From positions 24,793-88,792 of IMG/VR virus record IMGVR_UViG_3300012940_000022: a stretch of 64,000 bases of DNA; one strand, given 5' to 3'. Shown here piece after piece: positions 1 to 64,000 of the stretch. The notes below the pieces were generated by a model. That model worked only from the letters and a program-made list of their open reading frames with translations. It did not search any database and was not told the origin of the DNA. The stretch is from a virus. The position numbers and the translations under genes were made by a program. The number at the start of each line of letters is the position of its first letter. Positions within the stretch are counted from its first letter, which is position 1.

Positions 1-132
1 CCGACCGACACCGATCTCACCCGCGCTCTGACCGCATTTCAGCGCGAGCTTGCCGGTGATGGCGATCTCTACTCCTGCCTGAAGGCGGCGATCGTGGCGG
101 CGAATACGCCATCTTCTACCGATACCGAGTAG
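1..132 (+). CDS. 3' end of hypothetical protein (partial)
   Basis: Frame 1 open from position 1 to TAG at 130-132 (PTDTDLTRALTAFQRELAG...). Confidence 0.45.
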   Translation, partial: PTDTDLTRALTAFQRELAGDGDLYSCLKAAIVAANTPSSTDTE

Positions 133-174
133 ACGCAGCTGCGATGGAATGACCGCCTCGCTTGGAGGAAAACG

Positions 175-645
175 ATGCTCGAGAAACCCTGGAGAACCAT
201 CGGATCGGTGAAATTTCGCGGCCTCATGGGTGACCAACGCGAATACGCCGTGACTACGAACGACGATGAGGTGGTCATCAGTTCCAAGACCGGGCAGTGG
301 CTCGACGGCACGGTCTGGTTGCCGCCCGGTGCCGCACTGGAGATGGCGGCATTGCTCAACCGTGCTGCGCATTCGCCCGCAGCGGTCGTCAGTACGCCAC
401 CTGAGCCGTCCATCGAGCCGGTGCCAACCGACCAACTACTCAAGGTTGAGATGCCGACCATTGTCCGCAGCATCGCGCTCACCCAATCGATCATGCGGAC
501 CGCGATCTCGGCCGGCGAAACCGCGATCGCCAATGTCTGCGACGAGTGGACCTCGCTGATGTTCTCGCTCATGGCGGCGAACGGTTTGCGAGAAGAGTAT
601 GAGCGGACGGCGAGGAATTACGCCGCCGATCAGGGAGGGGTATGA
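175..645 (+). CDS. Phage hypothetical protein
   Basis: GGAGG RBS before ATG; first of a tightly packed + strand run. Confidence 0.75.
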   Translation: MLEKPWRTIGSVKFRGLMGDQREYAVTTNDDEVVISSKTGQWLDGTVWLPPGAALEMAALLNRAAHSPAAVVSTPPEPSIEPVPTDQLLKVEMPTIVRSIALTQSIMRTAISAGETAIANVCDEWTSLMFSLMAANGLREEYERTARNYAADQGGV

Positions 646-648
646 GTC

Positions 649-1014
649 ATGAGCTATGACATCGGTCTTTATCCGCCGCAAGTCAATGACCCTAGCGAAG
701 AAATTATGAGTCCACTCCAAGTCGATGCGCACGAAGACGGCGGAACGTTCGTCGCTGGCGGTACGACCGATGCCTGGCTCAATGTCACCTACAACTACTC
801 AGAGTGCTACCGACTGTTCGAATTCAGCCTCACTGATCTCGACAGGAAGACCGCCAGTGAGACGGAGGAGCGACTCGCTGATTTGGTGGAGAAGCTGGGC
901 ACGGCAAGGTATCCAGACTACTGGGCGCCGACGCCGGGGAATGCGGGGCACGCGCTGTCGATCCTACTGGGATGGGCGCGGCAGCATCCGGATGGCGTGT
1001 GGTCGGTGAGTTAG
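649..1014 (+). CDS. Conserved phage hypothetical protein
   Basis: NVTYNY...DYWAPTPGNA...WARQHPDGVW pattern typical of a common phage family; RBS GGAGG. Confidence 0.8.
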   Translation: MSYDIGLYPPQVNDPSEEIMSPLQVDAHEDGGTFVAGGTTDAWLNVTYNYSECYRLFEFSLTDLDRKTASETEERLADLVEKLGTARYPDYWAPTPGNAGHALSILLGWARQHPDGVWSVS

Positions 1015-1042
1015 TCCGACAGATCGATGAAAGGAGTTCGAG

Positions 1043-1312
1043 ATGCTGCTCGATAACGCCGACGGGACCGTCTCGGTAAGACCGCGGCCGTCGCTTCAAC
1101 TTACGATGGTCCTCGCAAACGGCGATGAGATCGTCGCCGAAGGGGACAACTGGCGAACGAAGCAACGCCCGGATGGAACGATAGTGGCAAAGCTGCGGGC
1201 GACGACAACGACCTACTGCATCAATCACGAAGCATCGGACGCGCAAATACGCGCCCTGACTGAAACGCTGGCTCTGCATGGTGTCGCGGTCGAATACGCC
1301 TGGCGGTCATGA
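1043..1312 (+). CDS. Hypothetical protein
   Basis: AGGAG RBS; ATGA overlap with next ORF. Confidence 0.7.
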   Translation: MLLDNADGTVSVRPRPSLQLTMVLANGDEIVAEGDNWRTKQRPDGTIVAKLRATTTTYCINHEASDAQIRALTETLALHGVAVEYAWRS

Positions 1313-1617
1313 CTCGAGTAATGCGCAGAGTCCGCTGTTCACGGATCGCTGGCAATGCGGCAGCGTGTGAGTCGATCGACGGAACCTGGAACTGTGTCTT
1401 CCGCGACGCGGACTTCGCCGCCGTCGATATCTATCCGGCCGAGGGATTGGTGTTCGATCTGACGCTCGACTGTGAAACGTATGAACACGATGCCTTTTCG
1501 GTCGATGTTGGCGATGGGGATATTCGGACCTGGCCGGCGGGCACGGCGCGCCGCTACACGATCGTCGGCATCGAGAACGTTGCGTCGCCACCGATCGAAG
1601 AAGAAAGCGAGGCCTGA
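1309..1617 (+). CDS. Hypothetical protein, tandem paralog 1
   Basis: Shares RVRC-R, DFA-VD--P-EG--FDL and VG--NV--PP with next ORF. Confidence 0.8.
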   Translation: MTRVMRRVRCSRIAGNAAACESIDGTWNCVFRDADFAAVDIYPAEGLVFDLTLDCETYEHDAFSVDVGDGDIRTWPAGTARRYTIVGIENVASPPIEEESEA

Positions 1618-1621
1618 GGCC

Positions 1622-1909
1622 ATGACGGCGAATCGGCAGACCTATCGCGTCCGATGTACGCGAGTAACGAGCGACGGAGTGTTGTGCCACTCGCTTGATA
1701 CCGCACACGGCTTCTTCTATAGCCACGAGGACTTCGCAAAAGTGGATTTCCGACCGACTGAAGGCATGGAGTTTGATCTCAGCGTTGAGGAAGCCTGGGG
1801 AGAGGAGTCGATAACGGTGGGCCCGCTTAGGATGCCGATCGTCTCTGCCTATGTTGTCGGCGTCGCGAACGTCGAAATGCCGCCGACTGATCCGAGTGGA
1901 CGTCGCTGA
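1622..1909 (+). CDS. Hypothetical protein, tandem paralog 2
   Basis: ATG 1622 just after upstream stop; paralogous to 1309-1617. Confidence 0.8.
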   Translation: MTANRQTYRVRCTRVTSDGVLCHSLDTAHGFFYSHEDFAKVDFRPTEGMEFDLSVEEAWGEESITVGPLRMPIVSAYVVGVANVEMPPTDPSGRR

Positions 1910-1923
1910 CGGAGCAACCGCTA

Positions 1924-2187
1924 ATGGAACAGATGGCCGCCACAACCGAACATCCGAGGCACACCCAGCGACGGCACCTTTGCCCGTCCTGCGGCCGCGT
2001 GCTCGGCATCAACCGGCCATCGTCGAAGGGCGGCGTTTACCTCTCTGCAACCACCGATCTCATCGGACATCACCGGGACGCCCTGATCGATCCGGAGCTG
2101 TATACGCTGGAATGCCGATGCGGGACGACCTCCGAATGGCGAGGGGTCGAAGTCGTGATCGGCCGCGAGACGCGAAAGGTCGCATGA
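1924..2187 (+). CDS. Small zinc-ribbon protein (Com/Ogr-like size), possible late regulator
   Basis: CPSC...CRC motifs; last gene before the packaging operon promoter. Confidence 0.65.
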   Translation: MEQMAATTEHPRHTQRRHLCPSCGRVLGINRPSSKGGVYLSATTDLIGHHRDALIDPELYTLECRCGTTSEWRGVEVVIGRETRKVA

Positions 2188-2210
2188 CGGCGACAGCGTA
2201 CGTTTCGGCC

Positions 2211-2257
2211 TGGTAGAATCGACATAGCTGAAGAGTGGACGTGCGTTTTGACGTCGG
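2211..2257 (+). promoter_or_regulatory. Promoter (extended -10 TGG-TAGAAT) and conserved leader upstream of packaging operon
   Basis: TAGAAT 2214-2219; leader 2231-2257 matches 47733-47759 at 22/27 nt at the same distance from its -10. Confidence 0.65.
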
Positions 2258-2290
2258 TGTGTAGGACTTCCCTACTCCCGGCGTTTTTTT
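2251..2290 (+). terminator. Intrinsic terminator/attenuator before parB-terS-terL
   Basis: acgtcgg..gtagg-acttc-cctac..ccggcgt stem then T-tract. Confidence 0.75.
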
Positions 2291-2304
2291 GTTGTGGTGG
2301 CGAG

Positions 2305-2832
2305 ATGACGAATACCCAGGCTTGGCAGAATCGCATCGTGGGGTACGGCGAGGAGCCGCCAGAGCAACTGCTCGCAAATCCCAGGAATTTCCGCGTGCAT
2401 GAGCGGTTTCAACAGGACGCGCTCTCCGGCGTCCTGGAGAGTGTCGGCGTAGTGCAGAACGTCATCTGCAATCGCACCACCGGTCACCTCATCGACGGTC
2501 ACCTTCGCGTCACGCTCGCCATGCGGGCGAACCAACCATCGATCCCAGTCACCTACGTCGAGCTGTCTCCGGAAGAAGAGGCGCTCGTGCTTGCCACCTT
2601 CGACCCGATCACCGCACTCGCAGCCACCGATGAGGCACAGCTTCGCGATCTGCTTGCCGAAGTCGAAACCGAGGACGCGGCGATTCAGGCGCTCTTGAAT
2701 GACCTCGCCAACGACGCGGGTGTTGCCTCATCTGACGATGCCGAGGCGAAGCCGAAAGCGAAAAAGGAAGCGCCGGTGGTGTTGTGCCCCGAATGTGGGC
2801 ACGCGTTCGTGCCGGCCATGAATCGAGACTGA
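2305..2832 (+). CDS. ParB/Srx N-terminal domain protein with C-terminal CPECG
   Basis: ANPRNFRVH...GVVQNVICN...IDGHLRV ParB-N pattern; common location before terminase. Confidence 0.85.
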   Translation: MTNTQAWQNRIVGYGEEPPEQLLANPRNFRVHERFQQDALSGVLESVGVVQNVICNRTTGHLIDGHLRVTLAMRANQPSIPVTYVELSPEEEALVLATFDPITALAATDEAQLRDLLAEVETEDAAIQALLNDLANDAGVASSDDAEAKPKAKKEAPVVLCPECGHAFVPAMNRD

Positions 2833-2833
2833 T

Positions 2834-3271
2834 ATGACCAGACGCCGCGGTCGCCCGCCGAAATACGGGCCAGAGATCCATAAGCAGATTTGCGACTCGC
2901 TCGCGCTCGGCATGAGTCGGACGACCGCCGCTGAACTCGCGGGTATTGACCGGGGTACGCTCAACGAGTGGGCGGGAATGCCACCCGAATGGGACGGAAA
3001 ATACCCAGCATTTTCCAACGATGTCCGCCTGGCGATTGCGAAAGCCAAGCGCCGCGCCACCGTCACGATCACCAACGCGATCCAAAAGGGTGACGTGGCG
3101 GCCGCGTTCCGCTACCTCGCCCTGCAGGAACGCCACGAGTGGCAAGAGACGAAGCAAGTCGACATCCGCGTGCAGATTGAGGATGCGGCGAAGAAGGTCG
3201 CCGATGAGACAGGGCTCTCGATCGAGGAAGTGTTAGCGGAGGCTGAGGCGATCATGCGAGGTGTGGCATGA
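2834..3271 (+). CDS. Terminase small subunit (HTH)
   Basis: GRPPKY start, HTH (RTTAAELAGIDRGTLNEW), helical C-terminus, overlaps terL. Confidence 0.75.
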   Translation: MTRRRGRPPKYGPEIHKQICDSLALGMSRTTAAELAGIDRGTLNEWAGMPPEWDGKYPAFSNDVRLAIAKAKRRATVTITNAIQKGDVAAAFRYLALQERHEWQETKQVDIRVQIEDAAKKVADETGLSIEEVLAEAEAIMRGVA

Positions 3272-4827
3272 ACTCCTCGCCCGCAATGCTCAGCGCTATC
3301 GGCTTGGTCGCGGTACGCCATCGCCACCAGCAGCGGCGCCAGGCTGAGCTCGCCGCTGATCCGCTGGACTGGATCGCCGCGAACTTCAGCGGCTACCTCT
3401 GGCCGCCGTACGCGCCGTATCACACCGAGTACTGGCAGTGGCTCTGGGCGATCGAAGCAGATCATCCAGCCGCGCCGTACGTGATGGTCTGGCCGCGTGG
3501 GTTTGCCAAGAGCACGAGCGTGGAGGTCGGGTGCGCGGCGCTGGCTGCGCGCGGGACTCGCAATTACTGTCTCTACGTAAGCTCTACACAGAACCAAGCG
3601 GACGGTCACGTGGCCAGCGTGGCCGCCATGCTTGAGTCCGAGCAATTCGAGAAGAACTACCCGCGCGTTGCCCGACGGAAGTTGAGCAAATACGGACACT
3701 CACGGGGCTGGCGCCGGAACCGGCTCCGTACCGCGTCCGGATTCACAATCGACGCGATGGGGCTCGACACCGGAGCACGCGGAATAAAAGTGGAAACGAA
3801 TCGACCGGACTATATTCTGTTCGATGACGTCGATGAGTTGTTCGATGGCCCTGCCGCCGTCGCGAAGAAGATCGAAACCATCACGCAAACGATCTTGCCA
3901 GCCCGCGCCAAACACGCCGCCGTTCTCATAGCTCAGAACCTCATTCACGAAGACGGCGTTGTTGCACGGCTGGCGGATGGTCGCGCCGATTTCCTCGCCG
4001 ATCGCATCGTCTCGGGACCCCATCCCGCGATCGCGAACCTCGTCGTCGAAGAGGTCAACGGGAAGCAGACGATCGTCTCCGGCGTGCCGACGTGGGATGC
4101 GGTGACGATCCCTGAATTGCAGAAAGAACTTGACGACATCGGCTTGACTGCGTTCGTGCGCGAGAAGCAACACGAGGTCGGCAACATCGAGGGCGGCATC
4201 TTCGGGCATGTCCATTTCCGCCACTGCACCTGGGACGAGCTGCCGGCGATGGAGCGCATCGTCGTCGCGGTCGATCCGGCCGTGACCGACAAAGACGGCA
4301 GCGACGCGCACGGCATCCAGGCGGACGGCCTCGGGGTCGATGACGATGTCTACCGCCTCTACAGCTGGGAAAGCCGCACCTCGCCCAAGGATTCGATGCG
4401 GCGGGCCATCCTGAAGGCGGTCGAGCTCGGCGCCGATACGGTTGTCGTCGAGACCGATCAGGGCGGTGATACCTGGGAGATCGTCTACAACGACGTTTGG
4501 GATGAACTCGTTGCAGACCCGGACGTGCCGCAAATCACCGCGGACACGTTCAAGCCTGCGTACAAAGAAAACAAGGCTGGCAGCGTCGGATCGAAGGCGA
4601 TGCGCGCCAATCTCATGCTCGCCGACTATGACCGCGCCCAGTTCGTGCATGTTATCGGCACGCACCTCACGCTCGAAAAAGCGCTCAAGCGCTACCTGAA
4701 ACGCAAACCGTACGACTTAGTCGATGCGGGTTTCTGGTCATGGCGGGAGCTTCGGAATCCGGACGAGGAACCGGGGCTGCCGGTCTACACCGCGCGAGGA
4801 AAGGATGGTCGCAGTGTCCGAACATAG
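3268..4827 (+). CDS. terL: Terminase large subunit
   Basis: Walker A PRGFAKST, Walker B ILFDD, RNase H nuclease VAVDPA and DLVDA. Confidence 0.93.
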   Translation: MNSSPAMLSAIGLVAVRHRHQQRRQAELAADPLDWIAANFSGYLWPPYAPYHTEYWQWLWAIEADHPAAPYVMVWPRGFAKSTSVEVGCAALAARGTRNYCLYVSSTQNQADGHVASVAAMLESEQFEKNYPRVARRKLSKYGHSRGWRRNRLRTASGFTIDAMGLDTGARGIKVETNRPDYILFDDVDELFDGPAAVAKKIETITQTILPARAKHAAVLIAQNLIHEDGVVARLADGRADFLADRIVSGPHPAIANLVVEEVNGKQTIVSGVPTWDAVTIPELQKELDDIGLTAFVREKQHEVGNIEGGIFGHVHFRHCTWDELPAMERIVVAVDPAVTDKDGSDAHGIQADGLGVDDDVYRLYSWESRTSPKDSMRRAILKAVELGADTVVVETDQGGDTWEIVYNDVWDELVADPDVPQITADTFKPAYKENKAGSVGSKAMRANLMLADYDRAQFVHVIGTHLTLEKALKRYLKRKPYDLVDAGFWSWRELRNPDEEPGLPVYTARGKDGRSVRT

Positions 4828-5077
4828 CGAAGCCGTGCACGCGTTCGATGAGTTGCGATCAACCGGCTTGCTTTGGCTGATCAATACATCGGTGCTCCAC
4901 CCGCGCGGGTTTGCGCTCGCCCTTGTCTACAAGACGAATGAAACCGGAGAGCGGGAGCCGATCGGTTGGAAGCTCGTTGGCGACGGCACGGAAGCGTGGA
5001 CATTCGGTGACGACATTGATGAGCCTTTCGCGTTGGTGAGTGACCTGCTCAAACCACGTGGGGGCACGTCGTCATGA
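4805..5077 (+). CDS. Phage hypothetical protein (GLLWLIN...HPRGFALA)
   Basis: Recurrent small phage protein pattern; coupled to neighbours. Confidence 0.7.
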   Translation: MVAVSEHSEAVHAFDELRSTGLLWLINTSVLHPRGFALALVYKTNETGEREPIGWKLVGDGTEAWTFGDDIDEPFALVSDLLKPRGGTSS

Positions 5078-5706
5078 TCGAACAATATCTCCGCGCCTGG
5101 GATATCGCAGAGCGGGTCGCTCGGCAGATGGGATGGCCGCTGGGTGAGGTCCTGGGATATTGCGGGCCGCGATTCTACGACGCAGAACTCGATGTCTGCC
5201 GTCGAAACCGAATAAGTCACGAAGACCCGAGCGGAGCGCTGGAGGTATACGAAGAGCTTGCTCAACGCGGCGATCTGGTTTGGGCATTCTGGGAAAATCG
5301 CCCGCCCGGCGGATGGCTATCCGATGAGGATGCGGCACGGCGTTGCTGCATATTGGTGAGTGATCTCGTTATCGCCGGCCAAACTTCCATTCTTTTCGTT
5401 GATCATGGACTCGAAGTCCGACTGCTCATGCTTGACAGTGCGTCCTCTCCTCACATGTCGGCAGAGTTTGGCAAGCCGTCGCGCTATGACACCCAGCTTG
5501 CTGGATCATCACTGTGTATTTGGGCGACTCTCGAACGCTGCTGTGCGTATGCCTCCACGCGCGCGCTAGCCCGATCCATTGATGCCGTGACTGACGGCGC
5601 AATCTCCCACCTCTTCGCGGAGCAGTGCGTTGTCTCATCCGTTGAATGTGCTCGTGATCGCCTCTACAACCACTGGTTCGGCCGCGAAGGCGAGGTGCTG
5701 CCGTGA
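5074..5706 (+). CDS. Hypothetical protein
   Basis: 210-aa ORF with ATGA/GTGA overlaps on both ends. Confidence 0.7.
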   Translation: MIEQYLRAWDIAERVARQMGWPLGEVLGYCGPRFYDAELDVCRRNRISHEDPSGALEVYEELAQRGDLVWAFWENRPPGGWLSDEDAARRCCILVSDLVIAGQTSILFVDHGLEVRLLMLDSASSPHMSAEFGKPSRYDTQLAGSSLCIWATLERCCAYASTRALARSIDAVTDGAISHLFAEQCVVSSVECARDRLYNHWFGREGEVLP

Positions 5707-6050
5707 TGGACTCGCTCGGGCACTGGTGCTTTGCCTGCACGATATGGGATCTGGCTTGGCTGCTCGTGATGATCATTGTGTGCATCACCGCGGCTAGCTG
5801 GATCGGCATGCGCTTCGCGATGTCGCTCAATATCGTCGGTTGGTTCGCCTGGTATCTACTCAGTTATGGGCTAGGCTCGGCGATCCGTCACACCGCAATC
5901 ATCCTCGTCATCGGTTGGCTCCTCGGCTGGTTCCGCGATGACGACAACGATCGGACACGCCGGCGCCGAGCAAGACTCAAGGCGAAGGTCATCGGACAAT
6001 GGGACGCACTCCGCGCCCGCCTGTTTGGTGTCCCGGAGGTGTCGCCGTGA
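5703..6050 (+). CDS. Small multi-pass membrane protein
   Basis: About three hydrophobic segments then basic tail. Confidence 0.7.
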   Translation: MMDSLGHWCFACTIWDLAWLLVMIIVCITAASWIGMRFAMSLNIVGWFAWYLLSYGLGSAIRHTAIILVIGWLLGWFRDDDNDRTRRRRARLKAKVIGQWDALRARLFGVPEVSP

Positions 6051-6397
6051 ACGATGCCCTCGGCCCTCGCACCCGCCAGGTGCTCTATTTACGCGTTGCC
6101 GGCTACACCGGCCCGATGATCGCGGAAACCCTCGGCATGCCCCGGCGCACAGTCTACAAACACCTGCAGAAGCTCCGCCGCACCTTCCTCCCGGGCCTGA
6201 GCTCGACCGATGCACCGTCGAATGTCAATCGCGGCTTTCTCATGGCCTACGTCCTCGGGGCGCTTGATGCCGGCGCGACGATTCGGGAAATTCGCGAACA
6301 GCTCGACATCATGCAAGAGCGCGTCACGCAGGCGCCGGCGGCCATGCGGAGCAAGCAGCCGGACCTCGACGCGGAGCAGTGGCAGATTGGTGGGTGA
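6047..6397 (+). CDS. LuxR/sigma-70 region 4-type HTH protein
   Basis: GGAGG then GTG 6047; LGPRTRQVLYL...GPMIAETLGMPRRTVYKHLQKLRR. Confidence 0.8.
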   Translation: MNDALGPRTRQVLYLRVAGYTGPMIAETLGMPRRTVYKHLQKLRRTFLPGLSSTDAPSNVNRGFLMAYVLGALDAGATIREIREQLDIMQERVTQAPAAMRSKQPDLDAEQWQIGG

Positions 6398-6581
6398 GCC
6401 GCATATCCGGCAACGCCTCGGCTGGCTGCGCCCGCAATGCTGACTCCGGGCCGCTCGCCGATCGCTCAGAGCGACCTCAATGCATGCGCTTACACCACGT
6501 AACGAGCGCGTGCAGCGTATGCTTCCGACGTACGCGACGATCACCGTGATCGCCGAGGTGGGCGAATGCCAGGGAGCATAG

Positions 6582-6989
6582 GTGGAATCGCTGTCCGAAT
6601 CGAACCCCCCGCACATCGTTGTCATCAATGCTGAAGCGGAATTTCTCAAGGTGGTGCGGGTCCTGCTCGCCGACGAGGGCTTTGACGTCACGACGTTGCA
6701 TGTGGACGAGTCGCCGTTTGACGTCATCATCGAGGCGAGCCCGACCGTAATCGTGCTCGATTTCGTCTACGAGCGCCCCGAGGGATGGAATCTCCTTGCC
6801 CTGTTGGATGAGGACGAGCGCACACGAACGATTCCGCTCCTCGCGACATCCACGGACGCGCGCATAGTCGAACAGGTGATCGAACTTTCTTCGCATCGGA
6901 TCCGCAAGGCGCTGCTCGTCAAGCCAGCCGAGCTCGACGATCTGCTCATCGCCGTGCACGACCTCTGCGGACAGTTGTCTCCCCAGTAA
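6582..6989 (+). CDS. Stand-alone response regulator receiver domain
   Basis: IVVINAE, phospho-acceptor VLDF, TRTIP, ATST, VKP motifs. Confidence 0.88.
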   Translation: MESLSESNPPHIVVINAEAEFLKVVRVLLADEGFDVTTLHVDESPFDVIIEASPTVIVLDFVYERPEGWNLLALLDEDERTRTIPLLATSTDARIVEQVIELSSHRIRKALLVKPAELDDLLIAVHDLCGQLSPQ

Positions 6990-7052
6990 CGCGCGTGGTT
7001 TCGATCTTGCAGGATGGCGGCCGAACTCGCTTGTATTCGCGAGAGGACGAAG

Positions 7053-7280
7053 ATGTCGACGCCACCCAGCAGCTCCGTGACCACGCTCCTTCACGAAGCC
7101 CTTCGCGCGCTCACCGTGGCCAGTGCGCAGGTTCAGCTCGCGGATCGCTTGCTCAATGCTCCGAAGCATTCCGACGGTGATGTTCAACGGATCTCCGAAT
7201 ACGTGGACTCCGCAGGAGCGCGCATAAAGGAGACGGTTGCCATCCTCCGCAATCTCGAGTCGCGGCTTGCCGACCCGTGA
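7053..7280 (+). CDS. Stand-alone HisKA/DHp-like helical hairpin (no ATPase domain)
   Basis: LLHEALRALTVASAQVQL resembles the H-box HE-R-PLT; second helix follows; GAGAGG RBS. Confidence 0.6.
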   Translation: MSTPPSSSVTTLLHEALRALTVASAQVQLADRLLNAPKHSDGDVQRISEYVDSAGARIKETVAILRNLESRLADP

Positions 7281-7317
7281 CGGCTTGCGCGCCGCGCCCA
7301 TGCGACGATGACCCGGG

Positions 7318-7366
7318 AAAAGTGCCCCACGCCGTACCCGAGCGTGCCAGATTGCACCGGTAAACT
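7318..7366 (+). promoter_or_regulatory. Late-promoter motif and -10 before portal
   Basis: AAAAGTG-CCC-CACGCCG 7318-7334; TAAACT 7361-7366 (26-bp gap). Confidence 0.6.
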
Positions 7367-7414
7367 CCGAGCAACGACCGGCTGATGACGCCGGGTGACG
7401 CGGAGTGACGCAGG

Positions 7415-9166
7415 GTGGAGATGCTTGACGCGCGAACGGCAAGGCAGCGGAGCGTGCGCGAACTGACGGCCGCCGGCCGGACCGTGAGCCAGATCGCCGA
7501 TCAACTGCGTATCTCCCCTTCGACGGTTCGCCGCGATCTGACCGCGCGATCCACCGATCCGGAAGAACCGCTCCCCAAAGTCTCCAAACGGCAGAAGGTT
7601 GTTGCCGATTCCCCGTATCGCGGCTTCACCCCGACACCGTTCGTCGTACTGCAGCCGCCGACCGCCGATCAGCAAGCCTGGACTAAGCTCGATCTTTCCG
7701 GCGAAACGCTGCGCAATCTCGACCCGGCGAAGCTCTACGACATCCTGCGCACCGTCTCGCCCGATGTCTCGCGTGCCGTCTGGGATTACCTGCGCCTGCT
7801 CGATCCGGGGCATGAGATCACCGTCTTCCGGCCCGGCACCGAGAGGCCCTATCCGGAAGGGCAAGCCAAACTCAACGCGTTCACCGGCACGCTGAAGCAA
7901 CGTTACGGCAGTATGAAGGTCATCACCGGCCGGCTCTTCATGGGTGCGCTGACCCGCGGCGCGTTGTTTGCCGAGCTGGTACTCGATGACGCCGGGCGCA
8001 ATCCGGTCGACCTTGTCGTGCCCGATCCCCTCAGCGTCAGGTTTCGCCAGGCGGACGACCCGGAGCTCGGCACGCGCTGGGAAATGGTGCAATGGCAGGC
8101 GAAGGAGGGCTGGAAGAACATCGAGCGGGAGACCGTCGTCTACATCCCGATCGATCCAGCGCCGGCTTCCCCGTATGGCATTGCCCCGATCGCGCCGGCC
8201 GTCTTCCCGGCCCTGTTCTTGATCGGCCTGCTCGGGGACATCCGTCGCGTCATCGCCCAGCAGGGCTATCCCCGCACCGACCTCGAAATCCAGCTCGACG
8301 GCATTCTCAAGATGCTCGGGCCGAATCCGACGATGGACAAGATCAAGAAGGCCACCAGGGAAATCCTGAATGAGGTGATGGCGGAGTACGCCGGTTTGGA
8401 ACCGGATGACGCCTACGGCCACACCGATGCGGTCAAGGTCAACATGGCGCCGGGGGCGATTGATGCGTCGTCGCTGCGCGGGGTCGAGCCGGTGATTGCT
8501 GCGCTTGAGCGGATGCTGGTCAAGGCCTTGAAGACCATGCCGCTGATGATGGGGGCGACCGACAACACCAGCGAGGCGAATGCGAACCGGCAGTGGGAGA
8601 TTTACGCGGCCGGCATCAAATCGCTGCAACAACTCGCGGAGGCGTTGCTTGAACGGCTCTTTACGCTGGCGCTCCAGGTACAGGGAGTCGCTGCCACAGT
8701 CCGAGTGCGCTTTGCCGAACTCCGCGCGGCGGAGGAACTGAGAGACGAGTTGACACTCGCGCAGAAGCTGGGTAACGCCGAGAACATGGAACGGCTCGGC
8801 TTCGTCGATCACGACGAAGCGTCGCAGCATGCGGTTGGCCACAAAGCGACCGGCACGGTTTCGACCGCACCTTCTAAGGCAGAAGCGCCGGCAACCGGCA
8901 CACCGGCGGGCGAGACCCCGGAACCGCTGAATAACGCCGCATCTGCCAAGCGAGCCAAGAGCGCCGTCGAAAAGGTCGAGCCGGCCGATGCGGACGAGCC
9001 GCTTCCTCCCCTCCCCGATCCGGAAATCAGTGACGACGATATCGATCGGGCGCTCGATACCTGGGATACCGCCATTCCGGACTATGCCGGGCTTCTCGAC
9101 GCTGACGTCATCAACGACGATGAGGGAAGTGATAACGAACTCGACGCCGACGAGGACGGCGAATGA
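7415..9166 (+). CDS. Portal protein with N-terminal HTH
   Basis: Position after terL; SPYGIAPI, LMMGATDNTSEANANRQ and VRVRFAEL portal-like motifs; N-terminal TVSQIADQLRISPSTVRRDL. Confidence 0.85.
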   Translation: MEMLDARTARQRSVRELTAAGRTVSQIADQLRISPSTVRRDLTARSTDPEEPLPKVSKRQKVVADSPYRGFTPTPFVVLQPPTADQQAWTKLDLSGETLRNLDPAKLYDILRTVSPDVSRAVWDYLRLLDPGHEITVFRPGTERPYPEGQAKLNAFTGTLKQRYGSMKVITGRLFMGALTRGALFAELVLDDAGRNPVDLVVPDPLSVRFRQADDPELGTRWEMVQWQAKEGWKNIERETVVYIPIDPAPASPYGIAPIAPAVFPALFLIGLLGDIRRVIAQQGYPRTDLEIQLDGILKMLGPNPTMDKIKKATREILNEVMAEYAGLEPDDAYGHTDAVKVNMAPGAIDASSLRGVEPVIAALERMLVKALKTMPLMMGATDNTSEANANRQWEIYAAGIKSLQQLAEALLERLFTLALQVQGVAATVRVRFAELRAAEELRDELTLAQKLGNAENMERLGFVDHDEASQHAVGHKATGTVSTAPSKAEAPATGTPAGETPEPLNNAASAKRAKSAVEKVEPADADEPLPPLPDPEISDDDIDRALDTWDTAIPDYAGLLDADVINDDEGSDNELDADEDGE

Positions 9167-9328
9167 AGGCCTTGGCGGAATCGAAACATTCCGTCCCATC
9201 TCTCTGCGGCCGCAACACTGCCAATCACCATCGAGGGCAAACAGTGCGGCTGACTGCAATCATCACGAATGCCGATGCGCCGGGTGAGGCGAATAACTAC
9301 AGGTTCGGCGCGGCCCGTTTCTGTAGGA

Positions 9329-9377
9329 GGAAGTGGGTCAGTTTTGACCCAGTCGTCCAAAGATGGCTTCGTATCCT
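9329..9377 (+). promoter_or_regulatory. Late-promoter motif and -10 before SGNH gene pair
   Basis: GGAAGTG-GGT-CAGTTTT 9329-9345; TATCCT 9372-9377 (26-bp gap). Confidence 0.6.
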
Positions 9378-9550
9378 GTTTACAACGAAGAGTCGGTCCG
9401 CCTCGGCAGGAGCGCCGGCATGTCTGACACCCACAGTAAGAGTATTCACGGTATCAACGCCTGTGGATCGAGTGGGACACCTCTTCTCGCCAGCGGCGGC
9501 TGTTCGCGAACGTGGGGTTACCACAGACCGTAGAGGATGGTACAGCAGCA

Positions 9551-11074
9551 ATGCCTACGTACGAGCCTGCTACCGCAACGGAGGTCGCTGCCGTCATTGC
9601 GTCGATCGTTGAAGATGGGACGGTGCCACCTGGTTTCGCATTCAGCGTCCAGTGGAATCCACCGGTGCGGCGAGTCGTGCTGGGCGATGGAATCACGTCG
9701 GCAGAGCCGCCCATTGCCGGATTGGTGCGCGCGGTCATCGATGAGCCGAGCACGGCCACGAAAGCCACAATCAATTCCGCCGTATCCTCGGTCCTTTCCG
9801 ATGACGGGAGCCTAGCGCAACTATCGGTGCGCGATCTGATCATCGATCAGTTGACGCAGGCCATCATCGATTCCGCGACCGATATTGCTGAGGAGGCGAT
9901 TGAAAACGCCGTCGTCGGACTCGATCTCGTTGCCGCCAATCCCAGCTTTGATCAGGACATCGGATTTGTTGTGGCCGATCAGAACGGCCGTGCCACCTCG
10001 TTGATTCTGCGACGAGACGGCAACCTCCACGATTACGCCGTCGACCAATGGAGTCAGCGGCTCGCGTCTGCGGTAATGAGTGCCTACGGCATTGAGGCGA
10101 TCAACGAAACGGTGTCCGGCTATGCCGTCGTCGTCACGAATGACGACGGGCAAATCGCCTGGGGCATTCAGATGGACGGCACCGGCGGGGGTGCAGGGAC
10201 CGGGAGTGCCGCGAGCCCCACCCTTTACCCGGATCTGAATTGGGCGCACTGGACGGACTCACTGGGCGGTGGCCTGGCGACGAGACTCGCGGCCTACACG
10301 GGGCGAGATCACTACGACGGCGGTGTGGGCGGACAGCAATCGAGTCACGTAGCGGCCCGCATGGGAGCGTTGCCACCGCTAGTGACCGTGGCCGGTAACG
10401 AAATCCCGGCGAGCGGATCGGTCACCATTACGGCGATCGTGCGGCCGCCGATCAGGTGGGAAGTGACTGATACGCCACCCGGGAGCACCCTGGCCGTTTC
10501 AGGCAGTCTCACGGCCGCAGACGGGACCGTCGTGCAGGGCACGATTCAGCAGGCGAGCGGAACCTTCAGCTTCACCCGTACGAATCCCGGCGACGCCGTC
10601 ACGCTGGTCCCCAAGACGAAATTCATACCGACGTATGGCGCTGCGCACATCAACCGCCACCAATTGATCATCGCCGGCCGGAACAGCATGTCGCTTGCCG
10701 ACAACCGGCGGGTGGCACAGGACGTGGTGGCGATGTTGCACCACCACACCGCCGTGCAAGGGCGTACGATTCTGTGCGATGTGCCGCAAGGTGCATCAGA
10801 TGGATCGACGACCGTCGCGACGGTCACTGACTGGAATACCGTGTGGCTGCCACGCATCGCGCCGGGCCAGTACTTCCCCCTTTTCGCGAAGCTTCGGACA
10901 CCCGAAGCCGCATCGACGGCCGGCATTACCTTCACGTCGCAGGACAACGCCGACATCGCCGCCGGTCTGACCCCGACATCGTTCCGGGCTGACGATCTGC
11001 ACCTGAACGCCCTTGGCCAAGACGTTGCCGCAGCGTTTCTCTACCAAGAGATGCAAACACGAGGATGGTTGTGA
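9551..11074 (+). CDS. Probable virion-associated SGNH/GDSL-like hydrolase
   Basis: WTDSL (block I), GVGGQ (II), GRN (III), DDLHLN (V); start may be GTG 9512. Confidence 0.75.
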   Translation: MPTYEPATATEVAAVIASIVEDGTVPPGFAFSVQWNPPVRRVVLGDGITSAEPPIAGLVRAVIDEPSTATKATINSAVSSVLSDDGSLAQLSVRDLIIDQLTQAIIDSATDIAEEAIENAVVGLDLVAANPSFDQDIGFVVADQNGRATSLILRRDGNLHDYAVDQWSQRLASAVMSAYGIEAINETVSGYAVVVTNDDGQIAWGIQMDGTGGGAGTGSAASPTLYPDLNWAHWTDSLGGGLATRLAAYTGRDHYDGGVGGQQSSHVAARMGALPPLVTVAGNEIPASGSVTITAIVRPPIRWEVTDTPPGSTLAVSGSLTAADGTVVQGTIQQASGTFSFTRTNPGDAVTLVPKTKFIPTYGAAHINRHQLIIAGRNSMSLADNRRVAQDVVAMLHHHTAVQGRTILCDVPQGASDGSTTVATVTDWNTVWLPRIAPGQYFPLFAKLRTPEAASTAGITFTSQDNADIAAGLTPTSFRADDLHLNALGQDVAAAFLYQEMQTRGWL

Positions 11075-12000
11075 TGAGTGGTCTTCGCATTATCGTGCCC
11101 GGACTGACGCTCCCGGTAGATGCGCCGCGACTGGTGCAAGTTGACCCGATCGAGACGGACGGGTCGCTCCTTCTGGTCGAGCCGATGCCCCTTGACGAGT
11201 CGAAACAGTGGGCTGCTGGCGTTCCAGCGAGTGGATCGCTGCTCCGGAACCTGCTTGCCGATAAGGCGCTCGCGGTCTACGGATCTGGTGTTGAAGCCGA
11301 TGTCTCGCCCTCGATTGTCTACGCGAACCTCGATAACGTGCGGGGCAAGGTTGAGCGCAGCGCCAAGGGCGGACTGCACGTCATCCTGTCTCAGGACGAT
11401 GCGCGGGTCGCGGACACGAACGATCCGTATCTCGGCATGCTCCATACCGCCAAATTTCGCGAATGGATGTATTTGCACCCCGATCACGATCTCTATGTTT
11501 CGATGTGGGTGTGGCTCACACGGATTCAGCGCCTCGGAACGGTGGCCGGGACGTATACGGGGAACAGCGCGAACTATCTCTACGTGCTTCGCGCCGGGTC
11601 CTCCAACCAGCGAATACGGTTTGGTGGAAGCAATCCCGTCGGAAACGACCTCGGGGGGCGCAACGACGTTGCGGCCGCAGTCGGGCCGAAGCTTTTGAAC
11701 TCCGCGAGCGCCGCGTGGGGAACTAACCCGGCCAGCGCGTCCGCAACCAACGATTACGGTGTGACTTTGGGCGCATACCCCGGCAGTCAGGGAACGCTGA
11801 TCTCAGCACCGAGCACCGCGCAGGCGCGGTGGCCGTCCTACGTGGTGTATCGCTGGTACGTGGAAGACCTAACAGTGAGCGGTCGCACCTACGCCCAGGT
11901 GGACGCCCTCGACCTAGCGCTCTATACCAAAGAGGTCCTGACGGCTGGCGGGCGCTACTACGGCGACACTGTGCCGACCGATCCGGCGACGATCCCATAA
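11074..12000 (+). CDS. Beta-rich partner of SGNH protein (probably structural)
   Basis: TGATG coupling; MSGLRIIVPG...DPIETDGSLLL N-terminus resembles phage SGNH-partner genes. Confidence 0.7.
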   Translation: MSGLRIIVPGLTLPVDAPRLVQVDPIETDGSLLLVEPMPLDESKQWAAGVPASGSLLRNLLADKALAVYGSGVEADVSPSIVYANLDNVRGKVERSAKGGLHVILSQDDARVADTNDPYLGMLHTAKFREWMYLHPDHDLYVSMWVWLTRIQRLGTVAGTYTGNSANYLYVLRAGSSNQRIRFGGSNPVGNDLGGRNDVAAAVGPKLLNSASAAWGTNPASASATNDYGVTLGAYPGSQGTLISAPSTAQARWPSYVVYRWYVEDLTVSGRTYAQVDALDLALYTKEVLTAGGRYYGDTVPTDPATIP

Positions 12001-12010
12001 GGAGGTGAAT

Positions 12011-12442
12011 ATGTCAGACGACGTTATGAGGATGAATTCCGGTCTTTTCGAGGGATCACGCGGCCAGCGCAACGTCGGTGTGACGGGATGTCCTATTTCG
12101 GATAGGGAGGACATCGTCATCGGGACATTCCCCGCTCCCGACTTCGTCGACGTTGCGATGGCGCATCGCTTCGGGGATGTCGTTGCATTTTGGGCGCATG
12201 GCGAGCACGGAACACTGCGGCGCATCCCAGCGATGCTCACTCGAAATCCCGTCGTGCTTGTGAACGAAGCAAACGACGGAATCGAGGTGGTAGCATCACT
12301 CGTGATATTCGATCCGCAGCACTTCAGCTCAGACGGGATGAGGTCGGAGGTCATTTGCCGATTTTCTGCGAACCCCGATTATCCGGTCGCTGATCGGTGG
12401 AGTCCAAGGAGTGGCCCTTATTCTTTCGAGGAACGTAAGTGA
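12011..12442 (+). CDS. Hypothetical protein
   Basis: GGAGG RBS at 12001. Confidence 0.6.
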   Translation: MSDDVMRMNSGLFEGSRGQRNVGVTGCPISDREDIVIGTFPAPDFVDVAMAHRFGDVVAFWAHGEHGTLRRIPAMLTRNPVVLVNEANDGIEVVASLVIFDPQHFSSDGMRSEVICRFSANPDYPVADRWSPRSGPYSFEERK

Positions 12443-12444
12443 TC

Positions 12445-13251
12445 TTACTCACTCTCACTCGTACCCGACCAGTAACTCTTGAGGTCCGGCACGCCAAGAA
12501 CCATCGCATTTAGAGTGGTCAAGAGATCGAGATAGAAGTCACCAATCGCATCCATTTGATTATCAATTCTCTTGAACTGCACATGTGAATAACCGTCGGA
12601 GCGCATCGTCTCGTTATCGAAGACGAGGAGCCGTCTGGTCCCCTCGGTTGCCACATTCCGCAGTTGTCGAATAATGGTTCCGATGCCGTTGACTACGATC
12701 GAGCTAAGGAACTCGAAGGTACTCGGGTGGATATGCACGAATTCTGCGAGGTTTCTACACAGACTAGTCAACGAATTATCCCGCAATTGAAATGCGACGA
12801 TTGATGCGAATGGTCGGGGCTTCGCGGCCGCAATGCCAAATCCGCCGCCAAGGGGCCGAAACGAACGGTCTCGATCAAACTGCGAATGGAGTAGTTCAAG
12901 TTTTTCGAGCGTCTCCATGAGCTCCGCTTTTGTTAGCGAACTCTTTACCTCGATAACTCCATACACGCAGGTAGATGGGATCGTCGCAGTGTCCATCATT
13001 GCAAATGGCGCGCCGTAAAGTCGATCGTAGATGATGATGTCGATCGCATGAGAAAGATTGCCGCTTGGGAATATAATCTGCCCCTTCTTGAGGCCATAGG
13101 CTGAAGGGAGCCGACTCTGAATGAATTCTTTGAGGATAGTCTCCACATTGTTCCCGCGATCGCCGCGGTGATCCCCGATGGCTTGTGCCACTCGGTAGTC
13201 GTCTGCAATTCGCCTTGAAATTTCTCGAAAGATTTCGGGAACCGAGGTCAT
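12445..13251 (-). CDS. DUF6602-like PD-(D/E)XK nuclease
   Basis: E-ILKEFIQSRLP, GQII, DIIIYD, VYGVIEVKSSL pattern. Confidence 0.75.
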   Translation of the reverse strand: MTSVPEIFREISRRIADDYRVAQAIGDHRGDRGNNVETILKEFIQSRLPSAYGLKKGQIIFPSGNLSHAIDIIIYDRLYGAPFAMMDTATIPSTCVYGVIEVKSSLTKAELMETLEKLELLHSQFDRDRSFRPLGGGFGIAAAKPRPFASIVAFQLRDNSLTSLCRNLAEFVHIHPSTFEFLSSIVVNGIGTIIRQLRNVATEGTRRLLVFDNETMRSDGYSHVQFKRIDNQMDAIGDFYLDLLTTLNAMVLGVPDLKSYWSGTSESE

Positions 13252-13390
13252 CGCTTCTCTCCGGCCGATAGATCGAGGACAGAGTCACCGCTTATGCGAC
13301 CGCTATCGACCGTTCCGGCGACGGTCCGCTGGGACCATTTCATGACGGGCAATGCCACATCGGGTCATAGTGAGGAATGGTACCCTTTAG

Positions 13391-13560
13391 TAGAATAATC
13401 GCACCTCGCTTCAGATCCCCCTCAAGGGAGGCACGCAGCGCCCGCTCTCCCCAAAATTCGGCGGGCGTTTGCGTATCAACCACACTCAAGGCATCTTATG
13501 AGGAATGACCGGCCTGGAGCTGGCGGGTGCCTCATGCACCGCCAGCTCCTTTTGCTTTTC
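13391..13560 (+). ncRNA. Candidate ~150-nt structured sRNA or attenuator leader
   Basis: TAGAAT 13391; hairpin 13433-13474; terminator hairpin 13516-13549 with TTTTGCTTTT. Confidence 0.4.
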
Positions 13561-13991
13561 GGCCGGCCGGAGGAGGAACCAGTGGAAAGTCATGGATGGA
13601 CCGGAGCGGAGGGCGCAGCCACCTGGGTGGAGGCGCGACAGAAGACGGAAGCGCTGCTGAGAGCCTTGGGATGAATTGCCATTGACCGGTGGGCTTGCGG
13701 GACGATCGATATCGACGGTCAGCGAATGTACCTCGCGATGGCTGCTGCAGTGAGCATCCAGCGAATAACGCAGCCTTACTGAACCCACATCTCGCGGCAA
13801 ACTGCTTCCGCTTCCTGCCACCGTTAGGTGGCCCAACGCCCTGCTGACAGAGTGAGTCAGCAGGGCGTTGTGGTCCTTTTTCCATTGGTTCGAATGCAGG
13901 ACCACCCCGGACGAGTGGTGGCGCTGATGCTGCGTACGGGGAGCAAACGATCGGCATCTGGCGATCGTCGCGATCCGACTGGCATCACCGG

Positions 13992-14093
13992 ATGCCTAGG
14001 AAGGCGTCAGATGATGTATATATCGGACTCGGCACCGTGGTCGTCATCCTCCTCATCATTCTCATCATCATGATGCTCCGTGGATGCGCCTAA
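13992..14093 (+). CDS. Small single-TM peptide (YIGLGTVVVILLIILIIMMLRGCA)
   Basis: 33-aa ORF; RBS points to ATG 14014, which is 2 nt out of frame across a TA repeat; terminator follows. Confidence 0.5.
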   Translation: MPRKASDDVYIGLGTVVVILLIILIIMMLRGCA

Positions 14094-14113
14094 CGTCGCC
14101 AATCCGCTCTGAA

Positions 14114-14156
14114 CGCAAAACGCCCGGCGGGGATACCGCCGGGCATTGTTTTTGCG
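14114..14156. terminator. Probably bidirectional intrinsic terminator
   Basis: aaaac-gcccggcgg-ggata-ccgccgggc-attgttttt between convergent ORFs. Confidence 0.8.
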
Positions 14157-14327
14157 GAAATGTGGATCCGCTCCATCGAACGATGTGGAGATTTGTGCCC
14201 TGGTGACCCTTTGTATCAGAAGGGCGTTTTTGGGTTTACTGGAATCGGAGGACGCAGGCAGAAGAATGCAGAGCTCGAAGACGATCGAATCGTCTGGTCC
14301 GCAAATGGCCAACGCACGTTCCAGAAT

Positions 14328-14798
14328 CTACCCAAATTGTCGATTGACAAATTCGCCCCAGTAGCGCTCAAATTCTCGATCAAGGTACTCCGACAGGCGA
14401 TCGTCTGCTGGCGTATCGGTTTTGATGGTCCACCCACCTACCGAACCATGGCTCGTGTTCGTTTCAATTCGGATCTCAGAGACCGCAGTAAACCGCCTCG
14501 CCCTAATCTCGAAGTTCGGTGACATATTGCGATGACCTGGCGCACTCCAGTGAAGACTGAACTCCTGCGTCGGACTTTCCTCAATTCTTCCGGGGAACAC
14601 AGTTGCACCTCCGATGTCCTCTTCATCATTGAGTCTCTGAGCAAAGCGTTGAAGTGCCGGATACACGACTTCGCGATAGATATTGTTCGTGCTGATGATT
14701 CGCTGCTCTTGAGCCTTCTTCAGCGTGTCCTCTCGCTCTGCCTTAGCACGTTCAGCGGCCATACGCATGTCACGCAGAGAAGGTCGTTCTTCGGTCAT
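14328..14798 (-). CDS. Hypothetical protein
   Basis: AGGAG RBS; coiled-coil N-terminus then alpha/beta domain. Confidence 0.75.
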   Translation of the reverse strand: MTEERPSLRDMRMAAERAKAEREDTLKKAQEQRIISTNNIYREVVYPALQRFAQRLNDEEDIGGATVFPGRIEESPTQEFSLHWSAPGHRNMSPNFEIRARRFTAVSEIRIETNTSHGSVGGWTIKTDTPADDRLSEYLDREFERYWGEFVNRQFG

Positions 14799-14888
14799 TT
14801 TGCGATACTCCTGCTTCGAGTAAAAGCGAACACACTTGACGTTTATGCTTCAAAGCGGACCTTGGATTGGCGCTCTCCTGGTTCTTCG

Positions 14889-15476
14889 TCAGATACTCTG
14901 CGACGAGTTCTGGTTCGGCGCGTTCGAGGCCTGAGCTGCCGCTCGCCGCCGCAGGAGCCCTCGCCGTTGGACCACCGCCAGATATGTGCGACCAAATGCA
15001 AGCGCGGCTGCTTCGAGTTCTGCTCGGCCCCGACACCCGATAACGCGCGCATCCTCCTCCGCCGTCCATCGCTCCATCACGCGGTTTGCCGTCGCAATGG
15101 TTCGCACGTGTTGTTCCTGATCTCGCGCCGACCGAATTGCCCGATTGCGGAGCACCTGCTCGGGATGCGCCGCAATGTAGCGGCGGCCCGCTGCCCGCAA
15201 TTGCGCTCGATCTCGCTTCTGCGGCGTCTTGGGGGTCGGGCGAGGACAGGTGCGATGGCGGTTGGCGTGCGCTTTCCGGGCAGCAATCAGATTCCCACAG
15301 GCGACGCACGTCACCCAGTAGATCTTGCTGACGAGGCCCTCACGCCGAATGCGCTCCCTCGTAAACCGCACCTGTTGAAACGTGACGCCCATGCGCTCGG
15401 CGAGCGCACGGATAGAAATGCTCGGATCGGACCAGGCGATCTCGGCGATCTGCTCGGCTGAAAGGGGCTTCGTCAT
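14889..15476 (-). CDS. HTH + Zn-finger + Myb/SANT-like DNA-binding protein (paralog A)
   Basis: SIRALAERMGVTFQQV; WVTCVACG...HRTC; WTAEED...FGRTYLAVVQRR. Confidence 0.75.
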   Translation of the reverse strand: MTKPLSAEQIAEIAWSDPSISIRALAERMGVTFQQVRFTRERIRREGLVSKIYWVTCVACGNLIAARKAHANRHRTCPRPTPKTPQKRDRAQLRAAGRRYIAAHPEQVLRNRAIRSARDQEQHVRTIATANRVMERWTAEEDARVIGCRGRAELEAAALAFGRTYLAVVQRRGLLRRRAAAQASNAPNQNSSQSI

Positions 15477-15540
15477 AGTGCGGCACTGTGTTGCCGATTG
15501 AGGCCTCGGCACGGTACTCGACTCACGTGATCACCGCCGA

Positions 15541-16404
15541 TCAGGATTCGCAGCCGATGCCGTCATGGTCGCCGTCGAAGTTATGCGGATCCGGCGGGAG
15601 CACCGTAAATCGACGGTACGGGATATCTCCGCAGTCGAGGTCGCCTGCCTGCGAAACCGGCGGGATGCAGACGCCGGGATACGACGGATCACATGAGCCC
15701 TGGCTGGCGAGTCCCACGCCGGAAGCTGACGGTGCCGCCGGTGCCGGTGCCGGAGTAGGCTGAGCAAGTGGCGTATCAGCCCCGCCGCAGACACTCCAAA
15801 GGCCGCGCCCGGCCGCCTGGGCACTGTCCTGGGCCATCGTCAGATAGTCGACGTACTCGACATCCGGCGGAAAAGTGTCGAGGACGGCATAGCCATCTCG
15901 CACCATCGCGTCCTGCACGAGGCGGTAGCGGCCCTCTCCTTGCTCGACCCAGACCGAGCGCAGCAGGCGGTCGTAGCGATCGGTTTCGCTCACATCTTTG
16001 TCGAGGTAAATGAGTGTCTTGTGCGGAATGATCGACGCCAGGTAATTCGCTGCTTCCTGGCCGTAACACTCAACCGGGGTATTCGGATCGTGGAGTTCCG
16101 GCGTGTCAATGCCGATCAGGCGGACCGTGAAGCGGTCGTGGCCGATCGAGACCTTGATCGTGTCACCATCAACGATCTCTTGGACCCGCGCTTTGCGGAC
16201 GCCGGCCGGTAGCTCGGGGCGAACGAAGCCGGTTTGGTCGATGCTCGGGAGGTCTGGACACTCCCAGCCCTGAAGCTGCGCGTCCTCGCGTGCCAGAAAG
16301 TGGCTACAGCCGTCAGCAGCCGTTGTCGGTGCGCCCGTTTCGAGCGGGGCGACAGCCAGAACGAGTGTGAAAAGTGAGACGAGGCGGAGAATGCGTCGCA
16401 CCAT
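15541..16404 (-). CDS. Secreted thermonuclease (SNase) with Cys-rich excalibur-like C-terminus
   Basis: Signal peptide; DGDT, RLIGIDTPE, DRYDRLLR, GLW; CDPSYPGVCIPP...DGDHDGIGCE. Confidence 0.9.
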   Translation of the reverse strand: MVRRILRLVSLFTLVLAVAPLETGAPTTAADGCSHFLAREDAQLQGWECPDLPSIDQTGFVRPELPAGVRKARVQEIVDGDTIKVSIGHDRFTVRLIGIDTPELHDPNTPVECYGQEAANYLASIIPHKTLIYLDKDVSETDRYDRLLRSVWVEQGEGRYRLVQDAMVRDGYAVLDTFPPDVEYVDYLTMAQDSAQAAGRGLWSVCGGADTPLAQPTPAPAPAAPSASGVGLASQGSCDPSYPGVCIPPVSQAGDLDCGDIPYRRFTVLPPDPHNFDGDHDGIGCES

Positions 16405-16751
16405 CCCATGCTCCCAATGATTGCCGCTACTGCGGTGAAGAGAAGTACTCTTCAATCGCCTTCGTGATTGCGTTCTTGGCCAATTCGTAGGTCGCCGAAG
16501 ATAAATCTGGAATCTCATCGAGAGCGCCGCTCGCACTCCAGAACGATCAATGCCGACCGCTCGTCACAGCGACCTGTCAGGCGCAAGAACGCAGCACCAC
16601 GTGCAGAGCTGTTGAGCTGCATCTCGCCACCTGGTCGTGCGACATGTTCGACGAGAGACCGAGAGCGCCGATGTTGCGGCCACTTTGATCGCCCCCGCGA
16701 CGCAGATTGATCGGAAAGGCCGGAGACTAGTACCTAGCCTGGCCGCTCCGG

Positions 16752-17063
16752 TCAGCTCTCCTCAGCGCTTCCGGGCTTTGTTCGACCGTCTTTCGCATCA
16801 ATTGCGGCGCTTATTGCATTCGTGAAGAGCTCATCGTCCTGCTGACGCGTATCCATCTCGAAAAACCCCGGAGCTAAGGTGAACTTATGTCCGGTTTGCT
16901 CCAATTCGTTGAGTGCCGCCATGTACGTGGCACTTCCAGCGTCAAAAGGCACCTCAGCGTGGCGACTACCATCACTTTCATGAATGACAGCGAAGCCTCG
17001 TAACTGGTCACCAGAACTAAACACACGCAGTCTCTTCAGTTCCACCAAAACTCTGTCTGACAT
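16752..17063 (-). CDS. Hypothetical protein
   Basis: AAGGAG RBS immediately after upstream nuclease stop. Confidence 0.65.
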   Translation of the reverse strand: MSDRVLVELKRLRVFSSGDQLRGFAVIHESDGSRHAEVPFDAGSATYMAALNELEQTGHKFTLAPGFFEMDTRQQDDELFTNAISAAIDAKDGRTKPGSAEES

Positions 17064-17075
17064 CTCCAACTCCTT

Positions 17076-18086
17076 TCAGTCGAGCCAGATGGCTACGCCG
17101 CCGTGGCCCGAGCACATTCCCCGATGATTCAGTGAATAGGAATACGTCCCGTCATTGCACTGCGCGGTTGCGCCGCTGGGGTTGTCGCCCGGACTCGGCA
17201 CCCAGATGCCGTCGACGTTGTAATAGCCGTCGCCGCCGCCACTGTCGGCATACCCACTGCCGTCGTCGGCGGAGCTGCTTCCACTCGAATCGCCGTACGA
17301 GAGTCCCTGCTGCTGATCGACGCCGAAGTAGACCTCGCACGCCCGGCCGTCATAGTTCGGATCGAGATAGGGTTGCGTGTCTGGATGCGCGGCGTAATAG
17401 ACATTGGCTTCGTCAAACGACGCGAATGGGCTGCAATCGGTAATGAGCGCGGCTTCCGGAACTGGCGTGGGCGTCGGCGGGACCGCAGTCGGAACCGGCG
17501 TGTTCGTCGCCTTGGGTTTCGGGGATTCGTGCACGCCGCCGCAGGCGCCCCACAGCCCGGCCTTGTTGTCCTGAGCTTCGGTCTGAAGTTCTTGCAGCCG
17601 GTGGTAGTACTTCGGATTGTCTTTGCGATCGTCGAAGCCGGCGTAGCCCTCGCGGACCAACTTCGTGTTCAGGAGCGCGGCCTTTGCTCCGCCCTTGCCG
17701 GGAATCCAGAGATAGCGGATCGGCCGGTCTTTGCCGTCCAGATTGACGCCGGATTGCTCCAAGTAGACGAGCGTGCCGATCGGCAGCAGTTCTTCGACCC
17801 GGGCCTTCGACTCGGCCCGGTAGCACTCGCCGGGCTCTGGCGCGTCGATGCCGGCGAACAGGATTTCTTGATCGAATCCGTCGATCTCGATGACGATCTT
17901 GTCGCCGTCGCTGTAGTCGGCAATCGTGGCCGCTTCGGCAGACTCCGGCACGCCGTTCGGCCAGGAGGACTTCAGGGCTCCCGGACCGGCCAGTGCCACG
18001 TGTGATGCCAGTGACATCAGCAGCACCAGCAGACCGAACGTTCGCACAACGAACGCACTCTGACCGCGATCTCGCACCCGACTCAT
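17076..18086 (-). CDS. Secreted thermonuclease-like protein with excalibur-like and DUF3761-like C-terminal domains
   Basis: DGDK, GIDAPE, LVREGYA, GLW; DC..F...A...LDPNYDGRACE; ATAQCNDGTYSYS...GMCSGHGGV. Confidence 0.88.
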   Translation of the reverse strand: MSRVRDRGQSAFVVRTFGLLVLLMSLASHVALAGPGALKSSWPNGVPESAEAATIADYSDGDKIVIEIDGFDQEILFAGIDAPEPGECYRAESKARVEELLPIGTLVYLEQSGVNLDGKDRPIRYLWIPGKGGAKAALLNTKLVREGYAGFDDRKDNPKYYHRLQELQTEAQDNKAGLWGACGGVHESPKPKATNTPVPTAVPPTPTPVPEAALITDCSPFASFDEANVYYAAHPDTQPYLDPNYDGRACEVYFGVDQQQGLSYGDSSGSSSADDGSGYADSGGGDGYYNVDGIWVPSPGDNPSGATAQCNDGTYSYSLNHRGMCSGHGGVAIWLD

Positions 18087-18451
18087 ATGCTCCCCCGACT
18101 GCAGCCGCAACTCTCCGGTTCACGGCGCGCGTTAACGACCACGCCCACCGCGAGCGCGGTGGCGTTGATCCCTGGCTGATGGCTATCTGCAACGCTGAGT
18201 GCAATGATCGGGGATAGTCTAGCGAGCGAAGAGAACGCTGCACAGAATGATTAGTCTGGGGATCATGGGGCGTTCAGCGAATACGACGGGGTACTTTGAT
18301 ACCGCTCGCCCGCATTCACTGCGCCAGTTGCCGGGCGAGACCGGCGACCTCTCACCTATCTGAAAGCAGAAACCCACCATTCGCGAAGTTCCCGCTGACC
18401 CTCGCAATGCTCTTCAATGATTTGACGTGCGGCGCCGGGATACTCGCGTTT

Positions 18452-19138
18452 TCAGAATGATCCCTGACGAGCGATCGGCTCGATCAGACCCGGATCGTCG
18501 TTGCCGGCATTGCCGACCCGAGGTGAGACGGGATAGGCCTCGAGCGCGTCGCTGTCAAAGGGTTTGAGCAGTGGCAGCACCGCCTCGGGCTCGGTCAACT
18601 CGCGGTCGAGCCACACCTCTTCATCCTCGGGGTGCAGAATCACCGGCATGCGGTCGTGGATGCCGGCAATCGCTTCGGCCGGTGTGGTGGTGATAATCGC
18701 GTAGGTGATCACCCATTGGTCGGCTTCGTTCCTGAACTCCTCCCAGAGCCCAGCGAAAGCGAAAACGTCTTCATCCTTGAGATGAATGTAATACGGCTGC
18801 TTCTTGCCTTTATCGCCCTGCCACTCGTAATAGCCAGATGCCGGGACAATACAGCGCCGCTTCCTGATCGAATCCTTCCACGTGTTGGTCTCGGTGACGG
18901 TTTCGGCCCTGGCATTGATCGGCGCTTTGTATTTGCCGCCCGGCTTCCACCACGGTTTCTTCAGCCCCCACTCCATGAGGCGAAGCTCGCGCTGCCCGTC
19001 CTTGTTCTCTGCGATCACCGGCAGTTGCTGGCTCGGGGCGAGGTTGTAACCCAACTGAATGTGATCGGCGATCACGCCAACCCTGAACCGTTCGATGATG
19101 CCGGCTTCAGTGCCGGCAATGACGTAGCGTCCACACAT
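18452..19138 (-). CDS. SOS response-associated peptidase (SRAP/HMCES/YedK family)
   Basis: N-terminal MCGRY, YNLAPSQ, INARAET, RCIVPASGYYEW, IHDRMPVIL. Confidence 0.96.
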   Translation of the reverse strand: MCGRYVIAGTEAGIIERFRVGVIADHIQLGYNLAPSQQLPVIAENKDGQRELRLMEWGLKKPWWKPGGKYKAPINARAETVTETNTWKDSIRKRRCIVPASGYYEWQGDKGKKQPYYIHLKDEDVFAFAGLWEEFRNEADQWVITYAIITTTPAEAIAGIHDRMPVILHPEDEEVWLDRELTEPEAVLPLLKPFDSDALEAYPVSPRVGNAGNDDPGLIEPIARQGSF

Positions 19139-19181
19139 GGCGCACTTCCCTCCGCGACAACTCGGATCGTACCTGATTTCC

Positions 19182-19250
19182 CGCCTCGGGTCACTTTTCC
19201 CCCGTCGTCTCCGCGTAATTCTCGAAAACGCCGCATGCCGTGAATAGCAT
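19182..19250 (+). promoter_or_regulatory. Late-promoter half motif and -10 before prohead protease
   Basis: GGT-CACTTTT 19189-19198; TAGCAT 19245-19250. Confidence 0.5.
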
Positions 19251-19286
19251 GCCGCCAACGGCAACCCCGTTGGAGGACCCGGCGTC

Positions 19287-20708
19287 ATGCGCGATCAGCT
19301 CAACCTGGCAACCAGTGCCCGCGTCACCGCGTTCAAAGGCGAGGACCTGCTGGCGATCGCGCGCGAGCGTGCCCCCGACCCGACGGTCTTTGACGAGCGC
19401 GGCGCCTTCTTCTGGCGCGCCGAAATCTCCAATAGCTCGCTCGACTTCTACTTCACGCGCATGTCCGAGAAGACGCTCAAGAACTTCGCCCAGGCGGCCA
19501 CGGACGGCATCTCGTTCCAGGACAGCCACAACTGGGAAAAGCTCGGTTACGGGCAGTCGCTGCGCGGCATGTTCTACAAGGCGATCGAAGACGACGAATA
19601 CGGCATTCCCTTGCATCGGGTCGAGGCCGACTTTTTCACCATTCCCGGCATCGCCATCAACGGCGTGAACACCACCGATTTCATCGACGCGGTCCGCTCC
19701 GGCGTCACCCGCGACGTATCGGTCGGCTTCTACGCCGACGAGACGCGCTGCTCCATCTGCGGGAACGAGCTCTTCCAGGGCTGGTTCGGCGGCTGGTATG
19801 GCGCGTGTGATCACGTGCCCGGCATTGAGTACGGCCTGGTCGATGAGGACGGCAAGCCGCTCATCGGCGAGGACGGCAAGAAGGTCAAGAAGCTGGCGTT
19901 CGCCTGGATCGAGGACGGTCACCTGACCGAAACGAGCCAGGTCTACGACGGCGCCACGCCGAACGCCGCCAACCTCAAAGCCGAATTGATGGCCGCCGCC
20001 GGCGCGCTCGACGACGCGAGCCGCGCCCTGATCGAGCGGCGCTACCGCCGCAGTCTCCCGAGTCCCCGCAGTCAGTTCGCCGTGCCCGGCGAGAAAGGAC
20101 AGCCCATGACCCTCGCCCAGCGCAAACCGGCAGCCAAGCGCACGGAAGAGCCGGCGAAGCCGGTGGTCGAGCCGGAAACCCCAGTCGAAGAGCCGACGAC
20201 TCCCGAACCGGCCGCGCCCGTCAGCGAACCGGAAGAGGAAGAGACCGTCATCCTCGACGACCTCGAAGAGGCGACACCCGAGCCGGAGGCCGACGCCGAG
20301 CCGGCCGACGAAGCCGCGGAGTACGAAGAGATCCGCGCCGTCTACAAGGACCGCGGCATCACCCTCGGCACCAGCCGCAACAAGGCGATCCGCATGCTCG
20401 CCGACAAGGTGATCGAGCAGCGCGATCTCGCGAAAGTCGGACGGATGTTCCGCACCGAGTTGGAGCGCGATGTCGAGGCTTCGCTCGTCCGCGCCAAGGG
20501 GGCGGATGAAACCAAGCTCGCCACCTATCGCAGCCTGTTCAAACGATCGACGGTCGAAGAACTGAAGCAGCTCCGCGCCGACTTCGAAGAGGAAGCGACG
20601 GCCCGGTTCCCGGGCCGTCGCATCACCCGCGACACCGGACCGGCGCCGGAGCACGAACAAGACCCGCAGCCACAAGCGGCTCCGGCGGGAGCCTACCGAG
20701 CGCCGTAA
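19287..20708 (+). CDS. Prohead protease/scaffold fusion
   Basis: DSH, DVSVGF (S78-like catalytic Ser), RCSICG..CDH, ETSQVY; acidic linker and helical scaffold. Confidence 0.85.
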   Translation: MRDQLNLATSARVTAFKGEDLLAIARERAPDPTVFDERGAFFWRAEISNSSLDFYFTRMSEKTLKNFAQAATDGISFQDSHNWEKLGYGQSLRGMFYKAIEDDEYGIPLHRVEADFFTIPGIAINGVNTTDFIDAVRSGVTRDVSVGFYADETRCSICGNELFQGWFGGWYGACDHVPGIEYGLVDEDGKPLIGEDGKKVKKLAFAWIEDGHLTETSQVYDGATPNAANLKAELMAAAGALDDASRALIERRYRRSLPSPRSQFAVPGEKGQPMTLAQRKPAAKRTEEPAKPVVEPETPVEEPTTPEPAAPVSEPEEEETVILDDLEEATPEPEADAEPADEAAEYEEIRAVYKDRGITLGTSRNKAIRMLADKVIEQRDLAKVGRMFRTELERDVEASLVRAKGADETKLATYRSLFKRSTVEELKQLRADFEEEATARFPGRRITRDTGPAPEHEQDPQPQAAPAGAYRAP

Positions 20709-20758
20709 GCGCGTGCGATTGGACCTAACCGGCCGCAGGGCCGAACGGAGGAAGAACG

Positions 20759-21157
20759 ATGGCGAATCCACGCGCAACCGTCCGCTACGACGAGATCGGC
20801 ACGCTCGACGTGACCTTCAAGACGGACAACACGATTACCTACGATCGCACCAAGCCCGGCGGCAGCGACCAGGTCGGACTTGCGGTCACGCTGGCAGCGG
20901 ACGACACCGCCGGTCTGATCGGCGACGGCGAGCAACTGCTCGGCATCTTGCAGCGAGTTGAAGCCGATGGCAAAGCGCTCGTTCGCATTCGCGGTTACGC
21001 CTACGCCAAGGCGGGCACCGGTGCCACATTGACGCTCGGCGGAGGCATTGTCGGCGCGCTGCTCTCGACCGCTGAGGGCTACATCAAGACCGGCACTGGC
21101 CGGGGATTCATCCAGAACAACGACGACACCACGAAGGTGCTCATCTATCTCTTCTAG
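20759..21157 (+). CDS. Capsid decoration/cement protein
   Basis: Small Gly/Thr-rich beta protein between protease and MCP. Confidence 0.7.
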   Translation: MANPRATVRYDEIGTLDVTFKTDNTITYDRTKPGGSDQVGLAVTLAADDTAGLIGDGEQLLGILQRVEADGKALVRIRGYAYAKAGTGATLTLGGGIVGALLSTAEGYIKTGTGRGFIQNNDDTTKVLIYLF

Positions 21158-21213
21158 GCAACCGGCTCTGTAACGAGCAAGCAGGCCGGTTGACCCGGCG
21201 GAGGTTTTCGCAG

Positions 21214-22398
21214 ATGACGCGAGCGCAAGAGCTCCAGGGGCGCATCTCAATCCGCTCCATGGAGGACGCTTTCAAGGCCGGCAAGAGCCTCTCCCGCTGG
21301 CTGGAGGAGCAGGACCCGTCGGCCGAATACAAAGACGGCATGGATGCCTTCGAACGGCAGCTCATGCTCCATAACATCAAGACTGGCACCGATATGTCCG
21401 CCGGCTACTATGCCGACGAATTCGACGCTTTCAGCAGGGGTGGCGAAGCGACGAAAGTGCTAGGCGTTGAGTTTCTTTCTCGCTGCTGGCGCGCGGTGAA
21501 ATTCGGCAGCACCCGAGCGCTCTACGGCTCGGACGACAGCGGCGTCGGCACGGCGATGCGCCCCTACTTCGATGCGGCAGTCGAGCGGTCGAGCCAGATC
21601 GCGCCAGCGATACCGATCTCTGAGGCTGTGGCAATCACCACGCCGATCAACACCAATGTCTACCGGGCGGTGTACCTGCTCGACGATGTTGCCGAAGAGC
21701 GGATGGTTCGCGTCACCGAAGGCGGCGAGATTCCCGGCGCGACCCTGAAGAGCGCGGAGCACGCGACCGACCTCTTCAAATACGGTCGCAAGATCAAGGC
21801 GACCTACGAACAGCTTCGGCGCATTCGCATCGACACCATCGGCTTCCATCTCTCCCGGATGGCGGCGCAGGCGGAATCCGACAAACTGCCGACCATCATG
21901 GATGTGATGACCGTTGGCGACGGGAACAGCAACGCGGCGCCGGTGGTCGATCTGACCGATCTTGATCCGGACGCGACTGCGGGGACGCTGACCCTGAAGG
22001 CCTGGCTGAAGTTCAAGATGCTCTTCCGCAATCCGTACGCGCTCACGCACGCGCTTGCGCAGGACGATGTCGCGCTGCAACTGATGCTCCTTGACTCCGG
22101 ATCGGCAAATATCCCGCTCGTGGCACTTACGCAGGGCGGCGGTTTCGGTGGCTTTGATCCGATCAATCCTGAGCTACGCGACAACGTTCGGCTGGGATTC
22201 ACCGAGGACGCGCCCGCGGACAAGATCGTCGGGTTTGATAAGCGGTTCGCGATCGAACGGGTGACCGAAATTGGCTCCAACATCACTGAAACCACGCAGT
22301 GGATCACCAATCAGACCCGCGAGCTCGTGATGAGCGAGGTCGAAGGTTTTGCCAAGATCGATGACAAGGCCGTGCAGGTACTGAACCTCGCCGCCTAA
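21214..22398 (+). CDS. Major capsid protein (HK97 fold)
   Basis: VTEGGEIP, KYGRKIKATYE motifs; size and position; terminator after. Confidence 0.9.
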   Translation: MTRAQELQGRISIRSMEDAFKAGKSLSRWLEEQDPSAEYKDGMDAFERQLMLHNIKTGTDMSAGYYADEFDAFSRGGEATKVLGVEFLSRCWRAVKFGSTRALYGSDDSGVGTAMRPYFDAAVERSSQIAPAIPISEAVAITTPINTNVYRAVYLLDDVAEERMVRVTEGGEIPGATLKSAEHATDLFKYGRKIKATYEQLRRIRIDTIGFHLSRMAAQAESDKLPTIMDVMTVGDGNSNAAPVVDLTDLDPDATAGTLTLKAWLKFKMLFRNPYALTHALAQDDVALQLMLLDSGSANIPLVALTQGGGFGGFDPINPELRDNVRLGFTEDAPADKIVGFDKRFAIERVTEIGSNITETTQWITNQTRELVMSEVEGFAKIDDKAVQVLNLAA

Positions 22399-22423
22399 GT
22401 CTTCTCAGCAATTGCCGCAGGAA

Positions 22424-22465
22424 GGACGGCCGGAGCGACGCAAAGGTCGCCCGGCCGTTCGTTTT
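22424..22465 (+). terminator. Terminator after MCP
   Basis: ggacggccgg..gcgac-gcaaag-gtcgc-ccggccgttc-gtttt. Confidence 0.75.
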
Positions 22466-22479
22466 GAAAGGATCAGGAG

Positions 22480-23202
22480 ATGACGCTCATCACGGTTCGG
22501 CCGACACGCAACGACCGGCGCACGATCGTCTGGGAACGCGACAGCCGGCATCCCGGCGGCGAGGCCTACATTGGCGCCCGGACTGACCGCGAATTCGTCG
22601 TTGGCGAGACCCCCGACATCCTTCGGGCGATTGCCAGCGGTGCACTCGAGCGCGTCGCGGTACCGGCCGACACCGCTACGACGCAAAGCGAGTCCTACGA
22701 GTTGACAAAGGCCCGGGAGGAAGCTGCCGAAGCCGCGGTGGAGGAGAGCGCCGGAATCTACGAACTCGATGGGAAACGGCACGTGTTTCACTCGATCGAT
22801 GACGTGCCTGCTAATGCCGTCGTGGTGGGATTCCGCAGCGTCGAGGAGTTGCACGAGGCGGTAAAGGCCCTAGAAGAAGTCCAACCGCAAGAGGACAAAT
22901 CCAATGGCGATCAGCCGCCAGCTCCCGGGGCGACAACTGTCGGCGACCAGGAGGCGCCCACCAATCCCGACCAGACGGCTGATCAGGCTGAACCTCCGAC
23001 AGGAGCGGGTGCGCCAGCGAACGCTGAGGGCGCCACGGCTGAAAACGCAAAGGATGCCGCATCTCAAGAAGAGGTGAATCCGGTGAACGCCGAGCAGCAG
23101 CAGACCACCAACAGCACCAACACGACCGATCCGAAGCAGGAGCAACCGACAACCACCCAGCCGCCGCGCCGATCGACCCGCCGACCGGCTGAACCACGCT
23201 AA
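22480..23202 (+). CDS. Hypothetical post-capsid protein with low-complexity tail
   Basis: AGGAG RBS; WERDSRHPGGEAYI domain then disordered Q/T/P-rich region. Confidence 0.75.
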   Translation: MTLITVRPTRNDRRTIVWERDSRHPGGEAYIGARTDREFVVGETPDILRAIASGALERVAVPADTATTQSESYELTKAREEAAEAAVEESAGIYELDGKRHVFHSIDDVPANAVVVGFRSVEELHEAVKALEEVQPQEDKSNGDQPPAPGATTVGDQEAPTNPDQTADQAEPPTGAGAPANAEGATAENAKDAASQEEVNPVNAEQQQTTNSTNTTDPKQEQPTTTQPPRRSTRRPAEPR

Positions 23203-23627
23203 TGGCGCTGCCGATTCTCGCCGGCACCGACGATGCGGCTGCGGTGCGCCTGCTGATCGATCAGAACCTGACCGCCGACCTGATGCCGGATATGACGATC
23301 TACAGTCCGGTCTTCTACGGCGCAGTGCAGGCAGAGCTCGTGCGTCGCGTGCCGGGTCTCGCCGATGCTGACAGTGGGAGCGACGAACAAGCCGCGTACA
23401 AGCTCGTCGCGATGTACTGGACCGCGGCCGCGATGCTCTCCGGTCAGGTGGGATTGACCGGCGAGAAATTCACGGACGAGTACAGCTACACGCAGGATGC
23501 TGGGGCAGTGGCTGCTCGCGCGGCATGGCTGCGTCAACTGGGCGAGGACGCGCTGGAGCCGTATCTCGAGACCAGCGGATTGGGGACGATGTTCGCCCGG
23601 GTGCCGGGAGGCAGGGGGCGGATATGA
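23202..23627 (+). CDS. Head-tail adaptor (gp15/gp6-like)
   Basis: Helical ~140 aa with EKFTDEYSYT beta-hairpin; position. Confidence 0.65.
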   Translation: MALPILAGTDDAAAVRLLIDQNLTADLMPDMTIYSPVFYGAVQAELVRRVPGLADADSGSDEQAAYKLVAMYWTAAAMLSGQVGLTGEKFTDEYSYTQDAGAVAARAAWLRQLGEDALEPYLETSGLGTMFARVPGGRGRI

Positions 23628-24295
23628 GCGTCGGATTGGCGCGTGCCCGTGGTCGCATGAAGAGCCGCCATACCGCGAAGCTGACGATCGAGCGGCAGAA
23701 CGCGAGCGGTGCCTGGCAGACGGTCGCCATCGACGTGCCGTGCACGCTCCGTCCGGTGCGCTCCGGCGGTGCGCCGGCATCGGCGCAACCCGATGCCGGC
23801 CAACAGGGCCAGCGGCTTTACGCCTGGCGCGTGCTTGCCGACGTCGGTACCGGCATCCAGATCAAGGACCGACTCACGATCGTCACGGCTGAATTCGGCA
23901 CCGTGCGCATTGTGGTCGGAGCGATCACGCAACCGTCGATGGGGGTGTGCGAAAACGCCTTCGGCACGCGCGAGGAATGGGCCGGCGAGCAGATCAGCAT
24001 CACCTTCATCCGTTACGACCAGGTCACCGAAACCGAGGCGACCCTCGGGCCCGTGCTTGCCGGTCGAGTGCAAGACGATCCGCGATCATCAGGCGGATCG
24101 AGCGACGGATCGGCAGGCGCGTTGATGACGGTCACGCTGCGATTGCCGGATACCGAGCCGCGCGTCCAGGTCGGTGACATCGTCCCCGAGCTCGCCGGCG
24201 GTGTCGTTCGCGTGGTGCGGCCGGCCGTCGATCAGCACTACGAGATCGAGGTGGCGGTCGATGCCGGCATTGCCTGGACCTCTGGAGGCTCCTAG
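23624..24295 (+). CDS. Head closure-like protein
   Basis: DVPCTL...IQIKDRLTI beta pattern; ATGA overlap. Confidence 0.6.
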   Translation: MSVGLARARGRMKSRHTAKLTIERQNASGAWQTVAIDVPCTLRPVRSGGAPASAQPDAGQQGQRLYAWRVLADVGTGIQIKDRLTIVTAEFGTVRIVVGAITQPSMGVCENAFGTREEWAGEQISITFIRYDQVTETEATLGPVLAGRVQDDPRSSGGSSDGSAGALMTVTLRLPDTEPRVQVGDIVPELAGGVVRVVRPAVDQHYEIEVAVDAGIAWTSGGS

Positions 24296-24297
24296 CA

Positions 24298-24645
24298 GTG
24301 GGCGTACGCTGGAAAGGCCTGAGGGAGACCACGCAACGGATCGATCGGCTGGCGAACGAGCTGGACGACAACGTCGGGGTCGAGATGGCGGCGCTCGGTG
24401 AGGAATGGACGGAGTATGCCCAGAGCCATCACCGCTGGCAAAACCGCAGCGGCGAGGCGGAAGCCGAACTCCATCACGTCGTGACGAAGACAGGAACCGG
24501 CTGGCAGGTGGACGAGTCGCACGGTGCGCCGTACGGCATCTGGCTCGAGAAAAAGTATGGCGGCAAATGGGGCGTGCTCCTCCCCTCCCTCGCCGCGATG
24601 ATCCCGAGAGTGCAAGCCCGGCTCCGTAATGTCTTTCGCTTCTGA
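24298..24645 (+). CDS. Neck protein (HK97 gp10-like)
   Basis: YAQSHHRWQNRSGEA...HGAPYGIWLEKKYGGKW. Confidence 0.75.
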   Translation: MGVRWKGLRETTQRIDRLANELDDNVGVEMAALGEEWTEYAQSHHRWQNRSGEAEAELHHVVTKTGTGWQVDESHGAPYGIWLEKKYGGKWGVLLPSLAAMIPRVQARLRNVFRF

Positions 24646-24654
24646 GGTACGGCC

Positions 24655-25137
24655 ATGAGTCTCGATCTCATCAACGCGATCGCCGATGCCCTCCGCAACG
24701 ATCCGACGATCTCGGCCGCATTGACCGGCAAGGTCTGGACGCGCGAGCTGCGCAAGAACGTCTCGACCGATCCCAGCGTGCAAACGCCTGGCTCGACGCC
24801 GGATGCGTTCGACAGCGCGCAGCGGATCAGGCGCGCCGCCGTGGTGCAGATGCAGTTGCCGGAAACGCGCAACCTGGCCGGACCATCGGGTGCCTACATC
24901 GGCGGGCCGCAAATCCTCTTCTACTGCCAGCCGAAGGAGACGGAGAAGGTGGCGATCAACACGGTGATCGGCAAGACAATCGCCCTACTCCGAGGAAAGC
25001 CGATCCGAATCCCGTCATACGGCACCGCGACGGTGCTCTCGATCGCCGGCCGAGATGACTTCGAGGATGATCCGGTGCTGAATGCGGTGTTTGCGTCGTT
25101 GTCGTTGCAGGCGGATGGGGTGTGGTTTACCGGCTAG
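24655..25137 (+). CDS. Tail terminator/completion protein
   Basis: AIADALRNDPTISAALTGKVW start; position. Confidence 0.65.
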   Translation: MSLDLINAIADALRNDPTISAALTGKVWTRELRKNVSTDPSVQTPGSTPDAFDSAQRIRRAAVVQMQLPETRNLAGPSGAYIGGPQILFYCQPKETEKVAINTVIGKTIALLRGKPIRIPSYGTATVLSIAGRDDFEDDPVLNAVFASLSLQADGVWFTG

Positions 25138-25375
25138 CGGGATCGAGGCCGAGTATTCTATCCACCGAAACCTTGACCGGTCTATCTTCCGGATCGAAAC
25201 TCACCGTATAGGTCTCGCTGTCGCTGCCGCCGAAGCTCATATACGCCCGCGTGTTCGAGCGGTCGATAATCTCACCAGAGATAGACGTCCGCGAGAGATC
25301 GGGCGGAGCCGTGTTATCGACTAGCACGCGATCACCGATGTTGTAACAGTATTCGAAGGCTGATGAATCACTCAT
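25127..25375 (-). CDS. Small SH3/KOW-like protein (moron)
   Basis: YNIGDRVLV...GEIIDR...YTVSFD. Confidence 0.6.
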   Translation of the reverse strand: MSDSSAFEYCYNIGDRVLVDNTAPPDLSRTSISGEIIDRSNTRAYMSFGGSDSETYTVSFDPEDRPVKVSVDRILGLDPASR

Positions 25376-25625
25376 CGTTCATGCCGTTCTCGTGGTTGAC
25401 GCGAGTATCAGGCAGGGATTCAAGCGTCAAACTGAAACTACCAGGTTGCCATTCTTCGGAGCTCCTGTATGTGAGTCCAGCAGGATACTTCTCAGCAAGC
25501 TGCTGCTTCAGTCGCTCGATCGCCTCGTCGCTAAAGCGCTCGCCGTAGGCGTTGACGTACGCAAGGACCTCAATCGATTGCGTCAGCGATTCGACCGGTA
25601 CATGGATCGTCTTTTCGTCTATCAT
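25368..25625 (-). CDS. Hypothetical protein (moron)
   Basis: GGAG RBS; overlaps next minus-strand ORF. Confidence 0.55.
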   Translation of the reverse strand: MIDEKTIHVPVESLTQSIEVLAYVNAYGERFSDEAIERLKQQLAEKYPAGLTYRSSEEWQPGSFSLTLESLPDTRVNHENGMNDE

Positions 25626-25906
25626 CAGAACTCTCCGCGGTATTCCTGCAACCTATTCGGCTGCTCCCTGAATGCGTCGGTAAATCGCTGCCACGATCGT
25701 CTGACCGTTTTCCACGTCGAGCGGAAATTCACCTTCAACGGATTGCTTCGGCTTTGCGATTGCTTCGGGGACGAAACACTCGCCATGTGAGGGCACTTCG
25801 CGAGGTGAAGCAAACGTAATCTCGAATGATCGAATGGGAACATTACCAGTCTTTTCTTCCATCGGCGTTTACCTTTCCTCCACCTTATTCTATCACCGGC
25901 GATGTC

Positions 25907-25953
25907 AAAAGTGACCCATTTCTCCGAAGATTTTGCAACGCCGTTGCTAGCAT
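25907..25953 (+). promoter_or_regulatory. Late-promoter motif and extended -10 before tail genes
   Basis: AAAAGTG-ACC-CATTTCT 25907-25923; TGc-TAGCAT 25948-25953 (24-bp gap). Confidence 0.7.
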
Positions 25954-26020
25954 TCGGGCGAGCCGCAACCAGCGTATTCGCTCCGGGCGAACAGACGACG
26001 CGGCTCCGGAGGAATCCACC

Positions 26021-26287
26021 ATGCCCGACAAGATACTTACCGTCGAAGAGCTCGATGCCTATCTCAAAGAGAACGGCACCGTGCCTGGCGGGTATCGCTT
26101 CAACCCGCATGCGAAAGTGCGGTGGACCACGCTCGACGGCACCCCAGTTGAGTCGGCCCCAGTATCGGAGCCGGTCGACGAAGAGGTCACTGCCGTAGAC
26201 GAGGAAGCCACTGCATCGGAGCCGGTCGACGAAGAGGTCACTCCCGTCGATGAGGAAGCCGCTGCTGAAGACGACGAGGAGTCCTAA
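26021..26287 (+). CDS. Small acidic hypothetical protein
   Basis: GGAGG RBS, ATG 26021. Confidence 0.75.
   Translation: MPDKILTVEELDAYLKENGTVPGGYRFNPHAKVRWTTLDGTPVESAPVSEPVDEEVTAVDEEATASEPVDEEVTPVDEEAAAEDDEES
26165..26266 (+). repeat. Two in-frame 51-bp tandem repeats (SEPVDEEVTxVDEEAxA)
   Basis: Units start at 26165 and 26216. Confidence 0.85.
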
Positions 26288-26292
26288 GCGCC

Positions 26293-26871
26293 ATGCGCGT
26301 GGTGCTCCTCGACCCGGACATGCTTGCCGAGGATGGCAGTGGCAAAGCGGTGCAGCCGGAGACCGGCTACGTCTGGCTGGAGTGGATCGGGCAGCCCTCG
26401 CCCACCATCTCGCCGACCGTCCGGTTCCTAATGCTCCGTGACCGGCTTCCTGCCATCTATAAGAAGGCGATCCGCACGATCGCCGCCGGCGCGATTCGCC
26501 GGGTGGATGGCAAGACGTCGCGCACGATCGAGCGCGGCAACGGCTACGGCCAGATTCCAGGCCTCACGCAGACCTGGACCTTCGGTCCGAAGAAGAATGC
26601 CGGACGCGGTCAGCGCGGCAGTTACATCCAGAAAGTCCCTAATCGCGACGCCGATCTGATCAAGTCGTCGCCCTCCGGCAAGGAGTTCCGGGTCCTCGGC
26701 TACGCCGGGGACACCGACATCGAACCGGTGACGGCGATGACCAACGCGATCATCGGCGACGTGTTCCAAACCAAGGTCGCGAAGAAGCTCGGCGAGGCCG
26801 AGGGCTTCAAGACCTACCGCGCGCTCAGCCGAAAGATGGGCTGGGACGCCACAAGAGTTCGCAGACGATGA
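26293..26871 (+). CDS. Hypothetical protein
   Basis: 192-aa ORF in operon with high GC3 codon use. Confidence 0.75.
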   Translation: MRVVLLDPDMLAEDGSGKAVQPETGYVWLEWIGQPSPTISPTVRFLMLRDRLPAIYKKAIRTIAAGAIRRVDGKTSRTIERGNGYGQIPGLTQTWTFGPKKNAGRGQRGSYIQKVPNRDADLIKSSPSGKEFRVLGYAGDTDIEPVTAMTNAIIGDVFQTKVAKKLGEAEGFKTYRALSRKMGWDATRVRRR

Positions 26872-27149
26872 GCGCGGTCGAGCACCCACGACCACCTGAA
26901 GCGCCGTTTGCCGGGATCGAGTCGCTCGATCTCACGCAGTTTCGGCAAGAAGTGGTCTTGCGCTGCCCGGCCGGCGTGCATCACGGAACGATCATCAATG
27001 GTCGCTATCTCCGGATTCCCTGCCGGCGCAGCAAGCGAAAGCGCGACGGGCTCCAGGCCTACGACGTGTTCGACCTCGTGTTGGGGCGGCACGTGCGCGT
27101 GGAGTACCAGCAGCCGATCGCCGGGCGTGTTTCCCGGCAGGAGGAATAG
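26868..27149 (+). CDS. Small Com-like zinc-ribbon-related protein
   Basis: LRCPAGVHHG...RIPC; ATGA overlap; just before major tail gene. Confidence 0.65.
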   Translation: MSAVEHPRPPEAPFAGIESLDLTQFRQEVVLRCPAGVHHGTIINGRYLRIPCRRSKRKRDGLQAYDVFDLVLGRHVRVEYQQPIAGRVSRQEE

Positions 27150-27152
27150 GAG

Positions 27153-27707
27153 ATGCCGGGATTCGCTGAAGTTCCGCGCGGCGTAGAAAACCTGATGGTG
27201 GCCCCGGTGACTGGTGCTGCCAATACCGTCGGAACCTGGGTCGACGTGCCGGGCATCGGCTCGTTCGAAGTCAATGTCGAGTCGGACTCCGACGAGTTGT
27301 CGGGCGATAACCGCATCATTGCGGTTTCGAAGTCAGCGCCGTCGCTGTCCGGCTCGATGGAGTGGCACCAGATCAATCTCGCCGCGCTCGCCGTCGTCAA
27401 GGGCGGCATCGTTTCGACCACCGGCACTGCGGGCAACCAGATCTCCGAATTGCCCGAATCCGACACGCTGACGCAGATCAACTTCGCCATTCAGGTTGCG
27501 GCGCCCGGCGTCGATGTCGGCGGCTCGGAGTACCAGGTCGAAGTGAAGAAGGCGACGATCACCTCCGGTCTGTCCGAGTCGATGACGACGGACGACTGGA
27601 ACACCCCGAGTCTCGACTATGCGGGTGTGTCGGTCGGCGGCATCCTGCTCGTTCGCCGGCAGTTTGAGGACGCCGACAACGGCGGCCTGCCGTACGAGGC
27701 GGCATAG
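27153..27707 (+). CDS. Major tail (tube) protein
   Basis: VESDSDELSGDN, GSME, TDDWNTPSL tail-tube pattern; position. Confidence 0.85.
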   Translation: MPGFAEVPRGVENLMVAPVTGAANTVGTWVDVPGIGSFEVNVESDSDELSGDNRIIAVSKSAPSLSGSMEWHQINLAALAVVKGGIVSTTGTAGNQISELPESDTLTQINFAIQVAAPGVDVGGSEYQVEVKKATITSGLSESMTTDDWNTPSLDYAGVSVGGILLVRRQFEDADNGGLPYEAA

Positions 27708-27725
27708 GCAGAAGGGTATCGATCG

Positions 27726-28010
27726 ATGGTCAAGGTGCTCCAGCAGGGCAAGCTCCCCAAACACGAGTCGCCGTGGTGGCTCAAGGTCATCCATGAGTGC
27801 GGCTATTGCGGAGCGCGCTATCTGCTGGAGCACCGAGACCCGGTCGAAGCCCGGCTCTCCGAGTGCGGACACATCATCGCCGAGACGGTGTGCCCGACCT
27901 GCAAGCAAAAGGTCACAACTCGGCACCCGGACGGACTTGTTCGGGAACATCCGAAGCCGGAACCGCTGCCCAAAAGCATTCCGGAAAGCGAGCGATTCAG
28001 GTCCCGTTAG
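27726..28010 (+). CDS. Small zinc-ribbon protein
   Basis: CGYCG...CPTCK. Confidence 0.65.
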   Translation: MVKVLQQGKLPKHESPWWLKVIHECGYCGARYLLEHRDPVEARLSECGHIIAETVCPTCKQKVTTRHPDGLVREHPKPEPLPKSIPESERFRSR

Positions 28011-28056
28011 TTTGGCGAAACGCCGAAAAGCGCCAAGAGCGCAGGAGCAAAGAGCG

Positions 28057-28638
28057 ATGCCAACCACCCCACGCACCAAATCCCGATCCGGCGTACCGAG
28101 CGCCGGTCCCCGCAAGCGCGCCGCCGCCGTGAAGCAAACCGACATCACCTACGCCAAGAAGCTGGTCGATCCATCGCTCTTCTTTCAGGAATCGATGGAC
28201 ACCGAGTTCTATTTCCGCCTTGCCGCGACCTTCCCGAGCAAGGAGGTCTATGTCAAAGCGCAGCGCGTGACGCTCGGTGACGAGATGCTCGACGGACGGT
28301 TCCCGGCGGATTTCACCGAAGACCTGCTCAAAGGCTTGCAATTCGTTTCGGACGAAAGTCACGGTGCATTCTTCGAGCAAATGAAGAACGCAAACGACCT
28401 CCAGGCGCTCGCGATGGCTGCGCGAACTCCGGAGATCAAGCCGCTGCTCGATGCCGCCATCGTCATGGGATTCCTCGAGCCCAAGGCCTACCTCAAGGAA
28501 GATGACGCGAAAGCAAACGGCGGCATTCCCGTCGAGAAGATCCGCTTCGCCGACAAGCTCCGGTTCGTCGCCGAATTGCAGAAGGAGGACGCGGCAGCCG
28601 ACGCCCTGTTTCCGCCCGCTCCTCGACCAGAGGCTTGA
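28057..28638 (+). CDS. Tail assembly chaperone (G-like)
   Basis: AGGAG RBS, ATG 28057; between tail tube and TMP. Confidence 0.75.
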   Translation: MPTTPRTKSRSGVPSAGPRKRAAAVKQTDITYAKKLVDPSLFFQESMDTEFYFRLAATFPSKEVYVKAQRVTLGDEMLDGRFPADFTEDLLKGLQFVSDESHGAFFEQMKNANDLQALAMAARTPEIKPLLDAAIVMGFLEPKAYLKEDDAKANGGIPVEKIRFADKLRFVAELQKEDAAADALFPPAPRPEA

Positions 28639-29044
28639 GCTCTATTACCTCGATCTGCTCTGCACGCGCTATCCCCAGGCCGGTACGCCCTTTGACGCGG
28701 CCGGCCTGACCGGTGCCATGCGGCGACGCGGCTTTCACCCGGCGACAATCGAGCGCTACCGGTTTCGCTTCAACATCGCCGTCGCGATATACGGCGATGC
28801 CGTCGATCGGCGCAAGAACGAGACCGTCCAGAAGAATGCACCGAAGGACAAGAGCAAGACGCCGAAGATCAGCGTACCGAAATACACGTCGCTGACCGGA
28901 CTGCTCAACCTGCCGAAGCCGGACGAAGTGGCCATGGCTGATCCGAAGGCTCAGGCCGAGCACGATGCGCTGATCGAGGCGTGGCAGACCGACCCTGAGG
29001 AGTTCGTGCGGATGTTGCAGGAGAAGATCGGGTTGGAGGCATAG
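28610..29044 (+). CDS. Tail assembly chaperone frameshift extension (GT-like, +1 frame)
   Basis: Overlapping frame without its own RBS/start; TTT-C slip at 28609-28612. Confidence 0.65.
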   Translation, partial: FRPLLDQRLELYYLDLLCTRYPQAGTPFDAAGLTGAMRRRGFHPATIERYRFRFNIAVAIYGDAVDRRKNETVQKNAPKDKSKTPKISVPKYTSLTGLLNLPKPDEVAMADPKAQAEHDALIEAWQTDPEEFVRMLQEKIGLEA

Positions 29045-29069
29045 AGACATCAGCCGAGGGTCAACAATA

Positions 29070-29105
29070 AGAGCCTGTGCGTCACAGAGGTGACGCACAG
29101 GCTCT
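29070..29105. terminator. Perfect 16-bp stem hairpin after chaperone genes
   Basis: agagcctgtgcgtcac-agag-gtgacgcacaggctct. Confidence 0.7.
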
Positions 29106-29816
29106 CCTGTTCGCGCCGGAAACGTTAGATTCGCTAGTCGTTACCGGCGCGGCGCAACCGATCGACCAGGCTTTCGATGAGAACGTGACCGCAAGCGATG
29201 AGCGCGATATCGACCGCGTGCTTCACTCCTTCGGCAACATCGGCCACACTGATTGACAGGAGACCGCCACCTCGGAGAAGCGAAATAACCGGGCATAGCA
29301 CTTCGATGACAAGCCACGAGCTTACGAAGAACATGTGGTCCTCCATGAGGCTTGTGCACCGCTTGAGGGTCGATCATGTGCTTGACACTCGAAGCTGGCG
29401 GACCTACGATCACTGCACGTGAATCGACCGAGCGGGCAGCACGGACGATTGCGGTATTGGGCTCCCGGCGGGTGTGTTAGGGTCACTGCCGGGGCCCAAT
29501 CGTTTTATTCGGATACCTCCTTCTCGCCAGCATATTCATTGTTGCAGGTTGCTGCCGATAGTTGCCCCCATTGTCAATCCCTAGCTTACGCAACCCACGC
29601 ATCTTCGTTTGGAGACGAAGAGCGTTAGGTTCGTCTTGACAAAGTCCGAAATACCGCCCTTCCAATAGATAGGATAGATATGAAGGGTCGGGACCAGACA
29701 ACACCAAGGAACGCGAGAGCGAACGCTCATGATTGCGGTGTTGGATGGAGGATTCGATGGTCAGCTCGAATACCCGACCTCAAAAAAGCTGTAAGAGTAA
29801 GGAGGTGAAGGGGTCG

Positions 29817-30146
29817 ATGCCACTCGACCCTGATATTGGATGGCCGTACCGGTGCTCGGATGACGAAGTCGTCAAAGTCCTTACGGCGCGGCACACGATG
29901 GTGAGGTTCTGGGCGGAGGGCATTGAAGGAGATCACAACCTTCTTCTTTACCTCGGACACATAGTGGGTGAGCTACGTTTCAACATGTCCACAACAGATG
30001 GAACGCCTGAAGAGCTGGACAGAGTGGCATGGTTCGCTTGCTTCGTCGGCCGACTCCACTTCATCAAAGAAAAGCAGGTGCCCGGTCAGGACTTTGACTT
30101 GCCAATTCTTCCACAGCGCGAAGGGTCAAGGCGCCTACCGAAATAA
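29817..30146 (+). CDS. Hypothetical protein (moron)
   Basis: AAGGAGGTG RBS before ATG 29817. Confidence 0.6.
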   Translation: MPLDPDIGWPYRCSDDEVVKVLTARHTMVRFWAEGIEGDHNLLLYLGHIVGELRFNMSTTDGTPEELDRVAWFACFVGRLHFIKEKQVPGQDFDLPILPQREGSRRLPK

Positions 30147-30321
30147 CTGTCAGACGACCCGTTGTCCCGCCCTTCCACCGAGGAGCGGGCGAGAGGGGAT
30201 CACTCAGTGAAACCGATCTCGTTCGCTTCAATGGTGTAGCTGACCAACGTTTCGTAGGGCGTTCCTACGATAGCGAGCGGTACTCCGCCAAAATCTGGCT
30301 AGAGGAGGTGAGACCGTACGG

Positions 30322-30690
30322 ATGGCGAACCCTATACCGTACAGTGCAAGTACACCGGCGCAGGGACGACCCAAGTCGTTCCATCGTGTGTGCAGTGTAA
30401 TTCCACTGACGCAGGGAGGAACCGAGTCGTCCCATCTCGACGAACTCGACAAACTCGTCAGCCTTCTGGCTGAGATTTGCAGCGAGCTCAAGGAGATGAG
30501 CACGAGCGACTCCGTCTCTCGGCTGAATTTACCTGACGGCCGATACTGGTACCTGACCAGATCTCTGCCTTCGTGGATGGTAAATCTCGCACCAAATGGT
30601 GCCGAGTTGTCTACCGAGGGTCGAGAAGTGTACGCAGCAGTTCTCTCGGAACTCCGTGAATTCATGGAAGAGTGTCGACCAAGGTGTTGA
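30322..30690 (+). CDS. Hypothetical protein (moron)
   Basis: AGGAGGTG RBS. Confidence 0.55.
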   Translation: MANPIPYSASTPAQGRPKSFHRVCSVIPLTQGGTESSHLDELDKLVSLLAEICSELKEMSTSDSVSRLNLPDGRYWYLTRSLPSWMVNLAPNGAELSTEGREVYAAVLSELREFMEECRPRC

Positions 30691-30794
30691 CACGATTCAC
30701 TCGAAGGAGACGTTGACATCATGCACGGTAGATTCGAGCCCATTGTTCTAACCGGCGGTCCTGAATGGTCATCTTTGCGGGAAGGTGACTAGTT

Positions 30795-30871
30795 AGGTCT
30801 GGTTTAGCCGTCCAGCTAAACCAGACCTGAAATGATTGACGGGTCCCGTACCGGAGAGGCGGGACCCGTCA
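30795..30871. repeat. Two adjacent perfect inverted repeats (14-bp and 12-bp stems)
   Basis: aggtctggtttagc/gctaaaccagacct 30795-30828; tgacgggtcccg/cgggacccgtca 30837-30871. Confidence 0.85.
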
Positions 30872-31032
30872 CATCTCGCGAGAGGTGGACGTCTTTAGCC
30901 TTCCTCACTCGAATTGAGCTTGAGGCACTTTATTGGCATCGATCGGCGGCACGTCAATCACTTCTTAATGACTCCTAGGTTTGGAATCTGCGTCACCTAA
31001 TCGCCGCCCACCTCTATCTGCCTGCTTAGGTC

Positions 31033-31079
31033 AAAAGTGCCCCGATTTCTCCGAATAAGTCGACAGCGTTTTCCATACT
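31033..31079 (+). promoter_or_regulatory. Late-promoter motif and -10 before tape measure gene
   Basis: AAAAGTG-CCC-CGATTTC 31033-31049; CATACT 31074-31079 (24-bp gap); flanks nearly identical to the 25904 site. Confidence 0.7.
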
Positions 31080-31278
31080 GAAGCCATCACTCGCCTGACT
31101 AACGCCCAGGTGAGACCGTCCGTTTTCGACGCGACCACCGTCAAAAGCGCAGCCCACCAGCACCAAAGCGCGACGCGTGACAAACCGCACTCAGTTTTGA
31201 GTCAAGCGGGGCGTTCGCGGTCGCTGCTCTCCCGGTGACGCCAGCTCCGCGCTGCCGTTATCCGGCGGCAGGCGCGCT

Positions 31279-34200
31279 GTGGCTGGCTACAACATCGGCA
31301 CCGCGACCGCGACGATCGAGGTCGATACCAAGCAGGGCATCGCTGCCCTCCGCTCGTTCGCCAAGGAATTCGGCGGGCTCGAGCAGCAAACCCGCGGACT
31401 CAATCAGACCCTCAACAACGTCGCCGTGCAGGGGCTCGGCAAAGGCCTCGCCGGATTCGGCCTCGCCATCGCCGGCGGCTTCGGGCTGGCGATCAACTCT
31501 GCGGCGAACTTCGAGCAGGGCATGTCCAACGTCCGGGCTGCGCTCAGCAGCACGAACGATGGAGCGGGCCTCACCAAAGAACAGTTCAAGGCCCTCAACG
31601 ACGAAGCCCTCCGGATCGGAGCCACTACCTCGGCGAGCGCCACCGAAGCGGCCTCGGCGATGGAAGTCCTGGCGAAGGCCGGCGCCAGCACCGAGACGAT
31701 CCTCAACGGCGGCGCCCAGGCCGCGGTCAACATCTCCGAGGCGACGGGCGAAAGCCTGAACCAGAGCGCCGAGACCATGGCCTCGGTCTCGAATCTGTTC
31801 GCCGATACCGGGATCACGGCCGCACAGATCGCTGACGTCATCGTCAACGGCATGGGGCAGTCGAACGCCAGTCTGTCCGAATTCCAGACCGGCATTGCCC
31901 GACTCGCCCCGGTGATCGCCGCGACCGGCATGAGCTTCGAGGAATCGGCCGCCGCGATCGCCTACTTCAACGCCCGCGGGTTCTCCGCGGCTGAAGTTGG
32001 CACCAGTCTCACCAGCGCCTTCACGCGCCTCGCCAATCCGACGGATGAAGCCGCCGCCAAGATGGGCGAGCTCGGCATCAGCGCGTTCGACGCCCAGGGC
32101 AACTTCGTCGGCTTCCCGAGCCTGATGGACCAGGTGCAAACGGCCACGGCCGGGATGTCCGAAGAAGCGAAAGCGGCTGCCATTTCGCTGATCTTCGGCG
32201 CGGACGGCATGGACCTGTTTGCCGATGCCGCCAAGACGGGCGGCGATGGCCTGCGGGAAACCACCGATGAGATGGGCGTTGCCGGATCGGCTGCCGAGCA
32301 GGCCGCCATCCGGATGGACAACTTCCGGGGCTCCGTCGAGCAACTCAAGGGTGCGATCGAAACGCTCTTGATCACCGTCGGCTCACGGCTCCTCCCGGTC
32401 GTGCGCGAGGTCGCGGACGGCGCGAGCGGTCTCGTCACCGCGTTTCTCGGATTGTCCGAAGGAACCCAGACCGTGATCGCTGGGGCAGCCGGCGTGGCTG
32501 GCGCGCTCTCGCTCGCCGCCGGCGGTTTCATCCTGATCGCGCCGCGGATTCAGGAGACGGTCAAGGCCTACCAGGCGCTGCGCGCCGCACAGCTCGGGCT
32601 GCTCGGACCGGTCGGCCTCGGAATCGCCGCGGTCGGGCTCTTCGCGCTGGCGATCCATAAAAACATCTTCGGGCTGGGCGACGGCTTCCACGCCGTGACG
32701 TCGACCGTTTCGGACATCATCGACCGGTTCAAGGTCCTCAACAGGACAGTCTCGAACGTCAAGGGACGGGGATTCACCGACGCGTTCGGCAATGTCGCCG
32801 TCCTCCGTGATGCCTACCAGGGACTGACGCAGATCGAGCGGGTGTTCGCGGTCCTCGGTGACGCGATCGAGGATGTGACCGGCCTGCCGGTTGCCGGCTT
32901 CTTTGCCGAGCTCGGTACATCCATTCAGCGCCCGGTCGATGGCGTCCTCAAAATGTGGGACGCGCTGACGCGCATCAACGCCGCGTTCCGAGACAACGGC
33001 ATCAGGGCCGGGTTCGACGCCCTCTTCGGTTCCGGCGGGCGAAAACTCCTCGCCGGGTTCGGCGACACACTCGGGTCGCTTCCGAAGCTGCTCGGCAAGA
33101 GCCTGCTTCAGATCAGCACCGGCTTTGCCCCGGTCGATCGCGCCATCCACGACATCGGGCAAAACCTGGTCGACGTTGGGCGCCTGGCCCAGGAAGTGTT
33201 CAGTGGAGACATCCGCGGCGCTCTGACCGTTCTCGAGCGCCTGCTGCTCCGCTCATTCCTCGGGCCGATCAAGAACGCCCTCCGCACGATCGACGAGCTG
33301 TTTGGCACCAACCTCTTCGGCGGATTCAACAAGCTCTTCGCTCCGATCCAGGACACGATCGATTCCGTTTTTGGTTCCCTCGGCGATGCGCTGACCGGGT
33401 TGACGGGCCGGTGGGGCAAGTCCTTCGGCAAGATGGGCGACGCCCTCAAGGACATTGGCAAGGCCTTCACCAAGGGCGGGCTGCGGAAGGGGTTTGACGC
33501 GCTCTTCGGGAAGAGCGGTCGCAAGCTGCTCACCGGGTTCGGCGACACGGTCTCCGCCATTCCGAAGGCATTCGGCGAGTTCCTGCGCGGGATCGAGACG
33601 CCGTGGGGCAGCGTCAACACCCTGCTCGACGGAACCGGCGATGTCCTAAATGACATCGGGCGCCTGGCTCAGGAGGTCTTCGCGGGCGATTTCGCCGGCG
33701 CCCTCACCGTCGGCAAGCGCCTGCTCGGCGACACGATCGACCTGGGCAAGGACTTCGTGTCCGGCTTCCTCGCGAACGCGCGGACCGCAGTTGGGCTGCT
33801 CGGCGATGCGATCCGCTCGATCGACTGGGGAGCCATTGCGTCCGGTATCGGCGACTTCGCGAGCGATGCGTGGTCAGCGATCCAGAACGGCATCTCGCTT
33901 GCCTGGGACCAGATCACGGATCTCAACTGGGACAACTACATCGACAAAATCCAGGACTTTGCCGGATTGGTTGCCGGGAAGATCAAAGACCTTCCATGGG
34001 GCGACTACATCGATAAGATCCAGGATTTTGCGGGCCTCGTCGCAGGCAGAGTCAAAGACTTGCCGTGGGGCGATTACATCACGGCCATCGAGGACCTTGG
34101 TGCCATCGTCGGAGGAAAGATCAAGGATCTTCCGTGGGCCGACTATCTCGGGACCGCGATCGATCTCGGGGCGAAAGTCAGCGAAAAGATCAAGGAGTTG

Positions 34201-36246
34201 CCGTGGGGCGATTACGTCACCGCTGTCACCGACCTCGGCGCTCTGATTGCCGGCAAGATTTCAAGTCTCCCGTGGGGCGACTATATATCAGCGGTTGAGG
34301 ACCTCGGCACCCTAATTGCCGCAAAGATCAGCAGTCTACCCTGGGCTGACTATCTCGGCGAAACCGTTGATCTCGGCGCAAAAGTAGCCGAGAAGATCAC
34401 GTCACTGCCTTGGGGTGATTATCTCGGCGAGGCCATCGATCTGGCCGGTCTGGTCTCGACCAAGATCGTGTCACTTCCGTGGGGCGATTACATCACCGCA
34501 ATCGAAGATCTGTCATCGTTGGTTGCGGCCAAAATCAGTTCGCTTCCATGGAGCGACTTTATAGGTAAGGTCGAGGACCTCGGCACGGTACTCGGCGCAA
34601 AAATCCTACAGCTCGAGTGGTCGGCATTCGTCACTCTTCTCGAATGGAGCACCTACGTCCCCTCCCTTGTCTGGAGCGACCTGACTCCGAGTCTGACTTG
34701 GCGAGACTTCGTGCCAGGGATGACGTGGGAGAGTTTCATCATTGCGCCGGTTTGGACGTCGTTCATTCCGGGTCTCTCCTGGGCCAGCTACATTTCTGTC
34801 GCAATTTGGAGCGACTACGTCAATCCGCTCGATTGGGTCGATTGGCTGACCAGCCTTTCCTGGGGCGACTACGTTTCCAACTTGAGTTGGGGCGACTTTG
34901 TTCCAACTATTTCCTGGACATCATTTATTCCAGGCTTGAGCTGGCTCACCTACCTTCCTCTTGGATTCTCATGGAACGACTTCATTCCGGGCGTAGCTTG
35001 GACCGACTACATTCCGGCAGATTTGTCCTGGAGCGACTTCGTTCCCACCGTGACCTGGTCAACATTCATTCCCGGGAACCTCTCCTGGGATACGTTTATT
35101 TCGGCTCTTTCTTGGACAAGCTTTATCCCGGCGCAACTGGACTGGGTGCTGTTCATATCGAGCGTTGCATGGCGTGACTACATCCCATTCGACGTGAACT
35201 GGAGCGGAGTAATCCCGAATCTGACTTGGAGCGACTTCGTCCCGGATATCTCGTGGGGCGATTACATTCCAAGCTTTTCATGGCCGAGCAAAGACGACAT
35301 CCTCAAAGCCCTTATTGGAGCTGTTACTGGTGATGGCGCAAATTCGAATGAGCTGCCAGGCGGCATCGAAATACCGGATCCGAATGCACCACCCACTTCA
35401 ACACCACCCCTAACGAACGATGGGGCATCCGTGCTCGCCGGTATAGATGTGCAAGGGCTATCCAATGTCGTCGCGGATCTCTATAAACTGGGTCAGCAAG
35501 AGAACCTATTCAAAGCAGTTTTCACGGCTGACTACACTGCCGTCGACAAAGCGTCGCAAGTGGCATGGACACTCGGAAACTCGTGGGCCAGTGCGCCTCC
35601 GTTTCAAGCGACCTTTTCGGCCCTGTATGACCTGGTAGATCGAGCATCAATCGTCTCGTGGACGCTTGGCGGTTCTTGGGCGCAATCTGTTCACACGGGA
35701 CAGTTCAACGGTGATCCCACTGGAGCCGATCGAGCGGCACAGACCGCGTTCTCGCTTGGCTATGCGTGGGATGCGCAGGTCTTCACCGCTTCGTTCTCGG
35801 TCGACGTTTCGAACGTTCTCAATGCCGTCGCGGTCGTGAGGCAGGCCGCGCAGGATATCAGCAACCTCCTGCCTCACAGCCCGGCGAAAGAGGGTCCTCT
35901 CTCAAGAGTTCCCGATTTTTCCTACATTTTGGATTCGCTCAAACGCTCATTCGACCCCATGGCCGGTGTCGCCGAGCGCGACCTTCAAGCGGTGCAGCGG
36001 CTTCTGGATGAAAAAATGAGCATCGCTCGACTCAATCAAATGGCTGCCGGCATTTCTCCGAACGGTTTCCGCTCCGGTGGGGTTATCAATAACTCCTACT
36101 ATCGTGCCGGCGACTCGATCGATGCGCGGACGCTCCAGCAATTGGCTCCGGAAGCGCTGCTCGAACTCCTGCGAAACGCCAGTCGCGGGGCCCAGGCTGC
36201 CGACGCCGTCGATGAAATCTCGTGGTCCGAATGGGATAGCGACTAA
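31279..36246 (+). CDS. Tail tape measure protein (TP901 core)
   Basis: FEQGMSNVRA, SATEAASAMEVLAKAG, AAEVGTSL, RMDNFRGSVEQLKGAIET; Trp repeats; LPHSPAKEGPLS. Confidence 0.95.
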   Translation: MAGYNIGTATATIEVDTKQGIAALRSFAKEFGGLEQQTRGLNQTLNNVAVQGLGKGLAGFGLAIAGGFGLAINSAANFEQGMSNVRAALSSTNDGAGLTKEQFKALNDEALRIGATTSASATEAASAMEVLAKAGASTETILNGGAQAAVNISEATGESLNQSAETMASVSNLFADTGITAAQIADVIVNGMGQSNASLSEFQTGIARLAPVIAATGMSFEESAAAIAYFNARGFSAAEVGTSLTSAFTRLANPTDEAAAKMGELGISAFDAQGNFVGFPSLMDQVQTATAGMSEEAKAAAISLIFGADGMDLFADAAKTGGDGLRETTDEMGVAGSAAEQAAIRMDNFRGSVEQLKGAIETLLITVGSRLLPVVREVADGASGLVTAFLGLSEGTQTVIAGAAGVAGALSLAAGGFILIAPRIQETVKAYQALRAAQLGLLGPVGLGIAAVGLFALAIHKNIFGLGDGFHAVTSTVSDIIDRFKVLNRTVSNVKGRGFTDAFGNVAVLRDAYQGLTQIERVFAVLGDAIEDVTGLPVAGFFAELGTSIQRPVDGVLKMWDALTRINAAFRDNGIRAGFDALFGSGGRKLLAGFGDTLGSLPKLLGKSLLQISTGFAPVDRAIHDIGQNLVDVGRLAQEVFSGDIRGALTVLERLLLRSFLGPIKNALRTIDELFGTNLFGGFNKLFAPIQDTIDSVFGSLGDALTGLTGRWGKSFGKMGDALKDIGKAFTKGGLRKGFDALFGKSGRKLLTGFGDTVSAIPKAFGEFLRGIETPWGSVNTLLDGTGDVLNDIGRLAQEVFAGDFAGALTVGKRLLGDTIDLGKDFVSGFLANARTAVGLLGDAIRSIDWGAIASGIGDFASDAWSAIQNGISLAWDQITDLNWDNYIDKIQDFAGLVAGKIKDLPWGDYIDKIQDFAGLVAGRVKDLPWGDYITAIEDLGAIVGGKIKDLPWADYLGTAIDLGAKVSEKIKELPWGDYVTAVTDLGALIAGKISSLPWGDYISAVEDLGTLIAAKISSLPWADYLGETVDLGAKVAEKITSLPWGDYLGEAIDLAGLVSTKIVSLPWGDYITAIEDLSSLVAAKISSLPWSDFIGKVEDLGTVLGAKILQLEWSAFVTLLEWSTYVPSLVWSDLTPSLTWRDFVPGMTWESFIIAPVWTSFIPGLSWASYISVAIWSDYVNPLDWVDWLTSLSWGDYVSNLSWGDFVPTISWTSFIPGLSWLTYLPLGFSWNDFIPGVAWTDYIPADLSWSDFVPTVTWSTFIPGNLSWDTFISALSWTSFIPAQLDWVLFISSVAWRDYIPFDVNWSGVIPNLTWSDFVPDISWGDYIPSFSWPSKDDILKALIGAVTGDGANSNELPGGIEIPDPNAPPTSTPPLTNDGASVLAGIDVQGLSNVVADLYKLGQQENLFKAVFTADYTAVDKASQVAWTLGNSWASAPPFQATFSALYDLVDRASIVSWTLGGSWAQSVHTGQFNGDPTGADRAAQTAFSLGYAWDAQVFTASFSVDVSNVLNAVAVVRQAAQDISNLLPHSPAKEGPLSRVPDFSYILDSLKRSFDPMAGVAERDLQAVQRLLDEKMSIARLNQMAAGISPNGFRSGGVINNSYYRAGDSIDARTLQQLAPEALLELLRNASRGAQAADAVDEISWSEWDSD

Positions 36247-36258
36247 ATCTCCAGCGAG

Positions 36259-36858
36259 CTAAACCGAACGGTATTTTCCGGCAATGTATGCAGCGATGTC
36301 ATCGCATGCATTTATTTCAGTGCTCGCCCCGTCGGTCAGCTCGACTGCGCCTTGCGCTTTCACATAGATCAGGAGGTCAGGATCAACAGCGTAGCTTCCT
36401 CCGCACATCGGCTCGAAGAGAAAGTATTCAGTTCCATCAACGCGTTCAGCGTCAACCACACCGGCAGGGAGAGGCATTTCATCCAGCTCGATTCGGCGAC
36501 CAGAAGGGATGTCGAACTGATCGTCGTATTGGTCGCGGTCGACCCATCCCGTAACAAGATCCCAGGCATCATTGCTGGAAGCCCGATTGGTCTTGTTTTG
36601 AAGGATGACGATCATGACTCGACGTCCGGCCGGACCGCCAAAGTAACGCCCGAAGCCGTCTGCAATATAGTCATTGTTCGTAGCATTCGGAAGATAACTA
36701 TCCTCCGTCCATCCCGGACCGAACGTAGCGGCTATCGGCATTATTTGACTGAGCGGATACTGGCTCTCGTAGCTGGCTGTCGGCGTCGCCTCTTGAGCCA
36801 CGGCGCCCACTGGTGCCAGTAAAACGACGAGCATGAATAACGCGGACAATCGACGCAC
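36259..36858 (-). CDS. Secreted hypothetical protein
   Basis: AAGGAGG RBS; signal peptide then AQEATP. Confidence 0.8.
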   Translation of the reverse strand: MRRLSALFMLVVLLAPVGAVAQEATPTASYESQYPLSQIMPIAATFGPGWTEDSYLPNATNNDYIADGFGRYFGGPAGRRVMIVILQNKTNRASSNDAWDLVTGWVDRDQYDDQFDIPSGRRIELDEMPLPAGVVDAERVDGTEYFLFEPMCGGSYAVDPDLLIYVKAQGAVELTDGASTEINACDDIAAYIAGKYRSV

Positions 36859-36890
36859 GATAATTCCCCTCCTTCGATCTCGGCAGTAGT

Positions 36891-37955
36891 TTATGGATTG
36901 TTCCCCGGAGCCACGACGATGCTGAAAACCTCACGGGTGACCTCGTCATAGTTGAAGATCACGATGAAGGTGCCTGGCGCCTCTCCCATCCACACATCAA
37001 AGTCGGCGTACTCAAGTCGAGGTATGAGCGACTGGCTGTTGTAGACGCGTACGGTTGAAAAGGTCTGAGGGTAGTATTCGTCAACAAGGATCGAATCGGG
37101 AGGGATCAACGCGGCAGCGAGGTCTTCAGCGGTCGAGAACGGAATATTCGGCACTTGATAAGTGAGATTCCAGACATTGCCGTTTATGTACGAAACGATG
37201 AAGCTATAGTCAGTTTGATAGCCATACACTTCAAATCCTGGGAAAGACACGTTTGGATTAGCTGAACCGTGGACTCGCTCCCAATCGGCCCGCGACTGTC
37301 CGATTCCAGATGAATAACCCGACACTCCAGATTCCGGAGCTTCCGTGGGTGTCGGCTCCGGACGTGGAGTCGGAGTCGGTTTAGGTGGAGAGGTCGGTTC
37401 CGGCGTCAATACCGCTGCTGAAATGTGAAGCGTGTGGCAAACATCCCAGAGTCCGCGCCCTTTGATGCGAGCGTCGAGTTCAGCTTTCTCGAGATTATCG
37501 AAATATTTCGGCGAGTCTTGTCCATCATCGAATCCGGCATAGCCGTCGCGAACCATTTTCGTATTGATAAGCAGCGCTTTGGCCCCGTTGGAACCTGGTA
37601 GCCAGACATAGCGAACCCGAAGCGATCCGTATTCATCGGCAGTGCCAGACTGCTCAAGATAAACGATTGTCCCGACCGGGAGTAAATCGGCGAGATATTC
37701 AGTGGATTCCTGAAAGAAGCACTCGTCGGATTCGGGAGCATCAATTCCTGCGAGCAAGACTTGCACAGCCCCATCAGGTGCTTGAACGTCGATTTTGTCG
37801 CCATCAATGATGCCGGACACTGTCGCTGGTTTCGCTGCTGCAGGTACTCCCAAGGGCAAGGCGGCGGGACTAGCACCCGGCGTCGCTTCTTGCGCGAACA
37901 CAACACTCGGCATCGCCAACAGTGCCAGTACGCTCCAAATCAACCAGCGCCGCAT
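36891..37955 (-). CDS. Secreted thermonuclease-like protein with unknown C-terminal domain
   Basis: Signal then QEATPGASPAA; DGDK, GIDAPE, MVRDGYA, GLW; PT linker. Confidence 0.88.
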   Translation of the reverse strand: MRRWLIWSVLALLAMPSVVFAQEATPGASPAALPLGVPAAAKPATVSGIIDGDKIDVQAPDGAVQVLLAGIDAPESDECFFQESTEYLADLLPVGTIVYLEQSGTADEYGSLRVRYVWLPGSNGAKALLINTKMVRDGYAGFDDGQDSPKYFDNLEKAELDARIKGRGLWDVCHTLHISAAVLTPEPTSPPKPTPTPRPEPTPTEAPESGVSGYSSGIGQSRADWERVHGSANPNVSFPGFEVYGYQTDYSFIVSYINGNVWNLTYQVPNIPFSTAEDLAAALIPPDSILVDEYYPQTFSTVRVYNSQSLIPRLEYADFDVWMGEAPGTFIVIFNYDEVTREVFSIVVAPGNNP

Positions 37956-38131
37956 AGAAACTCCCCTCGCCTGATGACGAGGGGAGTGTGCCGAATTCGA
38001 TGGCGTTCTGCAAATCGGTCAGAATCGTCAGCCGGAAGGTGCACAGCGTCTCATATTTTTCGAACTTTCACGTTATGATCTCAGTGGGAAGCGGATCGAA
38101 ACTCAAAACACACTCACCTAAGAAAGCCATC

Positions 38132-38851
38132 ATGAGCCAGGCAGTGTTTCCTCGAATCGATATCCTACGACACGGGATCGATAGGCTATTTGTGTCTATC
38201 TTTCTCGAAGACGTCGAGGATGTTTTCGAGGCGATACTGAACCAACTCAATGAGGTCAGTTCTAGCGACGATGCAAGCACTATTGCTCCCCACGGTATCC
38301 TTGGACTTTCAGAGCGATATGACTCGACTGAAGACCTTCGCCAGCTTTCATTCAATGCAGTGCTTGTTCACGGAACTGACCAGGAATCTCAAGAAAAGAA
38401 CATCATCCTAGTGCTTGAGTATGCTGCGGACGGTGTCGAGCCGCACATAACGATACGCAAGCCCGAGGATGGTGAAGCAGCGGCGGCAGAAGATGAGGAG
38501 GAACGGATTCTTGCTGCTATAGCATTGGTGCAGTCCTCTCAATCCATGCAAGTCGACGCACATTTTCAACTAGATGGAAATGCATGGTTTCCGCTGCCAA
38601 CCATCGTGTCAGCCGGACCCGAAAAGGCCGGGGAAGTCAGCATTCGAGGTATACGAGGTCAATGGAGTGGGCTGGAAGAGGATCCAAAGTCCTTCTCGTA
38701 TCAGCTGGAAACGCTTTCGGGGCGGATACTTGGTAGTGTGCGATTTCGGCAGCGGATTGATTTGAGTCCAGACATCACGAATCTTGCCCTGGAGACCTCT
38801 AATCGCTTGATCGCCCTGCTCGTGACCCCAAAGGCCGAGGAACTGCAATGA
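38132..38851 (+). CDS. Hypothetical protein, gene 1 of candidate TA/defence triad
   Basis: Acidic alpha/beta ORF coupled (ATGA) to next gene. Confidence 0.7.
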   Translation: MSQAVFPRIDILRHGIDRLFVSIFLEDVEDVFEAILNQLNEVSSSDDASTIAPHGILGLSERYDSTEDLRQLSFNAVLVHGTDQESQEKNIILVLEYAADGVEPHITIRKPEDGEAAAAEDEEERILAAIALVQSSQSMQVDAHFQLDGNAWFPLPTIVSAGPEKAGEVSIRGIRGQWSGLEEDPKSFSYQLETLSGRILGSVRFRQRIDLSPDITNLALETSNRLIALLVTPKAEELQ

Positions 38852-39534
38852 GTATATCGCGACCATTTCTCAATCAAATGCTTGTCGATCATGCGGGAAA
38901 AGAAGAGGACCTAGAGCCGGGCATCGAGTTCACATACCGTGGTAAAACGAAAACTCTCCGAATCGGAAACGTGGATTACCCACATGAATATTTTGGCGTC
39001 CCGTCGTCCGAACAAGACCGTGATACCGTCGTGTTTCGAGTCTCAAATCTTAGCGATATGATTGGAGCGCTCAAGGCTGGAGACTTACGCCAACTCCGCG
39101 AAGACATTGTTGAAGAAATTGCGATAGCGGACGGTGTCAGCCTCCCTCAAGAGCTTGTCTCAATCGCGAACCAGATCATTCGTTCCAGGCGCATCCTTGA
39201 CCTCCCGGAAGATTGGGACGGAGAAGGGAGCCCATCATTTGAGGAGGTAACTTGGTGGTGGGCTGCCTGGTTTATCACCAGAATGTCGCGTACCTTCTGG
39301 AACGAAACAAAGACTATCCTTCCAACGCCCTCAATCTATGAAGGTCCAGAAGGTTCCATTGACATTGTGTGGCGTAACGACAAGCGCCGGCTGCTGATCA
39401 ATATCGAAGCGCCTCCTTCGAATCGTCTCACGTATTCGGGCTTGGATACCGACGACCCTGATCTTGTATTCAACGGCAATGAGTTCGTAACCAGGATGGG
39501 CGATTGGATCGTTCGATGGCTGATGCTGCGCTAG
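38848..39534 (+). CDS. WDG-motif protein (candidate antitoxin)
   Basis: LPEDWDGEGS...PSIYEGPEGSIDIVW. Confidence 0.7.
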   Translation: MSISRPFLNQMLVDHAGKEEDLEPGIEFTYRGKTKTLRIGNVDYPHEYFGVPSSEQDRDTVVFRVSNLSDMIGALKAGDLRQLREDIVEEIAIADGVSLPQELVSIANQIIRSRRILDLPEDWDGEGSPSFEEVTWWWAAWFITRMSRTFWNETKTILPTPSIYEGPEGSIDIVWRNDKRRLLINIEAPPSNRLTYSGLDTDDPDLVFNGNEFVTRMGDWIVRWLMLR

Positions 39535-39998
39535 ATGGACCATGGGCTCCGGAGAACATACCTGATGACGACGGGATTCTTCTCCGAGTCCTGAGGTCCA
39601 ATTTTGACTTTGAGAATGATGAGATAAAGCCTGTTGGATTTAAGAACCATGGCGACGGTATGTCAACCGATTGGGAGAAATACAGTAGTGCCGAGCAAAC
39701 CCGAGCCCGATGCCCGGAGGACAAGTCCCCGGAGGATTATGGAGTAGTACGCCTAATCGTTGGCTTTGTCCGCCGCGTTCCATATCAGTCCGTGATGCAT
39801 ACACCGAAGTGGTGTCCACCTCATCACAAGCACACAAATCGAGCGCACACAGATGTGTTCGGTCCTAAAGGGAGCAAGGATCGTTATGGCGATCCACCGC
39901 AAAAATTGCAGTCACACATCATCACGGATATCCGGCTTCGCCTTAATGCGATTGCTAAAGATTGGCCAATACCCATCGCGGACGAGACGAATGGCTAA
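39516..39998 (+). CDS. Candidate ADP-ribosyltransferase-fold toxin
   Basis: IPDDDGILLRV...F...GMSTDW...YGVVRL...NRAHTDV. Confidence 0.6.
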   Translation: MADAALDGPWAPENIPDDDGILLRVLRSNFDFENDEIKPVGFKNHGDGMSTDWEKYSSAEQTRARCPEDKSPEDYGVVRLIVGFVRRVPYQSVMHTPKWCPPHHKHTNRAHTDVFGPKGSKDRYGDPPQKLQSHIITDIRLRLNAIAKDWPIPIADETNG

Positions 39999-40013
39999 AC
40001 CGAATTTCTGAGG

Positions 40014-40063
40014 GAGAAAGTGAGACAGCCGGCAGCACGTGCTGCCGGCTGTCTCACTTTCTC
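40014..40063. repeat. Perfect 50-bp palindrome between convergent genes (likely bidirectional terminator)
   Basis: gagaaagtgagacagccggcagcac|gtgctgccggctgtctcactttctc. Confidence 0.9.
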
Positions 40064-40122
40064 TGAGTGACGCACTCGTTGAGTCCGCTGATGAGGTAAT
40101 CGCCAATCCCGATCGCCCTGTA

Positions 40123-40440
40123 TCAGCCAACCCGCAAAGACCCATAGAAACGCTGCATCTCCGTCAGCTCGGACTCTTCCGGCAAGGTTCCATACCGCAA
40201 CTCTGCGTAGAGCAGCGCATGATGCACACGCTTCCCGACCGGCTTCCACTCCTTGCACGTCGAGCCCTCGATATTACTCTCGAGTGCGACAGGCAGCCGC
40301 GGATCAATCGCAACGTGCCGCTCCAAATCGTTCAGGACGACGATATGGATACCGTCGCGCTCCGCCTGGTCGGCGAGTCGAACGTAGGTTTCAGTATGAA
40401 AGCGAGCGAAGCGAATGACAGATGCTTCTTGGATAGTCAT
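40123..40440 (-). CDS. Hypothetical protein with degenerate SWIM-like motif
   Basis: STCKEWKPVGKRVHHALL. Confidence 0.6.
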   Translation of the reverse strand: MTIQEASVIRFARFHTETYVRLADQAERDGIHIVVLNDLERHVAIDPRLPVALESNIEGSTCKEWKPVGKRVHHALLYAELRYGTLPEESELTEMQRFYGSLRVG

Positions 40441-40461
40441 AGCGTCGGCGTCTCCTGCCGG

Positions 40462-40992
40462 CTAACGCCGGAACTCCCTGTCTTCGAGAACGGCGGACAA
40501 CTCATCAAGCGCGCTCGTGAGCGCTTCCCGTTTTGACCAACCGGGATTCTGTCGGTAATGGAGACGCATGTCCGCCCGTAGCGAGGCCCACGCATCGACG
40601 TCCCTTGCCTCGTCGCCGATCTGCCGCCAGAACCATTTCGGTAGGTCATGCAGATCAGGACGGCGCCTTTCCATCAGCCCAGGCCGTATCTCATCACTCG
40701 CCTGCTCCCGTAGCTCGTCGTCGCGAATGGTAAGGACGGCGTTGCCGGAGTGGCCCTGCTTGGTCTTCATAAACATGACGAAGGTGAGTTCCTCTGCATT
40801 CAGGAACGTCTCATAGGCCGGCTGATCGATCTCGCGCCAGGTCGTGAGCGATGACGGGTCGTCGTCATGCCAGAGAAACGGCACGTCGTCGGCATCGATT
40901 CCAGTGGGTTTTGAATACGCCGTTTCGGGAAGCACCGCCAGTACGCCAGCGCCAACAAGCGAGCGGAGCAAACCGCGCCGGGTGGGACTCAT
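40462..40992 (-). CDS. Protein with Tat-like signal
   Basis: MSPTRRGLLRSLVGAGVLAVLP. Confidence 0.7.
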   Translation of the reverse strand: MSPTRRGLLRSLVGAGVLAVLPETAYSKPTGIDADDVPFLWHDDDPSSLTTWREIDQPAYETFLNAEELTFVMFMKTKQGHSGNAVLTIRDDELREQASDEIRPGLMERRRPDLHDLPKWFWRQIGDEARDVDAWASLRADMRLHYRQNPGWSKREALTSALDELSAVLEDREFRR

Positions 40993-41165
40993 GCCGCCAC
41001 CGCCAGTCGGTAGGCATTGCGCAGCTCGTCGGCAGTAGCGCCCTTGATAACGATGCGCTGACCGAATCGGAAGGCGAACGACGTGTAGCCTTCCCAGGTC
41101 TGCGTCACACGCGGCCGCTCACTGCTGCTCCAATCGGCGAAGCGAAGCGCTGCATCGGTCAACAT
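40989..41165 (-). CDS. 58-aa protein paralogous to C-terminal part of 60288-60896 (absent from ORF track)
   Basis: MLTDAALRFADWSSSERPRVTQTWEGYTSFAFRFGQRIVIKGATADELRNAYRLAVAA; ATGA overlap. Confidence 0.8.
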   Translation of the reverse strand: MLTDAALRFADWSSSERPRVTQTWEGYTSFAFRFGQRIVIKGATADELRNAYRLAVAA

Positions 41166-41260
41166 CATCCGTGCACCATCCCAGACAGTCGGTTAGTCAG
41201 GATCGTCGTAAACCCAAACATGCACCATGCGAGCGGCCAACCCGCAAAGAAGAGATATCC

Positions 41261-42181
41261 CTAAAAGGCCCACTGAACCCAGATAAGGAGCGCAAAGGTA
41301 ATCACTCCCCAGGCCAGACGCCCCGAAGCTGACCGGACATTCCAAGGAGCCCATCCAGGGAGGGACAGTAATACTGTGACTACCAAAATCCTCAGTAAAT
41401 CCCAGTAAGAATACTCAGCCGAATCATGCTCAGCGTTCCGCGTATGCTGCTGCGCTTCTAGGATGAGACGTCTGCTGAAATAGGTAACATCCGGCTCATC
41501 AGACCAATCCTCAAGGCTCAGATGATCTAAGCGATCGGATAGGTCACCTGCTCCGAAGGTCGCGAGCTCATCCGTTGCAGAACGCGGCGCGGACGTAGGA
41601 ACATCGTCGGGAAACTCCTCGGGAACCTCTCGAGGAATAACTCTCCGCTGAGCGAACCTATCGGATGTAAACCTCTGGGGAGCGGGCTGGAGCTCGGAGC
41701 GAATCTCTTCTCTGCGGCGCTCAATTACCCAGATGAGGTAATGATCTCGATCAATTCTCATATCGCTGCCAGAGTTGATGCTGTCCCCCGCCGGTGATGC
41801 AGAAGGACGCAGCTTTTCCAGCATATGCGCAAGCAAGTTGTCCTCACTCTCATAGATTTGCCGGATATTTCGATGCCGGTAATCGACTTGTGACCGCAAG
41901 CCGACTATTTCGGCCTCCAACCGTTCGATCCTGCGCTGATGCCGATCGATGTCTCGCTGCAGAGACGTCTCTCGTTGCCTTGCAGCGATAACAAACTGCT
42001 CATGTGCCGATCGTTCTGCCGCGACGCCTTCGCTAAACCCCAATGCACGATGCTTATTCGAACGACGGCTAGCAATTCCAACAACCTGGTTCTTCCCGAC
42101 ACTCCAACCGGCCACAATCACCGCGCCAATCAGAGCGACGATGACATCACCGATTTTGTCCCACCAATAGCTGTCAGGCAT
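41261..42181 (-). CDS. Membrane protein with coiled coil
   Basis: N-terminal TM, central coiled coil, two C-terminal TMs. Confidence 0.7.
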   Translation of the reverse strand: MPDSYWWDKIGDVIVALIGAVIVAGWSVGKNQVVGIASRRSNKHRALGFSEGVAAERSAHEQFVIAARQRETSLQRDIDRHQRRIERLEAEIVGLRSQVDYRHRNIRQIYESEDNLLAHMLEKLRPSASPAGDSINSGSDMRIDRDHYLIWVIERRREEIRSELQPAPQRFTSDRFAQRRVIPREVPEEFPDDVPTSAPRSATDELATFGAGDLSDRLDHLSLEDWSDEPDVTYFSRRLILEAQQHTRNAEHDSAEYSYWDLLRILVVTVLLSLPGWAPWNVRSASGRLAWGVITFALLIWVQWAF

Positions 42182-42399
42182 GCTGGCTCATCACCATTCG
42201 CTTGTTTACATATCCGAGGCCTACAAAATCATCTGACCGCGCTGTTGCCGGGTCAACGGACAATTGTCCCGAGTTAGGGCTACTTTGGGACCGCATTCGC
42301 ATGATGATCCAGCGTTGATGACTCGGAGCGACGCAACAGCGGAGTGCCAGCCGTGCTAATGGCAATACTTCAGGCGCCGTACTCGAATTCACACCCGCG

Positions 42400-42448
42400 T
42401 TCAAAGGCGCACTTTTGACCCGAGCCCTTCCGAAAACCTCCCTAGCAT
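42400..42448 (+). promoter_or_regulatory. Late-promoter half motif and -10 before tail tip genes
   Basis: GCG-CACTTTT-GAC 42407-42419; TAGCAT 42443-42448 (26-bp gap from CACTTTT). Confidence 0.65.
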
Positions 42449-42505
42449 TGCCGCGATTCGTCCCGAACGCGCGCGGCATCTCCGCCGCCAAACGCGAGGC
42501 GGCCA

Positions 42506-45500
42506 ATGCCCGTCACCCAGCGGATTTTAGGGAGACAGCCCAGCGGAACCTCCGATCCCGATTTCGGCGCGGTCAGCGCCGGGATCATGCGCGTCGGTGT
42601 CTTCGAAAACCCCAATGCCGAGCACCTCTGGATCAAGCGTCTCAACATCCGGGCCGGCAAGTACACCGTCACGAACGGCCAGCTCCGCATCGTCGCCTAC
42701 GACGCGGAGGGCGGGCTCAACGAGCGGCTCGGCTATACCGCCTCGCAGAGCGTCACGGTGCTGCTCGATGAAGATACCGGGTCAGGCGGCGGGCAGACGC
42801 TGAGTAACATTCCGCTCGCGGTCTCCGATACCGGTCCGAGCACCAAAGGCGCGCTGCTTGCCCCCGGTCACGATCTCGGACTCGGCTACGTCGCCATCAC
42901 CGCGCCGGTCTCGCACAACATGGCTGCGTCCGGCCGGCCGGGCGTCAGCGGCAACATTCTCTTCTTTGATCGTTCTAGCGGCATGACCCCGCCCGATCCC
43001 TACGGCACCGCGTCCGGCGATCCTGAAGGCAAAATCACCGTCTGGGCGGAGTGCTATACGAATGAAGAGCCGCGCGTGCCCGTCGGTCGCTCGATCCTCA
43101 ACGGCGACACGCTGACGCCGACGTTCGTCAGCGATTTCCGCGATCGGAACGGGGCCTGGGGCACGGCGAACGACGGCAATGACTGCGGCGACGTGGTCAA
43201 GCGCGTGCGCACTCGCGTCTACGTCGGGAACGCAAGCACGCCGATCTGGGATTACACCTACACCGCCACCGCGAGCGAGCGCGCCAACAATGCCACTAGC
43301 CGGATCTATAGCGGCCCGGCGCTCTCCCGCGGCGTGGAGTATCAGTGGGATATCGCTCACCAGGATTGGGCCGACGCCTGGAGCGAGTTCAGCGACCGGC
43401 TGAGTTTTACGATCCCGGCCGGCGGATCGATCAACGTTACAGGTCCCACCGGCGTGCTTCAGGCGCTAAGTCCGACGGTGACCGGCGTGTGGCACCAGGC
43501 GAACGGGCTGGCGATGAAGACGCTGCGAGCCCGGGTGCGCCAGGGCTCGCTCGTCATCGACACCGGCGATGTGATCACCAAAACGGTGAGTAACGGCAGC
43601 GGTTTCAGCGCCACGTTCGCGCAACTCGGTCTCGATGCGCTCGATTGGAACCAGAGCTACACCGTTCAACTGATGGCAACTGATACCAGCGATACGGCCA
43701 CCTCGTGGTATTCCGGTGCGACCTTCAAGACCGACTCGCCCCCGAGCATTCCGACCAATCTCTCCCCGAGCGGCATCATCACCAATCTCGGCATCGCCTC
43801 GTTCGAGATGGCCGACCCCGACGACGACACGGACTCCGGTTTGCAGGGATTCCTCGTCATCGAGCACGAGCCGGCGATGGCGAACGCCTCGTTTGCCGGG
43901 GGCAGCATTACCGGCTGGACCCAGGCGACGCCATCGGCCGGTATCACCCGCACCTTCGCGGCAGAAACGAGTGTTGTCGCGGATGGAGACGGGGGATCGG
44001 CGAAGATCACCGTCTCCGCCAACACCGGCGGCGGGTCGGCGTATGTCTGGGCGGATGACGAGCTGCCGATCGTCGAGGGCTCGGTGCTGACGGTCCGCTC
44101 GTGGCTGCGGACCACGAATACGAGCCTGCGTCATTTGCGCGCGATCCAGTGGTACGACGCGAGCGACCTGCTGCTCTCGACGTCGGACGAACCGAATTTT
44201 GCACCCGGACTCAACACCTGGGCGCGGCGGGATTACGCGGCCACCGCGCCGGCCGATACGGCTTACGCCAAGATCGGATTCCGCGCGTTCGCCGCGGCAG
44301 GCAGCATCACCGGGACGATTTACGTCGATGGCTTCTTCCCGTTCTGGGAACGGAAGGTCAACGCAGAAGTCAGTGAGCTTACCAGCCTCTGGGAGCACCA
44401 ACTCGACCCCGACGACATGCCGGTCTTCGGAACCTACCGCCTCAGCGCCTACGGCTTCGACGGCACCCTCTACAGCGGCGGGGTCACGAGCGAAACAAAC
44501 GCCGTGCGCTCCGATGTGGTGACGCTCGAGTACTCGGACGGCCCGGACGTGACGATCACCTCGCACACCTCGGGCGACGTCATCAATACGGTGCGGCCGC
44601 TCATCGAATATCTGGCGCCGGACCAGGTGCGGCGTAACGTCGAGGTGCGCGACATGGTCACCGGCGCGCTCGTCCGCCGGTCCGGCTGGCAGGTGACCGA
44701 CGCGCACAGTTATCGCCCGTCCGCCGGGTATCTGCATGACGGCGGGATTTACCGCTTCGTCGTCTACGTCGAGGACATCAACAGCCTCCAAGGCACCGCG
44801 GAAGTCACCAACATTCAGGTGACGATCGAACGGCCACCGGCACTCGATCCGGTCGTCGCCGAGGCGATCTACGTCAACGACGAGCCGCAGCCGTCCGCCA
44901 TCCGTGTGCGTTTTGGCCAGTCCGATCAGGACGTGGATATCTGGCGACGCTACTTCCTCTATCGCTCCGACCTCGTCGACCCGCTTGCCGAGATCACGGC
45001 CATTGGGCAGACGGAATTCGTTGATTACCTGCCTCGCAGCCGCGTGGATTACACCTATGGCGTTTCCCAGGTGACGGAAGTGGACGGCACCGCGCGGGAA
45101 TCGGAAATCGTCTACGTCACCGCACGAGTCGAATTCGAAGGCCTTGTGTGGTGTAACGCTAAGAATCCGACCGCCGAACGGCTGATGTGCGAGGGGTGGC
45201 TGAGTCGCGGCTGGACAACCGACGGACAGGACGCAAGCTATCAGACATGGGAGGAAGAAGCTCAGTTTACGGTCCGTACGTCAGCCGTATGGTTTAATTA
45301 CTCGGCAACTGTCCCACTGATCGATTACGACGACATCCTCGCCGAAGAGCAAGAGGAAAAACTCCGCGCCCTCAACCGGCTCGGCGGCGTCATCTGCTTG
45401 CGCGACGGATACAAGCGCCGCGACTTTGTCAGTATCCCGCGAAAAGGCGGCATCTCGATGGACGATGGCCGGGGCGGCCGCCGCGATCCCACGATCAAGA

Positions 45501-45553
45501 CCGTTTCCGAAGCCTATCGAGAGGACATCGGCGATCAAGGAGATGTCGTCTGA
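42506..45553 (+). CDS. Large minor tail protein (Ig/FN3 and CBM-like domains)
   Basis: Beta-rich 1015 aa; ANASFAGG...APADTAYAKIGF..VDG CBM-like segment; first + gene after TMP. Confidence 0.8.
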   Translation: MPVTQRILGRQPSGTSDPDFGAVSAGIMRVGVFENPNAEHLWIKRLNIRAGKYTVTNGQLRIVAYDAEGGLNERLGYTASQSVTVLLDEDTGSGGGQTLSNIPLAVSDTGPSTKGALLAPGHDLGLGYVAITAPVSHNMAASGRPGVSGNILFFDRSSGMTPPDPYGTASGDPEGKITVWAECYTNEEPRVPVGRSILNGDTLTPTFVSDFRDRNGAWGTANDGNDCGDVVKRVRTRVYVGNASTPIWDYTYTATASERANNATSRIYSGPALSRGVEYQWDIAHQDWADAWSEFSDRLSFTIPAGGSINVTGPTGVLQALSPTVTGVWHQANGLAMKTLRARVRQGSLVIDTGDVITKTVSNGSGFSATFAQLGLDALDWNQSYTVQLMATDTSDTATSWYSGATFKTDSPPSIPTNLSPSGIITNLGIASFEMADPDDDTDSGLQGFLVIEHEPAMANASFAGGSITGWTQATPSAGITRTFAAETSVVADGDGGSAKITVSANTGGGSAYVWADDELPIVEGSVLTVRSWLRTTNTSLRHLRAIQWYDASDLLLSTSDEPNFAPGLNTWARRDYAATAPADTAYAKIGFRAFAAAGSITGTIYVDGFFPFWERKVNAEVSELTSLWEHQLDPDDMPVFGTYRLSAYGFDGTLYSGGVTSETNAVRSDVVTLEYSDGPDVTITSHTSGDVINTVRPLIEYLAPDQVRRNVEVRDMVTGALVRRSGWQVTDAHSYRPSAGYLHDGGIYRFVVYVEDINSLQGTAEVTNIQVTIERPPALDPVVAEAIYVNDEPQPSAIRVRFGQSDQDVDIWRRYFLYRSDLVDPLAEITAIGQTEFVDYLPRSRVDYTYGVSQVTEVDGTARESEIVYVTARVEFEGLVWCNAKNPTAERLMCEGWLSRGWTTDGQDASYQTWEEEAQFTVRTSAVWFNYSATVPLIDYDDILAEEQEEKLRALNRLGGVICLRDGYKRRDFVSIPRKGGISMDDGRGGRRDPTIKTVSEAYREDIGDQGDVV

Positions 45554-46671
45554 TGACCGATGTGGCTTCATTCGGCGGCGGCGTGACCATCGAACGTCGC
45601 ATGTATCTCTGTGATATTGGCGGCAAGCCGATCGATGACATCACGACGCAGATGATCGACTGCACCGTCAGCTGGTCGGCGGGTATGGACGGCGGCACAT
45701 CCATGAAGGTCGACTTCACGATGAAGGAGCGCCTGTCGCCGCTTGCCGCACAGAACACGTTTGTCTCGCCGGAGATCACCTACCGGTGGGGCGACGGAAC
45801 CGTTCGCCGCTCGCGGCTGGGCGTCTATCTGCTCATGCTTCCGCGCAAAACGATTTCCACCGGAGGAGTGGTCGCCTCCTATACCGGCAAGGACCTCACC
45901 TGGATTCTCTACAATTCGACGCTCACCAAAGCCCAGAGCTTCCCGGCCGGCACCAACTTCGGCGAGGCGATCGCGTCGATCTGCCGCGCTGCCGGGCTTA
46001 CCAATCTCGACATCCGCCTGACCAGCCGGACGATGGGAGCGGCACGAACCTTCCGTCGCGGGCAGCGCCGCCGCGGCGAGGCGAACGCGCTCGCAAAAGC
46101 GATAAGTTGGTACAACCTCTACATGGATCTGGACGGTGCGATGACCACCTTGCCCTACCGCGACTGGAGCCAGACTGCGCCGATCGGCATCGTCTCGCCG
46201 AAAGTGCTGATTGGCGACATCCAAGCGACGCCAAGCGTCGATGAAGTGCCGAACACGGTCATGGCAACGATGCAGCGCAACGGCCAGGCGCCGGTCGTGC
46301 GCTACGCCTTCAACACGGATCCCGAATCGCCGATTTCGCTGCAGAACATCGTCCCGGCCGGCCGGCGCATTACCTACGAAGTCACCGACAGTAACGTCGA
46401 AACGATCGCCGATCTCGAGGCGCTCGCCGCGAAGACGCTGCGTGACGTGTCGTCGTTCGAGATGCAGTACGTCTGCCAGTTGAAGCCCGATCCGTCCTGG
46501 CTCGGTATTCAGCGCACAGTCGATCTCGACCCTGCCGTTATTCGCAATGGTGAGCCCCGGCCGGGCCGGTATCACATCAAGGCATGGAAGGTCGGATTGA
46601 CGCCGGAGTCGGCTCCGGTTGAGCTGACGATCGGCAAGACTGTCGACTACGTCGAGGTGGCGGCGGCATGA
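45553..46671 (+). CDS. Baseplate hub/Tal-like minor tail protein
   Basis: LGVYLL, LYMDLDGAM, DEVPNTV, PESPIS siphovirus hub pattern. Confidence 0.75.
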   Translation: MTDVASFGGGVTIERRMYLCDIGGKPIDDITTQMIDCTVSWSAGMDGGTSMKVDFTMKERLSPLAAQNTFVSPEITYRWGDGTVRRSRLGVYLLMLPRKTISTGGVVASYTGKDLTWILYNSTLTKAQSFPAGTNFGEAIASICRAAGLTNLDIRLTSRTMGAARTFRRGQRRRGEANALAKAISWYNLYMDLDGAMTTLPYRDWSQTAPIGIVSPKVLIGDIQATPSVDEVPNTVMATMQRNGQAPVVRYAFNTDPESPISLQNIVPAGRRITYEVTDSNVETIADLEALAAKTLRDVSSFEMQYVCQLKPDPSWLGIQRTVDLDPAVIRNGEPRPGRYHIKAWKVGLTPESAPVELTIGKTVDYVEVAAA

Positions 46672-47357
46672 GCGCCGGGCAGGGCAAAGCGATTGCCGAA
46701 CGCTGGCGGCGCAAGTTCAGCGATCTTCGCCGGCGAACCTCACCCTATCAGGCGCTGGCAGAATCAGCCAGCAACGGGCAAGTTACGCTGCTCGAGACCG
46801 CCGAAGGTGAAGAGCCCTACGAGCAGCCGGCCAGCAAGCTTCGCTCCGCCGATGTCCGAGCCGGCGATCTCGTCCTGGTGCTTCCGGTCATCGACGACCA
46901 GGGAGCGGAGTCGTTCTACGTCGCCGGCGTGATCGATGACGGAACGACGCGCATCCCGATCGGGACGAGTTATCGCGATGGCCGCGCGCAGACGGCCGCC
47001 GACACCCCGAGCACGACCAGCACCACGACATTTGCCAACGCGATCAGCTGGAGCTGGACAGATCTGCCGGATGGCACCTACGACATCGCCGTCGAGTACA
47101 GCTACCTGGCGGCGCACGACACCGGCGGATCGATCGTCTTTCGCTCGATGTGCGGCGGGACGGCCGGTACCACACGGACGCTCGGCGCCTCGACCGGCAC
47201 CGTCGGTACGATGCGCGTCGAGGACATCAGCACCTTTAGCGGAGTCGTCGTTGCCGGCGGGATCACCATCGTCGGCCAGCATCACGCTTCGACGAGCGGT
47301 ACGTCATACGCCCGGAATCCGGTGATTAAGGCGACCGCAACCCGAACTGGAGACTAG
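46668..47357 (+). CDS. Minor tail protein (OB-fold + beta domain)
   Basis: VRAGDLVLV...YVAGVI then Thr-rich beta domain. Confidence 0.7.
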   Translation: MSAGQGKAIAERWRRKFSDLRRRTSPYQALAESASNGQVTLLETAEGEEPYEQPASKLRSADVRAGDLVLVLPVIDDQGAESFYVAGVIDDGTTRIPIGTSYRDGRAQTAADTPSTTSTTTFANAISWSWTDLPDGTYDIAVEYSYLAAHDTGGSIVFRSMCGGTAGTTRTLGASTGTVGTMRVEDISTFSGVVVAGGITIVGQHHASTSGTSYARNPVIKATATRTGD

Positions 47358-47358
47358 T

Positions 47359-47664
47359 ATGGCCCTGATTGACAGTATCAGCCTCGCGAGCGACATCCCC
47401 TTTCAGCAGCGGGTCAGCGTCGCCGCGATCAAGCGGGCAAAAGCGGTGGCAAGCATCGGGGAAAACAATGCCGAGCTTGCTCGCCGCATCGTCATGTCGC
47501 CGGCAAACTGGGGCAAGATCATGGCCGCCAGCATTGCGGTCGATGAGGCAGTACTCGCCGCTGCAGCCATGGACGATGCCGAGGCCTTCGATACCGCGAT
47601 CGAGACGGCTCTCGCCGACATCTGGTCGCTCTACCTGATCGGCAGCGATCCCGAGCCTACATGA
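47359..47664 (+). CDS. Small tail-associated protein
   Basis: FQQRVSVAAIKRAKAV helical pattern at end of tail module. Confidence 0.7.
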   Translation: MALIDSISLASDIPFQQRVSVAAIKRAKAVASIGENNAELARRIVMSPANWGKIMAASIAVDEAVLAAAAMDDAEAFDTAIETALADIWSLYLIGSDPEPT

Positions 47665-47759
47665 AATTGGGTCACTTTTAGCCCGACTCGTGGCGCTGCC
47701 TGCGTAGCCGGGTCGTACCCTTTGTGTAAGTCAAGAGTGGGCGCGCGTTTGGCCGCCGG
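47663..47759 (+). promoter_or_regulatory. Late-promoter motif, -10 and conserved leader before lysis cassette
   Basis: GAAATTG-GGT-CACTTTT 47663-47679; TACCCT 47716-47721; leader 47733-47759 homologous to 2231-2257. Confidence 0.7.
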
Positions 47760-47789
47760 GGATTCCGCGAGGAGTCTTCCGGCGTTTTT
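47754..47789 (+). terminator. Intrinsic terminator/attenuator before lysis genes
   Basis: cgccggggattcc-gcga-ggagtcttccggcg-ttttt. Confidence 0.8.
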
Positions 47790-47868
47790 GCATTTGCCCA
47801 GCGGCATGGACCGGCTGCACTGCCCCTCGGTGCGGACTGGTCCCGGATCAGCCGGGGTACGGGTTAGC

Positions 47869-48150
47869 GTGGTGAGCGAATGGGAGCCAATCCTCAGAAC
47901 CTATGGCCTGCCGACCGCCTGCCTCGTCATCGTCATCTACGCCTGGTTATCGGGCAAGGTCGTTTCACGCCAGCAATACGACGATATGAAGACCACGCAA
48001 CAGCAGACGATCGATCGCTTGGTCGGCGAGCGCAACGAGGCGTACACGAGGGTCAACCGGGCGGAGGACAAGAACGCCGAGCTCGTCAAGACGCTGGCAA
48101 CTTTGACAGACCAACTTGCCCGAGCCCAGCAGTTGAGGGGATCGCCGTGA
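47869..48150 (+). CDS. Holin-like protein (1 TM + coiled coil)
   Basis: YGLPTACLVIVIYAWLSGKVVSRQQY. Confidence 0.7.
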   Translation: MVSEWEPILRTYGLPTACLVIVIYAWLSGKVVSRQQYDDMKTTQQQTIDRLVGERNEAYTRVNRAEDKNAELVKTLATLTDQLARAQQLRGSP

Positions 48151-48437
48151 GCCTGCGATCGTTGCTGCGCTCGACTCGTCGAAGATTCTGGCCCGGTCGA
48201 CCAACTCGTGAGACGACCGATGTCCCCCCAGCGCCGCCGATCACCGAACCTGTCTCTGAAGATCTCATTTCACGAGTCTCAATTGCCACGCTCAAGAGCG
48301 GCCGCGGCGAGGAACTCGACCGCGACGACCGCCTCGCGTTGATGCGTGCGCGGCGTTTGGCCCTGCACGTCAACCATACCGGCAATTTCGTCGCTGACGC
48401 GTTGCGCCCGAATGACACTGATCGGGGACGGCGATGA
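48147..48437 (+). CDS. Hypothetical protein
   Basis: GTGA/ATGA overlaps. Confidence 0.6.
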   Translation: MSLRSLLRSTRRRFWPGRPTRETTDVPPAPPITEPVSEDLISRVSIATLKSGRGEELDRDDRLALMRARRLALHVNHTGNFVADALRPNDTDRGRR

Positions 48438-48883
48438 CTGGGCAGCGGCGGTGGCAGCCGATCTGGGCGCGAGTGCGCGGTGCGCTCTTCGTCATCGCCG
48501 TCGCGGTGATCGTCGCGACGTTCGGTTGGTACTTCCCGGTGTGGTTTCCCGACGTGGCGGCACGCGGAGCGGCGAGCGACCGCTGGAACGGTTGGCTGCA
48601 AGTCGTCGTCTTCGGCGCATGCATCCTGGTGTTGCTCGCCCGCACCCGGCAATGGAAGTGGCTTGACCGCGGTGTCACATGGGCATTCATCGGCATCGTC
48701 TGCCTCTATCAGACCATCGTCAGCGGATTTGAGGGCTGGCCGTTCTTTCAAACGATCAACTGGACGTGGAGTTTTCGCTTCGTGATCGGCGGGGCAGGCA
48801 TTGTCCTGCTGTTCTCCCTGGTCGGAAGCGAGCTCCTGCGCTTATGGCGCCGTGTCCGGCGCTGGTGGAGGAATCGTCGATGA
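48434..48883 (+). CDS. Four-TM membrane protein in lysis cassette
   Basis: Four hydrophobic segments and Arg-rich end. Confidence 0.75.
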   Translation: MTGQRRWQPIWARVRGALFVIAVAVIVATFGWYFPVWFPDVAARGAASDRWNGWLQVVVFGACILVLLARTRQWKWLDRGVTWAFIGIVCLYQTIVSGFEGWPFFQTINWTWSFRFVIGGAGIVLLFSLVGSELLRLWRRVRRWWRNRR

Positions 48884-49110
48884 GACGCTGTGAACCCTGC
48901 AACGGAACCGGCTGGGCGCAGACCGCCGAAGACCACATCATGCGCGGGATGCGCGAGGGCATCTGTTGCGCCCGGTGCAACGGGCTCGGCCAGGTGGCGG
49001 ACACGCCCGAAGAGATCGCCAAAGAGCAAGCCGGCCGGAAATACAAAATGCACAGCATCAAGGTCGGCACCGCCAATTCCGCAAGGAAGAAGCAGGCGGT
49101 GCTGGGATGA
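48880..49110 (+). CDS. Small DnaJ-type zinc-finger protein
   Basis: CEPCNGTG...CARCNGLG. Confidence 0.7.
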   Translation: MRRCEPCNGTGWAQTAEDHIMRGMREGICCARCNGLGQVADTPEEIAKEQAGRKYKMHSIKVGTANSARKKQAVLG

Positions 49111-49370
49111 CTGCGCAAACAATGGAGATCGAGGTGCGCATCCGCCGCGCCTGGCTCGTCAAAGCCGCCGTACAGATCGCCGAATTCCTCGAGCCTGAGC
49201 GTGGGTTGCGGTTGCTCAACTGGGCAGCTGGGCTAGCGCGCCCCGAATATCGCACGAGCGACCGGCATGACAACGGGCGATGGAAGCCGATGCGGCCGCT
49301 GCGTTTCGTGCGCTCGAGCGCAGCCGACGGGTACGAGTTCGCCGCCGGCCTCACCGAGGACGGTGACTGA
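49107..49370 (+). CDS. Hypothetical protein
   Basis: Coupled overlaps at both ends. Confidence 0.6.
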   Translation: MTAQTMEIEVRIRRAWLVKAAVQIAEFLEPERGLRLLNWAAGLARPEYRTSDRHDNGRWKPMRPLRFVRSSAADGYEFAAGLTEDGD

Positions 49371-49588
49371 TGACTCGGTTCAGCGTTGATCAGGAAGTGC
49401 GAATCCTTCCAGCGAGCGGCATGCCTGGAGCCGGCGGGCTCGGAACCGTCGTGCGCGCGGGCGTCAAGACCCCGTTCTCGAACGACTGCCTCGCGGTGCG
49501 CCGCCACGACGGAACTGGAACCGGACTCTATCTCGATCGAGACCTCGCTCCGGCCACTCAGCCTCGCGGAAAGCGAAAACTCCCATGA
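49370..49588 (+). CDS. Small SH3/KOW-like protein
   Basis: FSVDQEVRI...GLGTVV. Confidence 0.6.
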   Translation: MTRFSVDQEVRILPASGMPGAGGLGTVVRAGVKTPFSNDCLAVRRHDGTGTGLYLDRDLAPATQPRGKRKLP

Positions 49589-51330
49589 GCATCAAGAAGA
49601 CCGACAAGATCATTGCGCCGTCGCGCCTGACCGACGCGGTCGCGCTAACGCTGATCAGCAAGCTCGATCGACCTGATGACAAAGACAGACGCGCAATCGC
49701 GCAAATCAAGAAGCGCACCGGCCAGATGGGGATCGATGGTGCCGTCGCAGCGGCGCAGGCACTCTGGGAGACCGGCAACCTTACATCGCCGCGATGGAAC
49801 AATGACTACAACATCGCTGGCGTGGCCATCACCGGCGACGATGTCGTCCAGCCGTTCACGATCCGCAGTCCCGAGGACGGCATCGACCTTTATCTCCAAT
49901 GCCTCTACTCCGCCGTGAAGCACGAGCGATTCGACGACTTCCCCGTTCCGGCAAGCACCGAGCAATGGTTCGCGGCGGTGTGGATGCCGAAGGTCACCAG
50001 CCGGACCTACCCCAAAGTCGAGACGATCGACGACCTGAACATCATCTACGACAACGGCCGCGCATCGTGGGCCGAAGACCCGAAGTACCAGGACGACGTT
50101 CCGGCGCGCGGTAATGCGTTTATGCCGGGCCTACCGGATCAAAACGAATTCACGCTACCCGTTGACCATCCACCGACTCAAGGAGGCAAGCCCGTGACAC
50201 GAGGCAAAGTTCCCCGGCCGCCGATGATGACGGCGTACACGTCCGGTATTCCCGGTCAGAGCCGCAATCCGACCCTGTGGCCCGATCGCCGCAACCACAT
50301 CATCGGCACGTTCAAACACACGCCGGTCGGCTGGTTCTACGGCACGATCCAGTACTACGGCGGTTCAGCGGCGCTCGGACTCACCGATTACGTGATGGGT
50401 AGCCCGTGGGACGGCGACGAGCTCGACGGCGTGATCTGCGAGTGTGTCAACCCTGCGGGCGGCGTCGTGCCATACGCCAACGGCACCATCGGGCAGGTGC
50501 ATCCTCCCATTGCTGCGATTCAGGCGATTCTCAACAAATACAGCGGGCAGTACAGCGCCGATTACATCATCAATGGCATGTTCCGTTCGATCGAAGTTGG
50601 CGATGGCGGCGTGCCGACCCGCGACCGCACCGCCAAGCAAATGGAGATGCTGGCGTTCCTGATCGCGTGGGTGCACAGCGAGCAAGCGGGGCAGAGCGCC
50701 GATGACTTCGCCAACGCGTTTTTGCACAACCAGACGGGGACAGATCACACTGGCTGTCCAGGGCAGTACATCGAGCGCGTGGCGCCGGCGGTCGACAGGC
50801 GGGCATGCGACATCATGCGGGCGTACCAGGATGGGGCGCCGCTCAATCCTCCGCTGAGTGTCGTCTACCCGCCGGGGTGGACGGGTGGCATCATCCCGCA
50901 ACCATCGCCGACAAAGACCTACGCCAAACCGCAGACGTGGGCGTTTCTCGACCCGGATGACCCCGGCTATCAGGAGAGTCATCGCAAGAACAGCACGGAG
51001 CTGATCAGCCTGATCGAGCGCACGGGATCGACGATCGTGCTCACCGCGATTCGCGACACCCCGCGTTACGCCACGGCCAACACCGAAGGTGCGGAGGCGG
51101 GCGGACCAATCAAGAAGGGAACGAAGCTCGAGCTCAACTACGTGCTGCGCTCCGGCATGCAACCGGTGTCGTTCGGCATCACGAAGTTCGATGACGAGAC
51201 GAAAACCGGGGGGACCCGGATCAAGCTCGCCGACTTCCTGCCGAAAATCCAGGTGTCCAAAAGCGGCACGATCTCGATCCGTGAGACGGCGAAGAGCGAG
51301 CCGACGGTGTACCCGGCGAAGGACGGGTGA
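49585..51330 (+). CDS. Endolysin: GH73/glucosaminidase-like plus amidase_2-like domains
   Basis: AQALWETG, NIAGV, WAEDPKY; then KHTP, SIEVG, Q...LAFLIAW, H...TGCPG. Confidence 0.8.
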   Translation: MSIKKTDKIIAPSRLTDAVALTLISKLDRPDDKDRRAIAQIKKRTGQMGIDGAVAAAQALWETGNLTSPRWNNDYNIAGVAITGDDVVQPFTIRSPEDGIDLYLQCLYSAVKHERFDDFPVPASTEQWFAAVWMPKVTSRTYPKVETIDDLNIIYDNGRASWAEDPKYQDDVPARGNAFMPGLPDQNEFTLPVDHPPTQGGKPVTRGKVPRPPMMTAYTSGIPGQSRNPTLWPDRRNHIIGTFKHTPVGWFYGTIQYYGGSAALGLTDYVMGSPWDGDELDGVICECVNPAGGVVPYANGTIGQVHPPIAAIQAILNKYSGQYSADYIINGMFRSIEVGDGGVPTRDRTAKQMEMLAFLIAWVHSEQAGQSADDFANAFLHNQTGTDHTGCPGQYIERVAPAVDRRACDIMRAYQDGAPLNPPLSVVYPPGWTGGIIPQPSPTKTYAKPQTWAFLDPDDPGYQESHRKNSTELISLIERTGSTIVLTAIRDTPRYATANTEGAEAGGPIKKGTKLELNYVLRSGMQPVSFGITKFDDETKTGGTRIKLADFLPKIQVSKSGTISIRETAKSEPTVYPAKDG

Positions 51331-51605
51331 TGTCGGATCCTACCCGCAACGACAAGGGCGAGTTCGTCGATGACGAACAGGCGCTGGCGAATCTCTGCCT
51401 CATGCTCGGGCGACTCACGGAGCAACTCGCAATAGAAGTGGCCGCTATCCATGAGGCTGCCTATCGCCGTGCAGAAGCAACCTACGTCAACGGTCTAGTT
51501 GGGCAGGCGCGATCGGTGCAGCAGTACGCGCTCTCCGTCAATCGATGGAAGGGCGCGAAGAGCACGAGTGGATCGACGATCGAAGAAAGCGAGCACAGCG
51601 AATGA
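51327..51605 (+). CDS. Hypothetical protein
   Basis: Coupled to endolysin stop. Confidence 0.6.
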   Translation: MMSDPTRNDKGEFVDDEQALANLCLMLGRLTEQLAIEVAAIHEAAYRRAEATYVNGLVGQARSVQQYALSVNRWKGAKSTSGSTIEESEHSE

Positions 51606-51703
51606 AGCATCTCTGTGACGGCTGCAATGGCGAATTCGAGTGCTGCTGCCCGGTCTGCGGATGCGGCAGATGGCGACCACTGAAACGGCCTCGTCGTCGG
51701 TGA
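51602..51703 (+). CDS. 33-aa Cys-rich peptide (not in ORF track)
   Basis: MKHLCDGCNGEFECCCPVCGCGRWRPLKRPRRR; ATGA and GTGA overlaps. Confidence 0.5.
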   Translation: MKHLCDGCNGEFECCCPVCGCGRWRPLKRPRRR

Positions 51704-51777
51704 ACTGGCTGCCGATCGTGATGGCGATCGCGTTTTTGATTGCGGTGCTCTGGGCGACCAGAGAGAAGGGTGAATAG
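51700..51777 (+). CDS. 25-aa single-TM peptide (not in ORF track)
   Basis: VNWLPIVMAIAFLIAVLWATREKGE; ends 3 nt before holin. Confidence 0.5.
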   Translation: MNWLPIVMAIAFLIAVLWATREKGE

Positions 51778-51780
51778 GAA

Positions 51781-52197
51781 ATGAATAGGTCTCGACCGAT
51801 TGTCCAGCTTTGGAAGTGGTTCATTGCCGCGGCTGCGATCGCCTTGGTGATCGTGCTCACGGTACAGCTTGCTGCCGCACAAGAGGTCACAACCGATACC
51901 AGCGAGATCGGCGGCATCCCGACGAACATTCTCATGTGGGGCACCGTCATCGGCTTTCTCGGCTCGCCGTTTATCTCCGCGCTGAATCGCCAGAAGTGGA
52001 GTTCTGAAGTCAAGGCGCTCTCGGCGTTTGTGTGGTGTTTCGTCGGGGCGCTCGGCACGGTGTACTTCAGCGACAATTTCGACGTGCAGAACCTCGCAAC
52101 GACGTTCCTCTTCACCTTCGTGACCGCGATCAGCAGCTACGAGAAATTCTGGAAGCCGACCGGGATCGCCGGCAAGATCGAACGGGCGACCGGCTAG
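51781..52197 (+). CDS. Holin
   Basis: Several TMs; ALNRQKWSSEVKAL...YEKFWKPTGIAGKIERAT is typical of actinophage-type holins. Confidence 0.8.
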   Translation: MNRSRPIVQLWKWFIAAAAIALVIVLTVQLAAAQEVTTDTSEIGGIPTNILMWGTVIGFLGSPFISALNRQKWSSEVKALSAFVWCFVGALGTVYFSDNFDVQNLATTFLFTFVTAISSYEKFWKPTGIAGKIERATG

Positions 52198-52329
52198 CAG
52201 CGGTCATCCATTCGTGCGATCAGCCGATTTTGGTCGAATCTGTACGCCAAAGAGCGCTGGCGATACTCCGTTGGCGCTCTTGTTATGATCCCGGAAAGCA
52301 TGAGATCTTCTTCACGTAGGAAGCAGACA

Positions 52330-52854
52330 ATGGACGCATGGGCTTTCGGACTAGCGGCTTTTTCAGTCGTCTTTTCTGGAATTTTGGGTTTCGGAAGTGC
52401 CTACTTTGTGTCGTCAAAGCAGCGCCAGTGGGAAAAGCAGGACGAGCGACGTCGAGAGCATCAAGCAATCCTTGAAGAAATCAACGACATCGTGACACGC
52501 TTGCTTGCCATTAGCCTGCGAGTTCCGTTTATTGCCTCGCGATTGAACTTGAGCATTCGCCATCTCTGCGGCTTCGATCTACCAGCAGCGTTCATTGAAG
52601 CGATATCTCTATCGCTCCGTGCGGCCAGCCTGAGCCGCAGCATCGACGACAAACCCCTCAAGGAATCAATAGAAGCATTAGCGAACACTCTGCGAAAGGG
52701 ATTGACTGAGAACGAGAGTAATAACTTCAGCGCTTGGCAAACGACTATTCAAAGCAAGTCCCGGCAGGTATTGCAACGCGTTGACGAGTTGAGCGCGAGA
52801 CCAATCGGGCCTCCGAAACGCCAACGAAGATGGCGAAGAATGGCACAAAATTAA
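52330..52854 (+). CDS. Membrane-anchored helical protein (moron)
   Basis: N-terminal TM then RQWEKQDERRRE; less GC-rich. Confidence 0.7.
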   Translation: MDAWAFGLAAFSVVFSGILGFGSAYFVSSKQRQWEKQDERRREHQAILEEINDIVTRLLAISLRVPFIASRLNLSIRHLCGFDLPAAFIEAISLSLRAASLSRSIDDKPLKESIEALANTLRKGLTENESNNFSAWQTTIQSKSRQVLQRVDELSARPIGPPKRQRRWRRMAQN

Positions 52855-52944
52855 ACAAGCGCTCACAGCATGATTCCAAATCATCATTATGCAATTCTGT
52901 GATTCAGTTGTCGTTCAAAACCTTTCTTGAGGGGATCAACTAGT

Positions 52945-53406
52945 ATGGAAGAGCCTACGCTCACACGCGCCGATCAAACATCGGGATCAGCGCCGATCGC
53001 CGCTATCCTCGAACTGCTCCGTCAGCGATGCCCGGAAGCCGAATACGTCCATGCGCTGCGCGTCGCGAGTGGCGCTCGAGACAACGCGACTCGCCTGGTC
53101 GCACTTGCTCATGACCTGGTCGAAGACGGCTATGCTACTTGGGATGAGATTGAACGCGCGCTCAATGAATACGCGGGCGAGTGCCTCCCGGCACTGAAGC
53201 TGCTCACCCGAACCGGCGAGCCGTACGAGGATTACATCGCCGCGATCGGCACCTCCGGCAATCGCATCGCGCTCACCGTCAAGGCGCTCGACCTGCTCGA
53301 TCACCTTTCGCCGGCGCTTTGGCCGACGTTGCGAGAAGACCGCATTGACCGGTATGTCGAAGCCTTGCGCATAGTTACGATCAACGGGCGAGCGCTCGCG
53401 CGATAG
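52945..53406 (+). CDS. Small HD-domain protein, RelA/SpoT (Mesh1/SAH) hydrolase-like
   Basis: YVHALRV, AHDLVED, LLTR...YEDYI...VKALDLLDHL. Confidence 0.8.
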   Translation: MEEPTLTRADQTSGSAPIAAILELLRQRCPEAEYVHALRVASGARDNATRLVALAHDLVEDGYATWDEIERALNEYAGECLPALKLLTRTGEPYEDYIAAIGTSGNRIALTVKALDLLDHLSPALWPTLREDRIDRYVEALRIVTINGRALAR

Positions 53407-53477
53407 GCCGTCTTCAGTGCGCCAAGATTGCGCCGGCCTACTCGCCGTGGCATTGTCTTCCACATAGGGAGGCTTCT

Positions 53478-53888
53478 ATGGACGACGAGACAACGATCAA
53501 GCCACAGCAATCGATTCGCCGCTTCGATGTATTCGCCGAATTTGCCCGGCAGGAGCGTATTGAAAAGGGCGACGCCCCAGACGTCGCCAAAGGTGAGGGC
53601 ATCTGGCGGGCGAAGGTTGTCGCATCTCGATCAAGATCGAAATCTGACGACGAGAAAAGCGAAAGTGGCGCGAAGCCCGACCTGCCCAAAACCAAGTTCA
53701 AGTCCCTAAGCGGGAAAGAACAGAACGACCGCGTGTTCGATGAGGAAATCATCGACCGCATGGGCGAGATGTTTTACGAGCAGGTGTTTGCTCCAGCCAT
53801 TGAGCTCGCGCGGAAAAAGGGCGAGAAATACATGGACGTACGCGATTCGATCCGAGAGGATTGGCAGTTGCCGAAATCCAGGAAATAG
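53478..53888 (+). CDS. Conserved hypothetical protein
   Basis: GGAGG RBS; IRRFDVFAE...FYEQVFAPAI. Confidence 0.8.
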   Translation: MDDETTIKPQQSIRRFDVFAEFARQERIEKGDAPDVAKGEGIWRAKVVASRSRSKSDDEKSESGAKPDLPKTKFKSLSGKEQNDRVFDEEIIDRMGEMFYEQVFAPAIELARKKGEKYMDVRDSIREDWQLPKSRK

Positions 53889-53985
53889 CGGCTCTGTCCT
53901 CGCTGAATTGCTACGATAGGATCACCGCCGATCGGTCTACGGCGGCCGCCCGCATCTGCCACCGCAGCACTGCGGGCACTTCGTT

Positions 53986-55182
53986 TCAGCTCATACGACC
54001 GGCCTTTCGCAGGTTGACTCGCCGTCCCATCACTGCGTAGTACGTGCGTCCGAGAAGTAGCGCTATTTCCACCGCCGATTGCTTTGGATGATCAATGATC
54101 CATTGGTCCTCTTCGGCCGACCAAGGCTCATTCGTGTTCCGAGCTTGGTCCTTGGTCTGCTCCTGGGATGTAGTCGTAAATTCGTGAGCTTTGTCGAGAT
54201 CATCAAGCCTCGCTTCGCGCGGCTTCTCGTGCCATTCCCGACGCATACGCTCCTTGTCAGCTTCCCGGAATTCTCTATTTCGCTCGGGATGCGACTGTCT
54301 CCACTTCGCTACATAGGATGTGCTGAGAGAACCGGGGGCGCGATCGGCACGGCGATTGCGGGCACGCTGGCGTTCTCGCTCTGGGATACAAGCGGGATGT
54401 GTCTTATGGGTGAGATTGTTGACGGCAACCGGCTGACCGCACACATCGCAGGACGTCCAGTAGAGTCGGCAAACCCACTGTCCATTTCGGAGCTTTCGCC
54501 GAGATGCAGCGACGGTGAAATACGGGGCGGCTATACGGGTCGCGAGATCAGTTGTTGGCTCGTCATCTGAGGCGTTCAGAATAGCCCGCAGTTGATCATC
54601 AGTGAGTAAGTGGACTTCTCGTTTCTTGCGCCCAGATACCGATTGAAGAGTTGGTTGCGGGTGCGCCGATTCGTCCAATGCGAGATCTTCTTGCCGGACA
54701 GATTTGCGCCGTGCACGTTGTGACAGTGGAACGTCTAGCTGTTTCCTGATTTTATTGCGTTGAGCCTCCACCGCTGTGACTGTACGCCCGAGCGATCGCG
54801 CGACATCGATCGCGGGATCAGCAAGATGCTGGATCATATATGCGCGGTCAATGGCGGACCAGCGCTTGTGCTTCGACCGGGCCTCGGCGGTGCTTTCTAT
54901 TTTTGCGCGATGCGCAGTAGCAACGTTCGCTTTGTTGGACGCAGTTCGGCAGCGAGGGTGTAATTTCTGCCGAGCGTCGCGTGCAGCAAAGAGGCCGCCA
55001 CAATAGAGACACGTTCGCCATTGCAATCGGCAGACGTACCCTTCTGCATAGCGTTTCCGATAGAAGAAAACAACGTGCCGCGGTATGCCTAATGCGGCGG
55101 CCAAGGTGTCATCCGGTGCATCAGATGGCGCCCAGACAATTTGAGCAATCACCTCATCAGAGTATTTCGGTGGTTTCGGCAT
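53986..55182 (-). CDS. Tandem (2x) HTH + Zn-finger + Myb-like protein (paralog B)
   Basis: WRTCLYCG..HPRC, WSAID..LGRTVTAV; WTSCDVCG..HPAC, WSAEED..LGRTYYAV. Confidence 0.8.
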   Translation of the reverse strand: MPKPPKYSDEVIAQIVWAPSDAPDDTLAAALGIPRHVVFFYRKRYAEGYVCRLQWRTCLYCGGLFAARDARQKLHPRCRTASNKANVATAHRAKIESTAEARSKHKRWSAIDRAYMIQHLADPAIDVARSLGRTVTAVEAQRNKIRKQLDVPLSQRARRKSVRQEDLALDESAHPQPTLQSVSGRKKREVHLLTDDQLRAILNASDDEPTTDLATRIAAPYFTVAASRRKLRNGQWVCRLYWTSCDVCGQPVAVNNLTHKTHPACIPERERQRARNRRADRAPGSLSTSYVAKWRQSHPERNREFREADKERMRREWHEKPREARLDDLDKAHEFTTTSQEQTKDQARNTNEPWSAEEDQWIIDHPKQSAVEIALLLGRTYYAVMGRRVNLRKAGRMS

Positions 55183-55579
55183 CGACACGTTCCTGTGTGA
55201 TCCACCACCGCTCAACCGTGTCGAGCAGTGCCACCGTCTCGAGAGACGTCAACGAGTGCAGACGCTGGATCAAATCGTCGGCGTCCGCGATTCCGAACCG
55301 TATGTGCGCCCCATCGAGTTTGATCGCATCTTCGATCGAGACGACAAAGAGGTGTGGCTGGTAATCCATGCCGGGTGTGCCGGCGATGGCTTCGCGCATC
55401 AGCGCCCATTCATTGGGGTCGGCAAAGAACTCGTGCACGCGTAGCCTGGCCTGATTGATCAAGACGTAGTACCGAGTAAGGTCACGCGCGGCCACTTGGC
55501 CCGGAGAATCCCCACGAGCGTGGAGTTCCGGTTCGATGGCCGTACTGCGGAATTGAATCTGTGTCGGACGGTTGCTCAT
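55157..55579 (-). CDS. Possible ribbon-helix-helix DNA-binding protein
   Basis: QIQFR beta strand then two helices (PELHARG, GQVAARDLTRYY). Confidence 0.55.
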   Translation of the reverse strand: MSNRPTQIQFRSTAIEPELHARGDSPGQVAARDLTRYYVLINQARLRVHEFFADPNEWALMREAIAGTPGMDYQPHLFVVSIEDAIKLDGAHIRFGIADADDLIQRLHSLTSLETVALLDTVERWWITQERVDAETTEIL

Positions 55580-55896
55580 TCGATATCGATCCCATACTTG
55601 TCGCTCATTTCAGCAGATAGATAGCGACGAATGACATACACGATGTCACCGCTCTCTTCGGTCATTAGTGCCTCGAAGTCCTGATCATCCTCGGCGAACA
55701 CATCAGCAATGTCGATTGTGGGGATCTCGAAATCAGGCCAGCCAATGGATTTTGCTGCTGTGTACCGATGAGCACCGGTCAGAAGCTGATCTTCGCCCCA
55801 GCGAACCAGCGGAGCTCCGTACCAGCCGCTCGCTTCCATCGCATTGGCGAGCGCTTGGACCTTTGCCAGATTCTCGGGTTCGTGCCAGGTGATCAT
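55576..55896 (-). CDS. Short ParB/Srx N-terminal domain protein
   Basis: KVQALANAMEASGWYGAPLV...LLTGAHRYTAAK. Confidence 0.75.
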   Translation of the reverse strand: MITWHEPENLAKVQALANAMEASGWYGAPLVRWGEDQLLTGAHRYTAAKSIGWPDFEIPTIDIADVFAEDDQDFEALMTEESGDIVYVIRRYLSAEMSDKYGIDIE

Positions 55897-55937
55897 TGTC
55901 GAGACCCTCACTCGGTGTTCGTTCGCCCTATGGCAAT

Positions 55938-55973
55938 CCTATTGTATACCATTGGTATACCATGGTCAATAGG
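55938..55973 (-). promoter_or_regulatory. Sigma-70 promoter with operator repeats
   Basis: TTGACC-17-TACAAT on minus; GTATACCAT twice, 11 bp apart; CCTATTG/CAATAGG flanks. Confidence 0.8.
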
Positions 55974-56040
55974 GAGGCTAGACCGTGACCTCTCGACACA
56001 TCTTGTAATCTCCCCGAGCAGCAGTATCATAGTGCTTACG

Positions 56041-56060
56041 ATTAGAACATTAGTTCTAAT
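56041..56060 (+). promoter_or_regulatory. LexA (Cheo-type) SOS box upstream of dnaE2 operon
   Basis: ATTAGAAC-ATTA-GTTCTAAT; TATCAT -10 just upstream. Confidence 0.85.
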
Positions 56061-56080
56061 GCCGCAGAAAGGGAGACATC

Positions 56081-56314
56081 ATGCCGGGCCTCACCAAACT
56101 CTTCGCCGGACCGATTGAAAAACAGGACCTCGACCGCGCCTGGGCGGACTATGAAGCGGCGCTCGCCGCTGACCCCGATCTCTGTGACGGCGAGGAAGCG
56201 GAGCGCTGGATGAGCAATCCTGCGAACGCGACCGAGCTCGAGGAACTCGCCACGAAGTTCCAAATCAATCGGGTTGCCGGCGATCCGGACGACCTCTCAG
56301 ACATCCCCTTCTGA
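56081..56314 (+). CDS. 77-aa acidic protein with SSB-like C-terminal tail
   Basis: AAAGGGAG RBS; ends GDPDDLSDIPF. Confidence 0.8.
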   Translation: MPGLTKLFAGPIEKQDLDRAWADYEAALAADPDLCDGEEAERWMSNPANATELEELATKFQINRVAGDPDDLSDIPF

Positions 56315-56388
56315 GCTAGCCGCACTCGGTCGCTGACCGGGTGAGTGATTGAAACCTCACATCTCCAGACACGACAAAGGACGCAGCG

Positions 56389-59300
56389 ATGACGAAGGGT
56401 GGGTACGTCGAGCTGCACCTTCATACCTCGTATTCCTTCCTCGATGGTGCCAGCCAGCCGGAAGAGCTTGTGCTCCGCGCCAGGGAGCTTGGCCTTCCGG
56501 CGCTAGCGATTACCGACCATGACGGGCTGTACGGCGCGCTCGAATTCGCGCGGATGTGCCAGGCAGCCGGCATCCAGCCGATCACCGGCGCCGAGATCAC
56601 GCTGATCGACGGCACGCATCTGACCCTCCTCGCGGAGACGCAGGAGGGCTATCGCAATCTCTGCCGACTGCTGACGGAGGCCCATCACACGGTGCGGGCC
56701 GGCGCCGAACCGGTCTGGGGTGATGACGAACCGCCGATCTGGCACACCCTGCCGCTTGATAACGGACGCTGGCGTCACCATTACCGGGAGCCGGAGACCG
56801 CGCCATGGCTCGACCCTGCCCTGCTTCCACGTTACGCCCGCGGGCTGATTGTGCTCACCGGCTGCCGGAACAGTCAGCTCTCTCGGCTTGTCGATGCGCA
56901 TCGCATGCGTGATGCCGCCGCCCTGCTCGAGCAGTACATCGCCTGGTTCGGCCGGGAGAACGTCTTCGTCGAGCTGCAACAGAACTGGGTGTTCGGCGAT
57001 CGTCCCCGGGTGCAACAGTTAGTGCGTCTCGCCAAAGCCGCTGGCGTCGGCTACGTCGCGACCGGCGACGTGCACTATCACCGCCGCGATCGCCATCGCC
57101 TGCAGGATGTGCTCGTGGCGATCCGCCATCGCACCACGCTCGACGGCAGCCATCGCCAGCGGCGGCCAAACGCCGAATTCCACCTTGCCTCGGCCGACGA
57201 GATGCGTCTTCGCTTCGCCGATTATCCCGAGGCCATCGATGCCACACTGGAGATCGCCCGGCGCTGCGCTTCCTTTGACCTCAATACCGACCTCGGCTAT
57301 GTCTTTCCGGATTATCCCGGCCTTGCCGAGGGCGAGACGCCGGACGACGCGCTGCGCCGGCTCTGCACCGCCGCCTTCTCTACCCGCTACCCGGCCGGAT
57401 CACCGCGTTTTCAGGAAGCGACCGAGCGGCTCGAAGAGGAATTGCGACTCATCCGGCAGCACAAGCTCGCCGGTTTCTTCCTGATCCACTACGACTTGCT
57501 GGAACTGGCGCGCGAGGTGGCGGTCGAGATTCGCGGCGCCGCTACCTATCGCGCCAGGGCCTTGCTGCCGCCGGGACGCGGCCGTGGCTCGTCCGTCTCG
57601 TCAATCGTCTGCTACCTGATCGGACTCTCACCGGTCGATCCGCTCGAGCACGGGCTCAAGATCGGGCGCTTTCTCAATGACGGCAGCTCCTCGGTGCCGG
57701 ACATCGATCTCGACTTCCCGCGCGACATCCGCGAGCGACTGCTTGAACGGATTCATGCCGACTATGGCAACCGGGCGGCAATGGTCTGCGCCTTCGCGAC
57801 CTACAAGCTCAAGTCGGCGGTGCGCGATATCGGCAAGGCGCTCGGGATTCCGATCAGCGATCTTGACCACATCGCCAAGGGGGCCGAGCCGCATTCGGCG
57901 ACCGAGCTCGGACGGGAGCTAGAGCGCATCCCGACGTACGCGCAGCGCAAGACCGAGCCGCCCTGGTGCTACCTCGTAGAACTGGCGGAGCAGCTCGCCG
58001 GCCATCCCCGGCACATCACCCAGCATTCCGGCGGCATGATCGTCTCGTCCGGGCCGATCACCGGTATCGTGCCGGTGCAGCCGGCGGCGATGGAAGGGCG
58101 CTTCCTCTGCCAGTGGGATAAGGACTCCTGCGACGATGCCCGCTTCGTCAAGATCGACTTTCTCGCGCTCGGCATGCTCTCCGCCGTCGAAGAATGCATG
58201 GATCTGATCGGCCGCTCCGGAGCGCCCGTGCCCGATCTCAGCCGCATCGATTACGCGGACGAGGCGATCTTCGAGATGATCCGCGCCGGTGACACGCTCG
58301 GCACCTTCCAGATCGAGAGCCGCGCGCAGATCCAGACGACGCTGCGCACGGCACCGGCAACGCTGGCGGACATCGTGGTCCAGGTCGCGATCGTGCGCCC
58401 CGGTCCGGTGGTCGGCGGTGCGACCACGCCGTACATCCAGCGCCGGCGCGATCCCGACTGGCAACCGACCTACGACCATCCGCTCTTGGAGCCGGTCCTC
58501 CGCGATACGCTCGGCGTCGTCGTCTTTCAGGATCAGGTCTTGGAGGTGGCCCAGGCCTTAGCCGGGTTTACCGCGGGTCAGGCTGACTCACTCCGGCGGG
58601 CGATGACCCGCAAGCGCTCGAACGAAGCAATCGAGGCGCATCGCCAGGATTTTTACCGGGGAGCAGACGCGAAGGGGGTCGATCGCCAGACAGCGGAGCT
58701 CGTCTTCGAGAAATTGCGCGGCTTTGCCCAGTACGGCTTTCCGCGCGGACACGCGGCCTCGTTCGGGGTGCTTGCGTACCAATCCTGTTACCTCAAGCGC
58801 TATTACCCGGCGGAGTTTCTCTGCGCGCTGCTCAACAATCAGCCGATGGGTTTTTACCCGACCCACGTGCTCGCGCATGAGGCGCAGCGCCGCAGCATCG
58901 TGCTCCTGCAACCGTCGATCAACACGAGCGAGGTGCGCTCGAGTGTGCCGGGCAAGGGCATGGTCCGGATCGGGCTGGGGCAGGTCAAAGGCCTGAGCGA
59001 CGAGCAGGCGGAGCAGATCGTGCGTGAGCGCGAGGCGCATGGCCGCTACCAATCGCTGGGCGATTTCGTTCACCGCGTGGTGTTGCCGCGTGAGCTCACC
59101 CAACGCATGATCCAGGTCGGCGCGTTTGACGAGTTCGGGCTGTCTCGCCGGGAGTGTGCGTGGCAGCTCGGGCTCTATATCGAGCCGCGTCGCTTCGGCA
59201 CCGAAAAAGGCACGACGAACCGACGGCGCAAGAAGGACCGGATTGCCGGCATGCAACAGCCCCTGCCGTTGCCGGTCGAGCAGGATATGGTGCACCTGCC

Positions 59301-59766
59301 GCCGACAACCGCTTCGGAGCGCATGCACGCGGACTACGAGGTGCTTGGTCTCTCGGTGCGCTATCACCCAATCAGCTTGCTCCGTCACCGGCTCCCTGAT
59401 CATCTCGTTACAGCGCGGACATTGCTCGATCTCCCCGACGGCGCCCGCATCCAGATCGGCGGCATGGTGGTGGTCCGGCAACGGCCCGAAACCGCCAAAG
59501 GCGTCACCTTCCTTTTATTGGAAGATGAAACGGGCCTGAGCAACGCGATCATCTACCCTGCTCTTTACCAGGCTGAGCGATCACTGGTGCGCGGCGAGCC
59601 GATGCTGATGATTACCGGCCGGGTGCAGCGGCAGGCGGATACCATCAACGTCGTGGCGGAGCGGATCGAGCCATTGGCAAGCCATCTGAAACCTGATCCG
59701 TCCGGCAATCGCCTTTCGCTCAAGCCGGTCGAGGAGGTTTCACCAAAGGCGCACAGCTACCGATGA
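56389..59766 (+). CDS. dnaE2: Error-prone DNA polymerase III alpha (DnaE2/ImuC)
   Basis: YVELHLHTSYSFLDGAS, GRGS, PDIDLD, QWDKD, VRQRPETAKG, C-terminal HSYR. Confidence 0.95.
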   Translation: MTKGGYVELHLHTSYSFLDGASQPEELVLRARELGLPALAITDHDGLYGALEFARMCQAAGIQPITGAEITLIDGTHLTLLAETQEGYRNLCRLLTEAHHTVRAGAEPVWGDDEPPIWHTLPLDNGRWRHHYREPETAPWLDPALLPRYARGLIVLTGCRNSQLSRLVDAHRMRDAAALLEQYIAWFGRENVFVELQQNWVFGDRPRVQQLVRLAKAAGVGYVATGDVHYHRRDRHRLQDVLVAIRHRTTLDGSHRQRRPNAEFHLASADEMRLRFADYPEAIDATLEIARRCASFDLNTDLGYVFPDYPGLAEGETPDDALRRLCTAAFSTRYPAGSPRFQEATERLEEELRLIRQHKLAGFFLIHYDLLELAREVAVEIRGAATYRARALLPPGRGRGSSVSSIVCYLIGLSPVDPLEHGLKIGRFLNDGSSSVPDIDLDFPRDIRERLLERIHADYGNRAAMVCAFATYKLKSAVRDIGKALGIPISDLDHIAKGAEPHSATELGRELERIPTYAQRKTEPPWCYLVELAEQLAGHPRHITQHSGGMIVSSGPITGIVPVQPAAMEGRFLCQWDKDSCDDARFVKIDFLALGMLSAVEECMDLIGRSGAPVPDLSRIDYADEAIFEMIRAGDTLGTFQIESRAQIQTTLRTAPATLADIVVQVAIVRPGPVVGGATTPYIQRRRDPDWQPTYDHPLLEPVLRDTLGVVVFQDQVLEVAQALAGFTAGQADSLRRAMTRKRSNEAIEAHRQDFYRGADAKGVDRQTAELVFEKLRGFAQYGFPRGHAASFGVLAYQSCYLKRYYPAEFLCALLNNQPMGFYPTHVLAHEAQRRSIVLLQPSINTSEVRSSVPGKGMVRIGLGQVKGLSDEQAEQIVREREAHGRYQSLGDFVHRVVLPRELTQRMIQVGAFDEFGLSRRECAWQLGLYIEPRRFGTEKGTTNRRRKKDRIAGMQQPLPLPVEQDMVHLPPTTASERMHADYEVLGLSVRYHPISLLRHRLPDHLVTARTLLDLPDGARIQIGGMVVVRQRPETAKGVTFLLLEDETGLSNAIIYPALYQAERSLVRGEPMLMITGRVQRQADTINVVAERIEPLASHLKPDPSGNRLSLKPVEEVSPKAHSYR

Positions 59767-59910
59767 TGGCAGCATTCACCGGCGAACGTTCTGCGGCCAA
59801 TCACCAACTATCCACTGAGTTATCAACATAACGGGATAACTTCGGCGGAACGCGAACGAAGTACACTGTGAGCGTTCCACCGGTCCTACCCGGTGAGGAT
59901 TCCACGGCGA

Positions 59911-60144
59911 CTAGTCTTCGGACTGGTCGCCGCTTCCATTTTCCGCCGACATCAATTCAATCGGCTTCACGTCAAGGGCATTGGCAAGGCGTCGAATCGT
60001 GCTCAGCCGCACCGACTTACCTCGCTCCGCGTCGCTGATCGTCGCCTGACGAACGCCCGCGCGCTCAGCCAGATCCGCCTGCGACAACGCCTGTACCTGA
60101 CGGTGATACTTCAACTTCTCCGGATCCAAATGCATTTCGCTCAT
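59911..60144 (-). CDS. XRE-family HTH regulator
   Basis: LSQADLAERAGVRQATISDAERG...LANALDV. Confidence 0.9.
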   Translation of the reverse strand: MSEMHLDPEKLKYHRQVQALSQADLAERAGVRQATISDAERGKSVRLSTIRRLANALDVKPIELMSAENGSGDQSED

Positions 60145-60148
60145 ATCA

Positions 60149-60211
60149 ATACGTATCGTAGTCCACTTCGCACCGATTGACAAACGTATTATAAACGTAT
60201 AATATACGTAT
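60149..60211. promoter_or_regulatory. Back-to-back promoters with phased ACGTAT operators
   Basis: + TTGACA(60177)-17-TAATAT; minus TTGTCA-17-TACGAT; ACGTAT at 60151, 60184, 60195, 60206. Confidence 0.8.
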
Positions 60212-60287
60212 GTGAGAAATGGAATCCTCACCAGGGATCAGCGCCTAAGGGAGTAGGAACCCGGCGGCACGCAGGACGGAGAACACG

Positions 60288-60896
60288 ATGCAGACCGCGA
60301 CCTACCACAATCCATTTCGCCAGCAGCTGATCGAAATGGGCAAGGCGATCGAAGAAGCTAAGCGGGATCATGCCCAGGCCGAGCTTGGCGTCTTCGCGAT
60401 CGCCCGTGGAGAGCGCATGACGGCGGATGCGAAAGACGCGGCGTACCGAACGCTGAAGCTCTGCCAGGATCGACTCCGCGCCGCCATCGGGCAGTACGAC
60501 GAGACATTCGAGCAATTCCTCGAGTGGGTCACCCCGATCGTAGTCGATGAAGAGGCCGCGATCGCTGACGCCGGCGCCGATGCGGTCGCGACCGCTGAAA
60601 AGATCATCGCTGCGGCTCGCATGGTCAGCGAACGCAATGCCATCGCCGATCGCGCCGTGACGGTCTGGATGTACGACAAAAACCCCGATCTGCCCCACTG
60701 CTGGAACGGCGAGCGCATGACCGCTGCGACCGCCGCTCGGGCTATCGCCGAGCGGAGCGCCGCCGGGAAACCACGCGTGACTCGGACGTGGGAGGGATAC
60801 ACGTCATTCGCCTTCGCCGGCGGTAGCCGGGTTGTCGTCAAGGGCGCCACTGCCGACGAACTCCGCGATGCCTACCTGGCCGCGGTTGCCGCTTAG
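60288..60896 (+). CDS. Early hypothetical protein
   Basis: GGAG RBS; first gene downstream of switch promoter. Confidence 0.75.
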   Translation: MQTATYHNPFRQQLIEMGKAIEEAKRDHAQAELGVFAIARGERMTADAKDAAYRTLKLCQDRLRAAIGQYDETFEQFLEWVTPIVVDEEAAIADAGADAVATAEKIIAAARMVSERNAIADRAVTVWMYDKNPDLPHCWNGERMTAATAARAIAERSAAGKPRVTRTWEGYTSFAFAGGSRVVVKGATADELRDAYLAAVAA

Positions 60897-60924
60897 TCCG
60901 ACTTTCCCCGAAAGGAGTACCGCT

Positions 60925-62214
60925 ATGGATTGCATTGCCCAGACATCGATCGCGCGCGTCAGCATCAGCTCCCGCAATCGCGATCGCCAAACTGAACTCG
61001 TGATTGCGGACTATCCCGCCCTCATGGAGCGCGCCCAGCGTCTCTGCGTCTACGTCGCGCTGCCGGTGGCCTTGGAGGCGCCGGCGGCGGAAATGGCATT
61101 CGCCAGCTATCACGTTCACTGCAGCGACGGGCTGAGCGTGGTCGGCTACGACGCCGATGCGCAGCTCTCGGGCGACGATCTCGAGACCTGGCTCGCGGCC
61201 ATTGCTGACGATGTGCGCGCACTGGTGGGAGACGATACTCCCACCGATCCTGATCCAGAGAACGGCATGTCGTACATCGAGGTCGACATGAGTCCCGATA
61301 CGCCGATCGAGGACGTCCTTGCCTACATCCGGGAGCATGCGATTGGTGGCGGTAGTCAGCAGTTTGATGTGGGCATGCAGCGCGGGCCGGCGCTTATCGA
61401 AGTGCGACGATCCGCGGAGGCCAGTCTCCTCTATCGCCGATGGCTGCAAAGTCTCGATCCCCGATACCCCGAACAATGGGGCTCCGAAATGCTCGAACAG
61501 GCCTATGAGTTGCGCCAGGCCATCATCGATCATGCGGCGGCGAATCCACTTGACTGGTCGCGTGACTGGATCGAACGCAACATCATCCATGAACGCGATG
61601 CGCTGGCGGCGCTGATTGCTCTCCCCGTCACCGGCGGTTCCCAGAACGCCAGCGGGGCGGCGAGGGAACGGCGCATCAGCGCGGCGCAGGCCATGGTCGC
61701 GCAGGCAGAACATCGCGTGGCGGCCGTTGAGCGCAACTCCTCGCTCAAGACCAACCACTTTCGCGACTGGTCCGCAGCGCTCAATGATGCGTCGCAAGCC
61801 CGCAATTCCGCTCGATTCCTCAAGAGTGCCTGCACGCTCACCGATAGCCCGTTAGCGTGTGGTTTCGCCGAGGAGCACCAACTCGTCGAAGCCGTGCAGG
61901 AGCTCGAAGCGGTTTGCGTCGAGCTCCCATTGCCAATCTCGGAATACCTTCTCGAACTCGGCGTGCTTCAAGCGCTCCCGCGAAGTCGTCGTCACAAGCG
62001 CTTCCGCGTCACCTGGACCTACGCCGGCGAGTCGCACGATATCGGGTTTGTCACCATCTCCGAAGCACGGGCATATGCGCGCAATATCACCGCCTGCTGG
62101 GTCACGGATTACGCGAGCATCCAGGACCAGCCACGCGGTATAACGCCGATGCTCGTTGATACCTACCATGCTGGACGGCCACTCACTCGCAGCGAAACGG
62201 CAGCATGGTCATGA
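60925..62214 (+). CDS. Composite early hypothetical protein
   Basis: AAGGAG RBS, ATG 60925. Confidence 0.7.
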   Translation: MDCIAQTSIARVSISSRNRDRQTELVIADYPALMERAQRLCVYVALPVALEAPAAEMAFASYHVHCSDGLSVVGYDADAQLSGDDLETWLAAIADDVRALVGDDTPTDPDPENGMSYIEVDMSPDTPIEDVLAYIREHAIGGGSQQFDVGMQRGPALIEVRRSAEASLLYRRWLQSLDPRYPEQWGSEMLEQAYELRQAIIDHAAANPLDWSRDWIERNIIHERDALAALIALPVTGGSQNASGAARERRISAAQAMVAQAEHRVAAVERNSSLKTNHFRDWSAALNDASQARNSARFLKSACTLTDSPLACGFAEEHQLVEAVQELEAVCVELPLPISEYLLELGVLQALPRSRRHKRFRVTWTYAGESHDIGFVTISEARAYARNITACWVTDYASIQDQPRGITPMLVDTYHAGRPLTRSETAAWS

Positions 62215-62483
62215 ACCCTTCAGACACTCCCGACTCGATCCTCGCCCGTTTCGCTACAGAATTTAGGAACCCGGCTGGTCAAGAACTGAGAATCACGTTT
62301 GCGGACGGAGCGACTCGAGACGGATCAGTCAGAGGTGGTCCGAATAACTTCGTCATTGTTCATGGCAAACACGCTGAATCAACTACATATCTCCATACCT
62401 GGGACATCACCCGCATCGACTACAGCAACGCCCGCTACCGGGGTGCCGAGCCGCTCTATGAACGGAAGTCCGCCAATGTTTGA
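62211..62483 (+). CDS. Hypothetical protein (Sm-like beta pattern)
   Basis: ATGA overlap; LRITFADGATRDGSV. Confidence 0.6.
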   Translation: MNPSDTPDSILARFATEFRNPAGQELRITFADGATRDGSVRGGPNNFVIVHGKHAESTTYLHTWDITRIDYSNARYRGAEPLYERKSANV

Positions 62484-62757
62484 CCTCTGGACCATGCGAG
62501 ACGGCCGCACCATCCGCGTTGACGATATGACTCATGATCACCTGCGCAACACGATCGCGATGCTCCGGCGCCGACTCGCTGAAATGGATGCGAGTGACAC
62601 ATTAGGGTTTCCGCCGAACGCGCCGTCGTGGGTGATCGATGACTACTTCGCCGGCAAAGACACCATCGAAGGATGGATCGCGCGTCTAGAGGCTGCCCTT
62701 TCTCCCGATCCTGTTTGGGTCAGCCGTGACGACGAGCCGGGCAGAGGCGAGCCATGA
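62476..62757 (+). CDS. Phage hypothetical protein
   Basis: WTMRDGRTIRVDDMTHDHLRNTIAML, a recurrent phage motif. Confidence 0.75.
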   Translation: MFDLWTMRDGRTIRVDDMTHDHLRNTIAMLRRRLAEMDASDTLGFPPNAPSWVIDDYFAGKDTIEGWIARLEAALSPDPVWVSRDDEPGRGEP

Positions 62758-62929
62758 TCACCCGATAGATCATCTTCCGTGATGGCCGCCGAATCTACGC
62801 AACGACTTCGAAACCGCGCTTCGATGTGCAGCTCGCCGACGAACTCGCGCGTGGAGGGGCGATCGATTGGACGACGGAGCTCGTGCCGAGACTACGGCCC
62901 ACTATCTGATATCGCGCTAAACTCATGGT

Positions 62930-63001
62930 CGCGGGATGGAGCAGCGGCAGCTCGTTGGGCTCATAACCCAAAGGTCGATGGTTCGAATCCATCTCCCGCC
63001 A
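62930..63001 (+). tRNA. tRNA-fMet (CAT)
   Basis: Cloverleaf; CAT 62962-62964; three G-C pairs in anticodon stem; C1:C72 mismatch; TTCGAATCC; CCA not encoded. Confidence 0.92.
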
Positions 63002-63078
63002 CCCTCGAAGATAGCCCGCCCAATTGAATTGAACTGGCACTCACTTCAACAGTGTTCCAGCTGTTGAAGCCGAGTTCA

Positions 63079-63510
63079 CTATGCCGCCGTCACCACCTCG
63101 ACGCGCCGCTCCATCTTTGCCCGGCATTCGGCATGCATCAGCTGCCGGCCACTCCGCGTGCAAAACTGCTCTCCGCATTCGAGACAAACCGGGAAGTAGA
63201 CCGGGCACGAATTACGCGGCACGCGGCGTTTCCAGTCGCAGAGATCACAGGCAACCCGGGCGACATGCCGGGACACGAAGCGCGCACCGCAATCCGAGCA
63301 GGTGCGCCAATGCAGCTTTGTTGACGCGAGACCTTGCACTTTTGCACGGTACCGCTGGACGGTGAAGAAATCCGCGCCGATCCGGCCGGCCAGCTCCGCG
63401 GACGATTCATCGGCGCCAGCGTGTACGATCGCGGCTCGCTGCGCGTCGGTCAATGTGCCCATTCGCGGCAATTCACCCGTCTCGAGATACGTCGCCAATT
63501 GTGCCTGCAT
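63079..63510 (-). CDS. HTH + double Zn-finger protein (paralog C)
   Basis: GAGGAG RBS; LTDAQRAAIV..LAGRIGADFFTV; WRTCSDCG; CLECG..HAEC. Confidence 0.78.
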   Translation of the reverse strand: MQAQLATYLETGELPRMGTLTDAQRAAIVHAGADESSAELAGRIGADFFTVQRYRAKVQGLASTKLHWRTCSDCGARFVSRHVARVACDLCDWKRRVPRNSCPVYFPVCLECGEQFCTRSGRQLMHAECRAKMERRVEVVTAA

Positions 63511-63543
63511 CGTACGCTCCTCGTGCGTTCTCACCTCGATCAC

Positions 63544-63572
63544 AGAATAGAACAAGAGTTCTGAATTGTGAA
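63544..63572 (-). promoter_or_regulatory. Promoter with LexA box in spacer
   Basis: TTCACA-17-TATTCT on minus; AGAAC-AAGA-GTTCT 63549-63562. Confidence 0.75.
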
Positions 63573-63632
63573 GAGGATGAGACGCATAGGAGCGCACGAC
63601 GCGGCAATGAACGCGGGCACGAGTTGGACACG

Positions 63633-63655
63633 CGATAGGATACGATAGGATACGA
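63633..63655. repeat. 10-bp tandem repeat (CGATAGGATA x2.3)
   Basis: Seen directly in intergenic region. Confidence 0.7.
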
Positions 63656-63808
63656 GCGGCTACGCTTTTATCAGGATGAATGCGCGCAGATACGCTCCGC
63701 TACGCTCTCATAGGTCGCCTCTGATAAACTCTCGTTAATCACTCCTAGCCGCTTTCCCCGCCGCGCCGGAATACCCGCCCGGGAACCGCTGGGGAGGAAC
63801 GAAACATC

Positions 63809-64000
63809 ATGAAGAACCGATTGTATTACCGCAAAGAAAAACTTCGTGGCGCCTGCTGGGAATATGAGATTGACGGCGGTTGGCTGACGCTGCCCTCCGG
63901 ACGATCCGACCGCCAGGTGCTGCATCACACCTTTACGTTCTACCGGCCGCGCAGTGTCGAAGTACGCACCGAAGCGGGCGTACAAACGCTGGAGCGCACC
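63809..64000 (+). CDS. Hypothetical protein (partial, runs off window)
   Basis: GGAGG RBS; MKNRLYYRKEKLRG... open to end. Confidence 0.65.
   Translation, partial: MKNRLYYRKEKLRGACWEYEIDGGWLTLPSGRSDRQVLHHTFTFYRPRSVEVRTEAGVQTLERT

What the first reader, a model, noticed from the sequence alone, without database searches (positions are those of the whole stretch)
2211..47789. Two homologous promoter-leader-terminator cassettes gate the packaging and lysis operons
Seen: AAGAGTGGACGTGCGTTTTGACGTCGG (2231-2257) and AAGAGTGGGCGCGCGTTTGGCCGCCGG (47733-47759) match at 22/27 nt. Each lies 11 nt after a -10 hexamer (TAGAAT 2214; TACCCT 47716). Each runs into a terminator ending CCGGCG-TTTTT with a different upper stem. 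AAGAGT also occurs 10 nt after the -10 at 9372. Known: lambda pR'-qut-tR' uses this layout. Inference: an antitermination/attenuation element I do not recognise, timing both DNA packaging and lysis.
Basis: partly seen in the sequence, partly recalled or inferred. Interest (0 to 1): 0.78.

Follow-up and report, generated by a model that had tools for sequence, protein, structure and literature searches.

The report
Zinc-ribbon-linked terminator gates before late genes
A soil phage places the same short "promoter, leader, stop signal" unit in front of its DNA-packaging genes and its lysis genes, and comparison with related phages ties such units to a tiny uncharacterised zinc-ribbon protein that probably overrides the stop, like a new counterpart of the lambda Q late-gene switch.

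Summary
The 27-mers at 2231-2257 and 47733-47759 match at 22/27. Each lies 11 nt after a -10 hexamer and runs into a strong intrinsic terminator with a shared base (CGyCGG/CCGGCG + T-run) and unrelated upper stems. Cassette 1 precedes ParB-like/TerS/TerL genes; cassette 2 follows the tail genes and precedes a probable lysis module.

New here: the real gene ending just before cassette 1 (1924-2187) encodes an 87-aa zinc-ribbon protein with no Pfam, PHROG or PDB family. In related phages, 11 of 14 homologous genes are followed within 150 nt by a strict terminator. All 14 have a TAnnnT hexamer (9 with TGn) upstream of the stem. Three of four related phage records read whole carry a second, phage-specific copy of their own cassette.

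Best reading: a Q-like late-gene antitermination module with an unrelated regulator. The shared leader is its target, probably as RNA. Nothing is shown experimentally, no RNA data exist, and RNA versus DNA recognition is open.

Earlier notes of this scan (e1-3296628, e1-3277488, e1-3957861 and the Com-like series) describe analogous modules on other DNA. I found no paper that describes it.

The parts
1924..2187 (+). Gene for an 87-aa zinc-ribbon protein (CxxC ... CxC), the candidate trans-acting antiterminator
   Evidence: Translation. Family profile and alignments. No Pfam, PHROG or PDB family. Homologues lie next to cassettes in relatives.
2190..2219 (+). Promoter P1: GCGACA, 18 nt, then extended -10 TGgTAGAAT (2211-2219). 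The predicted start is near 2226.
   Evidence: Promoter scan, 9/12 with TG. The TGnTAnnnT signature is shared by 9 of 14 cassettes. The transcription start is inferred, not measured.
2231..2257 (+). Conserved 27-nt leader, copy 1; its 3' end is the 5' arm of the terminator base
2250..2290 (+). Intrinsic terminator 1 (lower stem CGTCGG 2252-2257 / CCGGCG 2278-2283, T-run 2284-2290)
   Evidence: Fold dG -19.5, z -4.7. Passes the strict terminator criterion.
2305..4827 (+). Gated packaging operon: ParB-like (2305-2832), small terminase (2834-3271), large terminase (3268-4827)
   Evidence: PHROG hits 1.5e-15 to 3.5e-41. The start codon lies 14 nt after the T-run, so there is no room for another promoter.
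9335..9393 (+). Third promoter copy without terminator: palindrome GGGTCAGTTTTGACCC (9335-9350), TCGTATCCT (-10 at 9372-9377), AAGAGT (9388-9393)
47669..47721 (+). Promoter P3: palindrome-like GGGTCACTTTTAGCCC (47669-47684) and weak -10 TCGTACCCT (47716-47721). The predicted start is near 47728.
   Evidence: Not found by the sigma-70 scan.
47733..47759 (+). Conserved 27-nt leader, copy 2
47754..47789 (+). Intrinsic terminator 2 (CGCCGG 47754-47759 / CCGGCG 47779-47784, T-run 47785-47789)
   Evidence: Fold dG -22.4, z -3.5. Terminator scan. Passes the strict criterion.
47869..52197 (+). Gated probable lysis module: TM + coiled-coil protein (47869-48150), 4-TM protein (48434-48883), 581-aa glucosaminidase/amidase endolysin (49585-51330), TM protein (51781-52197)
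   Evidence: phrog_1403 Rz-like spanin 4.9e-5. PF01832 scores 27.2 bits, below the 30.2 cut-off. Atlas feature score 0.96 to Glucosaminidase+Amidase_2 clusters, and structure rows to Amidase_2. TM segments were read from the translations.

Best explanation
The two cassettes are the cis targets of a phage late-gene antitermination switch. Each is a host-type promoter whose transcript meets a strong intrinsic terminator after about 25 nt, directly in front of an operon (packaging; lysis). By default RNA polymerase would make a 60-65-nt RNA and stop.

The 87-aa zinc-ribbon protein encoded immediately upstream of cassette 1 (1924-2187) recognises the leader shared by both cassettes, AAGAGUGGrCGyGCGUUUkGmCGyCGG. 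This sequence contains the 5' arm of the terminator base. Recognition is most likely in the nascent RNA. It prevents or overrides terminator formation and lets transcription run into the terminase and lysis genes.

Shown: the sequences, the hairpins, the homology of the two copies, the gene content, the synteny of zinc-ribbon genes with such cassettes, and multi-copy phage-specific cassettes in relatives.

Inferred: transcription starts, termination, the role of the protein, and RNA rather than DNA as the target.
For: 1. W1/W2 are the only outlier among 1485 pairs of terminator-upstream stretches (22/27 against at most 18). Conservation covers the leader and both arms of the terminator base, while the upper stems are unrelated.

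2. There is no room for another promoter between terminator 1 and the ParB-like start codon (14 nt), so read-through is needed for terminase expression.

3. Of 14 zinc-ribbon genes in 13 distinct loci, 11 are followed within 150 nt by a strict terminator (dG <= -16, <= 45 nt). The background is 31 such terminators in 200,204 nt of the same strand (binomial P 1.4e-15). All 14 have TAnnnT upstream of the stem, at 15-38 nt in 13 and 57 nt in one, and 9 have a TGn extension. Of the other terminator-like hairpins in the phage's own genome, 3 of 53 have such a hexamer.

4. The module sits both before TerS and after TerL in different phages, and L015 has one of each, with a different protein type and a different leader. 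Gene and cassette therefore travel together.

5. In 3 of 4 related records read whole (G406, G407, G408; not the 33%-complete G409), a second copy of that phage's own promoter/leader/terminator base stands before another late operon. An example is the identical block GGCCAATTGTCGGCC in G406.

6. For RNA as the target: the conserved block lies at about +6 to +32, between the start and the terminator. A small hairpin whose 3' arm is the terminator's 5' arm is possible in W1, W2, L015a, L021, G406a/b and G407a/b. One compensatory change is seen in W (A-U to G-C) and one in G407 (G-C to A-U).

7. No Q or AlpA homologue is present in the genome.
Against: - There are no transcript data: no listed run is RNA.
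- The competing hairpin is no more stable than with shuffled leaders in W1 (0.32-0.38), W2 (0.60) and most others. Only G407a/b reach 0.02-0.04, and G408 has none.
- The leader sequence itself was found in only one relative (L015) among 895,157 bases of related loci.
- Three of the 14 genes lack a strict terminator: L021 and L044 have interrupted T-runs, and L026 has none.
- Two weaker family hits (L196, L199) have no cassette.
- Similar protein with similar leader is also what common descent alone would give.
- P3 has a poor -10 (TACCCT) and may need an activator.
- The protein has no demonstrable nucleic-acid-binding family. hhalign to Mu Com gives 17% probability, and the best structural Z is 2.9.
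Confidence: 0.55

Rival explanations
1. Same switch and same zinc-ribbon regulator, but it works like lambda Q or P. aeruginosa AlpA. The protein binds duplex DNA at or near the promoter, loads onto a promoter-proximally paused RNA polymerase, and makes it terminator-resistant. AAGAGT at +6 to +11 would be a sigma-dependent pause element.
For: - The gene-promoter-terminator-late-genes layout is the published definition of a Q-dependent cassette (bioRxiv 10.1101/651190, passages).
- AlpA shows that a small protein can do this with a terminator 26 bp downstream of a promoter (PMC7969949, passages).
- AAGAGT has the A2 and T6 of a -10-like element and is kept in all three promoter copies, including the one without a terminator.
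- Further strong + strand terminators inside the late region (window about 13516, 13830, 14122, 29454, 40020) would suit a processive factor.
Against: - W1 and W2 share nothing convincing upstream of or inside the promoter, where QBE/ABE sites lie.
- The conserved block lies at +6 to +32, a place an initiating or paused polymerase would cover.
- AAGAGT-like elements are not kept in relatives.
- No Q or AlpA family match.
Confidence: 0.2
2. The cassettes are insulators or small-RNA genes that work without the zinc-ribbon protein. A constitutive promoter makes a roughly 65-nt RNA (5' single strand plus terminator, like the lambda 6S/StxS by-product). Downstream genes are expressed by leak or by host-factor- or condition-dependent read-through. 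The zinc-ribbon gene is merely the usual last gene of the preceding operon.
For: The architecture of a short 5' tail plus terminator is that of many sRNAs. A PR'-terminated sRNA is known in Stx phages (PMC7547250, abstract start in the listing). No evidence ties the protein to nucleic acid.
Against: It does not explain why the small gene and the cassette move together to two different genome positions. It also does not explain why copies within one phage keep the leader and stem base while the rest diverges. Terminators of -16 to -37 kcal/mol with T-runs directly before essential genes call for regulated read-through.
Confidence: 0.12
3. The cassettes are cis-acting RNA antiterminators, or condition-sensing attenuators, that need no phage protein (HK022 put or Tn916 canT type).
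For: Cis-acting processive RNA antiterminators exist in mobile elements (PMC11658703, abstract).
Against: The leader before the terminator is only 9-28 nt in 13 of 14 cassettes, too short for put/canT-like folds. A constitutive cis antiterminator placed before its own terminator would make the terminator pointless. No Rfam match at the gathering threshold or at E <= 0.1 on the + strand.
Confidence: 0.05
4. Chance or plain operon-end terminators whose similarity has no function.
For: A 22/27 match is expected about 6 times by chance in 64 kb when all positions are compared.
Against: The match is in register with a -10 hexamer and a terminator at both sites, and it is the sole outlier among terminator-upstream stretches. 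The same design recurs in relatives.
Confidence: 0.03

Closest known systems
Lambdoid Q-dependent regulatory cassette (Q gene, PR', sigma-dependent pause element, tR', late genes)
   Same: The regulator gene lies directly upstream of a promoter that runs into a terminator preceding late (packaging, lysis) genes. Published Q families are unrelated to each other but occupy the same genome position (bioRxiv 10.1101/651190, passages).
   Different: The protein is an all-beta 63-94-aa zinc ribbon and matches neither PF03589 nor PF06530. The terminator starts only about 25 nt after the predicted start. There are several dispersed copies per genome. The conserved element lies downstream of the start, not in the promoter. 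The hosts are probably Chloroflexota or other non-proteobacterial soil bacteria (record titles).
AlpA of Pseudomonas aeruginosa (PF05930) with the alpB / PA0807 promoters
   Same: A small protein, a promoter-proximal intrinsic terminator (26 bp downstream at PA0807), lysis genes as cargo, and more than one target promoter sharing a motif (PMC7969949, passages; PMC9371919, abstract start).
   Different: AlpA is a predicted winged-helix protein whose site lies between -35 and -10. There is no PF05930 match here and no shared motif in that position.
Phage Mu Com / mom mRNA (PF10122 Zn_ribbon_Com)
   Same: A tiny zinc-finger protein encoded just upstream of its RNA target. It opens an inhibitory hairpin (PMC6483171: abstract, sections 14 and 18). 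In five short-type cassettes of relatives (L015b, L019, L043, L025, G407b) the Shine-Dalgarno sequence sits in the terminator's 3' arm.
   Different: Com acts on translation, not termination. P0123 has no PF10122 hit. One of 5 short-type relatives reaches 19.9 bits, below the 22.9 cut-off. hhalign to Mu Com gives 17% probability over 13 columns. The published motif GAG-N2-CC / CC-N2-3-GAG is not present in W1 or W2.
RNA-binding antiterminators with overlapping antiterminator/terminator (BglG/SacY/LicT-RAT type; recalled, not looked up here)
   Same: A short leader element overlaps the 5' arm of an intrinsic terminator, and protein binding would favour the non-terminating fold.
   Different: The protein fold is unrelated. 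The competing hairpin is statistically unsupported in most cassettes. The setting is a phage late-gene regulon.
Small RNAP-binding phage antiterminators (Xp10 p7, P23-45 gp39) and cis RNA antiterminators (HK022 put, recalled; Tn916 canT)
   Same: Small phage or mobile-element factors that suppress intrinsic termination (abstract starts in the listings; PMC11658703 abstract).
   Different: Those act without a gene-adjacent, sequence-specific, multi-copy leader (p7, gp39), or without any protein (put, canT).

Membership tests
Lambdoid Q-dependent regulatory cassette | Regulator gene adjacent to a transcription unit of promoter, terminator and late genes | tested here: met
   The gene at 1924-2187 ends 3 nt before the -35-like hexamer. 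Then come the promoter, terminator and ParB-like/TerS/TerL. The same order is seen in 13 loci. This rests on sequence only.
Lambdoid Q-dependent regulatory cassette | Regulator belongs to a Q family (PF03589 or PF06530) | tested here: not met
   No match in the whole 88.8-kb record. No such hit for P0123 or 30 family members.
Lambdoid Q-dependent regulatory cassette | Sigma-dependent pause element (-10-like) in the initial transcribed region, and a DNA binding element for the regulator | tested here: inconclusive
   AAGAGT (A2, T6) lies at about +6 to +11 in three promoters but is not kept in relatives. Pausing and DNA binding cannot be tested with these tools.
AlpA-type antitermination | PF05930 protein and a shared binding element between -35 and -10 | tested here: not met
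   No PF05930 match. W1 and W2 show no shared block between -35 and -10.
Mu Com family (PF10122) | Pfam match at or above the cut-off, or profile similarity to Mu Com | tested here: not met
   P0123 has none. One of 5 short-type relatives scores 19.9 bits against a 22.9 cut-off. hhalign gives 17% probability.
Mu Com family (PF10122) | RNA target with GAG-N2-CC / CC-N2-3-GAG in a hairpin loop (PMC6483171) | tested here: not met
   W1 and W2 hold GAG (AAGAGUGG) but not the motif. L095 has CCAAGAG. GAG occurs in the leaders of 7 of 14 cassettes, counted by eye, which is not clearly enriched.
Antiterminator/terminator RNA switch (RAT-like) | A conserved alternative hairpin that overlaps the terminator's 5' arm | tested here: inconclusive
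   Such a hairpin is possible in 8 cassettes of 5 phages, with two compensatory changes. It is more stable than shuffled leaders only in G407a/b (0.02-0.04); W1 gives 0.32-0.38 and W2 0.60.
Intrinsic (Rho-independent) terminator | G+C-rich hairpin followed directly by a U-run | tested here: met
   dG -19.5 and -22.4 kcal/mol, with T7 and T5 runs.
Any Rfam family | Covariance-model match at the gathering score | tested here: not met
   Only tRNA-Met matches in the window. The best E-value-mode rows on the cassettes are sroD at 12.1 bits (gathering score 50) and SAM-IV at 17.8 bits (gathering score 38).

The most novel reading that the evidence does not exclude
A previously undescribed family of 63-94-aa zinc-ribbon proteins are sequence-specific, probably RNA-binding, transcription antiterminators. 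Each phage carries its own protein/leader pair and places the leader-terminator unit before several late operons. That would be a further, independent solution to the lambda Q problem, used by phages of poorly studied soil phyla, and a natural set of orthogonal protein-RNA gene switches.
Probability: 0.4. Interest if true: 0.75.

Novelty: new variant of a known kind. Interest (0 to 1): 0.6.

Why it matters
Late-gene antitermination is a textbook mechanism known from a handful of protein families, almost all studied in Proteobacteria.

This work gives a compact, testable module: a 264-bp gene plus a roughly 100-bp cis element. It links an uncharacterised small-protein family (31 representatives at E <= 1e-3 among 1.84 billion) to a function. 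It also explains how phages of Chloroflexota-type hosts may time packaging, head, tail and lysis genes.

If protein/leader pairs are specific, as the different pairs within L015 and G406 suggest, they would serve as orthogonal switches. They would also give a new model for how a very small protein defeats an intrinsic terminator.

Tried and rejected
**Searches for the leader or related sequence**
- Exact-pattern scan of viral contigs for AAGAGTGGNCGNGCGTTT: 9 loci, none with a terminator or the same context, so all are chance hits.
- Megablast of 1800-6000 against deposited phages: no match.
- BLAST of cassette 1 against its own genome did not even return cassette 2. BLAST-type tools therefore cannot find such short copies.
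- Fuzzy and regex searches for the leader in TerL-related loci: only L015.
- Covariance model R1 (built from W1, W2 and L015): only its three training sequences in 895,157 bases at E <= 1.

**Finding related loci**
- TerL as a single query gave 3 short loci in viral contigs and none in genome contigs. The wrong-frame ORF 47880-48437 gave none.
The contigs of the closest TerL relatives, and of zinc-ribbon relatives P0131-P0153, could therefore not be read.
P0131 and P0132 as single queries found nothing.
- Phylum sample: 5 of 401 genomes have a zinc-ribbon match at E <= 1e-3, including the centre genome. Of the weaker hits inspected, L196 and L199 have no cassette, and L200 looks non-coding.

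**Expression data**
- No RNA holder is listed for this DNA.

**What the zinc-ribbon protein is**
- The word-index protein search found only the query itself.
- Pfam, PHROGs and PDB sequence searches gave only generic zinc-ribbon noise.
- The AlphaFold model (pLDDT 77.4) has no Foldseek match at E <= 0.001 and a best VIA Z of 2.9.
- The Com hypothesis came from my own recollection and from earlier scan notes. Tested here, it is not supported for this family.
- ECF-sigma reading of the GGGTCACTTTT motif: rejected on spacing, from reading the sequences. The motif is better read as an inverted repeat.

**The competing-hairpin idea**
- Not above shuffled controls in most cassettes.

**Lysis assignment**
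- The PDB sequence search with the 581-aa protein found nothing. The endolysin call rests on a sub-threshold Pfam hit and on the Atlas.

**Literature**
- Six full-text searches. No listed title or abstract start describes a zinc-ribbon protein paired with promoter-proximal terminator cassettes. This covers the held library only.
- Supplementary files of the papers read were not consulted; they were stated to be closed.

Full report
**Where the window lies.** The window is bases 24793-88792 of an 88,792-bp IMG/VR virus record (79% complete by CheckV). G+C is about 60%. One DNA run, a soil metagenome, holds the stretch in full; a rhizosphere run holds a small share. No RNA run is listed. Relatives of its large terminase occur in viral contigs and in MAGs titled Thermomicrobiales, Dehalococcoidia, Rubrobacter and others. 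The host is therefore probably a soil bacterium outside the Proteobacteria.

**Checking the observation.**
- The two 27-mers match at 22 of 27 positions.
- Each starts 11 nt after a -10-like hexamer: TGgTAGAAT at 2211-2219, found by the promoter scan with GCGACA 18 nt upstream, and TCgTACCCT at 47713-47721.
- Each ends in the 5' arm of an intrinsic terminator whose base is the same: CGTCGG/CCGGCG + T7 and CGCCGG/CCGGCG + T5.
- The upper stems differ in sequence and length. The folding energies are -19.5 and -22.4 kcal/mol, with z -4.7 and -3.5.

A 22/27 match is not rare in itself; about 6 are expected in an all-against-all comparison of 64 kb. Among the 48-nt stretches upstream of the 55 terminator-like hairpins of the genome, however, this pair is the only outlier. 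It scores 22, the next best 18, and the mean is 13.4 with sd 1.3 over 1485 pairs.

The third AAGAGT site (9388, 10 nt after TATCCT) is real. Its count-based significance is nil, with 3 sites found against 2.7 expected. It nevertheless shares TCGTAyCCT and an upstream inverted repeat (GGGTCA-sTTT-TgaCCC) with the 47716 promoter. It is thus a third copy of the promoter without a terminator.

**What the cassettes gate.**
- Cassette 1 is followed after 14 nt by a ParB-like gene (2305-2832), the small terminase (2834-3271) and the large terminase (3268-4827). No room is left for another promoter, so terminase expression requires read-through.
- Cassette 2 follows tail genes (45553-46671 matches phrog_1887, tail protein).
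- After cassette 2 come a TM plus coiled-coil protein (47869-48150; Rz-like spanin, 4.9e-5), a four-TM protein, and a 581-aa protein with a sub-threshold glucosaminidase hit (27.2 bits against 30.2). The nearest Atlas clusters to that protein carry Glucosaminidase + Amidase_2 (score 0.96; structure rows to Amidase_2). A further TM protein follows.
- 'Lysis operon' is therefore a reasonable, moderately supported label.
- Two ORFs that a naive reading would pick (1851-2216 and 47880-48437) are wrong-frame, arginine-rich artefacts.

In the correct frame, the gene that ends 3 nt before the -35-like hexamer of cassette 1 is 1924-2187. It encodes 87 aa with CPSC ... CRC, a zinc ribbon. Findings on this protein:
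- It has no PHROG, Pfam or PDB sequence match beyond generic zinc-ribbon noise.
- A word-index search finds only itself.
- A profile of eight members finds 31 representatives at E <= 1e-3 among 1.84 billion proteins, nearly all 63-94 aa.
- The AlphaFold model (pLDDT 77.4, all beta) has no significant Foldseek or VIA match.

**Synteny in relatives.** By tblastn and a profile search over the TerL-related loci, I found 14 zinc-ribbon genes in 13 distinct loci, counting the window.
- Eleven of the 14 are followed within 150 nt by a strict terminator (dG <= -16, hairpin <= 45 nt, T-run). The same-strand background is 31 in 200,204 nt, giving a binomial P of 1.4e-15.
- Of the three misses, two have a strong hairpin with an interrupted T-run (L021, L044) and one has no T-run (L026).
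- In all 14, a TAnnnT hexamer lies between the gene's end and the stem: 15-38 nt upstream in 13 and 57 nt in L129. Nine carry the TGn extension.
- Among the other terminator-like hairpins of the window's own genome, 3 of 53 have such a hexamer.
- The module stands before TerS or the ParB-like gene in some phages (window, L015a, L021, L044, L098, L096, L095) and after TerL in others (L015b, L016, L019, L043, L025).
- L015 has both, with different protein subtypes and unrelated leaders. Gene and cassette therefore move as a unit.
- The leader of L015a (GCGTTGCGTTGTGCCGCCGG ... CCGGCGGCGTTTTT) is recognisably the same as in the window.
- A covariance model of the three copies finds no further copy in 895,157 bases of related loci.
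- Two weaker family hits (L196, L199) have no cassette.

**Repeated, phage-specific cassettes.** I read four related phage records whole.
- G406 has two cassettes sharing TGnTACACTGA, the identical block GGCCAATTGTCGGCC and GGCCGTTTTTG, with different upper stems. It has a third, different cassette after a second zinc-ribbon gene.
- G407 has two cassettes alike over their whole length.
- G408 (complete, with terminal repeats) has two sharing GTTAACATAG and the terminator.
- G409, a 33%-complete provirus fragment, has one.
- The extra copies stand before capsid or head-tail genes.

The pattern seen in the window (same leader and stem base, different upper stem, before different late operons) is thus a general trait of the group. 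It is what a trans-acting, sequence-specific factor would select for.

**Mechanism.** The layout equals the published definition of a Q-dependent regulatory cassette: regulator gene, promoter, pause element, terminator, late genes (bioRxiv 10.1101/651190, passages). AlpA shows that a small protein can act on a terminator 26 bp from a promoter (PMC7969949, passages). The genome has no Q or AlpA homologue.

I favour recognition of the nascent RNA for two reasons:
- The conserved block lies at about +6 to +32 and includes the terminator's 5' arm, whereas the promoter regions of W1 and W2 share nothing convincing.
- A small hairpin using that arm is possible in eight cassettes of five phages, with one compensatory change in the window and one in G407.

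This support is weak. Against shuffled leaders the competing fold stands out only in G407a/b (0.02-0.04). It does not stand out in W1 (0.32-0.38) or W2 (0.60), and G408 has none.

The Q/AlpA-like route remains open. There, AAGAGT would act as a sigma-dependent pause element, and it is kept in all three promoter copies. That route would suit the further strong terminators inside the late region.

**Relation to Com.** Mu Com was a lead from my own recollection and from earlier notes of this scan. Tested here:
- One of five short-type relatives gives a sub-threshold PF10122 hit (19.9 bits against 22.9).
- The family profile aligns to Mu Com over only 13 columns, with 17% probability.
- The published Com RNA motif (PMC6483171, sections 14 and 18) is absent from W1 and W2.

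Membership is not supported. The resemblance in logic (a tiny zinc protein next to an inhibitory hairpin) stands. In five short-type cassettes the Shine-Dalgarno sequence even lies in the terminator's 3' arm.

**Novelty.** Six full-text searches listed no paper describing such a module. Earlier notes of this scan report analogous zinc-ribbon/terminator modules on other genomes, though none on look-alike DNA. I reached the zinc-ribbon link before reading them. I rate the finding as a new variant of a known kind: Q-like late-gene antitermination with an unrelated regulator and probably a different mode of recognition.

**Verdict.**
- Observation: confirmed.
- Interpretation: supported, as far as sequence comparison can go.
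- Confidence: 0.55 in the zinc-ribbon, RNA-directed antitermination model, and 0.2 more for the same switch acting through DNA and RNA polymerase.
- Interest: 0.6.

Noticed in passing
window 9335-9350, 19188-19203, 47669-47684 (+); 31043, 25917, 7328 (- strand starts): Inverted-repeat motif GGGTCA-CTTT-TGACCC (perfect at 9335) in six intergenic places on both strands. Its centre lies about 41.5 nt upstream of the predicted start at the 9372 promoter and 51.5 nt upstream at the 47716 promoter. At 25917(-) it overlaps the -35 position of a TGaTAGAAT promoter. It looks like the operator of a dimeric regulator (activator or repressor).
   Followed up: partly
window 6056-6181 and 7469-7540: Sigma70_r4_2-type HTH matches: 31.9 bits (over the cut-off) in a small protein between terminase and portal, and a weak one at the portal N-terminus. 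The first is a candidate binder of the palindrome above.
   Followed up: no
window about 13516-13550, 13830-13877, 14122-14150, 29454-29500, 40020-40060 (+): Very strong + strand terminators (dG -21 to -37 kcal/mol) inside the structural-gene region, between the two cassettes. They would need read-through or downstream promoters.
   Followed up: no
L015 6797-6840, L019 6671-6715, L043 8317-8365, L025 9643-9695, G407 14848(-): In the cassettes linked to short-type zinc-ribbon genes, the Shine-Dalgarno sequence of the next gene lies in the 3' arm of the terminator and the start codon within 0-6 nt of the T-run. The hairpin could therefore block translation as well as transcription.
   Followed up: partly
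L095 121-1434 versus window 2305-2832: The ParB-like protein gated by cassette 1 is 175 aa here. Its L095 homologue is the N-terminal domain of a 437-aa protein with a DNA methyltransferase-like C-terminal part.
   Followed up: no
window 1851-2216 and 47880-48437: The longest ATG ORFs next to both cassettes are wrong-frame artefacts (arginine/proline-rich). The real genes are 1924-2187 and 47869-48150.
   Followed up: yes
window 48766-49110: A small protein in the lysis region with a DnaJ-type CxxCxGxG zinc-finger match (PF00684, 24.4 bits, below the cut-off).
   Followed up: no
window 62929-63004: tRNA-Met (CAT) near the end of the record. It could be a phage tRNA or an attachment-site remnant.
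   Followed up: no

Follow-up and report, generated by a model that had tools for sequence, protein, structure and literature searches.

Phage-encoded proteins in which related helix-turn-helix domains flank a zinc finger: candidate modular DNA-binding regulators of a temperate phage

Three genes and their modules

The DNA analysed here, below called the window, is a stretch of 64,000 nucleotides that forms the last 64 kb of the 88.8-kb genome of a temperate phage. Within it are three ORFs, A, B and C, all on the minus strand, and the starts first noted for them (15476, 55182 and 63510) are also those of the gene calls in protein collections, where A is P0001 (195 aa), B is P0002 (398 aa) and C is P0003 (143 aa). 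Gene A (14889..15476) encodes one full module, as judged from the ORF call, a structural model and a 66-sequence alignment: a first helix-turn-helix (HTH1, 15327-15476), a C2HC finger (15231-15326), a linker in the form of a basic helical hairpin (15081-15230) and a second, Myb/GcrA-like HTH (HTH2, 14922-15080). It is part of a leftward gene cluster that also contains secreted-type nucleases and an SRAP gene. In gene B (53986..55182) two full modules are found by BLASTP and HMM, the first at 54703-55182 and the second at 53989-54621, a double-module architecture that is also present in P0004. Gene C (63079..63510) has an N-terminal helix and an HTH followed by two fingers, an inserted one of C4 type and one of C2HC type, and is without the second HTH; its orthologues are P0051, likewise two-fingered, P0055, P0074 and one at locus L021. 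The module count of the original prediction, one in A, two in B and an HTH plus two fingers in C, is borne out, as is the statement that the finger is usually completed by HxxC: four fingers are of the form CxxC...HxxC, and the first one of C is CxxC...CxxC. Of the C-terminal pattern W(S/T)xEED...GRT..AV..RR there are three copies, one in A and two in B.

Do the modules align significantly with each other? They do, with pairwise BLASTP E values from 1e-12 to 5e-6: A matches module 1 of B at 1e-12 and, over the whole length, module 2 at 1e-11, while C matches B at 9e-11 and 3e-7, and A at 5e-6. An HMM made from the four HTH-plus-finger modules was applied to six-frame translations, first of the window and later of the complete 88.8-kb genome, and it returned ORFs A, B and C, the second finger of C included (domain E 5e-4), plus one weak match. 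The latter, at 52008-52316 (E 4e-4), was rejected as a fourth copy as it covers the HTH part only and the frame reads as non-coding. On a tree the four modules of the window do not cluster together. A groups with P0006, P0005 and P0112 (support 97), the first two being its nearest relatives at 57% and 47%; C groups with P0051 (support 92), and module 2 of B with P0012, P0050 and P0106 (support 84). As each has closer relatives elsewhere, the four are taken to be old paralogues.

An unnamed and mainly metagenomic family

A profile of the modules, the search which had been proposed at the outset, matched 1157 proteins at E ≤ 1e-3 among 1.84 billion representatives, and 159 of these matches are at E ≤ 1e-10. 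In the 148 non-self matches listed, the succession of HTH, C2HC finger and Myb-like domain is present in 86 and the finger in 113, counts that are partly circular in that the domain HMMs used for the census were built from 65 of the same 148. The family is mostly metagenomic and its members are termed hypothetical in their sources, with no informative names. Was it nevertheless a family already characterised? No curated Pfam or NCBIfam model covers the architecture in A, B, C or the 66 aligned members, and a literature search found no paper on a phage HTH / zinc-finger / Myb-like architecture. The proposal of an uncharacterised multi-domain phage DNA-binding family is supported, the domains being of DNA-binding type by profile and predicted fold. 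Since the family is common in metagenomes, a name for it would annotate many ‘hypothetical’ phage proteins.

In the 66-sequence alignment, with gene A numbering, conservation of C57, C60, H74 and C77 is complete or no lower than 90%, W137 is near-invariant and R163 invariant, the near-invariant columns overall being CxxC...HxxC plus W, D, L, R, R and L. The Myb-like domain at the C-terminus aligns with the N-terminal HTH (hhalign 97%, E 9.5e-11), and by this profile comparison what had been noted as separate ‘HTH’ and ‘Myb-like’ domains are homologous repeats of one kind.

With gene A, a word-indexed homology search had A itself as its sole match. Among 50,697 phage records, tblastn with A, B, C and P0008 (E ≤ 1e-2 to 1e-3) had no match, and blastn with the phage structural region had none either. 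The few related loci that were recovered came from narrower family alignments. The host phylum is probably Chloroflexota, judging from the best relative and from the motif upstream of lexA that is dealt with below.

Predicted fold and likeness to known systems

The model of the gene A protein (pLDDT 91.5) has two three-helix bundles, a beta-hairpin finger and the basic helical hairpin. Strands 53-56 and 63-66 flank the CxxC, and with four conserved putative ligands on the hairpin and the loop that follows it, the finger has the predicted form of a C2HC zinc ribbon or knuckle. For the inserted finger of C the model is poor (pLDDT under 50). The structured segments are basic throughout, with a pI of 10.3-11.9. 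In the C-terminal domain of A the helices are at 139-147, 151-161 and 165-184, so that in the model it is a three-helix bundle with an HTH and a conserved Trp at its start, as in Myb/SANT repeats.

The original prediction had seen a resemblance to Myb, and it holds at the profile level. Against PDB sequences the family profile matches v-Myb best (E 2.9e-4), and also B-Myb and the c-Myb R3 repeat, while the N-terminal HTH profile matches the HTHs of SETMAR/Mos1 (E 5e-3 to 2e-2). By fold the matches are to a Tc3 HTH (Z 7.0), the bipartite Tc3 domain (Z 6.8, 89 residues aligned over both HTHs), the DNA-binding domain of GcrA (Z 6.5; 45 residues at an rmsd of 1.9 A, 20% identical) and R2R3 MYB and Reb1 (Z 6.1; Myb repeats as a whole 5.5-6.1), though Z values of 5-7 are middling and may reflect a common arrangement. 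A Foldseek search of the PDB had no match at E ≤ 1e-3, and the ESM Atlas gave only unnamed viral clusters for gene A. Formal membership is another matter. A, B and C have no match to PF00249 (Myb_DNA-binding) at E ≤ 1, and it is matched by one of the 66 aligned members, at E 0.0078 and under the gathering threshold; neither PF07750 (GcrA) nor RsfA or any other relevant NCBIfam model is matched by A, B, C or those 66. Distant tandem-repeat relatives do exceed the Pfam threshold for Myb_DNA-binding, GcrA and TrcR, one of them, P0145, matching PF00249 at E 2e-41.

How do these proteins stand in relation to systems already studied? Tc1/mariner transposases (Tc3 1tc3 and 1u78; Mos1/SETMAR) also have two small three-helix HTHs and a linker, and Tc3 provides the best fold match (Z 7.0 and 6.8 above), but the family has no catalytic domain of a transposase, its linker is not short but made up of a zinc knuckle and a long helical hairpin, and relative domain placement differs (rmsd 13.8 A with both domains aligned). 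With Myb R2R3/SANT (PF00249) are shared the three-helix repeat and a conserved Trp followed by acidic residues; however, of the Trp triad the family conserves just the first residue, and its repeats are split by the finger and linker rather than being in tandem. Caulobacter GcrA (5yiu; PF07750) is among the closest single-domain folds and, as read from alignments, has a similar LG-R-T..AV..RR turn and recognition-helix pattern, whereas A, B, C and the 66 aligned members lack any PF07750 match, and the GcrA C-terminal domain is absent. GcrA is not known to have a zinc finger or a second HTH. Among actinophages, ‘DNA binding protein’ or ‘HTH DNA binding domain protein’ entries of Gordonia phage Patos (A0A9E7U3A4) and Mycobacterium phages DS6A and Doug are of similar size and likewise uncharacterised. 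That of Patos provides the sole significant whole-length structural match (E 8.5e-6, 215 aligned columns), at 21% identity, and tblastn from A, B, C and P0008 does not detect it. Also close are the Myb-type HTH transcription factors expanded in Bacillus phage G-like jumbo phages, whose relatives include the RsfA-like factors of firmicutes (Iyer et al. 2021, PMC7824862). They too are phage-encoded, multi-copy, three-helix Myb-type and proposed to be specific transcription factors; the present family differs in adding a C2HC knuckle and a basic hairpin amid two related HTHs, in residing in a mid-sized temperate phage and in having no RsfA model match. Phage Myb-type/HTH regulators are not new, but two related HTHs around a C2HC knuckle and a basic hairpin are without a curated family or a studied member.

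Gene B, its operon and a conserved partner

An operon on the minus strand ends with B. Its first gene (55576..55911) encodes a protein of 111 aa with a putative ParB-like N-terminal domain, and between the two is a 140-aa ORF (55157..55579) which is directly upstream of B and overlaps its start by 26 nt. The best promoter-like site for all three is TTGACC, 17 nt, TACAAT (55941..55969, minus strand, 10/12), and two direct repeats of GTATACCAT (55944-55963) overlap it. One copy of the module had been placed in a ParB/RHH operon. The ParB-like neighbour stands at PHROG level only (phrog_8071 E 3.8e-6 and phrog_723 E 5.7e-4, with no Pfam match at E ≤ 1); the RHH label, with no Pfam, PHROG or PDB match, does not. 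The 140-aa ORF has no Pfam match at E ≤ 1, no PHROG match at E ≤ 0.01 and no PDB sequence match at E ≤ 10, and its Atlas model is poor (pLDDT 0.41). It is conserved, however it may fold: at a second locus, L002, a homologue (32% over 136 aa, E 1.4e-10) is directly upstream of a family gene, so that the pairing is seen in 2 of 2 loci. With the window's own there are 25 such proteins at E ≤ 1e-3, with no informative names, and the partner defines a second unnamed family. In the genome no dispersed operator-like repeat family or repeated candidate target site was found. An apparent enrichment of GTATMCNAT (5 against 1.15 expected) was set aside as post hoc, the pattern having been derived from those same sites.

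Gene C and a LexA-type operator

The LexA box noted at one copy of the module is real. It is AGAAC-N4-GTTCT, at 63549..63562 upstream of C, and lies in the spacer of, and overlaps the -10 of, a sigma-70-like promoter (TTCACA, 17 nt, TATTCT; 63544..63572, minus strand, 9/12 by consensus scan). A second exact AGAAC-N4-GTTCT (56044..56057) precedes by 24 nt the ATG (56081) of a small ORF, after which comes that for DnaE. This copy follows closely on a promoter-like -10 and is located in the gap between these genes and the divergent operon of B. Two exact copies in 88.8 kb compare with 0.02 expected, and both overlap or abut a promoter-like site. A third core, GAAC-N4-GTTC at genome positions 20891-20902, is inside apparent coding sequence and without the A/T flanks, and is taken as chance. 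The palindrome also occurs upstream of lexA itself, as AGAAC-N4-GTTCT in one Chloroflexota genome (G246) and AGAAC-N4-GTTCC in another (G001), i.e., in 2 of 3 lexA-like loci. At L021, which has the C orthologue, the box is at equal distance from the ATG, and box plus -10 island are identical to those of gene C at 18 of 21 positions though the flanks have diverged; such conservation is seen in 2 of the 2 C-type loci examined. With a counterpart upstream of lexA, overlap of a promoter and conservation at an orthologous locus, it has the attributes of a putative LexA (SOS) operator. Alternatively, the palindrome may be where a phage repressor binds. As a conserved LexA-type operator at the C subfamily, it provides a testable entry to the induction of prophages in hosts of the Chloroflexota type, for which phage biology has hardly been studied.

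What might the three proteins do?

Homology, architecture, predicted fold, a conserved operator and synteny are the basis on which we infer zinc binding, DNA binding, LexA binding and a regulatory role, and A, B and C are most likely sequence-specific regulators. The fuller reading, which we favour and think reasonably probable, is that they are specialised paralogues and belong to an unnamed family of zinc-finger DNA-binding proteins, carried mainly by phages and built of modules for bipartite sites. Each module, consisting of a homeodomain/Myb-like HTH, a beta-hairpin that bears the C2HC knuckle, a helical hairpin of strongly basic character and a Myb/GcrA-like HTH, would contact a bipartite DNA site via its two recognition helices, like Tc3, paired bipartite domains and Myb R2R3, with the knuckle and linker setting the spacing. 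Such proteins would control the programme of the temperate phage, B with its two modules being made together with the ParB-like protein and the conserved 140-aa partner. In keeping with this, a finger-Myb relative in the provirus at L001 is located in the early region, flanked by Ant and Xis. C would be repressed by host LexA and expressed upon DNA damage, and so may be an early switch factor at induction. If modules do bind bipartite sites, the variable copy number (one, two, HTH-only, finger-only) would be a natural modular design for DNA recognition.

Are they, alternatively, derived from homing endonucleases? The original prediction offered nuclease-less homing-endonuclease derivatives as its second option. 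DNA-targeting modules of this kind would be selfish remnants, or else site-recognition subunits for free-standing HNH enzymes of the phage. The phage does have two stand-alone HNH proteins, and the cassette of B is lower in GC3 (0.55-0.60, compared with 0.75-0.85), which would fit an acquired island. HNH_3 is matched below threshold by P0025 (E 6.2e-4), the N-terminus of P0029 aligns to the phage's own HNH_3 protein across the C/N/P/H motif (E 1e-3), a Myb-only relative at L005 is fused to an EndoVII/HNH-type nuclease, and the fingers of C match positions 171-246 of phrog_1271 ‘HNH endonuclease’ (E 9.5e-6). This gives the idea minor support. However, a nuclease-like head of any kind is present in just 2 of the 148 relatives listed, where it is weak and HNH_3-like, in none of 63 scanned at E ≤ 1e-7 and in none of the 66 in the alignment. 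The absence of a nuclease motif from A, B and C had been noted, and in Pfam no nuclease family matches them at E ≤ 1; their PHROG nuclease matches are partial, to non-catalytic parts, and do not constitute an HNH domain. None of the three adjoins an HNH gene. That each paralogue has diverged orthologues elsewhere which retain the LexA box or the partner gene suggests a function under selection, and we consider a homing origin unlikely.

A different role, in genome maintenance, can be envisaged for B and perhaps for the family more widely, as a centromere- or site-binding adaptor that would team up with the 140-aa partner and the ParB-like protein for partition, DNA bridging or prophage maintenance. 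A ParB-like protein heading the operon, short direct repeats over its promoter, the partner conserved beside a family gene, and four HTHs, which would suit bridging or multi-site binding, are all in keeping with it. But the ParB-like assignment is at PHROG level, no ParA is among the phage ORFs scanned, and the gene upstream of the conserved pair in L002, tried as ParB-like, was rejected at E 5.7. Nor, as the phage encodes an integrase, is plasmid-type partition obviously needed, and this role seems to us improbable.

LexA-controlled antirepressors are known from other temperate phages, and the LexA-type box at C, the lack of a self-cleaving repressor (no Peptidase_S24 among the 113 phage ORFs scanned) and, were the genome circularly permuted, a position for C ~2.5 kb from the integrase and near tRNA-Met, would suit an SOS-induced antirepressor or recombination directionality factor that works by protein contacts with phage repressor or integrase, but C has no similarity to known antirepressor or excisionase families, the 88.8-kb contig has no terminal overlap as a sign of circularity, and the retained family HTH and fingers point to DNA binding, which leaves this a very doubtful alternative to C being a DNA-binding regulator.

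Taking C as such a regulator, a bolder proposal can be made, one we consider speculative and give a small chance. The C-type members, with an HTH plus zinc finger in about 105-145 aa, might constitute a novel class of prophage switch protein that is gated by LexA, in temperate phages of the Chloroflexota type without a self-cleaving CI, in which damage would be sensed solely by host LexA leaving the promoter-embedded operator. C would then bind phage DNA and, together with the LexA-controlled DnaE replication operon, set off the lytic programme; A and B, the latter in complex with its 140-aa partner, would be further tiers of the cascade.

Three related genes and their common module

Three minus-strand ORFs, A (14889-15476), B (53986-55182) and C (63079-63510), contain the motifs described in the original prediction of a dispersed family, and their likely starts (15476, 55182 and 63510) match database gene calls. 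The copy pattern is also as proposed, A having one module, B two, and C a helix-turn-helix (HTH) with two fingers and without the C-terminal domain, and the finger does usually end in HxxC, since four fingers are CxxC...HxxC and C's inserted one is CxxC...CxxC. Do the modules align significantly? They do, with pairwise BLASTP E values from 1e-12 to 5e-6 (A versus B, 1e-12 and 1e-11; C versus B, 9e-11 and 3e-7; C versus A, 5e-6), and an HMM of the HTH and finger of the four modules, run in six frames over the window and the whole genome, recovered only A, B and C, including C's second finger. One further weak match in the genome is probably spurious.

The N-terminal 'HTH' and C-terminal 'Myb-like' sub-profiles match each other in hhalign (probability 97%, E 9.5e-11), so the module consists of two homologous repeats with the finger and a linker between them. 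Against PDB sequences the family profile bears out the proposed Myb resemblance of the C-terminal repeat, which matches v-Myb (E 2.9e-4), B-Myb and c-Myb R3, and the N-terminal repeat matches a CRISPR-repeat-binding HTH and the SETMAR/Mos1 mariner HTHs. Distant tandem-repeat relatives pass the Pfam models Myb_DNA-binding (2e-41), GcrA (8e-27) and TrcR, which links the repeat transitively to that superfamily.

The AlphaFold model of A, from 66 aligned sequences, has a mean pLDDT of 91.5, with N-terminal helices (residues 7-15, 22-29 and 33-46), strands around the CxxC (53-56 and 63-66), a helical hairpin (86-127) and C-terminal helices (139-147, 151-161 and 165-184), and all four structured segments are basic (pI 10.3-11.9). 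The model of C is good at the HTH and first hairpin and poor at the inserted finger. Foldseek of the A model against the PDB gave nothing at E<=1e-3. The scores from an exhaustive structure aligner were middling, yet concordant in direction: the Tc3 HTH (Z 7.0) and bipartite Tc3 domain (Z 6.8, the alignment spanning both A HTHs), the GcrA DNA-binding domain (Z 6.5, rmsd 1.9 A, 20% identity), and R2R3 MYB and Reb1 (Z 6.1). In a viral structure library a single match was significant (E 8.5e-6, with 215 aligned columns), to a Gordonia phage Patos protein named 'DNA binding protein'; the weaker ones were to actinophage proteins either unnamed or called 'HTH DNA binding'.

Extent of the family and its paralogues

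How widespread is the module? In an exhaustive search of 1.84 billion cluster representatives with the four-module profile, 1157 proteins reached E<=1e-3, of which 159 passed E<=1e-10 and 9 passed E<=1e-30. None of A, B and C reaches a Pfam gathering threshold or matches an NCBIfam model, and their PHROG matches ('HTH DNA binding protein', 'transcriptional regulator') are partial only; for the 66 aligned members Pfam gave no covering family (weak HTH_23 in 15, weak Myb in 1) and NCBIfam nothing relevant. The matches come from metagenome assemblies and are named 'hypothetical protein' or, once, 'CsgD family'. In the 66 members, conservation is complete or no lower than 90% at the finger ligands (C57, C60, H74 and C77 in A numbering) and at W137, D142, L161, R163, R171 and L175.

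The best 150 of the 1157 matches were listed, 2 being the window's own B and C and the other 148 serving for a census with domain HMMs built from the 66-sequence alignment. Since 65 of these sequences had also gone into building the HMMs, the census is in part circular. Among these listed matches 86 are HTH-finger-Myb, 12 HTH-finger, one (P0004) a double module like B, and one (P0051) HTH-finger-finger like C; a finger is present in 113, the 35 finger-less ones being HTH/Myb repeat arrays of up to nine repeats. On a weakly resolved tree of 114 HTH-finger units made by a quick method, the window's four modules require four label changes, equal to shuffled labels, with A grouping with relatives P0006, P0005 and P0112 (support 97), C with P0051 (support 92) within a clade whose members are short and lack the second HTH, and the second module of B with P0012, P0050 and P0106 (support 84). 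This scatter among outside relatives argues that A, B and C are old, differing paralogues, each standing for a subfamily with orthologues elsewhere. Of 401 Chloroflexota genomes sampled, 4 match at E<=1e-5, the HTH-finger part being covered in only two matches, a sporadic presence that fits carriage on mobile elements; in one provirus (L001) the early region has a finger-Myb relative flanked by Ant and Xis.

Regulators or endonuclease derivatives?

Of the two alternatives first offered, the uncharacterised DNA-binding family is the more economical reading, in the form of zinc-stabilised bipartite Myb/homeodomain-like proteins that would act as phage regulators, with C under SOS control. The roles of A, B and C, like the binding of zinc, of DNA and of LexA, are predicted. 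The other, that they are nuclease-less derivatives of homing endonucleases, is a minor one: nuclease-like heads occur in 2 of the 148 relatives among the matches listed and were not found in the other 146. A Myb-only relative (locus L005) is fused to an EndoVII/HNH nuclease, and C's fingers match part of an 'HNH endonuclease' PHROG. Expansions of Myb-type transcription factors in phages have a precedent (PMC7824862).

A LexA-type box at gene C

The exact palindrome AGAAC-N4-GTTCT is present twice in the 88.8-kb genome versus 0.02 expected. One copy (63549-63562) coincides with the sole promoter-like site ahead of C, being in its spacer and overlapping its -10; the other (56044-56057) is just past a promoter-like -10 and precedes by 24 nt the small 77-aa ORF that, followed by a 1125-aa PolIII alpha, heads a DnaE-type polymerase operon (56081-59766). 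The predicted box shared with C suggests that the phage replication polymerase may also be under SOS control. The LexA reading was checked at three lexA-like loci of two Chloroflexota genomes reached via family relatives, and at two of the three AGAAC-N4-GTTCT or AGAAC-N4-GTTCC is just upstream, one box directly following a TTGACA...TAGAAT promoter. Dehalococcoides LexA recognises a box of the Gram-positive type. The box noted at one family copy is conserved at the one C orthologue compared in DNA, L021 (49% protein identity to C), where AGAAC-TGAT-GTTCT is at the same distance from the ATG and where, in ungapped alignment, box plus -10 form an island of 18/21 identities with diverged flanks. 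No S24-type self-cleaving repressor was found among 113 phage ORFs scanned. Also upstream of C is a perfect 10-nt tandem, CGATAGGATA x2.3 (63633-63655), a possible operator on post hoc comparison.

The neighbours of genes B and A

B is last in a leftward operon, after a ParB-like gene and a 140-aa ORF (55157-55579, minus strand) that its start overlaps by 26 nt. Of the original ParB/RHH labels, ParB-like is at PHROG level only, and the RHH assignment found no support: neither Pfam nor the PDB gave a match to the 140-aa protein, and the Atlas gave none that was usable. With 25 proteins at E<=1e-3, the window's own included, it defines an unnamed family of its own. On a Dehalococcoidia MAG contig (L002), a homologue of the 140-aa protein (32% over 136 aa, E 1.4e-10) comes directly before a full-length member of the family (profile E 4e-56), and the pair adjoins homologues of two genes of this phage, SRAP and the SNase next to A. 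GC3 of the B cassette is 0.55-0.60 versus 0.75-0.85 in structural genes. Direct repeats, GTATACCAT x2 (55944-55963), overlap the ParB-like operon's promoter, and L002 has after a TTGACA a 21-bp near-palindrome (6611-6631) containing GTAATAC/GTATTAC; both are possible operators, the comparison being post hoc.

The leftward cluster containing A is headed by the SRAP (SOS-response-associated peptidase) gene (18452-19288, Pfam E 1e-70) and has at its far end, in a low-GC stretch (GC 0.51), a DUF6602 protein gene (12445-13251, Pfam E 4e-24). There are three separate SNase-domain genes (15541-16536, 17076-18110 and 36891-37955), unusually many for one phage; the first encodes an N-terminal hydrophobic signal-like segment and one of the three also has DUF3761.

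The phage genome

The window is the final 64 kb of a single 88,792-bp virus record. Its genes include those for a capsid protein, a tape measure of 1655 aa, a lysin of glucosaminidase type and the DnaE-type polymerase, and the 24.8 kb outside it encode a tyrosine integrase, RecT, beta clamp, exonuclease, SNF2 helicase, methylase and two stand-alone HNH proteins. With integrase and structural, lysis and replication genes together, the source is therefore a temperate tailed phage; a search of 50,697 cultured phage records found no similar DNA or protein. A 94,339-bp contig also carries the exact 140-aa protein, so the shorter 88,792-bp record may have been trimmed or may cover just part of the phage or prophage region. 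A tRNA-Met (CAT) gene (62929-63004, plus strand) is 75 nt from the end of C. The integrase being at the opposite contig end, this gene may mark the attachment region should the genome be circularly permuted; the contig ends showed no overlap.

The tape-measure gene has about 9 tandem 69-nt (23-aa) repeats at 33914-34605, with more, shorter ones downstream to about 35270. A perfect 50-bp palindrome (40014-40063; 25-nt arms without spacer) lies between converging or diverging ORFs, and 148-nt inverted arms (40993-41140 and 60745-60892), 71% complementary and 19.6 kb apart, probably represent two segments of paralogous genes that have diverged and are oppositely oriented. A regulator cluster at 5999-9166 comprises genes for a sigma-70 region 4/LuxR-type HTH protein (5999-6397) and for a 583-aa protein that has a GerE-type HTH at its N-terminus (7415-9166), with an ORF between them that weakly resembles response-regulator receivers (6582-6989). 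At the 5' end of a Cro/CI-type HTH_3 gene (59911-60231), or immediately before it, is a tandem repeat, AAACGTATAAT x2.7 (60182-60211), possibly an operator array at an immunity region.

Follow-up and report, generated by a model that had tools for sequence, protein, structure and literature searches.

We tentatively read a 64,000-nucleotide stretch of a virus record (the window, in whose numbering positions are given) as containing a LexA-repressed two-gene accessory operon, in which a host-derived DnaE2 polymerase is preceded by ORF77, an acidic orphan protein with an SSB-like tip that may act as a competitor or adaptor among SSB clients. The unit runs from a promoter-like site through an operator, ORF77 and dnaE2 to a terminator-like hairpin; these features, and a further box downstream, are as follows.

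56003..56030, plus strand: promoter-like site TTGTAA-16-TATCAT, by consensus match only (9 of 12 positions)
56041..56060, strandless: LexA-type operator, a 20-nt palindrome of perfect 8-4-8 symmetry with the core GAAC-ATTA-GTTC
56081..56314, plus strand: ORF77, an orphan acidic protein of 77 aa ending in DDLSDIPF (ribosome-binding site, codon score, model)
56290..56311, plus strand: codons of DLSDIPF, the last seven residues of ORF77, SSB-tip-like (host SSB ends; rarity among control ORFs)
56389..59766, plus strand: dnaE2, a DnaE2-class C-family polymerase of 1125 aa, uninterrupted (profile scores, motifs, tree)
59254..59271, plus strand: QQPLPL, DnaE2 residues 956-961, where relatives have QLSLPL or QLSLAL (alignment)
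59905..59942, plus strand: terminator-like hairpin downstream of dnaE2, with a 12-bp stem and a T-rich tail
63549..63562, strandless: second AGAAC-N4-GTTCT box, some 40 nt ahead of where the gene at 63079-63513 (minus strand) probably starts

The prophage and its host

The parent record, IMGVR_UViG_3300012940_000022, is 88,792 bp long, with a completeness of only 79%. An integrase at its left end, capsid and tape-measure genes and a 15-nt direct repeat (att-like) near both ends mark the carrier, which is from soil, as a temperate siphovirus-like prophage. The ORF77-dnaE2 unit lies near its right end. A large share of the phage is orphan sequence. A repeat search of 52000-64000 returned nothing relevant. 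From the relatives of one gene only, dnaE2, we infer that the host belongs to the Thermomicrobiales/Chloroflexia.

A captured DnaE2-class polymerase

The phage polymerase is of the DnaE2 class and, judged by its sequence, derives by capture from a DnaE2X gene of host type, the inactive-PolY and ImuB-C neighbours having been left behind. An earlier note on this DNA had described an intact dnaE2 following ORF77, and this is borne out by the uninterrupted frame, the retained motifs and a score of 947 bits on NF004225 ("error-prone DNA polymerase"), narrowly above the cut-off of 939; on the DnaE1 model NF004226 the product scores 748 bits, below the cut-off of 1002. Its Pfam architecture comprises the PHP, polymerase core, fingers, HhH and OB domains, and it keeps the PDIDLDF and KIDFLALG motifs, which align with the invariant columns D438, D440 and D590 that we take to be catalytic. 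QLxLxL, the form that relatives carry at the position of residues 956-961, is a clamp-binding motif.

The protein is 53-62% identical to Chloroflexia/Thermomicrobiales genes and falls, on a long branch (0.54), inside a clade of nine Thermomicrobiales/Chloroflexia rows with an SH-aLRT of 100 in a quick tree containing no DnaE1 outgroup. Even the best match among 50,697 GenBank phage records stays under 35% identity, and a scan of 2.9 million viral contigs turned up only 4 related dnaE2 loci, 33-37% identical, so that a prophage-borne DnaE2 is evidently rare.

A predicted LexA operator

The palindrome at 56041-56060, ATTAGAAC ATTA GTTCTAAT, is supported by its sequence as a predicted LexA operator of the host-clade type. 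It starts 11 nt past the -10-like hexamer of the consensus-matched promoter, one of 5 promoter-like sites found over 55800-60300, where shuffled sequence gave 1.0 on average. The GAAC-N4-GTTC core has 3 copies in the 88,792-bp record, compared with 1 for a reversed-pattern control, and the extended AGAAC-N4-GTTCT has 2, the second of which precedes a gene for an HTH/zinc-ribbon-like protein. A further candidate, GAACGCGGGTTC (G000, position 20891), lacks flanking A/T and an AT-rich spacer and was discarded as an operator. The same core is found upstream of lexA in all four of the host-clade genomes checked for it and, in 19 of the 75 loci from relatives, no more than 2.5 kb ahead of dnaE2, loci L010, L012 and L057, for instance, having AGAACATATGTTCT; some of the relatives' iPolY-imuB-C-dnaE2 operons are preceded by it. 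The perfect symmetry of the palindrome and the prevalence of its core ahead of host-clade lexA confirm the SOS box previously noted in front of ORF77 and dnaE2. A search for RNA sequencing runs containing the locus sequence found none.

ORF77 and its orphan status

ORF77 is a real-looking orphan gene, well supported as coding by its sequence features. Its ATG follows a GGGAG ribosome-binding site by 5 nt, with an in-frame stop 7 codons upstream; its codon-usage log-odds of 0.54 bit/codon is the best of the six frames (dnaE2 has 0.32), and its GC content by codon position (0.69/0.44/0.74) resembles that of genuine genes of the same phage. The product contains 18 D/E against 6 K/R residues. An AlphaFold2 single-sequence model of low confidence (pLDDT 61) predicts helices at residues 14-30, 37-44 and 47-59, giving about 59 structured residues, and leaves residues 60-77 as an unstructured tail; an Atlas model is also of low confidence (pLDDT 0.49). 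Pfam returned no OB-fold or SSB domain in ORF77, in keeping with the helical model, and the initial description of a 77-aa acidic protein without an OB fold that ends in DDLSDIPF is upheld by these results together with the ribosome-binding site and the codon score.

ORF77 matches no family in Pfam, PHROGs or NCBIfam, antirepressor families included. A word-index search recovered no homologue other than ORF77 itself, and neither a scan of viral contigs nor an Atlas feature search, in which all structure rows lay under the naming bar, gave a usable match. The 82 full-HMMER matches obtained among 1.84 billion representative proteins are nearly all long repeat proteins and were dismissed as TPR-like noise, the non-self matches repeatedly hitting residues ~12-37, the stretch that also gave a weak match to TPR_11 (E 0.14). 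The sole metagenome match lies inside a membrane-permease-like ORF and was judged to be chance. We also rejected two readings of ORF77: as an ImuB-C that has diverged or suffered a frameshift, for which hhalign gave a probability of 0.15% and a profile run over the six frames of 55901-56420 yielded negative bits (best E 0.52), and as a protein with a RecA-NT-like N-terminus, since the short IEKQ stretch that presumably resembles RecA is accompanied by no match to Pfam DUF4113 or any other family even at E<=10. In a protein without homologues, evolution gives no sign of the tail being maintained, nor of the protein as a whole.

An SSB-like tail

The tail of ORF77 is probably a docking motif. 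Like the C-terminal tip of SSB, for which PMC5872125 gives the hexapeptide DDDIPF in E. coli, the ORF77 end DPDDLSDIPF places an aliphatic residue, Pro and Phe at the extreme C-terminus, with acidic residues before them, on a predicted disordered segment. The SSBs of the host clade end in DFDDVPF or MDDVPF, and the tail fits their pattern D-hydrophobic-x-D-[IV]-P-F; it differs from the host tip at two positions, with Ser and Leu replacing Asp and Phe, and, unlike SSB, ORF77 carries the tip without an OB-fold DNA-binding domain. A reading of the tail as a clamp-binding motif was dropped, as it does not fit the clamp-binding patterns QLxLF and QLxLxL.

Only 8 of 6348 six-frame ORFs end in [ILVMP]PF, of which 5 are SSBs and 2 come from the phage. 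The ending [DE][VLI]xF, a pattern set after the tails were seen and whose enrichment statistics are accordingly post hoc, occurs in 4 of the ~104 gene models of the phage, each of them adjacent to genes of DNA metabolism, against 5 of 5798 control ORFs, three of those being SSBs. Besides ORF77, the tip-bearing small phage proteins are three unrelated ones that lie in the replication module beside RecT, DnaN/DnaQ and a helicase. For one of these three, 129 homologues were found, in which acidic tails are kept: among the 120 listed, 45 have F as their final residue and 92 carry four or more acidic residues within the last 12 positions, and tips in the family include DPDDIPF, DEDVPF, DDGIPF and DDEPPF. 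The rarity of such ends in control ORFs, their enrichment in the phage and the tails of this 129-member family make it unlikely that the ORF77 tail arose through chance; some 250,000 windows were screened at the outset, and among that many a handful of DIPF ends should turn up by chance. In titles and abstracts, with subscription journals outside the search, we found no mention of a phage protein that is not an SSB yet carries an SSB tip and lies next to DnaE2.

Partners of the polymerase

The ImuA-ImuB-DnaE2 mutasome in its canonical form is described from Mycobacterium and Caulobacter, in the parts of the literature consulted (PMC6511836, PMC12926913). The phage unit shares with it a DnaE2 that is SOS-inducible, here as predicted from the LexA box, and differs in that the record has neither ImuA nor ImuB. 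This absence, asserted earlier for the window, extends over the whole record at its 79% completeness: six frames gave no match to Y-family polymerases (PF00817) at E<=1, a profile of 21 ImuB-C proteins gave none at E<=1, and the RecA/ImuA family (PF00154) had none. An SSB gene (PF00436) is likewise absent from the 88.8 kb, and with 79% of the genome in hand a phage imuB or ssb could sit in the missing part.

The statement in the earlier note that DnaE2 normally needs ImuA/ImuB does not suit this lineage: the relatives of the phage DnaE2 use no ImuA and are of the DnaE2X type, a module of inactive PolY, stand-alone ImuB-C and DnaE2 (plus RecA) that is ImuA-less according to computational descriptions (NAR 2026, PMC12926913; NAR 2019, PMC6511836), as far as the consulted parts of these papers go. 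With this module the phage locus has in common the polymerase lineage, a LexA box of the same type and a small gene directly upstream of dnaE2; it is set apart by being prophage-borne, by the lack of iPolY and ImuB-C in the record and by an upstream gene unrelated to ImuB-C. In 45 of the 75 loci from relatives, ImuB-C is encoded no further than 1 kb ahead of dnaE2, and each of the five host-clade genomes tested contains it, three of them with ImuB-C and dnaE2 on separate contigs. Partners may therefore come from the host in trans, which leaves the proposal that the ORF77-DnaE2 pair acts in place of ImuA/ImuB as conjecture; host RecA would also be available to the phage enzyme.

Proposed role and alternative explanations

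In the accessory operon that we favour, DNA damage would lead to LexA cleavage and switch on ORF77 and dnaE2. DnaE2 would then carry out lesion-tolerant, error-prone synthesis for the lysogen or the induced phage, probably using its own clamp motif and the host's iPolY, ImuB-C and RecA in trans. The ORF77 tail may enter pockets that normally receive the SSB tip, making the protein a competitor or a local adaptor within the network of SSB clients, and ORF77 would be one of four tip-bearing small proteins that the phage has placed beside DNA-metabolism genes. A direct contact between ORF77 and DnaE2 is possible as a conjecture.

A serious rival, albeit one we consider unlikely, is that ORF77 is an SOS switch, namely a LexA-controlled antirepressor acting on a non-cleavable repressor, or some other damage-induced regulator or DNA mimic, with dnaE2 as a passenger and the tail incidental. 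LexA-controlled antirepressors are known from coliphage 186 (Tum) and the Gifsy prophages, and ORF77 is comparable to them as a small, very acidic protein whose gene comes first after a LexA box, in a prophage that gives no match to the self-cleaving repressor domain Peptidase_S24 (PF00717) at E<=1 across the record, yet encodes XRE-type HTH proteins, one of them directly after dnaE2 (59911-60231, minus strand). It nevertheless shows no sequence similarity to the antirepressor families of the three databases searched and, unlike Tum and the Gifsy proteins, shares one predicted transcript with a polymerase; moreover, the second LexA-type box, before the HTH/zinc-ribbon gene near the att-like repeat, marks an at least equal candidate for the switch, and an incidental tail fits poorly with the enrichment of such tails in the phage. 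We give distinctly less credence to ORF77 as a replacement for the ImuB-type hub, its helical part binding DnaE2 and its tail tying the polymerase to SSB clients in a self-sufficient two-gene mutasome. The operon structure, the altered clamp-type motif (QQPLPL in place of QLSLPL or QLSLAL), the long DnaE2 branch, as expected after a change of partner, and the position of ORF77 in the slot that ImuB-C often occupies in relatives would agree with this. Against it, ORF77 is unrelated to ImuB-C in both profile comparisons, its model is helical while ImuB-C is described as a beta-barrel in the part of PMC12926913 consulted, a tail mimic would lead to the clients of SSB and not to SSB-coated DNA, and host ImuB-C is probably available. 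Just as improbable is the wider version in which the SSB tip is an "address label", a general phage device carried by four unrelated small proteins, and in which damage-induced ORF77 would replace the ImuB-type hub, hold DnaE2 and link it to host SSB clients at stalled forks as a minimal two-protein mutasome of new design.

The record also encodes DnaN (TIGR00663, 226 bits), a DEDD exonuclease, a DnaC/IstB-like loader and a replication initiator, and no DNA polymerase other than DnaE2 was found among its scanned ORFs. Together with the three further tip-bearing proteins of the replication module, this is what would be expected if DnaE2 were mainly the phage's replicative or repair polymerase, working with the phage clamp and the DnaQ-like exonuclease, and ORF77 a small accessory subunit of the replisome. 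We rate this a little lower still: about 65 kb separate dnaE2 from the replication module, and the gene has accessory genes as neighbours and a LexA box in front of it; the polymerase scores and nests with error-prone DnaE2s, and no DnaE2 is known to cooperate with DnaQ, according to the portion of PMC12926913 consulted. The least probable of the explanations is that ORF77 is non-functional, a frame open by chance or a leader sequence in the 5' part of the dnaE2 mRNA. Its shortness, its lack of homologues and two low-confidence models would suit such a frame, whereas the strong GGGAG at 5-nt spacing, a codon score above that of dnaE2 and gene-like GC by codon position speak for a gene, and orphan status is common across this phage.

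Significance and parallels

Mobile SOS-inducible error-prone polymerases speed the adaptation of hosts and of the elements themselves. If ORF77 works via its SSB-type tail, the locus would represent a new and very compact polymerase wiring, or a disturbance of host repair, through the SSB hub, and the four tip-bearing proteins, if true, would make the phage a good system for studying viral use of this hub; should the tail prove incidental, what remains is an ordinary SOS gene acquired by capture, with an orphan gene as its leader. A LexA-controlled error-prone polymerase on a mobile element has precedents among the SOS translesion genes of prophages and plasmids, such as those of the Bacillus subtilis prophage polymerases UvrX and YozK-YobH, for which LexA control is predicted in the section of PMC6511836 consulted. 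Those are Y-family enzymes, whereas the phage enzyme here is a C-family DnaE2. In phage T7, gp2.5 and gp4 bear acidic Phe-terminated tails that dock on T7 DNA polymerase. The present phage likewise has acidic tails ending in Phe on several of its replication proteins; the proteins are unrelated to those of T7, and the polymerase contact is a T7 feature.

A LexA-type box precedes an ORF77-dnaE2 unit

The SOS box, the small acidic protein gene and dnaE2 that an earlier note had placed in a row are all present, and with their flanking signals they read as a tidy bicistronic unit, to judge from the following layout (window positions):

56003-56030, promoter-like TTGTAA-16-TATCAT
56041-56060, perfect 8-4-8 palindrome with core GAAC-ATTA-GTTC, beginning 11 nt downstream of the promoter-like site
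56081-56314 (+), ORF77, encoding an orphan 77-aa protein
56389-59766, dnaE2, encoding a DnaE2-class polymerase of 1125 aa
59905-59942, 12-bp hairpin with a T-rich tail, 3' of dnaE2

ORF77 is well supported as a gene, since its ATG is preceded by GGGAG at 5 nt and its codon-usage score of 0.54 bit/codon is the highest of the six frames (dnaE2 scores 0.32, five neighbours 0.07-0.30); a stop codon lies seven codons upstream. The product has 18 acidic and 6 basic residues and, as the note had described, the C-terminus DDLSDIPF.

The 12-nt core pattern GAAC-N4-GTTC occurs three times in the virus record, against once for the reversed control, and the extended form AGAAC-N4-GTTCT twice, at the ORF77 box and at 63549-63562. 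Operons of dnaE2 relatives in other genomes carry upstream boxes such as AGAACATATGTTCT (L010, L012, L057), the core pattern being found within 2.5 kb upstream in 19 of 75 relatives' loci, and CGAACAnnTGTTCG precedes lexA in all four host-clade genomes searched. Because boxes of this kind stand before both the relatives' operons and the host-clade lexA, the palindrome is taken as the LexA-type SOS box that had been claimed, and the ORF77-dnaE2 unit is very likely under LexA control.

A host-type DnaE2 without its usual partners

The polymerase gene is intact, as the note had it: the product matches NF004225 ('error-prone DNA polymerase') from end to end and retains the polymerase acidic motifs. 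Its NF004225 score of 947 bits is barely above the cut-off of 939, and its DnaE1 score is 748 against a cut-off of 1002. The closest relatives come from metagenome-assembled genomes (MAGs) of Thermomicrobiales, Sphaerobacteraceae and Chloroflexia, and the phage protein is 53-62% identical to the Chloroflexia/Thermomicrobiales DnaE2s; no match among 50,697 GenBank phage records reaches 35%, and four relatives on viral contigs show 33-37%. In a quick maximum-likelihood tree of 40 rows, from which L008, L020 and L057 were left out for stops or a frame slip, the phage protein is nested within a nine-row host-type clade with SH-aLRT 100, its own terminal branch being long (0.54). At residues 956-961 (59254-59271) it reads QQPLPL where relatives have a clamp-type hexapeptide (QLSLPL, QLSLAL or QLPIPL), a change that is possibly a co-adaptation to the phage clamp, because the phage has its own DnaN.

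Upstream of the relatives' dnaE2 there is typically a gene for an IMS (Y-family) protein of about 400 aa, followed by a second gene whose product, about 95 aa long, contains a WRIDDEWWR motif; this second gene is found within 1 kb upstream of dnaE2 in 45 of 75 loci. This arrangement is what Timinskas and Venclovas describe as DnaE2X, a system that comprises an inactive PolY (iPolY), a stand-alone ImuB-C, DnaE2 and RecA and lacks ImuA (PMC12926913, PMC6511836). The same work describes many DnaE2s without imuA/imuB, and the premise that DnaE2 normally needs ImuA/ImuB is therefore dated, the relatives themselves being of the ImuA-less type.

The reported lack of imuA and imuB extends beyond the window, as searches for Y-family, ImuB-C and RecA-family genes found none in the whole phage record (79% complete). 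On the suggestion that the host be checked for imuAB, one ImuB-C gene is present in each of the five host-clade genomes tested, and the clade's DnaE2X type is without ImuA. In three of these five (G003, G004 and G005; loci L014, L016 and L011) dnaE2 stands alone with ImuB-C on a different contig, an arrangement like the mycobacterial split cassette, which is therefore normal in the host clade; in L014 and L016 dnaE2 adjoins a divergent acetyltransferase-like gene. The prophage dnaE2 could thus, as far as gene content goes, use host accessory subunits.

ORF77 and the SSB-like tail

ORF77 has no family match in Pfam, NCBIfam or PHROG. When 5.8 billion clusters were searched by word index, ORF77 matched itself alone; HMMER, run exhaustively against 1.84 billion representatives, gave ORF77 and TPR-like repeat noise on residues 12-37, and DNA-level scans gave nothing real. 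It is not an SSB, and the earlier statement that it has no OB fold agrees with the absence of a PF00436 match and with a predicted model that is helical, at low confidence. ImuB-C was likewise rejected, with an hhalign probability of 0.15%; when all six frames of the region were searched with the profile, every bit score was below zero (best E 0.52).

The tail is close to that of the host-clade SSBs, which end in DFDDVPF in two genomes and MDDVPF in one. Between DLSDIPF of ORF77 and DFDDVPF, Asp -7, Asp -4 and the terminal Pro-Phe are identical, and positions -6 and -3 are hydrophobic in both. Six-frame translation of about 1.0 Mb (all loci and the phage) gave 6348 ORFs of 50 aa or longer, of which only eight end in [ILVMP]PF: five SSBs, one non-acidic 53-aa ORF and two from the phage. 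When all phage C-termini are listed, four gene models end in [DE][VLI]xF (L006 is a locus of the full virus record, G000:C1; the gene of its 113-aa protein lies outside the window):

L006:6991-7545 (+), 184-aa orphan right after RecT, charged tail ending SAGEVEF
L006:12460-12801 (+), 113-aa protein between DnaN and a DnaQ-like exonuclease, ending DEDDEVAF
L006:14888-15364 (+), 158-aa orphan before a SNF2-type helicase, ending GDELPF
56081-56314 (+), ORF77

Structure rows of the Atlas suggest a Mu Gam / Sipho_Gp157 / DUF7173-like fold for the 158-aa protein. The same ending is found in 5 of 5798 control ORFs, three of them SSBs, and in two evidently spurious phage frames, one antisense to ORF77. 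In about 104 phage genes 0.04 to 0.36 such ends are expected and four observed (Poisson ~1e-7 to 5e-4, values that are indicative only, the pattern having been picked post hoc); on this indicative footing, four by chance is improbable.

The 113-aa protein, which matches phrog_29525 and has 129 mostly unnamed homologues, offers independent support. Among the 120 of these that were listed, 45 are Phe-terminal and 92 have at least four acidic residues among the last 12, with tips that include DPDDIPF, DEDVPF, DDGIPF and DDEPPF. SSB-tip-like tails on non-PF00436 phage proteins have thus been kept through evolution in one family, if not more, that this phage itself carries. A confident model (pLDDT 86), built on an alignment of 59 homologues, has a five-stranded small beta-barrel with helices and a floppy acidic tail; its likeness to Sm/Hfq-like barrels is weak (Foldseek E 0.06 or worse). 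The protein may be an unrecognised phage ssDNA-binding protein or an adaptor to the SSB hub.

In one host-clade MAG the SSB gene (L093:1489-2088) reads through to a non-SSB end, and an SSB-type tip, DDGEPPF, lies in another frame (1823-1996); the frameshift is either genuine or a product of the assembly.

Genomic setting and proposed role

The virus record (88,792 bp, linear class, 79% complete), of which the window covers bases 24793-88792, was annotated with crude gene models and Pfam, PHROG and NCBIfam scans, which give a temperate, siphovirus-like genome. Its right arm, where orphan genes predominate, contains the ORF77-dnaE2 unit. The recognised features of the genome are:

Left end of record, tyrosine integrase
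RecT, replication initiator and DnaC/IstB-like loader
DnaN sliding clamp (TIGR00663, 226 bits)
DEDD (DnaQ-like) exonuclease
SNF2-type helicase and methylases
Capsid protein, 1655-aa tape-measure protein and glucosaminidase-type lysin
15541-16536, 17076-18110 and 36891-37955, all (-), three separate SNase-domain proteins
18452-19288 (-), SRAP (SOS-response-associated peptidase)
62929-63004, tRNA-Met
63079-63513 (-), HTH/zinc-ribbon-like gene
G000:C1:109-123 (full record) and window 63723-63737, 15-nt direct repeat GATAAACTCTCGTTA, 109 nt and 264 nt from the left and right record ends

The box search of the record found no LexA-type box in front of the SRAP gene. The left copy of the repeat adjoins the integrase, and the repeat may mark the att core, in which case both tRNA-Met and the ORF77-dnaE2 unit fall within the prophage.

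We propose, as the most likely course, that DNA damage removes LexA and turns on the operon, which would supply the lysogen or induced phage with an extra error-prone polymerase. DnaE2 would engage a clamp via its altered QQPLPL motif and probably draw on host iPolY, ImuB-C and RecA. The ORF77 tip would insert into pockets for the SSB tip on proteins of the host or the phage, making ORF77 either a competitor that shifts the balance of SSB clients at damaged forks or a local adaptor. The key functional claim for ORF77 hangs on the likeness of seven residues, and the protein has no relatives. Error-prone polymerases under LexA control are already known from mobile elements; what is new is a variant in which a prophage DnaE2 lacks the rest of its module and is paired with an orphan protein bearing an SSB-type tip, a pairing for which we found no description in the literature at title/abstract level.

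The main rival is that ORF77 is a LexA-controlled antirepressor. The failure to find an S24 self-cleavage domain in the phage record favours this reading, but the HTH/zinc-ribbon-like gene, which stands behind the second LexA-type box and near the att-like repeat, could equally be the switch. The likely start of its product is Met29 of the listed ORF, about 40 nt downstream of the AGAAC-N4-GTTCT at 63549-63562, and the gene is a candidate SOS-controlled prophage switch. By eye, its product partly resembles the 409-aa product of 53986-55215 (-).
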